Source of the DNA: Ranitomeya imitator
Taxonomy: Eukaryota
Reading direction: 5' to 3'
DNA: 64,000 nt
Assembly (NCBI RefSeq): GCF_032444005.1
Contig: NC_091291.1
Coordinates: 131,316,001-131,380,000 of the forward strand
Shown here: in pieces, positions 1 through 64,000 of the stretch
How positions within the stretch are numbered: position 1 is the first letter of the stretch
Layout of the letters: each line of letters opens with the position of its first letter
Made by a program: the position numbers and the translations under genes
Notes under the pieces: generated by a model
The model's database searches: none
What the model was told of the DNA's origin: nothing
The model's input: the letters and a program-made list of their open reading frames with translations, nothing else

Positions 1-3
1 GTT

Positions 4-120
4 AAATGAAGAAACACTTTATTCTGCCATCATGCAACGATTCGACCAGTTTTGGTCTTTGTCAAGTACCAATACTGGCTGAAACATTGTATGATGGCAG
101 AATAAAGTGTTTCTTCATTT
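4..120. repeat. Inverted-repeat hairpin, probable Penelope-like element (PLE) remnant with hammerhead-variant core
   Basis: Arms AAATGAAGAAACACTTTATTCTGCCATCAT / ATGATGGCAGAATAAAGTGTTTCTTCATTT. The minus strand reads CTTGACAAAGACC-AAAACT-GGTCGAATCGTTG, resembling PLE hammerhead variants. Confidence 0.45.
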
Positions 121-299
121 TACTTCACCTGGATTAGATGCTGCTCTTTTTTCTATTGTGAGTTTTTGTCCGGTTGGGTCTGTGGACTTTGAGCGTGCCT
201 CCAAAAATCGTCTGATGTGCTGTCGGCTGCTGCTTCTTTTATGTAATGACTGACAAGTCTGCTCGCCCCCTCTACATGTCCTATACTGGTGATGCCCGC

Positions 300-972
300 T
301 CTTCATTTACAATAAGCTCTGGAGGTTCTCGGGGAGATCTCTGTCTGGCCTATAGATCCTAACAGCTCCTTTATATATTAAGAAAAAGCCAGATTACTCA
401 CCGGTAATGCTCTTTTAGTGAGTCCACGACAGCACCCCACTGGAGAGAGGGATCCGCCCCGCAGGAACAGGAAACCTACAGAAAAATAAAAGGGGGCGGT
501 CCGCCTCTCCTCCTCAGTTTTAATTTCAGAGTACCCGGAGGACCGCCAGTATTAGGCAAATATCATTTATTCCATTTTCAAACTTATTTGCTTATGTATG
601 ATTAAAAGAATTTTACTCAGTAGCATACACTATATTAATCTAGGGAGGGATGTAAGAGGGTGCTGTCGTGGACTCACTAAAAGAGCATTACCGGTGAGTA
701 ATCCGGCTTTTTACTCTTCGCCACGACAGCACCCCACTGGAGATCTTTCAAAGACCATCACCTGGGGGGGACCACCGTGCTGAGGACAGTCCTGCAGAAG
801 TCTAGGTCAGAAGTTGACGATAGGAGGAGAGGCGGACCGGCCCCTTTTATTTTTCTGTAGGTTTCCTGTTCCTGCGGGGCGGATCCCTCTCTCCAGTGGG
901 GTGCTGTCGTGGCAAAGAGTAAAAAAGTATGGATTTCTCTGGAATAAAACATCAGATCGCAGATATCAAGGG
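300..972. mobile_element. T2/Kolobok-type MITE fragment interrupted by the DIRS mini-element
   Basis: Flanks 310-382 and 927-972 join up to match contiguous sequence ~32800-32910 of the intact MITE copy (…ACATATTAAGAAAAA|CATGGATTTCTC…). Confidence 0.65.
383..926 (-). mobile_element. Miniature non-autonomous DIRS (tyrosine-recombinase retrotransposon) element
   Basis: Inverted terminal repeats (~425-515 vs ~825-912) with non-identical outer ends. An internal complementary region (~660-742) is the joined reverse complement of both termini. Ends lie in A/T tracts, with no TSD and no ORF. Confidence 0.8.
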
Positions 973-1815
973 GAGAAAAGATTTCTATAGGATAGGGATA
1001 GGACTCTTTCTCCCCTCCTTGGAAGTAAGTGGAGCTTCAATCCTTCAACTCCCCATTTCCCCGTGTGGACTCACTGTGCTCTTCGGCTGGCGTTCCTTTT
1101 TTGGCACCTGATTAGGATGTCCAGACCTGGTAGCAGCAGGCTGATTGAGCTCTAACAAAAGTTGTACACATTCAAGATACCTATTTAGTGTGTGTTTTGT
1201 TGTTTTTCTTCCCCTGCTCCCTCCTCAGAAATGCTCCTTTTTAGCCTTTTTTCTTGCTTTATTCAGTGCTGGACCAGGAAAGGGCGAGTAAAGCCTGGTT
1301 TGTTTTCTTAGAACCAACCATATCCATGGGTCAGAGATTTTCCAGAATCAGAAAACCCATGTATTGTATTTCAATTTGCTTCTTGAGTTCTCAATCTTAA
1401 AAAATATCTCCTTGGTCTTCTCATACAATGGAGGACATCACATCAAATAGACCTTTCTAACAATTTTTTTTGCAAAGTTGGCTTCTGGAGTCAGCAAATC
1501 AGCTGTTGCACAAACCTTTTGAGAGCAAAGGACATAGACAATGGCACCAACCAGTCCTGAAATGATCTTCCTTTGACTCACGGGTTACATTATTTCAGCG
1601 CCTCATTTTACTTAAAACCCAAAGTTGACCTTCAATGACCGCGAAATTGAAAGATCACAACCTTTAGTGATGGTCTGCACTTTTGGGTTAAGATCACGAG
1701 CTCAGCACTCTTCTATTTCATCACGATTACGACTGTGACTCACATCATTGCTCATCGAGCTTTTCAGACTTCCAGCATCGCTTTCAAAACAGAGACACGT
1801 CATGAACTCCACATC

Positions 1816-1876
1816 TGGTCTAAAGTCCATGAAGCTGCCTTGGAAATCAGCCAAAGTAGGGATGCTCTAATATAAA
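1816..1876 (+). promoter_or_regulatory. apoa4 copy 1 core promoter: HNF4-like DR1 (TGGTCTAAAGTCCA, 1816-1829) and TATA box (TATAAA, 1871-1876)
   Basis: TATAAA lies about 25-30 nt before the presumed start of non-coding exon 1. The CAAAGTCCA-type half site matches the HNF4 consensus known from apo promoters. Motif match only. Confidence 0.55.
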
Positions 1877-1899
1877 GGGCCGGCAGTGGCACAACTTCA

Positions 1900-1927
1900 T
1901 CCTCAGATCCAAACACCAAGGGATCAG
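1900..1927 (+). other. apoa4: apoa4 copy 1 non-coding exon 1 (start approximate)
   Basis: Ends CAG|GTAAGGAGCAATCT. The same donor context is seen in copies 2 and 3. The next acceptor is TTGCAG|2100. Confidence 0.65.
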
Positions 1928-2142
1928 GTAAGGAGCAATCTCATCCATCCATCCTGAAGAAGGAGACATGCAGAACTTGTAGAAGATCCTAGGTTCTTGG
2001 CGAACTACCACTTCTTACAAGCACAGAAACCATCCTCAGTTTTATGATTTCCCTTCCATTTCTTTACTTTTGAAACTTTTTTTTTTTCATTTCTTGCAGA
2101 TTTTCATCATTGGGACAAGGTTGACCTATCCAGAGAACCACC

Positions 2143-5100
2143 ATGCTGCTGAAAGTCCTAGGTCTGGCGCTAGTTGTGTGCGCAATCACAGGTCAGTAAA
2201 TGTCTAGGTGAATAGTATCTGAGCTTGGGGTTCCAGAACCAAAATCTAAGAGGAAATCCCAGGAACCGTGTGCCACAATATTGCCTTCTTATGTGGTAGA
2301 GGGGCATTTAAGCATCTAAAGTCACCAAACCCTGGGTTGTGACCTCTGCAACCCCCATAGCTAAACACTGATGGGTGAATAAACATGATATACATCAAGC
2401 GATACCATGTATTCGTACTTCAGATATATGTGGGTTTTTTCAAATGATAAATAATAGGATATCTAAACTTTCTAGAACTTTTCAAATATGTTGTAGCCCC
2501 TTTTTAGTACAGTTGATTGATTGGTACTTACATCAGGAGACCACCACCCTTCACTTATTTCAGGGGGCAGAGGTGCTCATCTTATTCTCAAGAGCGAGCA
2601 GAGAGGACCATAGGCCTAAAAGGATTTTCCAGTCTTACTATAATGATGACTGATCCAGCTCAGCTCCTATTGAAGTTTAGAGGAGCCGAGCTGCAGTAAC
2701 CAGGAATGGCCACCACTCAGTGAGTGGAGCTGGAGAGCTCTGACTCCAATCACTGCTATGTGGAGCTGAAAACAGCTGTTCAATGGGGGGCATGGGGCTG
2801 ATCTGATATTGATGAACCATCTTAAGCCTGGTGAACCTCTTTAATAAAAAGTTTATGGCTCCATATGCCACTTTGTTCTCACTTGAATATAAGCTCATCC
2901 CTTCTTTCTTTCTCTTGGTTTCCAGGGGTCTCTAGACCCTGAACTCCACCAAATACTACTCCTGAATTATAACCTATCAACAATCATTAACCCGGCTGTT
3001 GTCCTCGGTCTGGGGAGACCGATTTTGAACTTTGGTATTTTTTGGGGTGTTCAAGATGCGGTTCTGAAACTTGTGGTTGATTGACTTAAATGAGGATGGG
3101 TCGGTCGGCCACGGGTTTCAGAGCCGCATCTTGAATATTTTAAAGAATATTGAAGTTCAAGGTCGGTCGTTTTTGACCGAAGACAACAGCAGGGTTTTAA
3201 GATTTCTCATGTCAATAGTAGAGATGAAAATAATCAATTTTGTATTATATCTTATCAGAGGAATCTGCTTCTTTCTCCTCCCAGACTGAGCTTTCACTCT
3301 CAATTCAGGGGTAAAATCTACAAAATCAGTATTCAAGGAAGACAGATGTTCCCATTACAGTGATGACGGTTGGTGCTTTTAAAATTCTATGGCGAAGGCG
3401 GAGATAGAGGCCGACCCAGATATTCTACTGAAATGACAATTACACTTCTCCATAGAACTTTATAAGCACCAACTGTCATCTCCTATCTCAGTAAGGGGAA
3501 TTTTTGTATTCCAATTTTACCTGTGAATTGAGAATTTTGAGCGCGAAAGATCAGTCCAGGAGGAGAAAGAAGCAGATTTTTCTACTAAGATATATTACAA
3601 AATTGCTTATTGTCTTGTGTATTATTTATGTATGGCAAAAATGAAAGTGAGGGTCACTCTCTATACAATATTATTCTATTTGAATGATGAATAGACTGCG
3701 ACGTTCTAATATCTGTTCTTCTGTCCTAGGATCTCAAGCCGAGATCAGCACTGACCAGATAAGCGATGCCTTCTGGGATTACTTCACCCAGCTGTCCAGC
3801 AACACCAAAGACAAAGTGGAGCAGATACAGCAATCCGACATCAGCAAACAGCTAAAGTAGGTGTCCAAAATATGCGCGGACGGCCGTCACCATAGACTGA
3901 GCCATCCTGGGCCTCTTTCTGTAATAATGTCTCCCATCCTGGGCTTCTTCCAGTAATAATGACCCCTCATCCTGGGCTCCTTCCTTGTATAATGTCCCTC
4001 ATCCTGGGCTTCATCCTTGTATAATGTCCCCCATCCTGTGCTCCTTCCTTGTATAATGTCCCCCATCCTGGGCTCCTTCCTTATATAATGTCCCCCATCC
4101 TGAACTCCTTCCTTGCATAATGTCCCCCATCCTGGGCTCCTTCCTTGTATAATGTCCCCAATCCTGGGCTTCTTCCTTGTATAATGTCCTCCATCCTGGG
4201 CTCCTTCCTTATATAATGTCCCCCATCCCGGACTCCTTCCTTGCATAATGTCCCCCATCCTGGGCTCCTTCCTTGTATAATGTCCCCAATCCTGGGCTCC
4301 TTCCTTGTATAATGTCCCCCATCCTGGGCTCCTTCCTTGTATAATCTCCCTCATCATGGGCTCCTTCCTTATATAATGTCCCCCATCCTGGCCTCCTTCC
4401 TTATACAATGTCCCCCATCCTGGGCTCCTTCCTTGTATAATGTCCCCAATCCTGGGCTCCCTTCCTTGTATAATGTCCCCCATCCTGGACTCCTTCCTTG
4501 TATAATCTCCCTCATCATGGGCTCCTTCCTTGTATAATGTCCCCCACCCTGGGCTCCTTCCTTGTATAATGTCCCCCATCTTGGGCTTCTTCCTTGTATA
4601 ATGTCCTCCATCCTGGGCTCCTTCCTTGTATAATGTCCCCCACCTTGGGCTTCTTCCTTGTATAATGTCCCCCATCCTGGGCTCCTTCCTTGTATAATGT
4701 GCCCCATCCTGGGCTCCTTCCTTATATAATGTCCCCCATCCTGGACTCCTTCCTTGTATAATGTCCCCCATCCCGGGCTCCTTCCTTATACAATGTCCCC
4801 CATCCTGGACTCCTTCCTTGTATAATGTCCCTCATCCTGGGCTTCATCTTTGTATAATGTCCCCCATCCTGGGCTCCTTCCTTATACAATGTCCCCCATC
4901 CTGGGCTCCTTTCTTGTATAATGTCCCCAATCCTGGGCTCCCTTCCTTGTATAATGTCCCCCATCCTGGACTCCTTCCTTGTATAATCTCCCTCATCATG
5001 GGCTCCTTCCTTGTATAATGTCCCCCACCCTGGGCTCCTTCCTTGTATAATGTCCCCCATCTTGGGCTTCTTCCTTGTATAATGTCCTCCATCCTGGGCT

Positions 5101-8100
5101 CCTTCCTTGTATAATGTCCCCCACCTTGGGCTTCTTCCTTGTATAATGTCCCCCATCCTGGGCTCCTTCCTTGTATAATGTGCCCCATCCTGGGCTCCTT
5201 CCTTATATAATGTCCCCCATCCTGGACTCCTTCCTTGTATAATGTCCCCCATCCTGGGCTTCTTCCTTGTATAATGTCCCCCATCCTGGGCTCCTTCCTT
5301 GTATAATGTCCCCATCCTGGGCTCCATCCTTGTATTTTGCCCCTCATCATTGACTCCTTCCTTATATAATGTCCCCCATCTTGGGCTCCTTCCTTGTATA
5401 ATGTCTCGCTTCCTGGGCTCCTTCCTTGTATAATGTCCCCCATCCTGGACCCCTTCCTTGTATAATGTCCCCCTTACTGGACGCCTTCCTTGTATTTTGC
5501 CCCTCATCATGGACTCCTTCCTTGTATAATGTCCGACATCCTGGGCTCCTTCCTTATACAATGTCCCCCATCCTGGGCTCCTTCCTTGTATAATGTCCCC
5601 AATCCTGGGCTCCCTTCCTTGTATAATGTCCCCCATCCTGGACTCCTTCCTTGTATAATCTCCCTCATCATGGGCTCCTTCCTTGTATAATGTCCCCCAC
5701 CCTGGGCTCCTTCCTTGTATAATGTCCCCCATCTTGGGCTTCTTCCTTGTATAATGTCCTCCATCCTGGGCTCCTTCCTTGTATAATGTCCCCCACCTTG
5801 GGCTTCTTCCTTGTATAATGTCCCCCATCCTGGGCTCCTTCCTTGTATAATGTGCCCCATCCTGGGCTCCTTCCTTATATAATGTCCCCCATCCTGGACT
5901 CCTTCCTTGTATAATGTCCCCCATCCCGGGCTCCTTCCTTATACAATGTCCCCCATCCTGGACTCCTTCCTTGTATAATGTCCCTCATCCTGAGCTTCAT
6001 CCTTGTATAATGTCCCCCATCCTGGGCTCCTTCCTTGTATAATGTCCCCCATCTTGGGCTTCTTCCTTGTATAATGTCCTCCATCCTGGGCTCCTTCCTT
6101 ATATAATGTCCCCCATCCTGGACTCCTTCCTTGCATAATGTCCCCCATCCTGGGCTCCTTCCTTGTATAATGTCCCCTATCCTGGGCTCCTTCCTTGTAT
6201 AATGTCCCCCATCCTGGGCTCCTTCCTTGTATAATCTCCCTCATCATGGGCTCCTTCCTTATATAATGTCCCCTATCCTGGGCTCCTTCCTTATACAATG
6301 TCCCCCATCCTGGGCTCCTTTCTTGTATAATGTCCCCAATCCTGGGCTCCCTTCCTTGTATAATGTCCCCCATCCTGGACTCCTTCCTTGTATAATCTCC
6401 CTCATCATGGGCTCCTTCCTTGTATAATGTCCCCCACCCTGGGCTCCTTCCTTGTATAATGTCCCCCATCTTGGGCTTCTTCCTTGTATAATGTCCTCCA
6501 TCCTGGGCTCCTTCCTTGTATAATGTCCCCCACCTTGGGCTTCTTCCTTGTATAATGTCCCCCATCTTGGGCTCCTTCCTTGTATAATGTGCCCCATCCT
6601 GGGCTCCTTCCTTATATAATGTCCCCCATCCTGGACTCCTTCCTTGTATAATGTCCCTCATCCCGGGCTCCTTCCTTATACAATGTCCCCCACCCTGTGC
6701 TCCTTCCTTGTATAATGTCCCCCATCTTGGGCTTCTTCCTTGTATAATGTCCTCCATCCTGGGCTCCTTCCTTGTATAATGTCCCCCACCTTGGGCTTCT
6801 TCCTTGTATAATGTCCCCCATCTTGGGCTCCTTCCTTGTATAATGTGCCCCATCCTGGGCTTCTTCCTTGTATAATGTCCCCCATCCTGGGCTCCTTCCT
6901 TGTATAATGTCCCCATCCTGGGCTCCATCCTTGTATTTTGCCCCTCATCATGGACTCCTTCCTTATATAATGTCCCCCATCTTGGGCTCCTTCCTTGTAT
7001 AATGTCTCGCTTCCTGGGCTCCTTCCTTGTATAATGTCCCCCATCCTGGACCCCTTCCTTGTATAATGTCCCCCTTACTGGACGCCTTCCTTGTATTTTG
7101 CCCCTCATCATGGACTCCTTCCTTATATAATGTCCCCCATCTTGGGCTCCTTCCTTGTTTATTGCCCCATCCTGGACTCCTTCCATGTATAATGTACCCC
7201 ATCATTGGCTCCTTCCTTGTATAATATCCCCATCTTGGGCGCCTTCCTTATATATTGCCCGATCCTGGACTCCTTGCTTGTATATTGCCCCCCATCCTGG
7301 GCTCCTTCCTTGTATAATGTCCCCCATCCTGGACTCCTTCCTTGTATTTTGCCCCTCATCATTGACTCCTTCCTTATATAATGTCCTCCATCTTGGGCTC
7401 CTTCCTTGTATATTGCCCCCCATCCTGGACTCCTTCCTTGTATAATGTCCCCATCCTGGGCTCCTTCCTTGTATATTGTCCCCCATCCTGAGCTCTTCCT
7501 TGTATAATGTCCCCCATCCTGAGCGCCTTCCTTGTATATTGCCCCCCATCCTGAGCTCCTTCCTTGTATAATGTCCCCCCATCCTGAGCTCCTTCCTTGT
7601 ATATTGCTCTCCATCCTGAGCTCCTTCCTTGTATATTGCCCCCCATCTTGGGCTCCTTCTTTGTATATTGCCCCCCATCCTGGACTCCTTCCTTGTATAA
7701 TGTCCCCATCCTGGGCTTCATCCTTGTATAATGTCCCCCATCCTGGGCTCCTTCCTTGTATAATGTCCCCCATCTTGGGCTTCTTCCTTGTATAATGTCC
7801 TCCATCCTGGGCTCCTTCCTTATATAATGTCCCCCATCCTGGACTCCTTCCTTGTATAATGTCCCCCATCCTGAGCTCCTTCCTTGTATATTGTCCCCCA
7901 TCCTGGGCTCCTTCCTTGTATATTGCCCCCCATCCTGAGCTCCTTTCTTGTATAATGTCCCCCATCCTGAGCTCCTTCCTTGTATATTGCCCCCCATCCT
8001 GAGCTCCTTCCTTATATAATGTCCCCCATCCTGAGCTCCTTCCTTATATAATGTCCCCCATCCTGAGCTCCTTCCTTGTATATTGCCCCCCATCCTGAGC

Positions 8101-11100
8101 TCCTTCCTTGTATATTGCCCCCCCCCCCATCCTGAGCTCTTCCTTGTATAATGTCCCCCATCCTGAGCTCTTCCTTGTATATTGCCCCCCATCCTGGGCT
8201 CCTTCCTTGTATATTGCCCCCCCCCATCCTGAGCTCTTCCTTGTATAATGTCCCCCATCCTGAGCTCCTTCCTTATATAATGCCCCCTATCCTGAGCTCC
8301 TTCCTTGTATAATGCCCCCCATCCTGAGCTCCTTCCTTGTATATTGCCCCCCATCCTGAGCTCCTTCCTTGCAGCCCTGGAATCACAATGACTTGTAAAG
8401 TCAACATGTTGGATGGACCTTGACCATAAAGCAGAAGGTTAATCCTCTGTGTTTGTCTGTGACTCTCAATATCTAATTGCTTTTCTATTTATTGTATTGC
8501 TATTTTGCTTCTTTTCCGTTCTCTTCCTCCGCCTCCCGCTTTCCTTCATTACACATTGACATTGTCCATCATTATTACATGCTCTTTCCTCCACTATTTC
8601 ATCATTTTCTTCTTCTTTGTTTTCACCGTGTTTTGCTTTATAAAACATATTTTAATTTATTTCTTAAATGGGATTTCCAGAATCCACAAATTTCATTTTT
8701 TTAAGTGCTACTATTAAAAAGTAACATTTTAATTTTTACTTCATAAATCAATAGTACATATAAAAAACTATTTTATAACAAATATAATCAGAGAAATCAG
8801 TTTCTTTCTCCTCCTGGACTTATTATTTACTCTAAAAAATGTCATGGTTAAAATCTGTCTTCAGTGAATACAGATTTTCCTACTATTGAGCTAAGAAATG
8901 ACAGTTGGTGCTCATAAAGTTCTATGGAGGGCTGAGGAGCAGCGAGAAGAAGACACTGACATTCTATTGCAAGTTCACCTCAAACAATAGTTACATTTTG
9001 AAGTGTTATTACAGGAGAACTTGCAGCAGAATGTCCGTGTCTGTGGATGTTAGACATTAATAATAGATATTGGACAACCCCGTTAATTGAATGGGTTGTT
9101 AATTTTATGTGTTTTTGTGGTGTGAAGAGTTTTCAAGTTTCTTGTAATTTGTCTGCTTAATGGGTTATTCCCATTCTAAAAAGGTATCACATATCTTAAG
9201 AATAGGTAAAAACTTGCTGAACACTATGTATCTGACCTCTTGTTCTTCCCCCAATGCCCAAACTGATGGTCACACTTTGCTTGCCACTGGTCCACTGACT
9301 ACTGGGTCTTCCCCCGATGCCCAGAGTGATGGCCACACGTTCATGCCACTGGTCGATTCAATGACCGCTGGGTCTACCCCCGATGACCAAAGTGATGGCC
9401 ACACGTTCATGCCACTGTTCCATTCAATGACCGCTGGGTCTACCCCCAATGGCCAGAGTGATGGCCACACGGTCATGCCACTGGTCCATTCAATGATCGC
9501 TGGGTCTACCCCCGATGGCCAGAGTGATGGCCACACGGTCATGCCACTGCTCCATTCACTGACCGCTGGATCTTCCCCCGATGGCCACAGTGATGGCAAC
9601 ACATTGTTTGCCTCTGGTCCATTCACTGACTGCTTGGTCTTCCCTCGGTGCCCAGAGTGGTGACCACACGTTCATGACACTGCTCCATTCACTGACCACT
9701 GGATCTTCACCCGATGGCCACAGTGATGGCAACACATTGTTTGCCTCTGGTCCATTCACTGATCACTGGGTCTTCCCTCGGTGCCAAGAGTGATGACCAC
9801 ATGGTCATGCCACTGGTCCATTCACTGACCTCTGGATCTCTCCTCGATGCCCAGAGTGATGACCACACGTTCATGCCACTGCTCCATTCACTGACCACTG
9901 GATCTTCCCCCGATGGCCGCAGTGATGGCCACACATTGTTTGCCTCTGGTCCATTCACTGACAGCTGGGTCTTCCCTCAGTGACAAGAGTGATGACCACA
10001 CGGTCATGCCACTGGTCCATTCACTGACCGCTGGGTCTTCCCCCGATGCCCAGAATGATGGCCACACATTGTTTGCCACTGGTCCACACGTGTGGGCTAC
10101 TTGTCCATTGATACCTATGGGACTGCCACAGAGAGTGAAGGGCGATGCTCTACTAATTCTGTCAAAGCAAAGTCCATGAAAATACCATAGAAGTGTCCAC
10201 AATACTTTTATGCACATAACAAGAATTTTTTTTTTATATTTTAGAGGTCGTTCTATAATTATTATTTTTTGCTCTCCACAGTGGTCTAATTGACGAAAAC
10301 CTGAAGAGCATTAACCTTTACGCAGGAGAACTGCAGCAAAAGCTTGTACCATTTGTCAAGCAGATGCATGACCAACTAACTCAAGACCCTGAAAAACTGA
10401 AGGAAGAAATTAGACAGGAGCTGGAGAAATTGAAGGACAAGCTGATTCCTTATACCGAAGAGGTGCAGAAGCAGCTGACTGAGAATACTGAGGAGCTTCG
10501 GGTTAAACTTGCACCTTACGCGGAAGAGATTAGAGCCCAGCTGGACAAAAACACAGAGACACTCATTGAGCAGCTGAAGACTGTAACAAAGGACCTAGAA
10601 ACCAAGATCAGAGAAAACACAGACCAGGTGCAGTCATCATTGACCCCATATTCCCAAGAACTCAAGGCTACCATAGACGACAATGTAGAACAGCTCAGAA
10701 AGCAACTAATTCCCATCACCGATAAAGTCAAAGATAACGTTGATCAACAACTCCAAGAGCTATATAAAAACCTAAAACCCTACGCAGAGGATGTACAGGA
10801 AGAACTGCGCAACCAGATCAAGAACATGGACTTCCAGATGAAGAAGAACGTCGAGCAGATGGAAAGCAAAATGCTTGAGTTCACTGGACAACTGAAAGAG
10901 CAACTCTACCCCTATGCCAATGAGCTGAGAACCAAGCTGGATGGAGATATGACAAACGTCAAGCAGACATTGGAGCCCTACCTTACCGAGATGAACCAGA
11001 AGATGGACCAGAAGATCGTAGAGTTCAAAGACACAATGACCCCATATGCAGATGCCCTCAACAAGGATCTGGTACAGAGAGTCGAAGACATGAAGAAGAA

Positions 11101-11209
11101 GTTGGGAGAATATACTGTAAGCGTTCAGGATCAAGTGGAGTATCTGCAGAAAGATGTCCGAGACAAGATCCAAGATTTCATCAATAAGGGCATTTCCACC
11201 GAAAACTGA
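2143..11209 (+). CDS. apoa4: Apolipoprotein A-IV, copy 1 (most canonical); join(2143..2191,3730..3856,10282..11209), 367 aa
   Basis: Signal peptide MLLKVLGLALVVCAITG; exon 3 SQAEISTDQISDAFWDYFTQLSSNTKDKVEQIQQSDISKQL; large last exon of 22-mer Pro-punctuated amphipathic repeats with FQMKKN and LQKDVRDKI motifs colinear with human APOA4. GT-AG introns in phases 1 and 2. AATAAA at 11565. Confidence 0.93.
3247..3594. mobile_element. Palindromic non-autonomous DNA element (MITE); related copies at ~8780-9010 and ~51660-51995
   Basis: Arms AATCTGCTTCTTTCTCCTCC / GGAGGAGAAAGAAGCAGATT. The internal GACAGTTGGTGCT…TTCTATGG motif is shared by the three copies. Confidence 0.6.
3902..8371. repeat. 32-bp minisatellite (~4.5 kb) in apoa4 copy 1 intron 3
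   Basis: Unit CCTTCCTTGTATAATGTCCCCCATCCTGGGCT. Variants shift to GTATATTGCCCCCCATCCTGAGCT in the 3' part. Higher-order blocks recur at an offset of about 1890 bp. Confidence 0.97.
9245..10085. repeat. ~63-66-bp tandem repeat in apoa4 copy 1 intron 3
   Basis: Unit GGGTCTTCCCCCGATGCCCAGAGTGATGGCCACACGTTCATGCCACTGGTCCATTCACTGACCGCT with two alternating subtypes. Confidence 0.9.
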
Positions 11210-12995
11210 ATTACCCGAAGATTGAAGAACAAAGTCATCAGCTATGATACCACTCAACATTACAATTAATAACGGTGCTCTTCCACTACCACATTGCTAG
11301 AGGTTGTATTTTCTGTCTACATGGCTTACTCCGTTACAAGCCCAAGCCTCTCCCGAGCTTAGAACCATCTCTGACTTTTCTTTGTTGTTTCCAGTCCTTT
11401 CAGTTTACCTCCATAGTAATAGCTCAGATCCGGTAATCTACCTGTAGCTAATCTGAACATCAAAGATCCCTTCTGTCACCTGTGCCAGTGCAGTATTCCA
11501 ATATTGCGATGTTTACATAATCTTTCCATCATTGCCTTATCTTTGTGCTATTCGCATTCTGTTGAATAAAATTAAACGCAACAATACGTCTTGTGTCCTG
11601 GTTGCTTACGTTAGAAGATATCAGGGATCCGAGTTCCAAAAGTTTTGATACTTTGCTTGTGACCCTCTACACAAGTCTACATCTCTAGTCAATGTACACC
11701 TAATCTGACCTGGCATCAAATGTTTTTTTTACAATAGAAAATGTTGCAAATAATCTATAAATTCAACCAATTCTCCAAATTATTGACCATTGTATGTGAA
11801 GATAACGTGCAAAAATTGGCACCGAGTTCATCAATATGGTGCACGACTAGACTTCTTTTCTGATACTGTACATGTTTTATCAAATATTAAAGTTAGGATT
11901 AAGGGATTTTATACCTATTATGAATTTTTTATAAAGGCATCCTGTGATTGTGAATATGCCAAAATGCCTTAAAGGGGCTTTTCAGAAGTTATATAGTATT
12001 GACCCAGGGGTGGACACAGACAGCTTGAGGCCCCTGTGCAAGAAATGTATCAGGCCCCCCCCCTCCTATTATGGCAACCAAGCTACAGATATACTGTACA
12101 TATTTTTTTTTACTCCTATCATTATATATATTGCCGTCCATTATTACACAGTACCCTCTCTTTATGTATAGCGCCGTCCCTTATCACATAGTTCCCTCTT
12201 GTTATGTACAGCACTGTCCCTTACATATCAGATTCTCGTTATTTTTGTTATTTATACCTCCCTGTTCTTTATTACATATCGTCCACGCTTGTCAGATATA
12301 AACTGAAATGATGGCTGACGGAGCATGGGAAACTTCTTTTGTGATGGATGCGGATGATGCCCTGGTCTTCCGGTCAGATGCTGCTCCATCAGCAGTCATT
12401 TTACATTTTACAGGAGAGGGGCCTATGCAGTAAAGAAAGGGCGCTGTGGACAACAAAAATAATGAGAATACTCAATGTAAGGGACGGTGCTGTAGATGAC
12501 AAGAGATGATACTGTGTAATAATGGACGGCGCTCCACATAACAGGGCGCTATATAATAAAGGACGGCACTATACATAAATAGAGAGGATAAATAAAATCC
12601 AGAAAATCCTATTGTTATTGTCTGTTGGTGGTTCAATAAAGTATTGGCACACTGTTTTACCCTCACCCTGTGTTGTCTGCATAGTGTTCTCCCGATGGGA
12701 TAGGAGAGCAGGCAATCAGTGGGATGAGCCCTGGTTCATGCGGACGCGGTCTTTCTAAAGACATCCGGGCCTGCGGACGAGAGCAGCCACTGACCCCATG
12801 TCTCCCCATTATGTTACAGTATATTATTCAATGGCTTCATGTATAGAGTAAATATCAAGCACATATCCGCAACACATAGAGACGACTACCCCAAAACCAC
12901 AAGACGTACGGTAAGTCCCATATCAGTTTGTGGCTTTCGCATGGCATGGCACCCTGAAGATTTCATCTCTTTTTTTTTTTTAAATTGGCATGTAC

Positions 12996-13287
12996 TAGGG
13001 TTGAGCGAAACGGATCGTTCATTTTCAAAAGTCGCCGACTTTTGGCAAAGTCGGGTTTCATGAAACCCGACCCGATCCCTGTGTGGGGTCGGCCATGCGG
13101 TACGCGACTTTCGCGCCAAAGTCGCGTTTAGTATGACGCGCTTGGCGCCATTTTTTCAGCCAATGAAGGAGCGTGGGCAGAGTGATGACATAGGTCTTAG
13201 GGGCGTGGACGCCTATCGTGATATTGTCGCTTGTGTGCTGTAGCGATTTGCAATGTGTAACACCAGCTTTTCTGTTCAGGAACGGAG

Positions 13288-13326
<39 letters not shown>

Positions 13327-13496
13327 TAAATAAATAAATAAAAAAAAAAAAAATCCCATTGACTTTGCATTGGGTTTCGTGTTTCGGTCAATCCCCGACT
13401 TTTCGCCATAATCGGCCGATTTCACTCGACTTTAGAGATAGTCGGGTTTCGCGAAACCCGACTCGACCCTAAAAAAGTAAAAGTCGCTCAACCCTA
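12996..13496. mobile_element. hAT-superfamily MITE (501 bp)
   Basis: TIR TAGGGTTGAGCGA…TCGCTCAACCCTA. Perfect 8-bp TSD GCATGTAC (12988-12995 and 13497-13504). Internal (GA)n tract. Confidence 0.9.
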
Positions 13497-14071
13497 GCAT
13501 GTACTACTAGATAAGTATCCAACCCCTATTATAGGTAGATATCCTGAAGATTGCTGAATAGATGACATTGTAATGGGAAAAAATGGAGTGCGTGGTATGT
13601 TAATGCCTCCCGTCGTCCAGCTCAATGGCTCGATACTCCTTGTTCTAGTTTCCACAATGTTTTTACCAAAAGGAAATAACATTATAGTAATCTTGACCCA
13701 CTAAGCACTTTCCCATGGCTAACAAATGCAAATCAGACAAATAATAGAAGAGCTCTTTGGACTCCCCATTGTACCCTCTAAGCCTGCCATTGTGTATATT
13801 CCCAGCTACGACCTGCAATAACCCGTCTCTCCATCACCACAAGCATTTGTGATGGGGTCCGGTTGTTATTTCGATGTCAGCTGCAGCTAGCGAATAAAAC
13901 CACTCGGAGGTCTTCTCCTCCTTCGTGATTATGACTCAGACACAAGAACTCACAAAGCTCTTCAAACCTCCAACATCGCTCTGAAAAGAGGAACACATCA
14001 ATGATTCCACATTGTAAATCCGACCTGCCCACAAAGCTGACCTGGAGCATAGCCAGAGTCACAGAGGAACT

Positions 14072-14129
14072 CATAAAAAGAACCGGCAGCCATCAACTTC
14101 AATACTGACCCAGAAACACCAAAGGGCAG
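14072..14129 (+). other. apoa4 copy 2 TATA-like element (CATAAAA) and non-coding exon 1
   Basis: AAACACCAAAGGGCAG|GTAAGGAGCAATCT is nearly identical to the copy 1 exon 1 end. The next acceptor is TGCAG|14366. Confidence 0.65.
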
Positions 14130-14421
14130 GTAAGGAGCAATCTTCTCTCCAGGAGTAACACCGTCGAGAACTTATAGATTAAATTAATGTTTAGCTATAA
14201 TTAATAAATCTAATAATCATCTAACAATCACCAGATGATAATGACAATACTTATGGATCGCACTTGTTTTTTAAATTTTTTATTTTTCAGTGATGAGGAA
14301 TGAGTCTTAATTAGGGCTGAGTCTTTTGAGAAAGTCTAACATGATTACTTTTTTTTTTTCTGCAGTCTTAAGTCATTGGAATTTTTTAGAACTTCCGTTG
14401 ACCCATCCTGTGACTCAAAAA

Positions 14422-17400
14422 ATGTTGGCTAAAGTGTCAGTGCTTGTACTAGCCATGAGCATAACAGGTCAGTATATTTACTGGTGGTGCCATGTCAATC
14501 ACAAAGGTAATGGCTGGAATGTCATGGCGAATGTTACCTAGTCTCTCCATCCAACTCCTTTGGGCCACAGTGTTGAGGCCAAGAGAGGACTAGGATACAT
14601 CAGGGTACATACATCTGTCCTGGTGATCAGTGGGGGTACCTGCAACCTACACACCAAGCTAACAATTATCAGTTATTCAGTAAATAAGTGATCATTTTTG
14701 TAGACTGGATTAACCCTTTAAGATTGTAATGTTGCAGTGCTAAATCACAATTGAACTCCTTGTATTCCCTCCCTCTACAAACCTACCTATATCTGATATT
14801 TACATTTCTGTGTGTTGCGACCATAACTCCTAAACAGCAAGCACGATGTTTTGGGATTATATACATCCGCCCATTCGCTTGCTTGTGTCACCTCCTCCTC
14901 AAACATATCTTCAGAACCATTGTTTCCTTTCCTTTGAAACTACAAAAACTCTTACCGTTGCTCTGATTCATTCTCGTCTAGACTACTGTAACGCTCTACT
15001 AATGGGTCTTCCCCTTACTAAATTCTCCCCTGTCCAATTTATTCAGAATGTAGCAACCAAGATCGTATTTCTGTCCAACCGCTACACCGATGCCTCCACC
15101 ATGTGCCAGTCATTGCACTGGTTAACCATCTGCTGCAGAGTACAATATAAACTTATCTCTCTCACCCACTAGTTTCTCCACAGTTCTAGATCACCATACA
15201 TCTCATCCTCATCTCGGTCTACCACCATACCCATGCTGTCCACAGTGCTTTTCCTTAAATTTCCTCCCTCTCTGTCTACTACTCTACTCATACTCTACAC
15301 AGTTCTGCACCACCCTACATCTCATCCTGATCTATGTCTACCACCATTCCCATGCCCTCCACAGTGCCCTTCCCTAAATTTCCTCCTTCTCTGTCTACTA
15401 CTCTACTCATACTCTACACAGTTCTGCACCACCCTACATCTCATCCTGATCTATGTCTACCACCATTCCCATGCCCTCCACAGTGCCCTTCCCTAAATTT
15501 CCTCCTTCTCTGTCTACTACTCTACCCATACTCTACACAGTTCTGCACAATCCTACACCTCATCCTGATCTATGTCTACCACCATTCCCATGTTTTCCAC
15601 AGTGCCCTTCCCTAAATTTCCTCCCTGTCTACTACTCTACCCATACTCTACACAGTTCTGCACCACCCTACATCTCATCCTCATCTATGTCTACCACCGT
15701 TCCCATGCTCTCCCCAGTGCTCTTCCCTAAATGTTCACCCTCATCTCTGTCTACTACCCTACCCATACTATACACAGTTCTTCACCACTATATGTGTCTT
15801 CAGTCATCTCCGACTACCATCCTACCTGTGCTATTCATTTTGAAAATTATCTAGGACTAAAACCATCCACAATCCGAACCTCCCACTTCTGTCTCCAAGT
15901 CCTTTCTTGTGCTGCGCCAGGTCTCTGGAATACTTTACCCTGGACAGTCTGGTTAATTCCCAGCATCCACAGTTCCCTAAAAACACATTTCTCCAGACTG
16001 TCCAATGACGTTACTAATCTAACTGTTCATATGTTCCTCATAATCTGGTTTCTCCTAACATCTGTTTCCTCACCTTCTTTGCCATCAGTAACACTTTGCA
16101 TCTGGACTTATACAATTACTGGCTTGTGACCGGCTCATGCATCTTTACTTAAATACCTCTGTCTGGCTGGACCATTTCTCAGGACCCTCACTCTTGTTTA
16201 ATTTGTAGAATTTTTTAAAATACTTGGTAATGTCTGAACTTGTCTGTCCAAGACCCCTCTCAATTGTAAAGTGCTGTGGACATTGATGACCTATTCAGAC
16301 CATTAGTCATCAATGTCAAAGCATTTATTGGTTAAATCATCTAATCAGTGGTCTTCCAACACTTCCTCTTGCACGATTAGTTTCTGACCGATACTTTGGC
16401 ATTGTCCAAAACCAACTAAGCAAAATTGCATCACATTATGTGTCCATTTGGCAGGTTCATACATTTATTTGGGGTTTTTATGTGTTCTTTTCTTTTTTAG
16501 GATATCAAGCTAAGGTCCCCAGTGACCAGATAAGTGAATTTTTCTGGAATTACCTCTCACGGCTTGCCGGTGGTACTACAGAAAAGGTTCAACAATCGGA
16601 CTTCAGTAAACAGCTTAAGTAAGTGGACATTAAAAGACAGAACCCCCCCTAAGACAAATAATTCATGCATCATAGACTAGGGATAGATGGACTTTTGTGA
16701 TATAGAAGTTATTTCTTTTTTTTGGCGTAGGAGTTGGATATAAACACATAATGTGGTTGCCTCGTAATGGTTGTATTAATTTTATCCTCCAAACTCCAAA
16801 CTGGAGAGAAAAAGTATAAAAGAAGAATGAATTATAAGTAGTAAAGAAGTGTTGCGCACCCCTCTGCACCCCCGCAGCACCAGAGCTGATGATATCTGGT
16901 CTATTCAGCCACCTGGGGTAATGGATTGACTGCAGAATAATGTGACAGATTGACCAGACATCATTACTTCAGGTGGGGTGATGTCCCGTCCATCATTCAC
17001 CTAACCCTGCAGCCAATCAGACACCTTACGATAGGTTCATATAGCATTTTTTCCTACATTGATTGGCCCAATTGGGGCTTATGTCCAAACCCCCTAAAAC
17101 GGGATTCTATGTTTTTTATGCCTGCCTCCAATAGGCATATACGGACAAAACTGATGCCTGACCGAGCATACGGTGACTCCGTCTGCATCATTATAGTTAA
17201 TAGCTTTGTCCGCGAGTCCCATTTTGCAGGGTGGGGGGTTCGGACATAAGCCGCCAACAAGGCCACTCAACATACAGTAGGAAAAAATGCTATGTGAACC
17301 CAGCCTTGACAATCAGACTGAATGGACAGTTAGTCATCAGTTGGAGACCACATTAGCAGCAACGCTGGAAAAACGGGCGCTCGGAGGAGCAGCTAAAATG

Positions 17401-19201
17401 TCTTTATTTTATAAAGCTATGAATAACATTGTGAATTCCTGAGATTCCTATAATATTGAGCTTTTCATAAAAATATTCAGGCCGCAGATGTCCTCAAAAC
17501 AAAGTACAAGCCAACCGCAGATGCCCCCGATGCAGTGCACCAGCCATGAGCACATCTTACAAAAGTGTATCAGTCACAGTTTCCCCTAAGATGTCGCATT
17601 CGATAGGGGCTGCACAGCGACTTTGACCGTAAAATAATACAACATTGGTCGACAACTTACAGCTAAAGATAGTGAATCAGGTCGTGTTGAAATCCAGTAG
17701 ATTTGGATTTTTGTTGGCCGACGTCAAGGTTGAGTCAGCTTGGGTTTTGTAACTTGACCATGTTCTCCATCGTTAGATGCAACTTAGGAGATCAAAGTTA
17801 CTATCTTAATGATGGAATGTCAACGTCAAAGGACAATTACATATCATAATCTGGGGTGGATGCAAAACCCCTGTGCAGGGGCAACATGTTGGCCCATTGC
17901 TTTCCAAATACTCTCATTTGATGAGCATGAAATGCTAGTGTTGCACCCCCAAAAACTGTGAGCAATAGATGGAAATCATTACCATAATTCCGAATGTGCA
18001 ATATAGTAGACATTGAGTTTAATTTTTCTTCTCTGGTAAAAATGGGCCCCCTTACAAGCAAGGACCATATGTGATTGCTCAGGTTGCAATTAGTTTATGT
18101 CCTCTCCAGAACTTAAAGGAACCGAGTGGGATTGTGTACCCTTTAGAGCCTTAGGTCCCTACTATATGGCCAAACATCACAATATTGACGCTGACACTAT
18201 AATGCGTATAGGGGCCTCCACCTTCACCAATATGATGGTTTCTGGAGTTATCCTGATTGATTCTTTTCTTCCACAGTGCTCTCATTGAAGAAAACCTGAA
18301 GAGTGTAAACAATTTGGATGATGAATTTGTGGGTCAGCTGGTTCCTTTGGCCAAGCAAATCCATGAACAACTGATGAAAGACTCTCAAACCCTGAGAGAA
18401 CAGGTTAGACAAGAGATGGAGAAGTTGGCGGTCAAGTTGTCTCCATATACGGATGAGGTGCAAAAACAGGTGAACAGGAATGCAGAGGAGCTCCAGGTCA
18501 AATTGGCTCCACATGCCAAGGCGTTTCAAGCCCAATTAGATGAAAGCACCCAGGTTCTCAGTGAGCAGCTGAAATCTATATGGAAGAACCTAGAGATGAC
18601 CATCAAAGACAATGCTGACCATTGGCAGGCGTCAGTGGTCCCATACTCCCAGGAACTGAAAAGTGTAATAGATGGCAACATGGAGCAGCTGGAGAAACAG
18701 CTCAAACTCATCAACAATCACATAAAAAGTAATATTGATGAGCAAATGGAAGAGTTGTATAAAAGCCTCATACCCTACGCAGAAGACGTGAAGGATGAGC
18801 TTCACAAACAGATCGAGAACATAGACTTTCAGATGAAGAAAAATGCTGAGCAGATGGAGAGCAAAGTCTTGGACTTTACTGGGAAACTACGAGACCAACT
18901 TTACCCCTATGCCAATGAGCTAAGAACCAAGTTAAATAGTAATACATCAAATGCCAAACAGACGATGGAGACATATCTCACGCAGATGAACCAGCAGATG
19001 GACCACAAGATTGGAGAGTTTAGGGAGACGATAACGCCCTTTGCAGATGCCCTCAACAAGGCTCTAATAAAGAGAGTGAAAGACATGAAGAAGAAACTTG
19101 GAGAATACACAGTGAGCATGCAGGATCAGATGGAGTACTTGGAGAAAGACGTTCGAGACAAGATCCGAGACTTCATCACCCAAGGGGATCCAGAAAACTA
19201 A
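14422..19201 (+). CDS. apoa4: Apolipoprotein A-IV-like, copy 2; join(14422..14467,16501..16618,18277..19201), 362 aa
   Basis: MLAKVSVLVLAMSITG | YQAKVPSDQISEFFWNYLSRLAGGTTEKVQQSDFSKQL | last exon colinear without gaps with copy 1 (DFQMKKN, QLYPYANELRTKL, DMKKKLGEYTVS). Canonical splice sites in phases 1 and 2. AATAAA at 19325. Confidence 0.92.
14760..16140 (+). mobile_element. Degraded L2/CR1-clade LINE 3' fragment in apoa4 copy 2 intron 2
   Basis: Translation LIHSRLDYCNALLMGLP…LHWLTICCRVQYKL is typical of the C-terminal RT region of L2 elements. Frameshifted and interrupted. Confidence 0.7.
15195..15790. repeat. ~119-bp tandem repeat (about 5 copies) inside the L2 fragment
   Basis: CATCTCATCCTGATCTATGTCTACCACCATTCCCATGCCCTCCACAGTGCCCTTCCCTAAATTTCC… recurs every 119 bp. 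Confidence 0.85.
17033..17305. mobile_element. PIF/Harbinger-like MITE, left end eroded
   Basis: Inverted arms GGTTCATATAGCATTTTTTCCTAC / GTAGGAAAAAATGCTATGTGAACCCAGCC with internal symmetry. Confidence 0.55.
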
Positions 19202-19494
19202 GATTAGAATGTAAGATTTATGGTTAAAGAGTGAAGACAGATAGTGAAACGCAAACTTGTATCATAATTTCTAGAAATATATATGTGAATAGATGTAAAT
19301 GTAAAAGAAATACAAATAGCAGTCAATAAACACTGAGATTGAAACGATTGCACGTTGCATGTAGTGTTTTCATATGCCGCGTCCAAAAACCTAAAGGTGT
19401 TATCTAGCCAGAATAAAATAATTAGGGGGACCATGGATGGGGTACAAATAACTCTAACTCGCATACTCATGTACTGTCCAACCGTGGAAAATCA

Positions 19495-20975
19495 AGTGAA
19501 ACCCATAGGGGAAGCTCTTCCTGTAGATGAAACTATAAGAAGGCTCCTCCTGCAGATAGGGATTGAGTGGGAAGCTTCTCCTGCAGATAGGACCATAGGG
19601 GAAGGCTTCTCATGCGGACAGGGCCATAGGCGAGGCTCCTCCTGTAGATAGGGCCAAGAGGACGCTCCTTCTGCAGATAGGGCCATAGGAGGTTTCTCCG
19701 TCAGATAGGACCATAGAGGGAGATTCCTACTGCTGATAGGGCCATAGGGAGAGGCTACTTCTGCAGATATATCCATAGGGAGAGCCTCTTCCTGCAGAAA
19801 GTGTCACGGGGAGAAGCTCTTCTTGCAGATAGGGCCATGGGGAGAGGTTCCTCCTGCAGTTAGGGCCATAGGAGGATCCTCCTGTAGATATGGCCAAGAG
19901 GAGGTTCCTCCTGCAGATAGAGTTATAAGGTGAGCTTAGTCCTGCAGATAGGGCCATAGGTTGAGACTCTTCCTGCAGACAAGGCCTTAGAGTAAGACTT
20001 CTCCAACAGATAGGGTTATAGGGAGAGGCTCCTTCTATAGATAGGGACATAGAGGGAGGCTCCTCTTGTAGATAGGGCCATAGAGGGAAGCTAGTTTTGT
20101 AGATAGGGCCATAAGGGGAAGCTCCATCTGCAGATAGGGCCATAGAAAAAGGTTTATCCTGTAGATAAGGCCATAGGGGAAGCGGTTCCTACAGATAGGG
20201 CCATAGGGGAGGCTCCACCTGCAGATAGGACCATACAGTGACTCTCCTCCTGCAGATAGGGCCATATTGAGAGGTTCCCCTGCAGAAAGAGCCATATGGA
20301 GAGGCTCTTTCTGCAGATGGGGCCATAGGGAGAGGCACTTTCTGCAGATGGGGCCATAGGGAGAGGCTCTTTCTGCAGAAAGTATCATGAGGAGAAGATG
20401 CTCTTGCATATAGGGCCATGGGGAGATGCGCATCCTGCATATAAGGCCATAGGGGAGGCTCCTCCTGCAAATAGAGTCATAGTGGGAGGGGAGGCTCCTC
20501 CTGCAGATAAGGCCATAGAGGGAGGCTCCTCCTGTAGGCATAGAGACAGGCTCTTCTTCCAGATAGGGCCGTAGGGGAGGCTCATCCTTTAGATAGTGCC
20601 AGAGGGAGAAGCTCATTCTGAGAAAGTGGCAATAGAAGCAGGCTCCTCTTGCATATAGGGCCATAAAGGGAGGCTCCTACTGCAGATAGGGCCATAGAGG
20701 TAAGCTCCTCCTATAGACAAGACCTTAGAGGTAAGCTCCTCCTATAGATAGGACCTTAGAGGTAGGTTCCTCCTGTAGAAAGGGCCATATAGGGAGTCTC
20801 CTCCTGCAGACAGGACCATAGGGGAGACTCCTCCTGTAGGTAGCGCCAGAGGGAGAGGCTCCTGCTCCTCCTATAGATAGCGCCAGAGGGAGAGGCTTGT
20901 CCTGCAGATAGGATCATAGAGTGAGGTGCTTCCTGCAGACAGGGCAATAGGAGGAGGCTTCTCCTGCAGACAGGT
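19495..20975. repeat. Degenerate ~31-33-bp minisatellite downstream of apoa4 copy 2
   Basis: Unit approximately CTCCTCCTGCAGATAGGGCCATAGGGGAGG, with many PstI-like CTGCAG cores. Confidence 0.9.
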
Positions 20976-21553
20976 CTTGTAATAGTAAATATATGGTGGA
21001 GCCAGGACCTCCTGTATTTTCAGGATTCGATCATTATGACTAAATTCTGTATAAACTAATGAACATCAGCAGATATTTATAGTAGAGTAGCGTCACCTGA
21101 TGTTATAGTATAGGAAGAGCAGGGATATGAAACTGAGCGGCACATCCATCCACAAGGTGTAAAAATTAGTTCATGCTTTATTAAAGATCCATAAAAAAAT
21201 GGAACCCAAAAAGTATATATAAAAACCTGACGCGTTTCTGCCTGGAATCTAAGCGCCTGTAGATTGTGCATGTTTGTAACTCTTCCATGTATTGGTATAT
21301 ACCATGTATGTGTGCCACAGTGTGTATATATGTATGTAAGTATGAGTATATAAAACCATTGACACATCCACGATGGTGCATAGGCCCACGGCAACAGATT
21401 GATACGGACTGTTATGGACGATCCAGCTGTGAAAAGGAGGATAATGTTTGAGTTTATTTTCGTAAGTTGCCAAAATAAAGACATTTCAGTTGAACTAACC
21501 TGGGTCACTGCCTCTTTACCGCATGGACGTGAAAGCCACTGATTTACAATATA

Positions 21554-23093
<1,540 letters not shown>

Positions 23094-23215
23094 TATACTA
23101 TGTATGTGAATCACAGTGAGTGTATATGTGTATAAGTATGGCTATATACTATATATGTGTGTCACAGTGTGTATGTACAGTATAGTGTATAAGTATGGCA
23201 GGTATACACTATGTA

Positions 23216-24827
23216 CAGGTCCTTCTCAAAAAATTAGCATATAGTGTTAAATTTCATTATTTACCATAATGTAATGATTACAATTAAACTTTCATATATT
23301 ATAGATTCATTATCCAGCAACTGAAATTTGTCAGGTCTTTTATTGTTTTAATACTGATGATTTTGGCATACAACTCCTGATAACCCAAAAAACCTGTCTC
23401 AATAAATTAGCATATTTCACCCATCCAATCAAATAAAAGTGTTTTTTAATAACAAACAAAAAAACCATCAAATAATAATGTTCAGTTATGCACTCAATAC
23501 TTGGTCGGGAATCCTTTGGCAGAAATGACTGCTTCAATGCGGCGTGGCATGGAGGCAATCAGCCTGTGACACTGCTGAGATGTTATGGAGGCCCAGGATG
23601 CTTCAATAGCGGCCTTAAGCTCATCCAGAGTGTTGGGTCTTGCGTCTCTCAACTTTCTCTTCACAATATCCCACAGATTCTCTATGGGGTTCAGGTCAGG
23701 AGAGTTGGCAGGCCAATTGAGCACAGCAATACCATGGTCAGTAAACCATTTACCAGTGGTTTTGGCACTGTGAGCAGGTGCCAGGTCGTGCTGAAAAATG
23801 AAATCTTCATCTCCATAAAGCATTTCAGCCGATGGAAGCATGAAGTGCTCCAAAATCTCCTGATAGCTAGCTGCATTGACCCTGCCCTTGATGAAACACA
23901 GTGGACCAACACCAGCAGCTGACATGGCGCCCCACACCATCACTGACTGTGGGTACTTGACACTGGACTTCAGGCATTTTGGCATTTCCTTCTCCCCAGT
24001 CTTCCTCCAGACTCTGGCACCTTGATTTCCGAATGACATGCAAAATTTGCTTTCATCAGAAAAAAGTACTTGGGACCACTTAGCAACAGTCCAGTGCTGC
24101 TTCTCTGTAGCCCAGGTCAGGCGCCTCTGCCGCTGTTTATGGTTCAAAAGTGGCTTTACCTGGGGAATGCGGCACCTGTAGCCCATTTCCTGCACACGCC
24201 TGTGCACGGTGGCTCTGGATGTTTCCACACCAGACTCAGTCCACTGCTTCCTCAGGTTCCCCAAGGTCTGGAATCGGTCCTTCTCCACAATCTTCCTCAG
24301 GGTCCGGTCTCCTCTTCTCGTTGTACAGCGTTTTCTGCCACATTGTTTCCTTCCAACAGACTTACCATTGAGGTGCCTTGATACAGCACTCTGGGAACAG
24401 CCTATTTGTTGAGAAATTTCTTTCTGGGTCTTACCCTCTTGCTTGAGGGTGTCAATGATGGCCTTCTTGACATCTGTCAGGTCGCTAGTCTTACCCATGA
24501 TGGGGGTTTTGAGTAATGAACCAGGCAGGGAGTTTATAAAAGCCTCAGGTATCTTTTGCATGTGTTTAGAGTTAATTAGTTGATTCAGAAGATTAGGGTA
24601 ATAGGTCGTTTAGAGAACCTTTTCTTGATATGCTAATTTATTGAGACAGGTTTTTTGGGTTATCAGGAGTTGTATGCCAAAATCATCAGTATTAAAACAA
24701 TAAAAGACCTGACAAATTTCAGTTGGTGGATAATGAATCTATAATATATGAAAGTTTAATTGTAATCATTACATTATGGTAAATAATTAAATTTAACACT
24801 ATATGCTAATTTTTTGAGAAGGACCTG
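23216..24827 (-). mobile_element. Tc1-family IR/DR transposon, full length (1612 bp)
   Basis: TA target duplication. 200-bp TIRs (23216-23415, 24628-24827) with 2 mismatches by hand comparison, and inner/outer direct repeats (TCTCAA[A/T]AAATTAGCATAT). Confidence 0.96.
23494..24498 (-). CDS. Tc1 DD34E transposase, intact, 334 aa
   Basis: MGKTSDLTDVKKAIIDTL… with a paired-like HTH. Catalytic motifs FSDESKF, FQHDLAPAH and NPIENLW with 34 residues between the second D and E. Ends in KGFPTKY*. Confidence 0.95.
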   Translation of the reverse strand: MGKTSDLTDVKKAIIDTLKQEGKTQKEISQQIGCSQSAVSRHLNGKSVGRKQCGRKRCTTRRGDRTLRKIVEKDRFQTLGNLRKQWTESGVETSRATVHRRVQEMGYRCRIPQVKPLLNHKQRQRRLTWATEKQHWTVAKWSQVLFSDESKFCMSFGNQGARVWRKTGEKEMPKCLKSSVKYPQSVMVWGAMSAAGVGPLCFIKGRVNAASYQEILEHFMLPSAEMLYGDEDFIFQHDLAPAHSAKTTGKWFTDHGIAVLNWPANSPDLNPIENLWDIVKRKLRDARPNTLDELKAAIEASWASITSQQCHRLIASMPRRIEAVISAKGFPTKY

Positions 24828-26959
24828 TATGTGGATCACAGTGAGTGTATATGTGTATAAGTATGGCTATATACTATATATGTGTGTCACAGTGTGTATG
24901 TACAGTATAGTATATAAGTATGGCATGTATACACTATGTACTATATATGTGTGTCACAGTGTGTATGTGCGGTATGGTATATGTAAGTATGGCGGGTATA
25001 CACTATGTACGTGGTCAGATTTTTACTTTTCTACATGAAGTTTTGGGGATTTTTTTGTCCCTCTGCTTCTGGATAGAGGCATTATAGAGAAGTAGACTTT
25101 CTGTTCAGGGCAGACATAAAGTAATGAAAAGTTCCAGCTCCTATAGTGCTGGCAGAATAGTGGTGCAATAATCTACAAACTTTAAGAGAAGGGATGTCAA
25201 CCCACAGGGCCTGAAATTGGTGACAGTTCCTGCATTGAATTGAAATATGCACCAATAACAGTTTAACTCATTGTCGGAGCCCGTACATTTTGATTTATGA
25301 TACTTTAGAAAAACCTTTGCTCCATTCTAAAATAAAGACTTATCATTCACCTTTTTTGATCTGTGTTACTATGTCCAGACTGTAGGGGGCAGACATGTAT
25401 AACCGGTCACTACGCGGCCGATTCCATTTATGCTGCAAAATATTGTCCCGGTGATGAGGACGGGTAATGATGCAAATCATGTAAATGACAAGTTAATAAA
25501 CGCAAATGTTTATTGTAAAACTATTGTAAAAGATAAATAAATGCATTTCTGGATATTCCGCAGACTGTGAAATGCTGAAATTAATCATGTACGTCATTGC
25601 TTTATAGATTCGCGTAGAACGATTGAAAACGTCTTTTATTAACACATTTATTAAACTGTCGGCAATTCTAAGTCAGAAAGCCATGTCCTCCGCTCCTGCT
25701 TTATTAAAAAAAAAATGCTATTTTTACCAATAAAATGATGATGACCTGAAATAAAACCAAAAGTGAAAAAGGCGTTTTTTAATGCTCCTTGTTTTTGCGT
25801 CGCAAGCTGACATTTTTTATTGATACAAATTTGGGGCACATGCGATGATTTGATAGTTTTTTTTTTAATTGTAATTTCTTTAGGAAGTTGAGGCGACCAT
25901 TGCCAAAAAGAATGTCATTCTGAAGTTTAATTTTTTTTCTCTTCAAGGCATTTATCACATAGTCAGATGCACCTGCTTAATTAAGAGGTTCACGCTTCTT
26001 AAGGAATTAGTGGCATGTGCCTCCGAGAGCCTCGTCATAAATCTTACTCCAGTGTAGGACTGGAGTAAGATTTCTGGCATAAGGTATGCCACAGTTTGTA
26101 ATGTCCCCATTGTTCCTGCTTTGGCAAAACTGGCCCAAATTGTCTTCAAAGCGGCCAAAGTAGCAACATTTTTGTTTAACCTTGAGTTGCACAACATTTT
26201 TGCAACTTATCATAGTGCTATAAACCAGAATTTTGGTGAAGACACTGTAGAAAAGTCACTGTCACTGCAGGTCTTGATTAGATGCACCTACGGTAACTTG
26301 CTTTGTGTCAGTCTGCTGGATGGAGCAGAGTCGAGGGTGCTGAAGCTGGTGAGTGACCAGCCAAAATGTGAGCTGTAGCTAGGAAAGGGACACGCCAGAA
26401 TCTCGCTCTGAATGGAGACTGCATGGGTCAGCTAGGAAAGCTGAGCAGTCTGTGTGTTGGAGCTGCAGAGTGTTCATTGTGAACTGTGTATGGAGTTGAA
26501 CACTTCTGTTTGGTGCTGGATCTCAGGGTGGAGGAGATACTGAGACTAGAAGGAGCGTACCACTTCTGTGTATGAAGTTTTCTCCAAGAGAAAGGGCTGT
26601 AATCTGGTCGGGTGAGCCCGCACTGTCATTTCTGTGCCTGATCAATGAACTGTTTATTCGCTGTGATACCTTTGTGCCCAGAAAAGGCTTTTTTTTTTTT
26701 TTTTTTTTAATCTCTTGGAATTTTATGAAAGCAATGAAACTGCACATGTTTGGACCAAACCGCACACTGCCTGTGTGAACACTACCTTATGCTTACCTGA
26801 GAGCGTGAATCCCTACAATACTTTTATGAATCTGTGCCAAAAATGATGATTTTTTGTTTGCATAAATTATGCCTATTTATTCAGTTTTCCATAGGAGCCT
26901 TGTGAGACGCCTCGTACCTGCCGGCATCCACGGCTCCTCTTATCATTAGCCAGCATGGC

Positions 26960-27519
26960 TGTCATGATCCAGACCGGGTTTTGGGTCTTGTCTCTCCTTT
27001 CCCGGTCTGGTCATGTCTGGGGTTAACTTTCTCTGCCTCATTCCGGTGTTGGGTCTGCTATTTCTCTGCGCTGCATCCTGCAGGCAATGTGTTATATTTC
27101 CTGCCTACGGCGTGTGTAGCTGGCTCTGGTGAAACCCTGATTTGTCCCGCTGCGTTTGGCTGGCTTTGCCGTGTCTGTTCTTTCCTCTCTTCCCACCCCG
27201 ACTTTGTGTGTCACTGTGTATTTGGACTCCACCTTAATCGACTCAGCTTTCGTTCTGACCTGATTCTGCCTCTCCCTTCTGGTACTTCTGCTGCGGACTG
27301 GTACTGACCTTTTGGCACTGCTCTGACTCTGTGTTTGGCATTTCCCTTGGTACTTCGTTACTCTCTGGCATCGACCCGGCTTGTCTGACTATTCTGCTGC
27401 CACCTGGTGGTAGCCTCGCTGCAGTTCTGCTTATCTGCTCTGAGCAGGATTTAAGCCCCCTCTCCACTCTGCTGCCATCTAGTGGAGTTTGCATTTTCCT
27501 GCAATGTGTCAGCGTGACA
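26960..27519 (+). mobile_element. Solo-LTR-like element (560 bp)
   Basis: Termini TGTCATG…CGTGACA with a perfect 5-bp TSD ATGGC (26955-26959, 27520-27524) and no ORF. Confidence 0.75.
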
Positions 27520-27569
27520 ATGGCGTTACATAGTGTGCGCCGGAACAACGATGAAGAGAAAGCTCCAGG

Positions 27570-27790
27570 GACATAAAAATCTTCTTTATTGGTACATGTT
27601 AAAATTCCAAATGACGCCGATATCGGATTAAAACAATACAAGACACCAACGCATTTCTGGTGCGTCAAGCGCCTTTAGTCATAGTGCCAGAAACGCGTCT
27701 GTTTTTATTGTTCTAAGTCTTTGCTTTTTCTTCAATCAACTTTGTAATGAATTTCGGTTCTGGATACCTGAACTTTGCTTCGTGCCGCGG
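27570..27790. repeat. Probable Penelope-like element remnant with inverted duplication
   Basis: The minus strand reads ATGACTAAAGGCGC…CACCAGAAATGCGTTGG followed by AATAAAGAAG. The plus strand carries a partial inverted CCAGAAACGCGTC. Confidence 0.35.
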
Positions 27791-28746
27791 AGGTGATTTT
27801 TCTGCTTAAAATGCAATTAATATATGTTTTGCGATTATCAGTAATTGCATCGCCCAGCTCCGTGCACTGATACGTGAGAAGTTTGGCCGGGGGGGAGAAG
27901 CTTTAAAATGAAGTGAATCTCACCAGCATTGGATTCATGCAGAAAAGCTATAATAATTCCATGTATTTATACAACTTTTTTGAAAGTACAAACGTGTTCC
28001 TGTGCTTCCACGTAAAACCTATACAGAAGCATGGTCTTGCCTCCCACAATTACTTTGGTTCATATACCAGTCTAATATGTCCAGGAACTGTGCTGAATCT
28101 CCTGCTCTGTAATTTGCTACACTCTCTTTTTGTGTGGACAGTTCATCTTCATTCGCATTCTGCCAGAACTATAGGTGTTGGAACTGCCTTCCCTCTTTTT
28201 TCCAGCATACATTGCTTCTTTTATTGTCCAATGACAATGACCTGAACAGAAATCCTGTATATAGGAGCATAGATAATAACAACCCTTCTTACTGTGGACA
28301 GAAAAAGACCCCCTCCCCCCACTTCCTGTAATAAGTCTCTGCTAGAAATGGACTATGCTTGACGACAGACAGCACACGATCACTTTGGAATAATGTTTTT
28401 GGGATAAAACATCATAATTTATAAATAAAGCCAAATCCTCCTTGCGATACCCTAGGAATAAATAAGAAACCCAATGCTCCATTGTTGTTAAACGATCCTC
28501 TTCCTTTTCTCGTGATCAGCAACACCAAAGAATCAAAACATCATCACTGTGCAATGATCATATAAGAGATAAAGATACCAAATCACTTTCCTGTTCCCAC
28601 AAAAGCAACATATTAATAGTGTAATGTACAAGACAGTCATAATCCAAGCAGCCTGATCGGAGTTTCGCCTACAGCAGCTTCTTCTCGGGCTCTATGGTAT
28701 TTTGTTAGAGGGGGATTTGGCTTTCCTTAAATCGTACATGGCTTAA

Positions 28747-28926
28747 AGGAGTTGTCCAAAACAGGTCACCAATTTCTGATTGGTGGGGATCTGACATCCT
28801 GCTCCAGCACTGGTCGACAGCTCCAGTGATAGCCGGACGGTCACAGTGTGCAAATCTGGGACAGCACAGCGCCGTACACTGTGCAGTGGCCTTTCTGAGG
28901 TACTGCAGCTCCTATTGGACACACCT
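28747..28926. mobile_element. Short degenerate T2/Kolobok-type MITE
   Basis: TTAA|AGGAGTTGTCC … GGACACACCT termini. Confidence 0.45.
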
Positions 28927-30077
28927 TAGATACCTGTCAACCAAACAGCTTTAACCTCCCAACTTGTCCCCCATACACATGCAAGTTCTCCCCGTAAACT
29001 TACGATTCTAATCCTACGGTAGGTTCAGTCTAGCATTAACATATGTTCAGGTTAGAGTTCAAGTCTGCAGTCAATCAATGTGACTGCAGGCTTGTGAATC
29101 CTCACAGCTCGCACACTGTGCGCTGTCAGGATTCTCCGATGTCAGCACTGGGAAAGGGTGGTTATGTGACCGCAAGTGCGCAATTTGCATATTTCTGGCC
29201 ACATTCCGACTAGACTGTGTCTGGCCTCGCTTATTTCAATTGCATTGAGCAAAGGCTGCACACGACTAGTTGGCATGTGACTGCATAATAGAAGTCACGT
29301 GCCCACCCACTCCTGTTCCCCAGTGCGTTGTGAGGATTCACACGTCTGCAGTCACACAGACTTGAACCCCAACCTCCTTTCAAGATCTCCTCACATGAGC
29401 AATATAACATTGGTGAGACCCACATTTAGCTTATATTCATGGCATATCTTCTGGATGTATGGGCTTGAGAACACCCTTTTAACAACAATCCTTATGTATA
29501 AATCAGTTTTTCATCCCTTTAAGGATCTTAGAGGTGATTTAGGATCTCTGAGACCATAAAACTAGTACAGGAAGTCTGTGCGGGGTGTCTTTGTGTCTCT
29601 CCTGGAAGTGGTCTTTGTTCCTCTGCTCCTGCTCTCCTGTCTGCCAAACTACATACCAGCAGACAGGAGAGCAAGCTATTGGAAGACGGCAAACGGAATG
29701 TACGCTGTGAAATGACAGAAAGCAAGTTCCATCACCTATAGTGCTGGCAGAAAGCTGATTTAGAGAATGGGTGGCATGCTTTTAAGCAAGGGAATTGGAA
29801 CAGTTCCTGGACATATTAGACTGGCATATGCACCAATGTAGTTTTTACTTGTCCCGGGGAACGAGGTCAGGAAGACCGGGCTTTTCTACACATTTTCTGC
29901 TCTTGATATAGTTACATTATTCCGGTATTGCGCATTCTGTTTCCTCATGACTTTTCATTGCTTGTAAACTCTCGAGTTCATCAAATTTCCTGCGTTACCT
30001 TGAAATCAGAGACGCGTCAGGGACTCCGCGCTGTAACACAAGCTGCGATGCCAACAGCCAGACGACGTCCGCGCTCA

Positions 30078-30137
30078 TATAAATATCGGCTTACAGGACC
30101 AACACCGAATCCGGACAAGGAGACGAGCAGCCACCAG
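30078..30137 (+). promoter_or_regulatory. apoa4 copy 3 TATA box (TATAAATA 30078-30085) and non-coding exon 1
   Basis: The exon ends CCACCAG|GTAAGGAGC, the same donor context as copies 1 and 2. The next acceptor is CTCCACAG|32209. Confidence 0.65.
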
Positions 30138-30288
30138 GTAAGGAGCGCACCCTCTTCCTTGGGTGTCAGGGGTTATACTGGACCTATAGATTTCGCACCA
30201 CATTCCTCTAGTTTCCTTCTGATCATTTATTTATAGGATTTTTACCCTTTTTCTATGACATTGATAATATACGGCTCGGATCCCTTAA

Positions 30289-30563
30289 AGGGGTTGTCCA
30301 TTACTGTCATGTTTATGACCTATCCTTGGAAAAGGACACGATGGGGTCCGGCACTGATCATCTGATACCTGTAGTTGCAGTTCCGTATATATTGCTCTCA
30401 GCTCCCATTCACTTGAACATGAGCTGATCTGCAGTACCTGGGATTGGTGACTACACAGCGCGCACAGAGCTGTGCGGTTCTTACTCCGTACACTGCTTAC
30501 ACCTTGCCTGCCGCGCAAATAACAGCTAATCAGTGTGCGTGCTGTTAGCAGTAGAGAGCCCCT
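30289..30563. mobile_element. T2/Kolobok-type MITE
   Basis: TTAA on both sides; termini AGGGGTTGTCC…GAGAGCCCCT. Confidence 0.6.
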
Positions 30564-30599
30564 TTAAGAGTATTTCTGCAAAGACATAGGGCTAAGTGG

Positions 30600-31570
30600 T
30601 AACATGTCTCCTTGTGGAAATTTTCCTCTGGGAAATGTAATAGGCAAATTGCCTCTTCAGAGAGGAAAAGGACTAGAAATTTATAGCACCACCTGTTGGA
30701 TGCAGCAAACATTATCGACCCTTTAACAAGTCGTGTAATATGACTTAGGATAAAAGCCAAATCAGTATCTCAATTCGCAGACACGGTGTTTCGTGGGTGT
30801 TGCCCCTCATTAGTGCAAAGTTTGAGAACTGATCTGGCTAGGTGACAGGCTCTAGACTGAGGTCTAAGGGGCAATGTTTCTCCTTGTGGAGAGAGACATA
30901 CCGACTCTGGCATGCCAAGGTAAGGAGGCTTATACGCCGTGCAATGCTCCTCCGGGAAATGTAATAGGCAAATTGCCTGTTCAGAGAGGAAGAGGACTAG
31001 AAGCACCACCTCTTGGATGCAGCAAACATTATCGACCCTTTAACAAGTCGTGCAATATGACTTAGGATAAAAGCCAAATCAGTATCTCAATTCGCAGACA
31101 CGGTGTTTCGTGGGCGTTTCCCCTCATTAGTGCAAAGTATGAGAACTGATTTGGCTAGGTGACAGGCTCTAGACTGAGGTCTAAGGGGCAATATTTCTCC
31201 TTGTGGAGAGAGACATAGCGGCCATGGCATGCCAATGTAAGGAGGCTTATTCGCTTCGCCGTGCAATGCTTCTCTTGGAAACTGAATATGCGAATTGCCT
31301 GTTCAGAGAGGAAGAGGACTTGAACTCTATAGCACCACCTGTTGGTAGCAGCAATCCTAGTCACAGAGAAACATTACCCCTCAGACCTCCATCCAGAGCC
31401 TCTCTCGTAGCCAAATCAGATCTCATACTTTGCACTGATGAGGGACAACACCCCGAAACACCGTGTTGAGATTTTCGTTAAAGGATTGAGAGTGACTTGT
31501 AGAATTGCTGCTTCCAACAGGAGGCGCTATAGAGTTAAAGTCTCTGAAGAGGCAGTTGCATACAAAGACA
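30600..31570. repeat. ~310-bp direct tandem duplication plus partial third and inverted copy, in apoa4 copy 3 intron 1
   Basis: TGTAATAGGCAAATTGCC…GACACGGTGTTTCGTGGG…GGAGAGAGACATA appears at ~30638 and ~30960. The reverse complement appears at ~31365-31560. Confidence 0.75.
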
Positions 31571-31829
31571 TAGAAAAGAGATTGAGCTTTTATTTAAAAA
31601 ACATAACATTCTAGGAATTAATATACCAATAGTGAAATTCCCTTAAGGGAAAAAGTAGAGAAGATGCCACTTTCTGAGAGTAGTCATTTTAAAAAGAGAA
31701 ATTAAAATCAGGGAATTTGCTCACTTGATGGAATTGTGGATATTTGGGAACAATGCCTATAAATGCATGAAATAAATCCAATATGTGCAGCCGACCTGGT
31801 GTGCTGATGGAAATTCCTCCAATGAGGAT

Positions 31830-32070
31830 GGAGATACAAGGTAAAGGGCGCTCTCACGATAGAAGATGTAGTTATTTACCAAAAAAGTACAAGAAAAAAA
31901 AAATTAAAAATACAATGCGTTTCGGGGGTATCCTTCTTCAGGTGTTTGAGACACCTGAAGAAGGCTGGATACAGTCGAAACGGGTTGTGTTTTTCAATAC
32001 ATTTTTATTTTCTGGTATGGTAATTTGATTTAATCTTCTATCATGGGAGCGCCCTTCACCCGGTATTTCC
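31830..32070. repeat. Inverted-repeat PLE-type remnant carrying back-to-back hammerhead motifs
   Basis: Arms GGAGATAC..AAGGGCGCTCTCACGATAGAAGAT / ATCTTCTATCATGGGAGCGCCCTT…GTATTTCC. The centre has CTGAAGA…CGAAAC on both strands. Confidence 0.7.
31948..31993 (+). ncRNA. Minimal type I hammerhead ribozyme motif
   Basis: GAGACAC-CUGAAGA-A-GGCUG(GAUA)CAGUC-GAAA-C(GG)G-UU-GUGUUUU. The core is intact, helices I and II pair, and helix III is minimal. Confidence 0.6.
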
Positions 32071-32221
32071 ACCCTTATTCTAGGGATTAAGCAAATTTTT
32101 CACAAAAAAAACCATTTATCTGATGCAAAAATGCGTGTTTCATGATACTGGGTATCAAGTGATTGTAATAAAATGTTATGGAATAATGGAGAAAATTTCA
32201 CTCCACAGGGTATAAAAGAAA

Positions 32222-35200
32222 ATGTTGGCTAAAGTGGTAACGTTCACTCTTATAAGCATCATCACAGGTCAGTCCTTGTTGATTCTTTTAAATCACTTCT
32301 CATTCTGGGCTTAGGAGTCCTGTGGGCGGTCCCAAAAAATGATTGACAGTTATATATGTATACACAGTCTGTAATGCCATTCCCCGGCTTTTCTTTTCTT
32401 TTTTAGTTAACTATCACAGAAATTCCCTCTAATACTGTCTTTAGTTCTTTTTTTAGCTTATCTTTTCCTGTTAAATCTCTTCTTAAAGGGAATCTGTCAC
32501 TAGGATCAACCCGCCTAAGCCGCTTATATTGGCATGCAGGTAACTGAAAGTCGAATAAAATGATACCTTGATATCTGCGATCCGATGTTTTATTACAGAG
32601 AAATCCATGTGTTTCTTAATATGCAAATGAGTTAAGATCTATGGGTTGGGACATAGATCTCATGGAGAAATCTGCCTCTAGAGCGGATCTTAAATAAAAG
32701 GGGGCGTTACCAGACATATAGATCATGGGAGCAGACGGAGAGTCATTAAATGTCTCACATTGGTAACGACTCCTTTAATTTACAATGCATTCTAGAAGCA
32801 GTTTCTCGGGAAGATCTATGCCCGGCCCATAGATCTTAACATCTCATTTACATATTAAGAAAAACATGGATTTCTCTTGAATAAGACATCGGATCGCATA
32901 CATCAAGGTATCATTTTATTCAGCTTCCTGGGACCTACATGCCCATATAGATGGCTTAGGAAGGTTGATCCTCCCAACACATTCCCTTTAATGAGTAACT
33001 AAATCTTTTAAAGGTTTAAGTTACCCTTTAAAAGTTACTTGTGTTATTTTTATCTACATTATTGGGAAGGTAAAAGGGGCAATTTCTCGACGACTTTTAC
33101 CATCCTGTTCCCTCATGAGCTTTCACGTCAGACCCCGCTGATCTCATGGTTGAACATAAATCTTGCCAATTCAATATAAAAATAACGATTGTCATTCTTC
33201 GCTCAGGTTCTCTCGTCGATGACAACACGAAACTACTGGATGATGCCCTCTTGTCTTACCTCAGCCTCCTGAGCGGCAGCACCAAGGACAGCAGCTCCTC
33301 ACAAGTGTCCCTCTCTGACTTCAGCAGCCTCTTGGAGTATGTGAGATGAAAGTAACAGCAGCTAAATGTTTACAAGTAGAAGGAAACTCTTGATACAATG
33401 TATACAATCATTATATGGAAGCATACTCCAATTATTTGTTAAAACTTTTTCTATTCTTTATAGTTTATCTGTGTGTTGCATTTGGGCTCCGAATTCATCA
33501 TTGCTGTTTCTCCACTTCTCTGGAGTAATTTGCTGCCTTTTGTCATGATCCAGGTCGGGGGTTTGCTTCTTGCTTTTCCTTCCTCGGTCTGGTTATGGTG
33601 GGGTTAACTTTTTCTGCCTCTCTTTGGTTCGTGGGTGGCTATTTAGTGCTGCCACTCGTGGTAGCATTTGTCAGTGATAGTTCCAGTCCCTGGCTTGAGC
33701 AACTGATCCTTATACCCTAGTGATCCTTCTGCCTTTGACCACCTGTATTTGTGCCTGACCTGTTCCCTATCTCTGACTTAGAGTGTGTTTGGTGGTTCCC
33801 TACAGTGTATGACTCGGCTTGAATTCTGAACCCCGCCTCCTGCTTTCCGTCTGTTACTACGTTTCCCGTTCTGGCTTTGACTCTTTGGCTCATACCCTGA
33901 CTACATCTTCTGTCTCATGTTTTGGATCCCATGCTCCCGCCTGGTTCCGATTTCTGTCTTGTCTCTGACCACGTGCATTGCTGTGACCTCCGGTACTTAT
34001 CTTCCTGTTTTTTGCTGACCGGACTGTCTAACTTCTCTGCCACCTCCTTGTGGCGCTCCGCACTTTGCACTGTGGTGCTACACGGTGAGTGCTACCGGTT
34101 TCCCCTTACCTGCGCCCCCTGGTGGAGGTTGCGTGCAACTGCCTTGCAGGTGCATTACATTATCACTGACAAATGCTACTAGAAATGGCACCAATAAATA
34201 GCCACCCAGGAACCAAAAAGAGGCAGGAAAACTTAACCCCACCATAACCAGGCCAGGGAAAGAAAAGCAAGAAGCAAACCCGGACCTGGATCATGACACC
34301 TTTTAGTAGCTTAAGGCTTTCACACTAGCGTCGAATTCGGCCCGTCGCATTGCGTCGGGCCGAGATTCCGATGCTAGCGTTTGATGCGCCGCACAACGGG
34401 TGCAGCGGATACATTTCTCTGGCGCATCCGCTGCCCCATTGTGAGGTGCGGGGAGGTGGGGGCGGAGTTCCGGCCGCGCATGCGCGGTCGGAAAAAGCGG
34501 TCCGTCGGCAGCAAAAAACGTTACGTTTAACGGTTTTTGCTCTCGGCGGTCCGCCACAACACGGCGCAACCGTCGCACGATGGTTGCGACGTGTGTCAAT
34601 ACGTCGCAATGCGTCGGTAATGTTACTCTATGGGGCAAAAACGCATCCTGCAAACAACTTTGCAAGATGCGTTTTTTCCCCTAAACGACGCATTGCGACG
34701 TATTCAAAACAACGCCAGTGTGAAAGTAGCCTTAGTATTTGCTCCTTATTCTCTATACATTTTGTGTCAATTTCTAAGTTGTCTTTCTTTTTTGAGTCTT
34801 TCATTTTTTATATTTTTTCTCAACAACATCGCTTATCAGATTTTTTAGACAGATTCATGAAATGTTGTATTTTTTTGTGGTACATTTGACTCCAGTCCCT
34901 GACTGGAGTAAGGTTTCTGGAGGTTTTCAATTTGCGAATTGTCACGCTGCAGCTATGCACGTAACTGCAACTTCCACCAGATGGCAACAGAGTGGAAGGA
35001 AAGTAACAAGTCTGCAAGGGCAGACCTGCAGTGCTTCAGCGAAGCTACCACTAGGTGGCAGCAGAATAGTTAAACAAGCCGAGTCAAAACCTAGACTGTC
35101 ACACAGTACAAAGGAAAAAAAAACAGTAACAGAGTCAGAGGAGAGCCAGAGGGTCAAACACCAGACAAGAAGCAGAAGTATCAGGAACCTGAGGCAAAGT

Positions 35201-36517
35201 CAAATCAGAGTCAAAGCCAAGTCAAACACAGAAATCAAAGAGCAATCAGGAAACACAAAGACAAGATTGGCATGGAAGGAGAGATAGACATGGGCAAGGT
35301 CAAAAGGTACAGCACATCGGTCTGATCCGAGCGCTAATGCACAGGGACTGGCCAAGGGTGACATCATTACAGCTGCATGTATTTCTATCAAAGTGTCCCA
35401 GTGGGGTAGGGAGAGCCGCTGCCAGTCCGTGTATTAGTCATCTGATCTCGGACTGAGGTGCGCGGACGTCTGAATGAGCCGCACGAGTGTCGTCCAAACT
35501 TGTCGATATCGGTGAGTTCGGCCAACATTAGTCCTTGGTGTATGGGCGTATTTAGAGACTTTTTTGCCTATCATAGGAAACAGAATTCTTGCACTTTTCC
35601 AAGTAAATCATTTTCTTGCTTCCAATTTCAGCAGCACTCTAACATTGGGTGAAGAAGAGAAAAGCGTCTACGCACAACTACTGAACAAGGTCTCGTTTTT
35701 TGCCAAAACAGTCTATGAACAGGCGACAAAAGACTCGGAAAAACTCCAGTTGGAGTTGGAACAGCTGAAGATCAAACTCATCCCTTATTCCAAAGAGGTG
35801 ACAAAGCTGCTAAGTAAGACCACAGAAGAGCTGGAGATTACGCTCAATCCCTACGCTGATGAACTTCAGACGCAAGTCGAAAAAATTACTTTGGAATTTA
35901 TCAAAAAGTTAAAAAGTTTCAGTCTAGACTTGAAGTTGCCGTTGGTCTTGTACTTCCAAACACTGGACGTTAGAATGGCGGAGTGCCTTAATGCGCTGAG
36001 GAGCGCGGTCGCAACATGCACTGAAAAAGTCAAAGAGACGATCGATCTGCAAGTTGCGGCTTTGTATCAAAGTCTTTCTCCTTTTGCGGAAGAAATGCAA
36101 GACGCTTTGAGGAAACAACTGGGGAACTTGAACTTTTCGATGAAAAAAAGCGTCATCTTGATTGGGAGCAAGATCTTGGAGAACACGTCAATGCTGGAGA
36201 AGGAAATGAGTCTTTGTATCAGTCAGATAAAGGAGAAGAAGGGCTCTCTCTACCGGAATGTCCGATACACAGTAACATCCTGCCTGGTCGATTTGAGCCA
36301 AAAGATTAAAATGTTTAATTCGGTGATGACCCCCTTTGGAGAAACTCTCACCAAGTCAGTCGTATTCCGCATTGAGAACATACAAAACTTGCTTCAGGGA
36401 TCTGCAGCTGTGAATCTGCAAAACAAGAAAGATATTCTAGAAAAGAGCATTTTCGACACGATCAGCAACTTTATTAACAATAGCACCTTGCTGACCAACG
36501 CAAGCGTCACTGAGTGA
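32222..36517 (+). CDS. Divergent apolipoprotein A-IV-like, copy 3; join(32222..32267,33207..33336,35632..36517), 353 aa
   Basis: Signal peptide MLAKVVTFTLISIITG (compare copy 2). Same intron phases 1 and 2. The last exon aligns with copy 1 (KDSEKL, LIPY, LNPYADEL, SPFAEEMQ, FSMKKS, MTPF). No stops or frameshifts. Confidence 0.85.
32487..32987. mobile_element. T2/Kolobok-type MITE (501 bp) in apoa4 copy 3 intron 2
   Basis: TTAA TSD on both sides; termini AGGGAATCTGTC…ATTCCCT; long internal inverted symmetry. Confidence 0.85.
33541..34298. mobile_element. TGT…ACA element with ~140-bp TIRs and 5-bp TSD, related to the solo-LTR-like family
   Basis: TGTCATGATCCAGGTC… / …GACCTGGATCATGACA. TSD CCTTT at 33536-33540 and 34299-34303. 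The left end is homologous to the 26960 element. Confidence 0.8.
34315..34731. mobile_element. PIF/Harbinger MITE
   Basis: TIR GGCT(AC)TTTCACACT…AGTGTGAAAGTAGCC, with TAA/TTA flanks and a CpG-rich palindromic interior. Confidence 0.8.
34940..35300 (-). mobile_element. Truncated solo-LTR-like copy (same family as 26960-27519)
   Basis: Begins TGTCACGCTG. GCTACCACTAGGTGGCAGCAGAATAGT…AAGCCGAGTC is the reverse complement of the 27360-27420 segment. Confidence 0.65.
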
Positions 36518-37802
36518 CAGCATAAACCTGCTCATCTGATCCCTACACTTAAAGGGGTTGGTCACTTTATTGTCCCATATGAGCTAGAAACAGCAAAGTA
36601 ACTAACGTACCAATATACTGTGATCAGATGTATACTGATACTGCCGCCCTATGTTTTCTCCGTTCTGCGCCAACACACTCCAGCCCCAACATGGCATCTG
36701 ATGAAGGTGTGTGTGACCAGACCAGCCATGTTGAAGTTGGGCGATGCGCTCCAGATGGAGAAAAGTCAACCCATGGTCGTCAGCATACAAGTGAACACAT
36801 CAATGCAAATCTTCCCATAACATTTTATTGTTAGAGAGGACCTGTCCTTAGGTCAAAAGTGCCCAATTTTGGCCGTATTCTATTCCTGCTGTTCCCCAAA
36901 TTTTCTGTTAATCCGCCTTATGGTTCCTGAGATATGGGCCTTTTTATACAGTGCAATTCTGGTCTTTACTAATGGGGGCGTGTCTCACAGGCTAATTATG
37001 CAGAGACGCCTAAAGACACGCCCCGGAGGATCCCATGAGCCACACCCCTGCGGTAATTTATTTTAACTAAAAAGGTCTATATTTCTGGAACCGAATGGTG
37101 AATTAAAAAAAAATTGAATACAGCAGGAATAAACAGGTCCTCTATATATGCTGTCTCTAACATACATGTAAGAATGAAGAAGTGACCTCCCCCTTTACTA
37201 CAGGGGCTTCACATAGGTGCAGGGCTGGTGGGACATGTGTCCATGGGTGGCAGAGGGTGCCAAGAAGCCACTCAGCCTTGGCCAGCTTATTTAGATACAG
37301 AACTACTGCTCTAACATTACTATATATTATTTTAAGTCATTTTATGGTTTTGCTAAATTACACTGTTGTATTCTCTCTGATACAGTATATAAAATGTAAC
37401 GTGCTGCCGCCTTTCATTAGCAATCTTCAGTACGGAGCCTGTGAAGTGGCTGGTTATTAATATATGCAGCTCAGGCCACAGCAATGAGACTTAGTATTAG
37501 TGGGAAATTTAAATAGTCTTCTATCATTACCTTTTCTCCTCTACTTTATATAATCATTTTCCATTTAATAAAACTTAAATAAAGCTTTCCTCAAATTAAT
37601 ATGCATTCATTTTTTTTTGTATTTTTTCCATATTTGGAGGCATAGCTATCGGGGTGCTGAAGATTTTGGTGATGTCTGCGGCCACTGAATGATTACAGTG
37701 CTCACTTTACATAATGCCAGAATCACTGAAATAGCACCAGCAGGGGAGGGGTGCATGTGATTTTATTTTACATCATCTCAAATATCATATCACATATCAG
37801 AG

Positions 37803-39258
37803 ATCATATCCAGCCTATATTACTGGGAGAGACACAGATATCACATCCAGCCTATATTACTGGGAGAGACACACAGATCTCACATCCAGCCTATATTACT
37901 GGGAGAGACACAGATCTCACATCCAGCCTATATTACTGGGAGAGACACACAGACCTCACATCCAGCCTATATTACTGGGAGAGACACACAGATCTCACAT
38001 CCAGCCTATATTACTGGAGAGACACACAGAGCTCACATCCAGCCTATATTACTGGGAGAGACACACAGACCTCACATCCAGCCTATATTACTGGGAGAGA
38101 CACACAGATCTCACATCCAGGCTATATTACTGGGAGAGAGACAGAGCACACGTCCAGCCTATATTACTGGGAGAGACACACAGAGCTCACATCCAGCCTA
38201 TATTACTGGGAGACACACAGATCTCACATCCAGCCTATATTAGAGACACACAGAGCTCACATCCAGCCTATATTACTGGGAGAGACACACAGAGCTCACA
38301 TCCAGCCTATATTACTGGGAGAGACACACAGAGCTCACATCCAGCCTATATTACTGGGAGAGACAGACGTCACATCCAGCCTATATTACTGGGAGAGACA
38401 CACAGACCTCACATCCAGCCTATATTACTGGGAGATACACACAGAGCTCACATCCAGCCTATATTACTGGGAGATACACACAGAGCTCACATCCAGCCTA
38501 TATTACTGGGAGAGACACACAGATCTCACATCCAACCTATATTACTGGGAGAGACACACAGCTCACATCCAGCCTATATTACTGGGAGAGACACACAGAG
38601 CTCACATCCAGCCTATATTACTGGGAGAGACACACAGACCACACATCCAGCCTATATTACTGGGAGATACACACAGAGCTCACATCCAGCCTATATTACT
38701 GGGAGATACACACAGAGCTCACATCCAGCCTATATTACTGGGAGAGACACACAGACCTCACATCCAGCCTATATTACTGTGAGAGACACACAGAGCTCAC
38801 ATCCAGCCTATATTACTGGGAGAGACACACAGACCTCACATCCAGCCTATATTACTGGGAGAGACACACAGACCTCACATCCAACCTATATTACTGGGAG
38901 AGACACACAGAACTCACATCCAGCCTATATTACTGGGAGAGACACACAGACCTCACATCCAGCCTATATTACTGGGAGAGACACACAGAGCTCACATCCA
39001 GCCTATATTACTGGGAGAGACACACAGAGCTCACATCCAGCCTATATTACTGGGAGAGACACACAGACCTCACATCCAGCCTATATTACTGGGAGAGACA
39101 CACAGACCTCACATCCAACCTATATTACTGGGAGAGACACACAGAGCTCACATCCAGCCTATATTACTGGGAGAGAGACACAGACCTCACATCCAGCCTA
39201 TATTACTGGGAGAGACACACAGAGCTCACAACCAGCCTATATTACTGGGAGAGACACT
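37803..39258. repeat. 39-bp minisatellite (~1.45 kb)
   Basis: Unit CACATCCAGCCTATATTACTGGGAGAGACACACAGA[G/C]CT. Confidence 0.96.
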
Positions 39259-39427
39259 CTGCATATGTGTATTAGGCTGTAAACTACATATAATAGGATC
39301 TAAAAATGAAGAAAAGAATAAAGACTGGAGAGTTAAGCATTTTTATTAACCATAGGTAGACACATATGTAAAATCATTTTATCCTTTAAGCTTCTATCCT
39401 TTTAGCCTTTAAACCATTTATGGGGTA

Positions 39428-40446
39428 CTAGATGGTGGCCCGATTCTAACGCATCGGGTATTCTAGAATATGCATATCCATGTAGTATATTGTCCAGCCA
39501 CGTAGTATATTGCCCAGCCACATAGTATATTGCCCAGCCACGTAGTATATTGCCCAGCCACGTAGTATATTGCCCAGCCACGTAGTATATTGCCCAGCCA
39601 CGTAGTATATTGCCCAGCCACGTAGTATATTGCCCAGCCACGTAGTATATTGCCCAGCCACGTAGTATATTGCCCAGCCACATAGTATATTGCCCAGCCA
39701 CGTAGTATATTGCCCAGGCACGTATGTCACAGGTTAAAAAATAAAAAATAAACATATACTCACCTTCCGAGGGAGCCCTTGTAGTCATGTCGCCAGTGTA
39801 TGGTGCACTCGGCAGCTTCCGGCCCCAGGGTTAGTAGTGCAGGACCCGTGATGACGTCGCGGTCACATGACCGTGTTGTCATGGCAGGTTCTTCTCGCGC
39901 AGGCGCTCAGGATCTGTGATGAGGTTGCGGTCACATGACCGTGACGTCATGGCAGGTCCTTGTTGCATAACATCCTGGAGCGGTTACCGGAGCGTCGCAA
40001 AGAGCGGGAAAGGCGGCGGAAGGTGAGTATTTGATGAGTTTTTATTTTTTTTATTATTTTTAACATTAGATCCTTTTACTATTGACGCTGCATAGGCATC
40101 ATCAATAGTAAAAACTTGGTCACACAGGGTTAATAGCGGCGGTAACAGAGTGAGTTACCCGCGGCATAACGCGGTCCGTTACCGCTGGCATTAACCCTGT
40201 GTGAGCGGTGACTGCGGGGAGTATGGAGCGGGCGCCGGGCACTGACTGCAGGGGAGTAGGGAGGGACTAATCGGACTGTGGCCGTTGCTGATTGGTCGCG
40301 GCAGCCATGACAGGCAGCTGGCTAGACCAATCAGCGACTTGGATTCCATGACAGACAGGTCGGGACCAATGAATATCCGTGACAGAAAGAAGGACAGACA
40401 GAAGGACAGAAAGACGGAAGTGACCCTTAGACAATTATATAGTAGA
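39428..40446 (-). mobile_element. Non-autonomous Helitron (1019 bp)
   Basis: On the minus strand it starts A|TCTACTATATAA and ends …CCATCTAG|T, with subterminal hairpin CCCGAT-GCGTTAGA-ATCGGG. Insertion is between A and T with no TSD. Confidence 0.8.
39483..39718. repeat. 20-bp minisatellite inside the Helitron
   Basis: Unit GTAGTATATTGCCCAGCCAC, about 12 copies. Confidence 0.95.
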
Positions 40447-40937
40447 TTTTCCTTCTGGAAATCAGTGGCGTATGAATGGGTGGTCTTCTCACATATATTT
40501 GTGACAAGATCACTTTAACTGGATTTCCCCTTTGTACTAATCAGCTTGCTCTCAGTGCACATCACCAATACACAATGCAAGATGCAGCCGGCTGTGACGC
40601 AATGAAGATGAACTTTAATCAGGATCATCCAGTTCTGTATAGTTGGAGGTATATCGCTGCCCGTTGGACTTTGACGTTGACAGAATTTTGTAGACAGAAT
40701 GAAAACAACAGATAATGATCATCTAGCGGAGATAAAACTCAGGAGCTGTCAACTTCGCCCTAGTTTTCAATGTTTGTACACAAAAATGGTGACAAGTGCG
40801 ATGCCTCATCCCCAACAAGGGGCCAGACATGGCTTAAGAGTAGATCCCCGGTTAGGCGATTGGGTGACTGACAAAAGTAACCCTGAGGTCTGACTGTGCA
40901 CTGACAACCGTAACATTCCTCATTGACAATATCGAAG

Positions 40938-43900
40938 AGCTGTCCGAACCCTCACCCAATGCTGTCCGAACCCTCACACAGAGCTGTCCGAACCCTCACC
41001 CAATGCTGTCCGAACCCTCACCCAGAGCTGTCCGAACCCTCACTCAGAGCTGTCCGAACCCTCACCCAATGCTGTCCGAACCCTCACTCAGAGCTGTCCG
41101 AACCCTCACCCAATGCTGTCCGAACCTTCACTCAGAGCTGTCCGAACCCTCACCCAGAGCTGTCCGAACCCTCACCCAATGCTGTCCGAACCCTCACCCA
41201 GAGCTGTCCGAACCCTCACTCAGAGCTGTCCGAACCCTCACCCAATGCTGTCCGAACCCTCACTCAGAGCTGTCCGAACCCTCACCCAATGCTGTCCGAA
41301 CCTTCACTCAGAGCTGTCCGAACCCTCACCCAGAGCTGTCCGAACCCTCACTCAGAGCTGTCCGAACCCTCACCCAATGCTGTCCGAACCCTCACTCAGA
41401 GTTGTCCGAACCCTCACTCAGAGCTGTCCGAACCCTCACCCAGAGCTGTCCGAACCCTCACTCAGAGCTGTCCGAACCCTCACTCAGAGCTGTCAGAACC
41501 CTCACCCAGTGCTGTCCGAACCCTCACTCAGAGCTGTCAGAACCCTCACTCAGAGCTGTCCGAACCCTCACTCAGAGCTGTCCGAACCCTCACCCAATGC
41601 TGTCCGAACCCTCACTCAGAGCTGTCCGAACCCTCACCCAGAGCTGTCCGAACCCTCACTCAGAGCTGTCCGAACCCTCACCCAATGCTGTCCGAACCCT
41701 CACTCAGAGCTGTCCGAACCCTCACTCAGAGCTGTCCGAACCCTCACCCAGAGCTGTCCGAACCCTCACTCAGAGCTGTCCGAACCCTCACCCAATGCTG
41801 TCCGAACCTTCACTCAGAGCTGTCCGAACCCTCACCCAGAGCTGTCCGAACCCTCACTCAGAGCTGTCCGAACCCTCACCCAATGCTGTCCGAACCCTCA
41901 CTCAGAGTTGTCCGAACCCTCACTCAGAGCTGTCCGAACTCTCACCCAGAGCTGTCCGAACCCTCACTCAGAGCTGTCCGAACCCTCACTCAGAGCTGTC
42001 AGAACCCTCACCCAGTGCTGTCCGAACCCTCACTCAGAGCTGTCAGAACCCTCACTCAGAGCTGTCCGAACCCTCACTCAGAGCTGTCCGAACCCTCACC
42101 CAATGCTGTCCGAACCCTCACTCAGAGCTGTCCGAACCCTCACCCAGAGCTGTCCGAACCCTCACTCAGAGCTGTCCGAACCCTCACCCAATGCTGTCCG
42201 AACCCTCACTCAGAGCTGTCCGAACCCTCACTCAGAGCTGTCCGAACCCTCACCCAGAGCTGTCCGAACCCTCACTCAGAGCTGTCCGAACCCTCACTCA
42301 GAGCTGTCAGAACCCTCACCCAGTGCTGTCCGAACCCTCACTCAGAGCTGTCAGAACCCTCACCCAGAGCTGTCCGAACCCTCACTCAGTGCTGTCCGAA
42401 CCCTCACTCAGAGCTGTCCGAACCCTCACTCAGAGCTGTCAGAACCCTCACCCAGAGCTGTCCGAACCCTCACCCAGAGCTGTCCGAACCCTCGTCCAGT
42501 GCTGTCCGAACCCTCACTCAGTGCTGTCCGAACCCTCACTCAGAGCTGTCCGAACCCTCACTCAGAGCTGTCAGAACCCTCACCCAGAGGTGTCCGAACC
42601 CTCACCCAGAGCTGTCCGAACCCTCGCCCAGTGCTGTCCAGACCCTCGCCCAGTGCTGTCTGAACCCTCGCCCAGTGCTGTTCAAACCCTCACCCAGTGC
42701 TGTCCGAACCCTCACCCAGAGCTGTCCGAACCCTCGTCCAGTGCTGTCCGAACCCTCACTCAGTGCTGTCCGAACCCTCACTCAGAGCTGTCCGGACCCT
42801 CACCCAGAGCTGTCCGAAGCCTCACCCAGTGCTGTCCGAACCCTCGTCCAGTGCTGTCCGAACCTTCGCACAGTGCTTTCCGAACCCTCACCCAGAGCTG
42901 TCCGAAACCTCACCCAGAGCTGTCCGAACCCTCACCCAGAGCTGTCCGAACCCTCGTCCAGTGCTGTCTGAACCCTTGTAGTGCTTTCCGAACCCTCACC
43001 CAGAGCTGTCTGAACCCTCATCCAGTGCTGTCTAAACCTTCGCACAGTGCTTTCCGAACCCTCGTCCAGTGCTGTCTGAACCCTCCTCCAGTGCTTTCCG
43101 AACTCTCACCCAGAGCTGTCTGAACCCTCATCCAGTGCTCTCCGAACCCTCGCCCAGTGCTGTCCGGACCCTCACCCAGAGCTGTCCAAACCCTCGTCCA
43201 GTGCTTTCTAAACTCTCACCAAGAGCTGTCCGAACCCTCACCCAGTGCTGTCCGGACCCTCACCCAGAGCTGTCCAAACCCTCGTCCAGTGCTTTCCAAA
43301 CTCTCACCAAGAGCTGTCCGAACCCTCGCCCAGTGCTGTCCGGACCCTCACCCAGAGCTGTCCAAACCCTCGTCCAGTGCTTTCCAAACTCTCACCAAGA
43401 GCTGCCCGAACCCTGGCCCAGTGCTGTCTGAACCCTGGCCCAGTGCTGTCCGAACCTCACCCAGAGCTGTCCGAACCCTGGCCCAGTGCTGTCTGAACCC
43501 TGGCCCAGTGCTGTCCGAATCTCACCCAGAGCTGTCCGAACCCTGGCCCAGTGCTGTCTGAACCCTGGAACAGTGCTGTTCGAACCCTCACCCAGTGGTG
43601 CCCGAACCCTCGTCCAGTGCTGTCTGAACCTTTGCACAGTGCTTTCCGAACTCTCACCCAGAGCTGTCCGAACCCTCGCCCAGTGCCGCACGAACCCTCA
43701 CCCAGTGCTGTCTGGACCCTTGCCTAGTGCTGTTCGGACCCTCGCCCAGTGCTGTCTGAACCCTTGCAAAGTGCTTTCTGAACCTCACCCAGAGCTGTCC
43801 AAAGCCTCGCCCAGTGCTGTCCGAACCCTCACCCAGTACTGTCCGAAACCTCACCCGGTGCTGTCCGAACCCTCGCCTAGTGCTGTCCGGACCCTCGCCT

Positions 43901-44636
43901 CGCCCAGTGCTGCTCGAACCCTCACCCAGTGCTGTCCGGACCATCGCCCAGTGCTGTCCGAACCCTCACCCAGAGCTGTCCGAACCCTCACCAAGAGCTG
44001 TCTGAACCCTTGCACAGTGCTTTCTGAACTCTCACCCAGAGCTGTCCGAACCATCGCCCAGTGCTGTCCAAACCCTCACCCAGAGCTGTCCGAACCCTCA
44101 CCCAGTGCTGTCCGATCCCTCGCCTAGTGCTGTCCGGACCCTCGCCCAGTGCTGTCCAGACCCTCGCCCAGTTCTGTCCGGACCCTCGCCCAGTGCTGTC
44201 TGAACCCTCGCCCAGTGCTGTTCAAACCCTCACCCAGTGCTTTCCGAACCCTCACCCAAAGCTGTCCGAACCCTCACCAAGAGCTGTCTGAACCCTCACC
44301 CAGTGCTTTCCGGACCCTCACCCAAAGCTGTCCGAACCCTCACCAAGAGCTGTCTGAACCCTCACCCAGAGCTGTCCGAACCCTTGCTCAGTGCTGTCCG
44401 GACTCTCGCCCAGTGCTTTCCGAACCCTCGCCCAGTGCTGTCCGAACCCTCACCCAGTGCTTTCCAAACCCTCGCCCAGTGCTTTCCGAACCCTCGCCCA
44501 GTGCTGTCCGAACCCTCGCCCAGTGCCACACGAACCCTCACCCAGTGCTGTCTGGACCCTCGCCCAGTGCTGTCCGAACCCTCGCCCAGTGATGTCCGAA
44601 CCCTCGCCCAGAGCTGTGCGAATCCTCGCCCAGTGA
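40938..44636. repeat. 22-bp minisatellite (~3.7 kb)
   Basis: Unit GCTGTCCGAACCCTCAC[T/C]CA[GA/AT/GT]. Homogeneous in the 5' part and progressively degenerate in the 3' part. Confidence 0.97.
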
Positions 44637-44702
44637 TCCAGACAGAATGTATCAGAATCTTCTCTAGTAACGTGCTCAATTTTTGCAATATATAGATATA
44701 TT

Positions 44703-44830
44703 ACTGATGAGTGAACATGCTGGGATAAGGTGTTATCTGAGCATGCTCGTTTACTAACCGATTGACTTCGGCGTGCTCGAAAACTATGTTCGAGTCCCTT
44801 GTGCCTGCATGTCTCACGGCTGTTCAGCAA
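44703..44830. mobile_element. hAT-type MITE end fragment; related fragment at ~54672-54790
   Basis: TGATGAGTGAACATGCT…AAGGTGTTATCTGAGCATGCTCG is shared by both sites and resembles the TAGTGATGAGCG hAT ends. Confidence 0.5.
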
Positions 44831-44900
44831 CCACAACACACTGTTTGTTAAACAATCTCTGCATATGTTGCCGCTGTCCTATAAATCAGAACAAGATCAG

Positions 44901-45020
44901 ACTGCAATGGACAGACTGGCCGGCGGCTCTCCCTACCCAAGTGTGACAGCTGCATAGAAATATATGAAGCTGCCACGCTCCGGTGGGGAGAGCCGCCGGC
45001 CAGTCTGTCCATTGCAGTCC
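44901..45020. repeat. Short palindromic element; related copy at ~61125-61230
   Basis: GACTGCAATGGACAGACTGGCCGGCGGCTCTCCC … GGGAGAGCCGCCGGCCAGTCTGTCCATTGCAGTC. Confidence 0.7.
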
Positions 45021-45467
45021 GTTTTATATGACCGTCTGCGCCCTTAGGTCATTTAATCACCGCAATGAACAAGCAAAATACTAGTCCACTGGGCACAAGG
45101 AGTCAATAGGTGGTTACCGGCATGACATGTCTAAACCCAGCATTCATTATAGATAAATCCTTTAATTTTTTGCAAGTTTTTTTTTTTTTTTGTAAGCAGC
45201 ACTATAAAGGACATGTCAGGTGTGGTCTTTTATTTTTTAGGTTTGGCTGCAATGCTTATATGTTGAGGAATGAATTGATGTTTCCATGATTCTTCTTGAT
45301 TGCTGTTCATTTCATATTCTACAAAAAAAAGACGAACAAAAAACAGCAATTCTGACATTATATATTTTTTAATGTATTCATCGAGCGTTGTGAACTGTAA
45401 CGTATGGGTTATACAAATGCGCCGATGCCAAGTATGTATACTGTACAGCTATGAATACATAAAGTAT

Positions 45468-45655
45468 TTTTTGATCAGAGTGTTTTGTTTTTTTTTATTT
45501 GAACTTTTTTTTATGGTTTATTTTTATTTATTTTATTTTTTAATCAGAGTGTTTTTTTTTTATTTGAACATTTTTTTATGGTTTATTTTTATTTATTTTA
45601 TTTTTTTATCAGAGTGTTTTTTTTTTATTTGAACATTTTTTTATGGTTTATTTTG
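45468..45655. repeat. T-rich ~66-bp tandem triplication
   Basis: ATCAGAGTGTTTT…TATTTGAAC…ATGGTTTATTTT occurs three times. Confidence 0.8.
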
Positions 45656-45859
45656 GGTAAAAGTATCACGTGTAGAGTAGGATATTTGTCTTCTGTCTCA
45701 ATCAATCAATGTCAAATAATTAGTGATTTAATAAAAAAAAAATCACGCTACGCTGGAAGCGCCGCCTCCTTGTGGTCACTGCGTATATTACATCACAGCC
45801 CAAATAGTCGTGTGTGTGTCCCATAAGATTACACCACGGACGAAGAGGCGGCACCAATC

Positions 45860-45938
45860 ATTCTGTGAAAGCGTGAAGCCATCGAGATCTCCACTTCACT
45901 CCAGGATTTACCACTGACCGGGGAAGAAATTACTGCAG
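45860..45938 (+). other. Candidate apoa5 non-coding exon 1 (start approximate)
   Basis: Unique sequence with a strong donor CTGCAG|GTAAGA at 45939 upstream of apoa5 exon 2, and CCAAT at ~45854. Inferred from the 4-exon apo gene plan. Confidence 0.4.
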
Positions 45939-47295
45939 GTAAGACTTCCATAAAGTTGCATTATCCTATGTTATTAGCATGCAATAATCATTAACCCATT
46001 ATCTACCAATGTCCTTTTTTTGGGGGGACGCCTAATCTTTAGCTTCCAGCAACTAAGAGTTTTATAATTTTTATAATTAGGTCCAATTTTTTGCGTTGTG
46101 TTTGTAAAACGAATGTTTTCAAAATAGGAAATTACGTCGTTGTCATTCTGAATTGAATATTTTGGACGCCCTTTTTCTGAAAAAATCCGTAAAATGAAAA
46201 TGTCTAATTTGGCAAGTAATGGGTTAATTCAGGGCAAACGTAGCGAATAAAAGTTGCACAGAATGCGTCATAAACTCCATGACTTTAGGAAAAGAAATAA
46301 ACTTTATGCCTTTTTTTTAATCTAATTACTTTAAATATAGCAATTTTTAATACATTTCTTTTTTAATCAATCAAAAAAAAATTCCGTAAGTCTGCGACTT
46401 GTCATGTCGGATTAATTATTGGCTTTTATTGATTATTAAAATATGGAATATTTCTGCACGTTGCAATAAATGATAGAACGGGGCAGTATAATTGTACTTA
46501 TGGGGCCCCAATGTAACATATAGGGCCCCGGCTGCCATGTGCTATATATCATACTGTAGGAAGAGCGCCCCCAAGAGGAGACGAAAGGAAAGGATTATTT
46601 ATGAAAAAAAAACGCCAGATGATTAGTTGAGGTCCATTACTCCTATCAAAGTGAATGCAAAGCACAGAATAATGGGGGTCCCAATAGTCATCATATATAT
46701 TTAGTCTAAATCCCCCTTTATTGTATCTCTGCATCTTACTGAAGCTGAAATAAATTTTTTAACCATTTTGGACAACCGTCCTTTTAAAGTCCTCCACGAT
46801 CAATCATTCCCGATGGCCAAATATCAGATCTCATGGCCCGAATTAGATACGTCTGACGTGATCGGCTGTTGATAGCTGATTATTCGTCACATTGTGCAAG
46901 CGCTCTGCACTTGCTCTTTTCATCGTGCCCTTAGCCTGCCAGGTTAGTCTGGCATTTTGCTAACAGTATGAATGATCGGACGGTAGATTGATCCGCCGCC
47001 TTCTGGACGATGATCATCTGAAGTTTATCATCAGACTGTGACTCCCAATTAGGGCTGGAGACCACTGGTGAGGGAAGAAAGCTCGAAGGCGAAGTTCACA
47101 TATTGCTCTTTTTTTGTGCGGAGAGAATCAGCAGCGACGTCTGCGTGTGTCACCTGTGGATTGTGCTGCAGATTTCACGCTTTCTACTCACAAGAAGGGA
47201 TGTGCCGCTGATCGACAATGATTTTAAGGCCTCATAAAAGATGCAATCAGATGACAAATGTTAGCAGCATCGGATGGGAGCTCTGGGAACTGCCA

Positions 47296-50200
47296 CCCAT
47301 CTGGCGGGCATGGGATACTGACCTGGCCACTACAATTCCACGGGTCCCATCTGACAGGCATGGGTTACTGACCTGGCCACTACAATTCCATGGCACCCAT
47401 CTGACAGGCATGGGATACTGACCTGGCCACTACAATTCCACGGCTCCCATCTGACAGGTATGGGATACTGACCTGGCCACTACAATTCCATGGCACCCAT
47501 CTGACAGGCATGGGATACTGACCTGGCCACTACAATTCCATGGCTCCCATCTGGCGGGCATGGGATACTGACCTGGCCACTGCAATTCCATGGCTCCCAT
47601 CTGGCGGGCATGGGATACTGACCTGGCCACTACAATTCCACGGCTCCCATCTGACAGGTATGGGTTACTGACCTGGCCACTGCAATTCCATGGCTCCCAT
47701 CTGACAGGTATGGGTTACTGACCTGGCCACTGCAATTCCATGGCTCCCATCTGACAGGTATGGGTTACTGACCTGGCCACTACAATTCCATGGCTCCCAT
47801 CTGGCGGGCATGGGTTACTGACCTGGCCACTACAATTCCACGGCTCCCATCTGACAGGTATGGGTTACTGACCTGGCCACTACAATTCCATGGCACCCAT
47901 CTGACAGGCATGGGATACTGACCTGGCCACTACAATTCCACGGCTCCCATCTGACAGGTATGGGTTACTGACCTGGCCACTACAATTCCATGGCACCCAT
48001 CTGACAGGTATGGGTTACTGACCTGGCCACTACAATTCCATGGCACCCATCTGACAGGCATGGGATACTGACCTGGCCACTACAATTCCACGGCTCCCAT
48101 CTGACAGGTATGGGTTACTGACCTGGCCACTACAATTCCACGGGTCCCATCTGACAGGCATGGGTTACTGACCTGGCCACTACAATTCCATGGCACCCAT
48201 CTGACAGGCATGGGATACTGACCTGGCCACTACAATTCCACGGCTCCCATCTGACAGGTATGGGATACTGACCTGGCCACTACAATTCCATGGCACCCAT
48301 CTGACAGGCATGGGATACTGACCTGGCCACTACAATTCCATGGCTCCCATCTGGCGGGCATGGGATACTGACCTGGCCACTGCAATTCCATGGCTCCCAT
48401 CTGGCGGGCATGGGATACTGACCTGGCCACTACAATTCCACGGCTCCCATCTGACAGGTATGGGTTACTGACCTGGCCACTGCAATTCCATGGCTCCCAT
48501 CTGACAGGTATGGGTTACTGACCTGGCCACTGCAATTCCATGGCTCCCATCTGACAGGTATGGGTTACTGACCTGGCCACTACAATTCCATGGCTCCCAT
48601 CTGGCGGGCATGGGTTACTGACCTGGCCACTACAATTCCACGGCTCCCATCTGACAGGTATGGGTTACTGACCTGGCCACTACAATTCCATGGCACCCAT
48701 CTGACAGGCATGGGATACTGACCTGGCCACTACAATTCCACGGCTCCCATCTGACAGGTATGGGTTACTGACCTGGCCACTACAATTCCATGGCACCCAT
48801 CTGACAGGTATGGGTTACTGACCTGGCCACTACAATTCCATGGCACCCATCTGACAGGCATGGGATACTGACCTGGCCACTACAATTCCACGGCTCCCAT
48901 CTGACAGGTATGGGTTACTGACCTGGCCACTAGAATTCCATGGCACCCATCTGACAGGCATGGGATACTGACCTGGCCACTACAATTCCATGGCTCCCAT
49001 CTGGCGGGCATGGGATACTGACCTGGCCACTGCAATTCCATGGCTCCCATCTGGCGGGCATGGGATACTGACCTGGCCACTACAATTCCACGGCTCCCAT
49101 CTGACAGGTATGGGTTACTGACCTGGCCACTGCAATTCCATGGCTCCCATCTGACAGGTATGGGTTACTGACCTGGCCACTGCAATTCCATGGCTCCCAT
49201 CTGACAGGTATGGGTTACTGACCTGGCCACTACAATTCCATGGCTCCCATCTGGCGGGCATGGGTTACTGACCTGGCCACTGCAATTCCACGGCTCCCAT
49301 CTGGCGGGCATGGGATACTGACCTGGCCACTACAATTCCATGGCTCCCATCTGACAGGTATGGGTTACTGACCTGGCCACTGCAATTCCATGGCTCCCAT
49401 CTGGCGGGCATGGGATACTGACCTGGCAACTGCAATTCCATGGCTCCCATCTGGCGGGCATGGGATACTGACCTGGCCACTGCAATTCCATGGCTCCCAT
49501 CTGGCGGGCATGGGATACTGACCTGGCCACTACAATTCCATGGCACCCATCTGGCGGGCATCGGATACTGACCTGGCCACTGCAATTCCATGGCTCCCAT
49601 CTGGCAGGTATGGGATACTGACCTGGCCACTACAATTCCATGGCTCCCATCTGGCGGGCATGGGATACTGACCTGGCCACTACAACTCCATGGCTCCCAT
49701 CTGGCGGGCATGGGATACTGACCTGGCCACTACAATTCCATGGCTCCCATCTGACAGGTATGGGATACTGACCTGGCCACAGCAATTCCATGGCTCCCAT
49801 CTGGCGGGCATCGGATACTGACCTGGCCACTGCAATTCCATGGCTCCCACCTGGCAGGTATGGGATACTGACCTGGCCACTACAATTCCATGGCTCCCAT
49901 CTGGCGGGCATGGGATACTGACCTGGCCACTACAACTCCATGGCTCCCATCTGGCAGGTATGGGATACTGACCTGGCCACAGCAATTCCATGGCTCCCAT
50001 CTGGCGGGCATGGGATACTGACCTGGCCACAGCAATTCCATGGCTCCCATCTGGCGGGCATGGGATACTGACCTGGCCACTGCAATTCCAAGGCACCCAT
50101 CCGGTGGGCATGGGATACTGACCTGGCCACTACAATTCCATGGCTTCCATCTGGCAGGCATGGGATACTGACCTGGCCACTACAATTCCATGGCTTCCAT

Positions 50201-51126
50201 CTGGCAGGCATGGGATACTGACCTGGCCACTACAATTCCATGGCACCCATCTGGTGGGCATGGGATACTGACCTGGCCACTACAATTCCATGGCACCCAT
50301 CTGGCGGGCATAGGATACTGACCTGGCCACTACAATTCCATGACTCCCATTTGGCGGGTATGGGATACTGACCTGGCCACTACAATTCCATGGCTCCCAT
50401 CTGGCGGGCATGGGATACTGACCTGACCACTACAATTCCATGGCTCCCATCTGGCGGGCATGGGATACTGACCTGGCCACTACAATTCCATGGCTCCCAT
50501 CTGGCGGGCATGGGATACTGACCTGACGACTACAATTCCATGGCTCCCATCTGGCGGGCATGGGATACTGACCTGGCCACTACAATTCCATGGCTCCCAT
50601 CTGGCGGGCATGGGATACTGACCTGGCCACTACAATTCCATGGCTCCCATCTGGCGGGCATGGGATACTGACCTGGCCTCTACAATTCCACGGCTCCCAT
50701 CTGGAGGGCATGGGATACTGACCTGGCCACTACAATTCCATGGCTCCCATCTGGCGGGCATGGGATGCTGACCTGGCCACTACAATTCCATGGCTCCCAT
50801 CTGGAGGGCATGGGATACTGACCTGGCCACTACAATTCCATGGCTCCCATCTGGCGGGCATGGGATACTGACCTGGCCTCTACAATTCCACGGCTCCCAT
50901 CTGGAGGGCATGGGATACTGACCTGGCCACTACAATTCCATGGCTCCCATCTGGCGGGCATGGGATACTGACCTGGCCACTACAATTCCATGGCTCCCAT
51001 CTGGCGGGCATGGGATACTGACCTGGCCACTACAATTCCATGGCTCCCATCTGGCGGGCATGGGATACTGACCTGGCCACTACAATTCCATGACTCCCAT
51101 CTGGCGGGTATGGGATACTGACCTGG
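47296..51126. repeat. 50-bp minisatellite (~76 copies, 3.8 kb) just upstream of apoa5 exon 2
   Basis: Unit CTGACCTGGCCACTACAATTCCATGGCTCCCATCTGGCGGGCATGGGATA. The register is kept without visible indels. Confidence 0.97.
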
Positions 51127-51351
51127 ACATTGCAAATCTGTGGCTCCAAAGCGTTGGCCATGGATTACTAACCTAGCTGCATGACTAGGATCCAGCAAAT
51201 GTATTCCCCCTCATTGCTTCCATATTCATGAACATTATACCAAGATATATTTATTTCCTGTATGAACATTATACTAACACTATTCTATCTTTATACAAGG
51301 TTTCTACATTTTGCATTCTTGGAAATTGAGATTTAAGTCGGTGGCTCGCAA

Positions 51352-53916
51352 ATGGCACGTGGGAAGGTTTTTTACCTGTTGCTGATTTTGGGTATAGCTG
51401 GTAAGTTATCATTACAGTGCGTTATCTTCAAAAATCAAAATCGACAGCCAATTTTATGAATGTACAGAGTGCAGCCTTTCCTAAACTAACAAAAAAAAAT
51501 AGATCTCACAAGACAAACTCAACACTTATTGTAAATGAAAGGGAGAGTTACCAGTGTGAGACATGTAATGACTGACAGTCGTCTCTCCTGATCTATAACC
51601 ATATACTGTATTTAATTTATATTTCATGAAAATAAGCAACTATGTAATAACTATGTAATACAACTTCTTTAGAGAAATCCGCTTCTTTCTCCTCCTGGAC
51701 TGATCTTTCACTCTCAATCAATGGGTAAAATGTGTATTCGGTGGACAGGTCTCCCATTACTGAGGTAGGAGATGACAGTTGGTGCTCACAAGAATCTATG
51801 CAGAGGGGAGGAGATAGAGACAGACACAGACATTCAGCTGCAGTTCTCCATAGAACTCTATGAGCACCAACTGTCATCTATCTTAGTAATAGGAAAGTCT
51901 GTAATCAATGAAGATGCATTTTACTCGTGGAACCGAGAACTTTGAGAATGAAAGATCCATCCAGGAGGAGAAAGAAGAGAGTTTCTTCGACAACTTATAT
52001 TATAAAGTTTCTTATTTTTAAATTTACTATTGATTTTTGAAAAATAAATGTTTATATTCCACTTTTTAACAAAACTTTTTCCTTGTCAGGTTGCCAGGCT
52101 GATTATACTAGAAATGGCTTCTGGGATTATTTCAGCCAGGTGGCTAATGCGAAAAATGAATGGCACCTTCATAAAACTCCGGTGACCGAAGTCAGGTAGG
52201 TTTATCTGAAACTAAAACATATGATCTGCATAGCTACATGGCAATAAATAATATAACACCTTTTTATCTCAGATGGCAAACTTTAATTAAGGACAAGGAT
52301 AACGAGTGCAGGTCAAATTACTGGGAGAAAAACAAATGTATTTCCTCCCGGGAGCTGCCGGCTTTCAGTCATGGAGGCGTGCACAGAGTGGCTGCAGTAA
52401 CCGCTCACTTTCCTGTGAGTGGCAGCTGTTATTACGCCCTGGTAATATGATTGACAGCCTGCTGTGTAGGACATCTGGGCAGAGCAAGCTGTCAATCAAA
52501 GTGCCGTGGTGTGCTTACAGTCGCCGCTCACTGGATAGTAAGTGGAGATGCTTTGTGCATTCCGCCATGACTGAAAGCCGGCAGCTCCTTTGAAGAAATA
52601 AGTTAATTTTCTCTTGGTTCCCGCACTTTCAGAAAGGTGGCCGGCCAGCATTGTAACGTGACTTATCTGCAGATTACATAGTGTTTACAAAGGTGACAGG
52701 TTCCCGTTATGCTATACTTTCCAACCCATGCAGAACGATTCTGGAAAATGGAGAGTTCATGACTCTTGGAAGAGCTGCCAAGAGTCTCCAGGGTGCCGAC
52801 GAAACCTCCCAAACACCTCACAAAACACATTGCTCCCCAAAAATTTCCTTGCATGACGCGGGAATACTCCGCCATCAGACGTTGCCATTGAACACCATGG
52901 CTATGTGCCAAAACTTGGGCCGCCACATGGATCATCTCCCGGACTAGTGGCCAATATGGCTAGAGCTGTTTGCAATCATGTACTTTACTGCAATGGAAAC
53001 ATGAAATTAATACGAGTCTTTTACTTTATTCCTGTCTAGCGGCTTGAGAAACAGTTTTCAAAATGGCGTCAACTACGTGGGCAATATCTTTAGTCCATGG
53101 AAGAGCGGGCTCCAGAAGCACTTGTATGAAGACTCAGAGGGACTACACAAACTTATCCGTAGGGAACTGCAGGAGATCCAACGGAAGATTTACCCTTACA
53201 TTGATGAAGCGCACCAGAAGATAAGCAAAAATCTCGAACAGGTCCAGAACCGTCTGCTGCCTTACACCGATGAGCTGAAGCACCATTTGGAGTGGGGCGC
53301 AAAGGAGATGGTCGCACAGTTCAGCTTGAGCAAGGATCACATGAGTAATAACGTCCCGCACAAGCTGGCAGAGAACATCCAAGACCAAATCATTCTGCAA
53401 ACAGAGAAGGTAAGAGCAGTTCTAATTCCATTGGGCGAAAGACTCCTGGCAGAGATCCACCATGCAGTTGAAGAACTCCATGAGACCCTTTCTCCTCAAT
53501 CTTTGACCTCCCAGGAAAAGCTAACGGCTCAGGTACAAGAATTATCTCGTAAATTGACTCAGAACGCAAATAATTTGCACGAGAAAATCCATAAAAACCT
53601 GGATGCACTGAAAGAACAGTTGGTGACGTATCCTCGAAATTTGAGAGAGAGGTTTCCTGAAGGTCAACCCAACGTACCGGTGGCTCCTTATGTTGAAGAG
53701 ATGGCGGCTCAGGTGCACAGAGAAGTCGAGGAGTTTCAGAGGAATACCCTGATGCAGATTGAACACTTTACCCATACTATTAAAATGGAAATGGAGGAGA
53801 CGAAGTCCAAAATGTCTCCGGCTACGTCAGACTTACACGACACGGTGACTTCGATAGAGGAAATACAGGAGAAACTGGAGTCTTTGTGGACGGATATATC
53901 ACTGAACTTAAAATGA
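51352..53916 (+). CDS. apoa5: Apolipoprotein A-V; join(51352..51400,52090..52195,53040..53916), 343 aa
   Basis: MARGKVFYLLLILGIAG | CQADYTRNGFWDYFSQ (human RKGFWDYFSQ) | VQELSRKLT, IHKNLDALKEQL, LESLWTDI match APOA5. It lies immediately upstream of ZPR1. Branch point TACTAAC at 51272 precedes the exon 2 acceptor. Confidence 0.94.
52320..52590. mobile_element. Palindromic MITE in apoa5 intron 3
   Basis: Arms GAGCTGCCGGCTTTCAGTCATGG / CCATGACTGAAAGCCGGCAGCTC. Confidence 0.6.
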
Positions 53917-55168
53917 TCCTGCCCCATAAAATGGGACTCCTGGCTCCTAATAATGAAAGCACTTATTTTAGATTTCTTCTCTGACTTTTATATACTGTAT
54001 ATACAGACCCATATTGGGACCCACAACCTCAACTTTTGTCCCATCATTCTCTTTTTGGACGAGAGATGTTTTTTCCAGAATGTCCTTGCAGAAAATCAGA
54101 ATTTCAAGCTCTCGTGAACTGCATTAGTGTTGTATCTTCCAAGTCTCCATGACCAACCAGTCCTTACGGGACTTGAAATGTGGTCAATATTGTTAAGAGG
54201 GGTGGTCCGAAAATTGGGGCCAAAGCTGGTTATGCATTAAACTACCAAAATAAGCATTAATTACCTGTTGAAACCCCTACTGTTCTAGGGCTGCTGTCAC
54301 TCTTCAGTTACACATAACTGCTGCAGCCAATCATTGTTCTCTAAAGTGATGCCAAACTATGTGAGATGAGGCTGCAGGACTCAGTGATTGGCAGCAGTGG
54401 TCATTTGTAGACTAGATCTCATTGTTCCAACCCTGTAAACAAAGTTCATTGAGCAGCAGCAGAGAAGGAGAGAGTGCTGGTGTTGCAGGGTATTCACCAG
54501 GTAAGTAATGCTTGGCAGCAAGGTTGTCCGATCCTGTACAACTGCTTTTAAAGTGGACGAGCCCTTTGTAAATAAAGATTGACGTCTTGTTGTGTAATCT
54601 TGGTCGCCGATCTGACGTTGGAAGTAATTTTGGATTAAAGGTGAATTTCTCCTGTAGACACAGTAGGTGCTTAGTGGGGATGAGCGAAGATGCTGGGGTA
54701 AGGTGTTATCTGAGCATGCTCGGGTGCTGACCAAGTGTCTTCGGCGTGCTTCAATAATATGTTCGATTCCCACAGCACATGCAGAGAGTTGTGTCTAACG
54801 TGCAGCCTAAAACAACGGCAGAGCATGAGACATTGAGTTGATAGACATGCCTGACGAGGTGCAGGAGATACATTTTTGGTTTATTTTCATAACCATAACC
54901 AGGTTTTAAAAGGTGCATGCTGCTCGTTTCCAGTATCCAAAAGTTACGTTTAGATGCCAAAGATCTAGCGTGACGACAATGCACATCGTCTACGTATCTC
55001 CCATCATTGGAGATACACCTCATATGCTCTGTGAGAGTTGGCAAGTCTGCTCATGTTAGAGCAGCCCGATCTATTTCCACAGAGACGCCTCCCCAGACCG
55101 TGTTCAGTAGCTACGGCCGCAGAGCACGCTGGCAACGCGCTGAACAGAAGGGCTGTTCTCTTTCAATT

Positions 55169-55458
55169 CATAGAATCATAGAATGGTAGTGTTGGAACGG
55201 ACCTCCAGGGTCATCTGGTCCGACCCCCTGCTCAATGCAGGACTCACTAAACCATCTCAGACAGATCTGTCCAGCCTCTGTTTGAAGACTTCCATTGAAG
55301 GAGAACTCGCCCCCTCTCGTGGCCGCCTGTGCCACTCATTGATCCCCCTCACTGTCAAAAAGTTTTTCTAATATGTAATCTGCATCTTCTCCCTTTCAGT
55401 TTCATCCCATTGCTTCTTGTGTTTCCACGTATAAATGAGAATAAAGATGATCCCTAAT
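55169..55458 (-). mobile_element. CR1 LINE 3' end fragment
   Basis: The minus strand ends in (ATTCTATG)2, the CR1 8-bp terminal repeat, preceded by CR1-like 3' sequence (GGGGGTCGGACCAGATGACCCTGGAGGTCC). Confidence 0.75.
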
Positions 55459-56310
55459 TAAATTAAATGTCTCCCTTATAAAAAAAAGGAAAATTGCTCT
55501 GTAGTCACCTTCCCCGGGTCCCCCGGTGAGTCTCCGCCGCTGCTACCTATGACACTGGCTGCGGCGCTGACATCACTTTGGAAGTGTGGCAGCCGCGCGT
55601 GACTGTGAACGGAGCGCTCCGTCTCTGTGGGTTTGTCCCGCTAACTCACCGAGCGGCTGCCACACTGTCACGGGGACGTCAGGGCTGCAGCCAACGCCAG
55701 ATATCTTTTATAGGGGAGCAATTTAGTTGAAAGGGAACAACCCCTTAAATTATCAGAACCAGAAACACACGGGCTACTTGCACAATGAACAAGTCTGTAG
55801 GAACCTGTTCACACACCACCAAGAAACGTGAAGACACAAAAGAGCACAGCGAGGTCAAAAATACTCTGTTGTAGAAAAATATCACAGTAATAAGCAAGTG
55901 CTAGTCAAAAGATGGAAAAACCAGGTGAATATGGCTTTGAGGAAAGTCCCAGAGTCGGCGTCTGTCGGCACAGCAGTATACACCTTGGCACGTCTGTAAA
56001 GTGATGCACATGCCACAGGAAAGAAGCAAGGATTGTTTCTCAGGTCAAAAAGTCCCGGTATCTTCCGGTATCCTGGGCCCGGTTCTGATTAGTAGGGCCG
56101 ACGTGATGAGTACGCCGCATAGCAACAATGACGTCACATCAGATCCGGTGATCACAGGAGGATCTGGAGATCCCGCAGGTAGGAGGAAGGTCACAAAGCG
56201 GCCACAGACAACAGACATGGCGACTGGACCAGGGTCCTGTGACCCAATACTGCTCTCTGAGGTGATATACTGTATATATACACACATTAGTGTCATCGAC
56301 CAACCTTCGT

Positions 56311-56621
56311 TAGTGAGGAGCGAATATACTCGTTACTGGAGATTTCTCAAGCATGCTCGGTGGTCCTCCGAGTATTTTTTAGTGCTCGGAGATTTTGTTT
56401 TCCTCACCTCAGCTGGATGATTTCCATCTGTTAGCCAGCATAAGTACATGTGGGGGTTGCCTGGTTGCTAGGGAATCCCCACATGTACTTCTGCTGGCTA
56501 ACAGATGGAAATCATTCAGCTGCGGCAATAAAAACGAAATCTCCGAGCACTAAAAAATACTCGGAGGACCCCGGAGCGTGCTCGGGAAATCTCCAGTAAC
56601 GAGTATATTCACTCATCACTA
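56311..56621. mobile_element. hAT-type palindromic MITE (311 bp)
   Basis: TIR TAGTGA[G/T]GAG[C/T]GAATATACTCGTTACTGGAGATTTC. Degenerate 8-bp TSD ACCTTCGT/ATCTTCCT. Near-complete hairpin. Confidence 0.8.
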
Positions 56622-56675
56622 ATCTTCCTCTCCATCTAACATATAATTATCAGGGCATAACGATGGCCGGTGCTG

Positions 56676-57345
56676 GGGCACATATACCAGGATAGTGGGC
56701 ACATATACCAGGATAGTGGGCACATATAGCAGGATAGTGGGCACATATACCAGGATAGTGGGCACATATACCAGGATAGTGGGCACATATAGCAGGATAG
56801 TGGGCACATATACCAGGATAGTGGGCACATATACCAGGATAGTGGGCACATATACCAGGATAGTGGGCACATATACCAGGATAGTGGGCACATATACCAG
56901 GATAGTGGGCACATATACCAGGATAGTGGGCACATATACCAGGATAGTGGGCACATATACCAGGATAGTGGGCACATATACCAGGATAGTGGGCACATAT
57001 ACCAGGATAGTGGGCACATATACCAGGATAGTGGGCACATATACCAGTATAGTGGGCACATATACCAGGATAGTGGGCACATATACCAGGATAGTGGGCA
57101 CATATACCAGGATAGTGGGCACATATACCAGGATAGTGGGCACATATACCAGGATAGTGGGCACATATATACCAGGATAGTGGGCACATATACCAGGATA
57201 GTGGGCACATATACCAGGATAGTGGGCACATATACCAGGATAGTGGGCACATATACCAGGATAGTGGGCACATATACCAGGATAGTGGGCACATATACCA
57301 GGATAGTGGGCACATATACCAGGATAGTGGGCATATATACCAGGA
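56676..57345. repeat. 21-bp minisatellite (~32 copies) upstream of the zpr1 promoter
   Basis: Unit GGGCACATATACCAGGATAGT, nearly invariant. Confidence 0.97.
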
Positions 57346-57439
57346 AGGAACTCCAGATGGGGGGTATATAAACCAAAGGGTCCAGAATGGAGGACATTAG
57401 TGCAGGATGGAGGACACTGCTACATAATTGGGGGCATCA

Positions 57440-57711
57440 CGTTTGTCCTGCCGGGAGGGGCCCGTCCGCTAGCTCCACCCCCTCCCATGTTTCGCTTGCA
57501 GCCCCCTCCTGACCTTCACGTCCTGGCTGCCCCTTCACTGAGCGCTTCCCGCTTTCTCCACTAGAGGCGCTGCCGGGCATCAGTCACACACGTGCTGCTG
57601 GTGACAGCTACTTCCGGGTCACGTGGGCCTCCTCGCTTTGCGGCACCTCGCAGCCACGTTCCTTCTCTGTACGGGATATACCGGGCACCGTGCTGCACGC
57701 AGCCGTCAGTA
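57440..57711 (+). promoter_or_regulatory. zpr1 CpG-rich TATA-less promoter with adjacent ETS (ACTTCCGG 57610-57617) and E-box (CACGTG 57620-57625)
   Basis: High CpG density directly 5' of the ATG. Motif match only. Confidence 0.55.
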
Positions 57712-60700
57712 ATGTCAGTCCTCCGCGCCTCTGAGGCTCCAGCCTCCTCCGCTCCGGTGTTCCGGGAGTTCAGCGCGGACGATGAGGAGCAGCAGCCGGC
57801 AGAGATCGAGTCCCTGTGCATGAGCTGCTACCAGAACGTGAGTGTCCGGGGGACGGAGAGCGCGGGGCTGGGACCGAGTCTGTTTCTTTATTTTTATTTT
57901 TTTTTAAATGGGGGTTTGGGTGTCACAAAAAAAGGGCGCGGAGCGTTGACGCGGGGGCGGGTCGGAGCGTTGACGCGGGGGCGGGTCGGAGCGTTGACGC
58001 GGGGGCGGGTCGGAGCGTTGACGCGGGGGCGGGGCGGAGCGTTGGCGCGGGGGCAGGTCGGAGCGTTGGCGCGGGGGCGGGTCGGAGCGTTGACGCGGGG
58101 GCGGGTCGGAGCGTTGACGCGGGGGCGGGTCGGAGCGTTGGCGCGGGGGCTGGTCGGAGCGTTGACGCGGGGGCGGGTCGGAGCGTTGACGCGGGGGCGG
58201 GGCGGAGGGTTGGCGCGGGGGCAGGTCGGAGCGTTGACGCGGGGGCGGGGCGGAGCGTTGGGGCGGGTCGGAGCGTTGACGCGGGGGCGGGTCGGAGCGT
58301 TGACGCGGGGGCAGGTCGGAGCGTTGGCGCAGGGGGCAGGTCGGAGCGTTGACGCGGGGGGGCGGAGCGTTGACGCGGGGGGCGGAGCGTTGACGCGGGG
58401 GGCGGAGCGTTGACGCGGGGGGCGGAGCGTTGGCGTGGGGGGCAGGGCGGAGCGTTGGCGCGGGGGGCAGGTCGGAGCGTTGACGCGGGGGCGGGGCGGA
58501 GCGTTGGCGCGGGGGCAGGTCGGAGCGTTGACGCGGGGGCGGGTCGGAGCGTTGACGCGGGGGCGGGTCGGAGCGTTGGCGCGGGGGCTGGTCGGAGCGT
58601 TGACGCGGGGGCGGGTCGGAGCGTTGACGCGGGGGCGGGGCGGAGGGTTGGCGCGGGGGCAGGTCGGAGCGTTGACGCGGGGGCAGGTTGGAGCGTTGAC
58701 GCGGGGGCGGGGCGGAGCGTTGGGGCGGGTCGGAGCGTTGACGCGGGGGCGGGTCGGAGCGTTGACACGGGGGCAGGTCGGAGCGTTGGCGCAGGGGGCA
58801 GGTCGGAGCGTTGACGCGGGGGGGCGGAGCGTTGACGCGGGGGGCGGAGCGTTGACGCGGGGGGCGGAGCGTTGACGCGGGGGGCGGAGCGTTGGCGTGG
58901 GGGGCAGGGCGGAGCGTTGGCGCGGGGGGCAGGTCGGAGCGTTGGCGCGGGGGGCAGGTCGGAGCGTTGACGCGGGGGCATCGCGGAGCGTTGACGCGGG
59001 GGCATCGCGGAGCGTTGACGCGGGGGCATCGCGGAGCGTTGACGCGGGGGCATCGCGGAGCGTTGACGCGGGGGCATCGCGGAGCGTTGACGCGGGGGCA
59101 TCGCGGAGCGTTGACGCGGGGGCATCGCGGAGCGTTGACGCGGGGGCATCGCGGAGCGTTGACGCGGGGGCATCGCGGAGCGTTGACGCGGGGGCATCGC
59201 GGAGCGTTGACGCGGGGGCATCGCGGAGCGTTGACGCGGGGGCAGGGTGGAGCGTTGACGCGGGGGGCATCGCGGAGCGTTGACACCGGATGTTTTTCAA
59301 CCGTCATTTTCCAAGAAAAAAGTTAAACTTTGTAAGAAAAAATAATAACTTTGTGAGAGCCGTAACTTGTATTTTTCCATTGTTGGCGCAGTGACGGCTG
59401 GTTGCTTCGATCGCTCGTTATTGCAGGTTTTGAGGAAGTGCGGAGATAAAAAAATTCTGATTAGGTTTTTTTTTGTGTGGTTGATCATTTGGGTTCATTT
59501 TTATATTTTTATAGGTTGGACTTTGAGGCGACGCTGAATATGTTCAGGTTTTTTTTTTTTTAAAGGGCGTAAACGTGTTTATTCAATATTTTAATATATT
59601 TGATACATTAATATTTATATATTTGATACATGCCGTAATTAATAATGTAATATGCAGAATCTTTGATACATATCTAAATATTTTCAGATACAGTATATTG
59701 GATTTTTATTTGATTTTTTTTTTTTTTTTTATTGCTACATAATATTTTAATATATGATACATAATATTTAATAATTAAACCCAAACCTTTCTTGGCTACG
59801 TTTTCTGTATTCCCCGGGAGTCTCGCCCCTTTGATCGCTTGCTCTATATGCTGCAGGACAGCAATATGTAGTAAAACTGGCATTCTCCTAGCAAATGGCT
59901 GATTTTTATGAGCGGGCCACAATGGAGAGGGTCAGGGGTCTTCCAGTCCCTCGGCTGCCTTGGCGTTGCCCATACACGTGGACCCTGATGTGTATGTACG
60001 TGAAGGGGTTAACCCTGTGCATCCAGAGAGACCATCACAGCTACCGGGGGATTTCTCATTCAGACCAGTTTCCTTTCTGGAGATTCTCACGTCTACGTTT
60101 AACCCTTTGACCCCGTGTGGCTCTCACCATGAAGGTGTCACGCCGTGGATGATAACGCGCAGGACTTGTTTTCCGCAGGGAGTGACCCGGCTTCTGCTCA
60201 CCAAGGTGCCTTTCTTCAAGGAGATCATCGTCAGCTCGTTCACGTGCGATTCCTGCAGCTCCAGCAACACGGAGATCCAGAGCGCTGGCCGGATCCAGGA
60301 CCAGGGGGTCCGATACTCGCTGAGCGTCCGAAACAAGAGGGTGAGGAGCCGAAGAAAAGCAAGTTCACGTATAGTCTCAAAAGTGATAGAAAACACACGA
60401 TATGGTGTTCTTTGTTACACCACATGGAAATGATTTGGTGCAAAATGACCGGCGATATCGCGGTGTATCCGATCGCGCCCAAGTAACAACAAACTTCTCT
60501 CTCTATCCAGGATGTGAACCGGGAAGTGGTGAAGACCGACTACGCCACCACGCGGATCCCTGAGATTGACTTTGAGATTCCTGCTTGTACCCAGAAAGGA
60601 GGTGAGTGGGAGATATGGCGGTATATCTGTGCCGTCTATGACACGTACCACGGCTTATGGTTTATCTCTTTCCAGCTCTGACGACCATCGAAGGGATCCT

Positions 60701-63700
60701 AGAGAGGACTGTGGTGGGTCTGCAGCAGGAGCAGCCGCTCAGACGGGTAAGAATCTGCTGCCGCCATCTGGGGGCAAAGTGATGGAAACATGCAGAATTT
60801 ACTTGTGAGTTATACTGGTACTCTTATATTGATGGCCTATTCTTAGAATACGTCATCAATATCTGATCGGTGGGGGGTGCGAACCGGATATACCCACCGA
60901 TCATCAGAAGTGCTGCACAGCACAGCCCGGGTACTGCTTGTAAGCCCCCTATTAATTTGAAAAAGAAGACTTCTGTGTAGTACCAGGTCATGTCCACTGT
61001 GCTGTACTACAACTTATCGCATTCGGCCGGGATCAGCCGATCGGTGTGTTCATCCCCCCACAAATCACATGGTGATGACCTATCCTAACGACAAAGTCGT
61101 TAGGAGATGGCCATCTGTATCGGAGCAAGGACTGGCCGGCGGCTCTCCCGACTCAATGTGATAGCTGCATAGATATAAATGAAGATGTCCCGCTCGGTTC
61201 GGGAGAGCCACCGGCCAGTCCTTGCACTGCGTTCCGATCATGCACGATTTAGGCTACGTTCACATTAGCATTTCCCGACGCAGCGTCGGGAAACGCTGCG
61301 CCGACGCATGCGTCATGCGCCCCTATATTTAACATGGGGGGCGCATGGACATGCGTTGTGCTGCGTTTTGTGATGCATGCGTTTTTTTGGCCGCAATCGT
61401 GGTGCGCAGAAAACGCAGCAAGTTGCATTTTTTTTTGCGTCCCAATTTCGGCAAAAAAGGACGCATGCGTCGCAAAACGCAGCGTTTTAGCGTGCGTTTT
61501 GTTGCGTTTTTGTTTGTGTTGTGCGATGCGTCGCCGACGCAGCCCCGCACAACGCAAATGTGAACGTAGCCTTATACTGATGTCTGACTCTCCCCTGAGG
61601 ATGTGACATCAATACAAAAGTCTCGAACTGTTAGAATTTTCACTCTTGAAGATAAAGAGCTGTAAGGCCGCTGTCACATGTTCAGGACTTTGTCAGGATT
61701 AAAGTTTCACCCCTGAATCCTGACATTGGGCTGTCAGTGCTGGTTACTAACATCCACGCCATATTGATGTAACCTAAAATTGGGCATACCTGGCTGATTG
61801 CTGGGGGAGGGGATTGTGGCGTCTACCTATGCTCGTTAGGACCCTCTGGCTGCAGCTTCACAGCTGCAACACGTGGATTTGCCTTTCTTTGTGCTTTAGG
61901 ATACGGCCCCTGTAACGTCATCTCGTTGATGGTTTTGGCTTTGTCTTCTAGGCAGCGGATGCACAAGTTGCAGAGAAAATTGAGGAGTTCATCAGAAAAC
62001 TTCAGACCCTGAAGGACGGAGAAACGCCCTTCACCTTTGTAAGTAAGATGGTTTACTGACATTGGGGGATGTGCAGTGCTGATGACTTTGCTTGTCAGGA
62101 GGCGAGTATGGTCGGCATGAACCGGACATGTACGTGACACCTGCTGACCGTTCCCCAGCCTCTTGCAGTTTAAGTGAACAGCACCACTGGAGTAACCCTT
62201 TAAATATACGTTGGGGCTAATTTTCAGGCATTAACTACTAGTTTGGAAAACGAGATCCGCAGTTGGGCTGGGCCATAAGAATGACGTGGCTACTGTATGG
62301 GTGTGTGACTTGGCACTTATAACAGTCGGATAAGACGCTCCCCAAGTTTAGAGGAGGAAAACGTATTTTTAATCCGTCATCTGGATAAGACATGCCTTTG
62401 GTCACCGGTGTGTCTTACAGTCCCCGGATGTCTGCGGTGGAGCAGGGTCACATTTATGTCATTTTCCAGCAGGAGTGGAGCCATGCTGCGGGCCCGGGCT
62501 GAGAGGACGGGGTGTCCTGGCAGGAGTGGAGTCCCCGTTGCACGCATTCATCTACTGGTGATCTTCAGTAAAATGGCGCCAGAGTTGGCGCATGTGCAAA
62601 TTGAGATCTCTGCTGTTCATTAAGCTGAGATGCAAATCTGCGCATGTGCCGACACAATTTTCTCGAAGCCCTCCACAAGGTCAATGCGCGCAGCGGAGAC
62701 TCCTCTTCTGCCTTGCATTGCCCCATTCCTGCAGTGGCGACCCTGCTCCTGCCTCCTGTGACGCCTCCCGACGGTAAGCTTAATTTGGACTGTAAGACAC
62801 CTCCACCCCGCCCAACCCCCCATTTCCTCCCTAATTTTTTGGGAAAAAAGTGCGTATTATAGTACATGATAAAGAGGAACCCTGAGTGGAGAAATGTGCA
62901 GCCATCCACAACTCTTCATGGTGAGAACAGCAGATGACACGGGGCTGACATCTCTGATCATTGTCGGTGCCCCCCCAAAGTCAAGTGTTGGAAATGGTAT
63001 TCCTCTCTGCCTCTTCCTGGCAGTGCAGAAATCTGAAAAACAACTTGTACTGCATGCTTTTTTTTTTCTTCCCTTTGCTAGATCATCGATGACCCCTCTG
63101 GGAACAGTTTTATAGAAAATCCATTTGCTCCGCAGAAAGATGAAGCCCTGGTGGTCACACGTTACCGGAGGAGCGCAGAGCAGGATTCGCTGCTAGGAAT
63201 AGAGGTGACGTGCCGCTTTACCGTTACGGCTGTGGTGTTGCGGCTTTTCAGGATTTCATCTGATTTGTTTTTCTTGCCGATTTAGACCTCGGACGGCCAG
63301 AAGATTTCAGAAGAGAAGCCCGAAGATCTGAAGGACGAGGTACGACCATACTGTTCACACTAATGTCGTCTATTGTACTAGTCCAGAAAGTCCCTTTACT
63401 TCAATGGGTTGTTTTGGACGTTGATATCGCTTGCCTATTGTCTGTATGTCCTCATAATGTCGCCGGGGGTCTGGTACCCGACACCACGCCGGCTTTGTGC
63501 AGTGTCAGCAGCGGCCGATCTGCACAATGTGCTGAGCTGAATCACCTCCGCTCCGTAGACACTGTAGTGGCTGTCCTTGGATGCCGCAGCTCGGCTCCTG
63601 TTGCAGTGAATAGGATCTGAGCTGCAATATTGAGAACAGAGCCCCCTCTACGTGCACTGTACATCCAGCTGCTGCGAGAGCTGATAATGGCTGATCAGTG

Positions 63701-63931
63701 GTGGTGCCGGGACTTGGACCCCTCACGATCTGATATTGATGGCCTTTTTGAAAAGATTTAAAGGGTTTGTCAGAGGACTTGATGATGACCTCTCCTAGGA
63801 CATGTAGTGTGTGTTGTGTCCATACATACAATGAGATATTTGCTAATCCTTTATCTTCTCACAGGTTCTTCAGTTCCAGACTAACTGTCCCGAGTGCAAT
63901 GTACCGGCGGCGACCAATATGAAATTAGTGC
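57712..63931 (+). CDS. zpr1: Zinc finger protein ZPR1, exons 1-8, 3'-partial; join(57712..57837,60179..60340,60511..60601,60676..60746,61952..62038,63082..63204,63286..63339,63865..63931)
   Basis: [18 protein letters not shown] | [26 protein letters not shown]…[15 protein letters not shown] | [10 protein letters not shown]…DFEIPA | LTTIEG | [14 protein letters not shown] | [12 protein letters not shown]. All are colinear with human ZPR1, and the exon phases are compatible. Confidence 0.97.
57938..59286. repeat. G-rich, CpG-rich ~24-bp minisatellite in zpr1 intron 1
   Basis: Unit CGGAGCGTTGACGCGGGGGCGGGT, with a homogeneous variant block …GGGGGCATCG at ~58965-59240. Confidence 0.96.
61252..61571. 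mobile_element. PIF/Harbinger MITE (320 bp) in zpr1 intron 4
   Basis: TIR GGCTACGTTCACATT…AATGTGAACGTAGCC, with TTA TSD on both sides. Confidence 0.88.
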
Positions 63932-63940
63932 GTATCCTTT
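63932..63940 (+). other. U12-type (minor spliceosome) 5' splice site of zpr1 intron 8
   Basis: Exon 8 homology ends …ATGAAATTAGTGC, followed by GTATCCTTT, the U12 donor consensus. Confidence 0.85.
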
Positions 63941-64000
63941 ACCGCTGAATGCCCCCCTATAACTTGCACAATAGGCCGAGTTTCTCCGGCATTTAAGGTG

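Follow-up and report, generated by a model that had tools for sequence, protein, structure and literature searches.

Amniotes carry a single APOA4 gene, in the order APOA1-APOC3-APOA4-APOA5-ZPR1. How many APOA4 genes does the frog Ranitomeya imitator have at this locus, how old are they and have they been maintained? We address these questions in a stretch of 64,000 nucleotides of contig NC_091291.1 (GCF_032444005.1, positions 131,316,001-131,380,000 of the forward strand; hereafter the window, with positions counted from its first letter), in which a first-pass annotation had described three intact tandem copies of APOA4.

Organization of the locus

The + strand carries three complete APOA4-type genes in head-to-tail order, at about 1758-11209 (copy 1), 13956-19201 (copy 2) and 29973-36517 (copy 3), directly 5' of APOA5 and ZPR1 and on the same strand as these. 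Only four apolipoprotein loci are present within the 64 kb, i.e. three APOA4-type last exons and the APOA5 last exon; APOA1 and APOC3 are absent from the window and the 5' border of the cluster lies outside it. The window contains no N letters, and long tandem arrays are abundant in the region. The features are as follows (a slash marks an exon-intron boundary).

1758-1927, +: copy 1 conserved 5' block and non-coding exon 1; TATA-like motif at about 1872; donor CAG/GTAAGGAGC at 1927
2100-2191, +: copy 1 exon 2; 43 nt of 5' UTR, ATG at 2143, putative signal-peptide codons; donor ACAG/GTCAGT, phase 1
3730-3856, +: copy 1 exon 3 (127 nt); conserved DAFWDYF motif; donor AA/GTAGGT, phase 2
10282-11209, +: copy 1 last exon (308 codons and stop); PF01442, 205 bits; AATAAA at 11565
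13956-14129, +: copy 2 conserved 5' block and non-coding exon 1; same donor 12-mer at 14129
14366-14467, +: copy 2 exon 2; 5' UTR, ATG at 14422, putative signal peptide; donor ACAG/GTCAGT, phase 1
16501-16618, +: copy 2 exon 3 (118 nt); 52% identity to the copy 1 exon; donor AA/GTAAGT, phase 2
18277-19201, +: copy 2 last exon (307 codons and stop); PF01442, 178.5 bits; AATAAA/ATTAAA at 19325 and 19412
29973-30137, +: copy 3 conserved 5' block and non-coding exon 1; same donor 12-mer at 30137; aligns with copies 1 and 2
32206-32267, +: copy 3 exon 2; 16 nt of 5' UTR, ATG at 32222, putative signal peptide; donor ACAG/GTCAGT, phase 1
33207-33336, +: copy 3 exon 3 (130 nt); Ser-rich version of the APOA4 exon; donor GA/GTATGT, phase 2
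35632-36517, +: copy 3 last exon (294 codons and stop); PF01442, 65.9 bits; 3' UTR extends past 36900 (contig cover)
53044-53916 (about), +: APOA5 last exon, the 3' neighbour; PF01442, 125 bits
59960-60433, +: ZPR1 exon(s) with zinc-ribbon domain; PF03367, 63.8 bits

The description of three intact tandem genes thus stands, with open frames, GT..AG at all junctions and identical intron phases. So does their placement upstream of APOA5-ZPR1: the ZPR1 zinc-ribbon domain is identified at ~60.2 kb (+ strand), and the APOA5 last exon shares 88% identity with Anomaloglossus APOA5 (P0059) and is placed in the APOA5 clade of the tree (100/99). The extent originally given to the array (2143-36517) should start near 1758, because a non-coding first exon lies further 5'; with it, the three genes begin roughly 200-2200 nt 5' of their ATG exons.

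We regard it as very likely that this is the conserved vertebrate APOA4-APOA5-ZPR1 segment, in which APOA4 is represented by three tandem paralogues that arose through two old unequal-crossover duplications, with the timing and roles set out below.

Gene structure shared by the three copies

The coding sequences of copies 1, 2 and 3 measure 1104, 1089 and 1062 nt, respectively, are multiples of three and contain no internal stop. In all copies the first coding intron is in phase 1 and lies within the putative signal peptide, the second is in phase 2 and follows ~40 codons on, and a large last exon ends the gene. Copy 1 exon 3 was located by tblastn with fish and reptile APOA4-like N-termini. 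Sequence comparison indicates that the hydrophobic N-termini of 16-17 residues are homologous to the APOA4 signal exon and are putative signal peptides. Across the 64 kb window the donor ACAG/GTCAGT has exactly three occurrences, one at the homologous site of each gene (0.19 expected by shuffling). The exon plan, intron phases and donors are common to all copies, as the first-pass annotation had stated; each gene has four exons, however, not three. The first is non-coding and ends at an identical 12-letter donor, which also occurs exactly three times in the window, once per copy (none expected). The extra intron in the 5' UTR is the ancestral plan of the family and not that of mammalian APOA4, which reportedly has no 5' UTR intron.

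The conserved 5' blocks of copies 1, 2 and 3 align three ways, with 69% identity between that of copy 1 and 13956-14143 in copy 2. Each copy had been said to keep its promoter, and each does have such a block; it does not immediately precede the ATG exon but is set 0.2-2.1 kb 5' of it. TATAAAAG, which lies 11 nt before the copy 3 ATG, was rejected as a TATA box, since transcripts reach 32206 by splicing from an exon further 5'.

Each gene has retained (i) a 5' block with a TATA-like motif, (ii) a non-coding exon 1, (iii) an exon with 5' UTR and putative signal peptide, followed by a phase-1 intron, (iv) an exon of ~40 codons, followed by a phase-2 intron, and (v) a large exon encoding amphipathic 11/22-mer helices. 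With this architecture kept, each copy should therefore yield a secreted, helical, lipid-associating plasma protein.

APOA4 identity and graded divergence

For all three copies, human APOA4 is by far a closer match than APOA1 or APOE. In a PDB sequence search, E values against human APOA4 are 3e-71, 2e-59 and 2e-27 for copies 1, 2 and 3, respectively, and those against APOA1 are 2e-18, 3e-10 and 3e-4. The proposed gradient from a conservative copy 1 through an intermediate copy 2 to a remodelled copy 3 is reproduced by the PF01442 scores, where copies 1 and 2 exceed the 90-bit cut-off (205 and 178.5 bits) and copy 3 falls below it (65.9 bits, E 5e-18), and by protein identities of 63% (copies 1 and 2), 36% (copies 1 and 3) and 31% (copies 2 and 3). 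The hydrophobic-moment z, a measure of amphipathicity, is 8.3, 7.9 and 4.3 in the same order, i.e. weaker but still significant in copy 3, and Pro-aromatic junctions number eight, six and four.

Transcription, selection and structure of copy 3

Copy 3 is transcribed and spliced as modelled, so its expression, on which the claim of three working genes had been made to depend, is observed. Spliced contigs from three studies (runs X1, X5 and X15, which have coded ids and a kind, 'RNA?', that was guessed) join its exons: in X1 and X15 the alignment starts precisely at 32206 and runs on into exon 3, and the junction from 33336 to 35632 (GT..AG) is seen in all three runs. Four runs from another species contain intronless cDNA contigs of a copy 3 orthologue; three of these contigs (L003, L005 and L006) have 85% identity to 29973-30046, and L003-L006 continue straight into the ATG exon. 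The last exon is 100% identical to the R. imitator protein 'apolipoprotein A-IV-like' (P0023), exon 2 is 100% identical to residues 1-16 of that protein, and the annotated P0023 gene has the same span as copy 3 (4296 bp).

Purifying selection acts on the genes, with dN/dS of 0.13-0.29 between copies 1 and 2 and of 0.17-0.6 among copy 3 orthologues, where the raised values, up to 0.6, come from YN00. The copy 3 protein has a near-neutral pI and about a third fewer charged residues, and has gained four conserved Cys (residues 177, 188, 254 and 276 of 353), of which three occupy sites that were once Pro-aromatic helix junctions. It also has a conserved C-terminal motif predicted from sequence to be N-glycosylated. 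An AF2 model is all-helical (pLDDT 73.6) and matches chain B of 3S84 (3S84_B) with Z 14.6 and rmsd 2.1 A over 159 residues in a VIA comparison; APOA4 is its best natural structural match, but matches to helical bundles are generic, and designed bundles score as high as APOA4. Foldseek alone gave no significant match of the model in the PDB.

Could copy 2, copy 3 or both be decaying or non-functional duplicates, whose frames are open by chance? The low Pfam score of copy 3, below the gathering cut-off, its weaker amphipathicity (z 4.3 against about 8) and the YN00 ratios would fit such decay. However, its frame of 353 codons is kept in more than ten genera at dN/dS well below 1, its four Cys and sequon are conserved, and spliced RNA is found both for the gene and for its orthologue. 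Copy 2, in turn, has an intact frame of 362 codons and the low dN/dS given above; its splice sites fit the consensus, its 5' block is conserved and a poly(A) signal lies 124 nt past the stop. We therefore consider decay improbable.

Retention of three paralogues is the reading we prefer. Copy 1 would act on chylomicrons and HDL as canonical APOA4 does, copy 2 may be a subfunctionalised duplicate, and copy 3 may combine the helical-bundle architecture of APOA4 with a changed surface and a modified role. Selection and composition make sub- or neofunctionalisation of the copies, as first proposed, plausible. A bolder reading, which we see as a long shot, is that the copy 3 type is a disulfide-stapled, N-glycosylated and more hydrophobic helical-bundle plasma carrier, not an exchangeable apolipoprotein of lipoprotein surfaces. 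Such a carrier would be neobatrachian-wide, would carry lipophilic small molecules and could be co-opted for the transport of dietary alkaloids in poison frogs.

Phylogeny and age of the duplications

The tetrapod APOA4 clade has an SH-aLRT support of 99 in a 94-row tree, and the anuran clade one of 100. In a 44-row tree the anuran clade has 100/100, the pair of copies 1 and 2 99/95, the copy-3-type clade with Rana and Pseudophryne 100/99 and the hyloid copy 3 clade 100/100; monophyly of tetrapod APOA4 relative to APOA5 and the fish APOA4-like genes is weak there (71/79). The anuran clade, which holds all three copies, lies inside or beside amniote APOA4 and apart from the APOA1, APOE and APOA5 clades; the grouping of copy 2 or 3 with another family, which the first-pass annotation had named as refuting, is not seen. 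The APOA1 clade holds turtle APOA1, bat APOA1 and an A1-like protein of Anomaloglossus.

At least ten hyloid genera have an orthologue of copy 3 (Ranitomeya, Phyllobates, Anomaloglossus, Bufo, Leptodactylus, Hyla, Dendropsophus, Rhinoderma, Eleutherodactylus and Engystomops). The 10-kb flanks of those in Dendropsophus (L001) and Engystomops (L002) contain no other apolipoprotein exon; the gene table of Anomaloglossus lists one neighbour, of 777 residues and with no Pfam match on record, and those of R. imitator, Pseudophryne and Rana list none. The C-terminal N-x-S/T-L-L motif of the copy 3 type is also present in the Rana and Pseudophryne proteins.

Copies of types 1 and 2 are represented by one species, and the searches for them were made with single exons, not with spliced full-length proteins. 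With such queries, neither protein library yielded a protein of these types from other frogs. Word searches with the last exons of copies 1 and 2 returned distant fish and reptile proteins only, or no match, and an exhaustive representative search with copy 1 found nothing above 41% identity across most of the query, besides short partial matches of 44-52%. We treat the missing frog proteins as a gap in the libraries, not a true absence. The age of the split between copies 1 and 2 comes only from dS, which is 1.3-2.1 times that between hyloid families and near saturation. Only the exons and the 5' block of the two genes can now be aligned.

These data bear on the view that the triplication is recent, in dendrobatids or in this frog lineage, and that copy 3 diverged through fast evolution after a young duplication. 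Its one point in favour is that sequences of types 1 and 2 come from this window alone. Against it stand the spread of copy 3 orthologues, the position of Rana and Pseudophryne with their shared motif, the loss of intron similarity between copies and a dS between copies 1 and 2 at least as large as that between hyloid families. Moreover, the three copies are not mutually closest in the tree, as a dendrobatid-specific triplication would have them, and an AU test rejects a clade of copy 1, copy 2 and hyloid copy 3 (p 0.003; the group was picked after the tree had been seen). A recent origin is very unlikely overall and largely refuted for copy 3, and the earlier notion of an expansion particular to this frog lineage is not supported.

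Two old duplications fit the tree better. The older would postdate the separation of frogs from amniotes, predate the divergence of Hyloidea, Myobatrachidae and Ranidae, and have given rise to two lineages, a conservative one (copies 1 and 2) and one of the copy 3 type. The younger, between copies 1 and 2, probably goes back at least to crown Hyloidea.

Amniote gene order, which puts APOA1 5' of APOA4, might suggest that an upstream copy labelled APOA4 is in truth APOA1 or some other member of the family, but the last exons of 307-308 codons have APOA4 size, human APOA4 beats APOA1 by about 40-50 orders of magnitude for copies 1 and 2, and these two are sisters in the anuran APOA4 clade, far from APOA1; on these comparisons and the tree the idea is already refuted, its probability being close to nil. 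Equally negligible is an assembly artefact in which haplotigs or a mis-joined repeat created false extra copies: tandem arrays make the region difficult to assemble, but the copies are at most 73% (DNA) and 63% (protein) alike, their introns are unrelated, and copy 3 equals a protein that was annotated independently in R. imitator and whose gene has the same span.

Comparison with known systems

The frog genes resemble amniote APOA4 (structures 3S84 and 9HX4), their best sequence match, in position and orientation relative to APOA5 and ZPR1, PF01442 domain, positions and phases of the two coding introns and a large last exon of Pro-punctuated amphipathic 22-mers. They differ in number (three genes, not one), in the 5' UTR intron that makes four exons and, for copy 3, in the four Cys, near-neutral pI, fewer Pro junctions and N-glycosylation motifs.

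Teleosts, too, reportedly have a lineage-specific tandem expansion of APOA4-type genes for secreted amphipathic apolipoproteins, but of independent origin. Zebrafish apoa4a and apoa4b.1, named in PMC12271627, are examples of these paralogues. The fish APOA4-like proteins are about 250-260 aa long and fall outside the tetrapod APOA4 clade, and none of those compared here is remodelled in Cys and sequons as the frog copy 3 type is.

Prior annotation across anurans, which had been taken as counting against the triplication, exists in part. NCBI uses 'apolipoprotein A-IV-like' for P0023, which is identical to copy 3, and for XP_063799357.1 (Pseudophryne) and XP_040181295.1 (Rana temporaria), which are copy 3 orthologues or clade-mates; on anuran proteins these labels are automatic names only. 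Our literature search found no paper on the paralogy, age or features of frog APOA4.

The expansion is real but fairly ordinary as gene families go, and copy 3 is an old, transcribed paralogue common to many frog families. The general picture of the APOA1/C3/A4/A5 cluster is unchanged, and what is gained is an exon-level map of the amphibian APOA4 expansion. Frogs hold an APOA4 paralogue that is old, expressed and maintained by selection, and that departs from classical exchangeable apolipoproteins in its Cys, glycosylation motif and lost charge. The copy 3 type may thus serve as a natural experiment in re-purposing a lipid-binding helical bundle that opens and closes. APOA-IV is present in poison-frog plasma (10.1101/591115), and 'apoa4' transcripts or peptides in frog studies, such as those of poison-frog liver and plasma, may stem from any of the three genes.

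Gene content and organization of the locus

All searches were conducted exon by exon, with single exons rather than joined proteins as queries; upstream coding exons were located with the N-termini of relatives, and boundaries were read directly off the sequence. The 64-kb window contains no N. Its apolipoprotein loci number exactly four and share the + strand: three APOA4-type copies, whose long last exons match PF01442, and APOA5.

2143–2191, 3730–3856 and 10282–11209, +: copy 1, signal-peptide exon (from the ATG), middle exon and last exon (367 codons)
14422–14467, 16501–16618 and 18277–19201, +: copy 2, same three exons (362 codons)
32222–32267, 33207–33336 and 35632–36517, +: copy 3, same three exons (353 codons, as in P0023)
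about 53044–53916, +: APOA5, last exon
about 60.2 kb: ZPR1 zinc-ribbon exon, downstream of APOA5

Copy 3 matches P0023 (the R. imitator protein 'apolipoprotein A-IV-like') at 100% identity over its last exon, and the gene record of P0023 spans 4296 bp, the same as copy 3 in the window. The sequence thus belongs to R. imitator or to a near-identical genome. The APOA5 last exon is 88% identical to the protein of Anomaloglossus baeobatrachus that NCBI names apolipoprotein A-V, and falls in the APOA5 clade (100/99). The corresponding amniote segment is ordered APOA4–APOA5–ZPR1; the window loci follow this order with matching strand and therefore have the same arrangement.

The three genes share one exon plan, as the first-pass annotation had proposed together with common intron phases and donor context. 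Every intron of copies 1–3 is GT..AG, the first coding intron is in phase 1 and the second in phase 2, and the window has exactly three instances of the signal-peptide exon donor (ACAG/GTCAGT), one in each copy (0.19 expected).

Repeats occupy much of the remaining sequence. The last intron of copy 1 (6.4 kb) is mostly satellite (3902–8371 and 9232–10086), with 140 copies of a 32-bp unit (87% matches) and then a 66/133-bp array; its long spurious minus-strand ORFs stem from this satellite sequence. The spacer between copies 2 and 3 contains an intact 355-codon Tc1/mariner-type transposase ORF (23494–24561, − strand) with DDE_3 (E 9e-19) and HTH_Tnp_Tc3_2 (E 8e-15) domains. Between copy 3 and APOA5, much of the 16-kb spacer is taken up by three big tandem arrays:

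37798–39257: 39 bp × 38
40936–44633: 22 bp × 168
47296–51147: 50 bp × 77

A 21-bp array (56676–57345) lies immediately 5′ of the putative ZPR1 first exon, and a GC-rich 24-bp array (57 copies, 57939–59266) directly downstream of it, probably within ZPR1 intron 1.

Family assignment

PF01442 scores are 205, 178.5 and 65.9 bits for copies 1, 2 and 3. In a search against solved structures, the three copies match human APOA4 with E-values of 3e-71, 2e-59 and 2e-27, respectively, versus 2e-18, 3e-10 and 3e-4 for the best APOA1. Trees were anchored with APOA4 (snake, monitor, alligator, echidna and horse), APOA1 (turtle and bat), APOE (Xenopus) and APOA5 (bird and frog). In a quick tree of 94 rows, copies 1–3 fall inside the tetrapod APOA4 clade (SH-aLRT 99) and an anuran clade (100); in a careful tree of 44 rows, the anuran clade is supported at 100/100, and deeper APOA4 monophyly is weakly resolved (71/79). 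None of the copies clusters with APOA1, APOE or APOA5, which bears out their earlier assignment to the APOA4 family.

Age and distribution of the copies

In the 44-row tree, copies 1 and 2 are sisters (99/95), and copy 3 sits in a hyloid protein clade (100/100; Ranitomeya, Phyllobates, Anomaloglossus, Bufo, Leptodactylus, Hyla, Dendropsophus, Rhinoderma, Eleutherodactylus and Engystomops) that is joined at 100/99 by the 'APOA4-like' proteins of Rana temporaria and Pseudophryne corroboree. A constrained tree that unites copies 1 and 2 with the hyloid copy-3 genes in one clade is worse by 49.7 log-likelihood units (AU p 0.003), with the caveat that this group was picked post hoc from the tree. 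The C-terminal N-x-S/T-L-L motif of the copy-3 type is also present in the Rana and Pseudophryne proteins and absent from copies 1 and 2. The copy-3 lineage is therefore older than the Hyloidea/Myobatrachidae/Ranidae split and, contrary to what the first-pass annotation implied, is not peculiar to the frog studied here.

Copies 1 and 2 can still be aligned only in a 5′ block and the exons (69%, 68% and 73% identity), with no alignable sequence between their introns. Their dS (0.83–2.0) is 1.3–2.1 times that of copy-3 orthologues compared across hyloid families; as inferred from these near-saturated values, the duplication probably dates back to crown Hyloidea or earlier. Over 86 residues, a truncated APOA4-like protein of the salamander Pleurodeles shares 52% identity with copy 1; it has no match to copy 3, consistent with copy 1 being the conservative copy.

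Word and exhaustive searches found no copy-1/2-type frog protein in two protein libraries, R. imitator included, although these contain copy 3 and APOA5 relatives. The annotation near the satellite-filled intron may, for example, be missing, fused or mis-modelled. In A. baeobatrachus (GCA_048569485.1), an APOA1-like gene (ACNLHF_002096) lies, judging by locus tags, two genes ahead of the copy-3 orthologue (ACNLHF_002098); a gene called about 5.5 kb upstream of this orthologue has a 777-residue product with no Pfam hit on record, and this genome record lists no separate copy-1/2-type protein.

Copy-3-type proteins of many frogs bear the automatic NCBI name 'apolipoprotein A-IV-like', and the literature library searched yielded no paper on frog APOA4 paralogy. 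Teleosts are known to have tandemly expanded APOA4 genes. Teleost apoa4 paralogue gene names appear in PMC12271627. One poison-frog study (10.1101/591115) is reported to have found APOA-IV in plasma and a higher level of a liver apoa4 transcript in wild, chemically defended frogs, neither being assigned to a particular copy.

Divergence of copy 3

Last-exon properties of the three copies (copy 1; copy 2; copy 3)
pI: 4.8; 5.2; 7.5
Charged residues: 107; 96; 73
GRAVY: −0.96; −0.85; −0.11
Cys: 0; 0; 4
Pro-aromatic junctions: 8; 6; 4

The four cysteines of copy 3 (177, 188, 254 and 276 in P0023) are kept in nearly all hyloid orthologues, and three of them replace an aromatic residue at former Pro-aromatic helix junctions. 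Disulfides and glycosylation are predicted for copy 3. Its helical amphipathicity is weaker yet retained (z 4.3 versus about 8 in copies 1 and 2). The AlphaFold2 model is all-helical (pLDDT 73.6), and among natural structures it best matches dimeric human apoA-IV (3S84_B; Z 14.6, rmsd 2.1 Å, 159 collinear residues). Because designed bundles score similarly, the match shows kept architecture, not function.

At 35900–35935, dendrobatid copy-3 proteins have exactly 11 residues fewer than those of Rhinoderma and Eleutherodactylus, which equals one 11-mer of the helical repeat; Bufo, Hyla and Engystomops have shorter gaps at the same site.

Selection and transcription

The dN/dS ratio is 0.13–0.29 between copies 1 and 2, and 0.17–0.32 (NG86 and ML) or 0.34–0.62 (YN00) among copy-3 orthologues of R. 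imitator, Dendropsophus and Engystomops. For copy 3, read runs X1 and X15 each yield a contig that connects the three coding exons, and an X5 contig connects the last two, at the predicted GT..AG junctions (32267 to 33207 and 33336 to 35632). The runs come from three studies and are presumed to be RNA; intron-skipping contigs are hardly possible otherwise. In another species, the copy-3 orthologue appears as an intronless 1089-nt ORF in four runs.

Non-coding first exon

The aligned 5′ flanks of copies 1 and 2 share a conserved block with a TATA-like motif, which terminates in the donor CAG/GTAAGGAGC and is followed by a short intron and an acceptor 43–56 nt 5′ of the ATG; in copy 3, the same block lies 2.1 kb upstream of the ATG exon. 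The window contains this 12-letter donor at exactly three places (exon ends 1927, 14129 and 30137; 0 expected by shuffling). The 5′ UTR introns of copies 1, 2 and 3 lie at 1927/2100, 14129/14366 and 30137/32206, respectively.

Two independent lines support the use of this exon by copy 3. Spliced R. imitator contigs start aligning exactly at 32206, right after a CAG acceptor, and carry 27–55 extra 5′ letters that are absent from 31800–32205. Four cDNA contigs of the copy-3 orthologue of another hyloid (L003–L006) traverse the TATA-like motif and pass straight into the ATG-exon homologue; three of them (L003, L005 and L006) extend further 5′, with 85% identity to 29973–30046. With this non-coding exon and three coding exons, frog APOA4 genes therefore have the family-typical four-exon plan and retain a 5′ UTR intron, whereas mammalian APOA4 is known to have lost it. 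The 5′ UTR intron of copy 3 is enlarged to 2.1 kb and contains a 317-bp repeat (2.2 copies, 30624–31324).

Follow-up and report, generated by a model that had tools for sequence, protein, structure and literature searches.

Exchangeable apolipoproteins act by opening a helix bundle onto lipid, and their Pro-punctuated repeats, together with the absence of internal disulfides, are regarded as serving this flexibility. The stretch of Ranitomeya imitator DNA analysed here (i.e. the window; 64,000 nucleotides) corresponds to the APOA4/APOA5/ZPR1 cluster, in which the last exon of one apoA-IV-like gene (i.e. copy 3) contains four Cys whereas the last exons of copies 1 and 2 contain none. An earlier note on this DNA had proposed that each of these Cys replaced the Pro hinge of a helix junction through selection for disulfide staples or acylation sites. 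The locus raises the question of whether the Cys do occupy these junctions, whether they belong to a functional gene and what they might do to an apolipoprotein fold.

Gene structure and identity of copy 3

Four apolipoprotein-type last-exon ORFs were found in the ORF list of the window, all on the + strand (10364-11209, 18257-19201, 35564-36517 and 53044-53916). The first (i.e. copy 1; canonical apoA-IV-like with nine Pro) and the second (i.e. copy 2) were used as comparators; the copy 3 gene is flanked by these two apoA-IV-like genes and by the fourth family member at 53044-53916. A protein search (NCBI) identified a 353 aa protein, P0001, which is 100% identical to copy 3 and is named 'apolipoprotein A-IV-like [Ranitomeya imitator]'. 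Mapping of P0001 to the window by tblastn and splice assembly gave three coding exons with GT/AG borders. Exon 1 (32222-32267, + strand) encodes the ATG and most of a signal-type, hydrophobic N-terminus (MLAKVV...ITG) and is followed by a GT donor at 32268. Exon 2 (33207-33336, + strand) encodes an N-terminal region with a clade-specific STKDSS motif. The last exon (35632-36517, + strand), with 11/22-mer amphipathic repeats, the four Cys and the stop codon, runs exactly from the AG acceptor through the stop, confirming the limits set by the earlier note. A CACAG acceptor-like site located 13 nt 5' of the ATG suggests that a further non-coding 5' exon may lie upstream. An identical exon layout was observed in Rhinoderma darwinii (L005) and Dendropsophus ebraccatus (L006).

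The exon plan of copy 3 is that of the family: two short exons, of which the first carries the signal, precede a large terminal one, and the gene is located in the APOA1/C3/A4/A5 cluster. Pfam family PF01442 matched all four last exons of the window, with 205 bits for copy 1, 173 for copy 2 and 77 (E 2e-21) for the copy 3 exon, which taken alone falls under the gathering cut-off of 90 bits; the family is recorded for full-length P0001 and for every orthologue. A profile of the copy 3 clade matched apoA-IV, apoA-I and apoE chains, with human apoA-IV chains at E 4e-72 and 3e-57. The amphipathic repeats are retained (muH 0.25-0.43), with four of the eight junction Pro remaining in hyloids and about one in ranoids. 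Identity of copy 3 to copies 1 and 2 was 38% and 32%, respectively. Copy 3 belongs to the apoA1/A4/E family but is not the canonical apoA-IV orthologue; these data, with the tree described below, show it to be a divergent apoA-IV paralogue that originated when a gene was duplicated in tandem within the APOA4-APOA5 cluster of frogs.

We take the copy 3 protein to be secreted, a prediction made from the hydrophobic signal-type N-terminus, as judged by eye, and from C-terminal N-x-S/T sequons (NNS/NST; 36476-36487, + strand), which are putative glycosylation sites. Most orthologues of the clade retain these sequons, whereas copies 1 and 2 lack them. The gene is already present in the NCBI automatic annotation, as 'apolipoprotein A-IV-like' or 'uncharacterized protein', whilst a literature search returned no paper on the copy 3 gene or on Cys in frog apoA-IV.

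Positions of the four cysteines

Alignments were produced with MAFFT and by profile (HMM) alignment to human apoA-IV, and these agreed on the placement of Cys2, Cys3 and Cys4. The proposal that every Cys directly follows the position of a lost junction Pro held for these three and failed for Cys1. Cys2 (C188, TGC; 36017-36019, + strand) occupies the Pro+1 site of the junction that is LIPI in copy 1 and LTPY in human. Cys3 (C254, TGT; 36215-36217, + strand) falls on the second Tyr of LYPY, as found in copies 1 and 2, and Cys4 (C276, TGC; 36281-36283, + strand) on the Tyr of the copy 1 LEPY. The junction Pro is lost in all three cases, and the codons preceding these Cys are ACA, CTT and TCC, as had been read from the sequence previously. 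Cys1 (C177, TGC; 35984-35986, + strand) lies in the middle of a 22-mer, away from the junctions, and aligns to the Asn of IDDN, 11 residues past the LVLY/LTPY junction. Copies 1 and 2, ranoids and human all have Asn at the Cys1 site, and two base changes are required to convert AAY to a Cys codon.

The conversion of LTPY to MAEC proposed for Cys1 was incorrect. The true counterpart of the copy 1 LTPY junction is LVLY (L165-Y166; 35948-35953, + strand), at which the Pro was lost and the Tyr (35951-35953) was kept. An ungapped alignment of MAEC to LTPY was rejected because orthologues without a deletion in this region (i.e. the transcript-derived P0005, Rhinoderma and Eleutherodactylus) align gaplessly to copy 1 at LTPY/LVLY and pin these junctions to each other. 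Likewise, preserved spacings of 44 and 22 residues were not observed: the Cys are spaced by 11, 66 and 22 residues, all multiples of 11, placing all four in one phase of the 11-mer repeat. The spacing of 44 residues resulted from an 11-residue deletion (site at 35932-35933) that was found in Ranitomeya, Dendrobates, Phyllobates and Anomaloglossus only (i.e. is dendrobatoid-specific) and that is located in a stretch of species-variable length, predicted by modelling to be a loop.

Orthologues and evolutionary history

Close orthologues of copy 3 were identified by protein search in Dendrobates, Ranitomeya variabilis, Phyllobates, Anomaloglossus, Bufo, Leptodactylus, Hyla, Dendropsophus, Rhinoderma, Eleutherodactylus and Engystomops. 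An exhaustive HMMER profile search added Pseudophryne (Myobatrachidae), Rana and a ranoid-like transcript (P0015). The Lithobates, Mantella and Pyxicephalus members came from a word-index search that started from the Rana protein, and that of Aquarana from a cluster look-up. Beyond the copy 3 clade, the next HMMER matches were canonical amniote apoA-IV proteins with E-values of 4e-22 and weaker. A word-index search with copy 1 for canonical frog apoA-IV yielded only two distant matches. One salamander protein (P0019) was considered as an older member of the clade and rejected, as it reads as a canonical apoA-IV.

In a maximum-likelihood tree, 17 sequences formed one clade (support 100/99) that was separate from the canonical apoA-IV of the same species and sister to copies 1 and 2 of the window (99/95). 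Branching inside the clade, i.e. Ranoidea, then Pseudophryne, then Hyloidea, matched frog systematics. Measured from the duplication node, ~1.08 changes per site separate Ranitomeya copy 3 from its origin, as compared to 0.31 for copy 1; since the duplication, copy 3 has changed at roughly three times the rate of copy 1.

The residues at the four sites differed between these lineages. For Cys1, Cys2, Cys3 and Cys4, respectively, copy 1 has Asn, Ile, Tyr and Tyr; ranoids have Asn, Tyr, Phe (Leu in one) and Cys; Pseudophryne has Thr, Ser, Tyr and Phe; and Rhinoderma has Cys, Tyr, Tyr and Cys. All other hyloids (17 of 18 sequences) have Cys at all four sites, bearing out the expectation that the Cys would be conserved in orthologues, and this near-invariance extends over at least 12 hyloid species with overall identity down to 56–62%. 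The Tyr at both the Cys2 and Cys3 sites of Rhinoderma is encoded by TAT. As Rhinoderma is placed, weakly (79/90), as the first hyloid branch, this state may be ancestral or may reflect a double reversal. Cys2 and Cys3 were always both present or both absent. Most ranoids have one further Cys in addition to Cys4, at position 226 or 134, and about 14 of 17 species-level sequences had an even number of Cys in the mature protein, with odd numbers in Anomaloglossus and Dendropsophus.

Loss of Pro had a different distribution from gain of Cys. Pro is missing clade-wide at the Cys2, Cys3 and Cys4 junctions and at LVLY, i.e. at four of the eight junctions, and at LVLY it is missing without any gain of Cys. 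A swap of Pro for Cys as a single selected event is therefore unsupported, the Pro being already gone in Pseudophryne and ranoids: since Pro is absent across the whole clade, including the Cys-less LVLY, its loss was earlier and general. The Cys were gained afterwards, in steps.

Selection and expression

Selection was examined by pairwise Nei-Gojobori comparison of four assembled coding sequences, with Rhinoderma, Dendropsophus and transcripts set beside Ranitomeya. The six pairs gave dN/dS values of 0.21–0.39 (dS 0.43–1.13), well away from the value of about 1 that would have marked a decaying copy; the value for copy 1 versus copy 2 was 0.13. Cys codons vary between TGT and TGC from species to species whilst the residue stays Cys. 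P0005 and a near-identical variant (P0068) were represented by an uninterrupted CDS of 1.08–1.09 kb on contigs of 1.5–2.3 kb from seven SRA runs and, because the gene has introns, these contigs represent spliced mRNA. Spliced transcripts are thus present for the orthologue of another hyloid. The three-exon frame was intact in about 20 species across the neobatrachian radiation. These observations, with the expression evidence coming from another hyloid, show that 35632-36517 is the main exon of a functional gene, and that copy 3 has been kept in neobatrachians (i.e. Hyloidea, Myobatrachidae and Ranoidea) under moderate purifying selection.

Likelihood of the cysteine positions arising by chance

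The argument that four random Cys would be unlikely to fall on equivalent repeat positions was dependent on the choice of null. Under a uniform null, the probability of at least three of four Cys being on Pro+1 sites was ~9e-5, and the argument stood. Under a null restricted to codons that are one base from Cys, it was weak (P ~0.01–0.09), with values of 0.09 for copy 1 and 0.008 for copy 2. The probability of all four Cys falling in one 11-mer phase was ~0.03. Of the 21 copy 1 codons from which a single base change gives Cys, seven encode junction Tyr, and it is from Tyr that mutation reaches Cys most readily in this protein; a fresh Tyr-to-Cys change was found in Anomaloglossus at the retained LNPY junction. 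As one in three of these single-step codons encodes a junction Tyr, position alone is weak evidence, and the real evidence on the Cys is their conservation.

Structure prediction

All four Cys were located 13–69 degrees from the local hydrophobic moment, i.e. on the apolar face, as are the retained junction Tyr and Phe. An AF2 prediction for P0001 with 19 sequences was poor (pLDDT 59.9). For the deletion-free P0005 with 34 sequences, pLDDT was 66.9 overall and 77–92 through most of residues 110–320, and helices were predicted at residues 66–162, 172–218, 223–268 and 274–361. Residues 111–327 of this model superposed on a designed single-chain four-helix bundle (4uos; Z 16.7, rmsd 2.7 Å) and residues 161–328 on human apoA-IV (3S84; Z 10.7), which was also the best Foldseek match. 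In the AF2 models, the loop between the first and second bundle helices is the stretch of species-variable length that holds the dendrobatoid deletion, and this same loop corresponds to the middle of the long helix by which canonical apoA-IV reaches across its dimer. The models point to copy 3 folding as a closed monomer.

Crude axial heights, calculated from the predicted helix limits alone, were 19.5 Å for Cys1 and 36 Å for Cys2 (both helix 2), 10.5 Å for Cys3 (helix 3) and 16.5 Å for Cys4 (helix 4). At these heights Cys1, Cys3 and Cys4 would form one layer near the loop end, on three different helices, whilst Cys2 would be three turns above Cys1 with no partner at its own level. Co-occurrence among orthologues hints at pairing of Cys1 with Cys4 and of Cys2 with Cys3; however, Cys2 and Cys3 are ~25 Å apart axially in this geometry. 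The helices carrying Cys1 and Cys4 would be diagonal in an up-down bundle. One intramolecular bond among Cys1, Cys3 and Cys4 would fit the crude geometry, and two such bonds in a closed bundle would not.

A stiffened bundle as the proposed explanation

The explanation that we favour, at a probability of roughly one half, is that copy 3 forms a closed bundle with Cys on its apolar face, in which at least one likely disulfide pair restricts opening and yields a rigid, mainly soluble derivative of apoA-IV. Early in the lineage, half of the Pro that punctuate the 22-mers were lost, and a predicted loop of variable length arose at the position of the middle of the canonical long helix. Cys were then added one step at a time, at sites of a single 11-mer phase that had held aromatic or polar residues: Cys4 is common to hyloids and ranoids, Cys1 appeared on the hyloid stem, and Cys2 and Cys3 occur only as a pair. 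In hyloids the four have since stayed almost invariant. With its secretory-type signal and a presumed closed, monomeric four-helix bundle with Cys on the apolar face, the protein would enter the oxidising secretory pathway, where at least one Cys pair would most probably form a disulfide. Helices linked in this way would be less free to part, and exchangeable apolipoproteins depend on this opening of the bundle for lipid binding; in combination with the loss of Pro hinges, the outcome would be a stiffer, mainly soluble protein.

Disulfide bonding is likely because the Cys are predicted to face the core, are near-invariant despite the low overall identity and are mostly even in number; the even numbers and the co-occurrence of Cys2 and Cys3 are the disulfide indications from the sequences. 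Two lines of earlier work bear on this model. Engineered disulfides that lock the apolipophorin III bundle reportedly block lipoprotein binding (Narayanaswami et al., in 1996), and Pro-to-Ala changes in human apoA-IV are said to raise stability and oligomerisation (Deng et al., in 2015). The idea, also raised in the earlier note, that the protein carries a specific lipophilic ligand is pure conjecture.

A possible, if on present evidence unlikely, alternative is that the Cys are free thiols, either as tolerated small apolar replacements of Tyr or Phe reached by the easiest mutation or as a thiol pocket for metal, electrophile or redox sensing. The abundance of junction Tyr among the one-step codons of canonical apoA-IV means that no special selection is needed to explain the positions, and the LNPY change of Anomaloglossus has the same character. 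The gene is, moreover, intact in Rhinoderma, which has neither Cys2 nor Cys3, and in Pseudophryne, which has none of the four, and the layer of Cys1, Cys3 and Cys4 across three helices would suit a pocket of thiols. Buried free Cys do occur in apolipoprotein bundles (e.g. Cys112 of apoE). Speaking against free thiols are the near-invariance of the Cys amongst divergent hyloids, the two base changes from Asn required for Cys1 and the mostly even Cys counts; unpaired Cys are also uncommon in proteins of the secretory pathway. A more elaborate and improbable reading is that the core of the closed hyloid bundle, with its three-thiol layer and the fourth Cys three turns away, would serve as a redox-gated lock, reduction switching on the binding of lipid or ligand, or else as a thiol-lined pocket for a metal or an electrophilic small molecule; to our knowledge, neither function has been described for any exchangeable apolipoprotein.

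Similarly doubtful is that the Cys form intermolecular disulfides only, producing a covalent homodimer or oligomer or a link to another protein as in apoA-II, apoE3 and apoA-I Milano. All natural Cys of exchangeable apolipoproteins known to us act via intermolecular bonds, and canonical apoA-IV dimerises (3S84). The lone Cys2 of the monomer model would lie about halfway along the bundle, and a two-fold antiparallel contact at that level would place it close to its counterpart in the partner chain. The additional Cys of ranoids, at position 226 or 134, is at approximately the height of Cys4 but ~30–36 Å away from it in a monomer, so that an antiparallel dimer provides a better fit. Conversely, a closed monomer is favoured over a swapped dimer by the stretch of variable length predicted to form a loop in place of the central part of the long helix, the four Cys are directed towards the apolar core and not the surface, and three of them would share one layer of the same chain.

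Use of the Cys as S-acylation sites anchoring the protein to a membrane or lipid is very improbable: their location on the lipid-facing side of the helices would suit this role, but the cleavable-looking signal and conserved N-x-S/T sequons imply that the protein should be luminal and secreted, and S-acylation enzymes work on the cytosolic side. Finally, that copy 3 is a decaying duplicate with functionless Cys from chance Tyr-to-Cys hits is scarcely credible, as the sub-threshold PF01442 score and long branches in the tree are outweighed by an intact three-exon frame, the low dN/dS values, spliced orthologue transcripts, a well-supported clade of conserved orthologues and Cys retained amid synonymous codon changes.

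Comparison with known apolipoproteins

Copy 3 shares with canonical apoA-IV (i.e. human APOA4, 3S84, and copies 1 and 2) the gene cluster, three coding exons, 11/22-mer repeats and full-length homology, and the model helices superpose on 3S84. Copy 3 differs in having lost half of the junction Pro, in four conserved Cys as compared to none, in the predicted variable loop where the long reciprocating helix of the canonical protein is continuous, and in having extra C-terminal N-x-S/T sequons and a 4-residue deletion. Human apoA-IV Pro-to-Ala mutants similarly have conserved junction Pro removed from an apoA-IV scaffold; these mutants are Cys-free laboratory products, whereas copy 3 lost its Pro naturally and long ago, with Cys gained afterwards. 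Cys inside the amphipathic helices of a secreted apolipoprotein are also a feature of apoA-II, apoE3/E2, apoA-I Milano (R173C) and apoA-I Paris (R151C). Each of these has one or two Cys acting via intermolecular disulfide dimers, whereas copy 3 has four, on the apolar face and in one 11-mer phase. The working model for copy 3 is the same as that for the engineered locks of apolipophorin III and the apoE N-terminal domain, in which an inter-helix bond prevents opening and lipid binding until reduced; those bonds are artificial and biochemically verified, whilst a bond in copy 3 is inferred.

This frog lineage represents a natural experiment over tens of millions of years, in which Pro hinges were lost, Cys then appeared on the apolar face and purifying selection operated on the product. 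If the Cys do lock the bundle, copy 3 would show how a lipid carrier can be converted into a rigid soluble protein and would provide structural biologists with a stable apoA-IV-like scaffold. There is also a practical consequence for studies of 'apoa4' in frog, including poison-frog, transcriptomes or plasma, which should separate copy 3 from canonical apoA-IV. A poison-frog study in which the paralogues were not separated found 'apoa4' to be up in the liver of wild frogs and apoA-IV to be among the abundant plasma proteins (bioRxiv 10.1101/591115).

Sequence divergence and cysteine changes among copy 3 orthologues

The divergent apoA-IV paralogue (copy 3; protein P0001) was compared with its orthologues in other frogs. 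The Ranitomeya variabilis protein (P0066) differs from P0001 at ~5% of residues, which is high for congeners. A fifth cysteine was observed in Anomaloglossus baeobatrachus (P0003), arising from a Tyr-to-Cys change at the retained LNPY helix junction. In Mantella aurantiaca (P0055), the usual ranoid cysteine at position 226 is absent and is replaced by a cysteine at position 134, such that an even number of cysteines is kept.

A second sequence of this paralogue in Engystomops pustulosus (P0012, 307 aa) was examined in comparison with P0011. P0012 has a serine at the Cys1 site and lacks 58 residues covering both Cys3 and Cys4, a region that elsewhere falls inside one exon. P0012 may represent a duplicate in decay or an allele, or it may reflect a difference in assembly or annotation.

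Structure of the copy 3 5' end and of the surrounding cluster

The sequence immediately preceding the ATG of copy 3 (32196-32221) contains an acceptor-like site (i.e. CACAG) 13 nt upstream of the start codon and a TATAAA motif 11 nt upstream. With both elements this close to the ATG, the start codon may belong to exon 2 and be preceded, farther upstream, by a non-coding exon 1, as in APOA1 and APOE.

At the downstream end of the cluster, a fourth last exon of the apolipoprotein family was detected on the forward strand (53044-53916; PF01442, 125 bits), exhibiting 23% identity to copy 1. By its position, this gene is a putative APOA5. An ORF fragment lies ~4 kb further downstream on the same strand (57592-57830) and contains a 12-residue stretch that we take to resemble the opening residues of the zinc finger in ZPR1; a Pfam search of this fragment produced no match. 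Taken together, the fourth exon and the ZPR1-like fragment suggest a gene order of three APOA4 copies, APOA5 and ZPR1, the same as in amniotes.

An intact Tc1/mariner-type transposase ORF of 355 aa is present on the reverse strand between copies 2 and 3 (23494-24561; DDE_3, E 9e-19; HTH_Tnp_Tc3_2, E 8e-15). Much of the spacing among the apolipoprotein genes consists of long minisatellite arrays (3902-8371, 19541-20974, 37798-39257, 40936-44633, 47296-51147, 56676-57345 and 57939-59266; periods listed as 32, 31, 39, 22, 50, 21 and 24 bp) of as many as 168 copies, and these arrays give rise to the long, repetitive ORFs predicted in the window.
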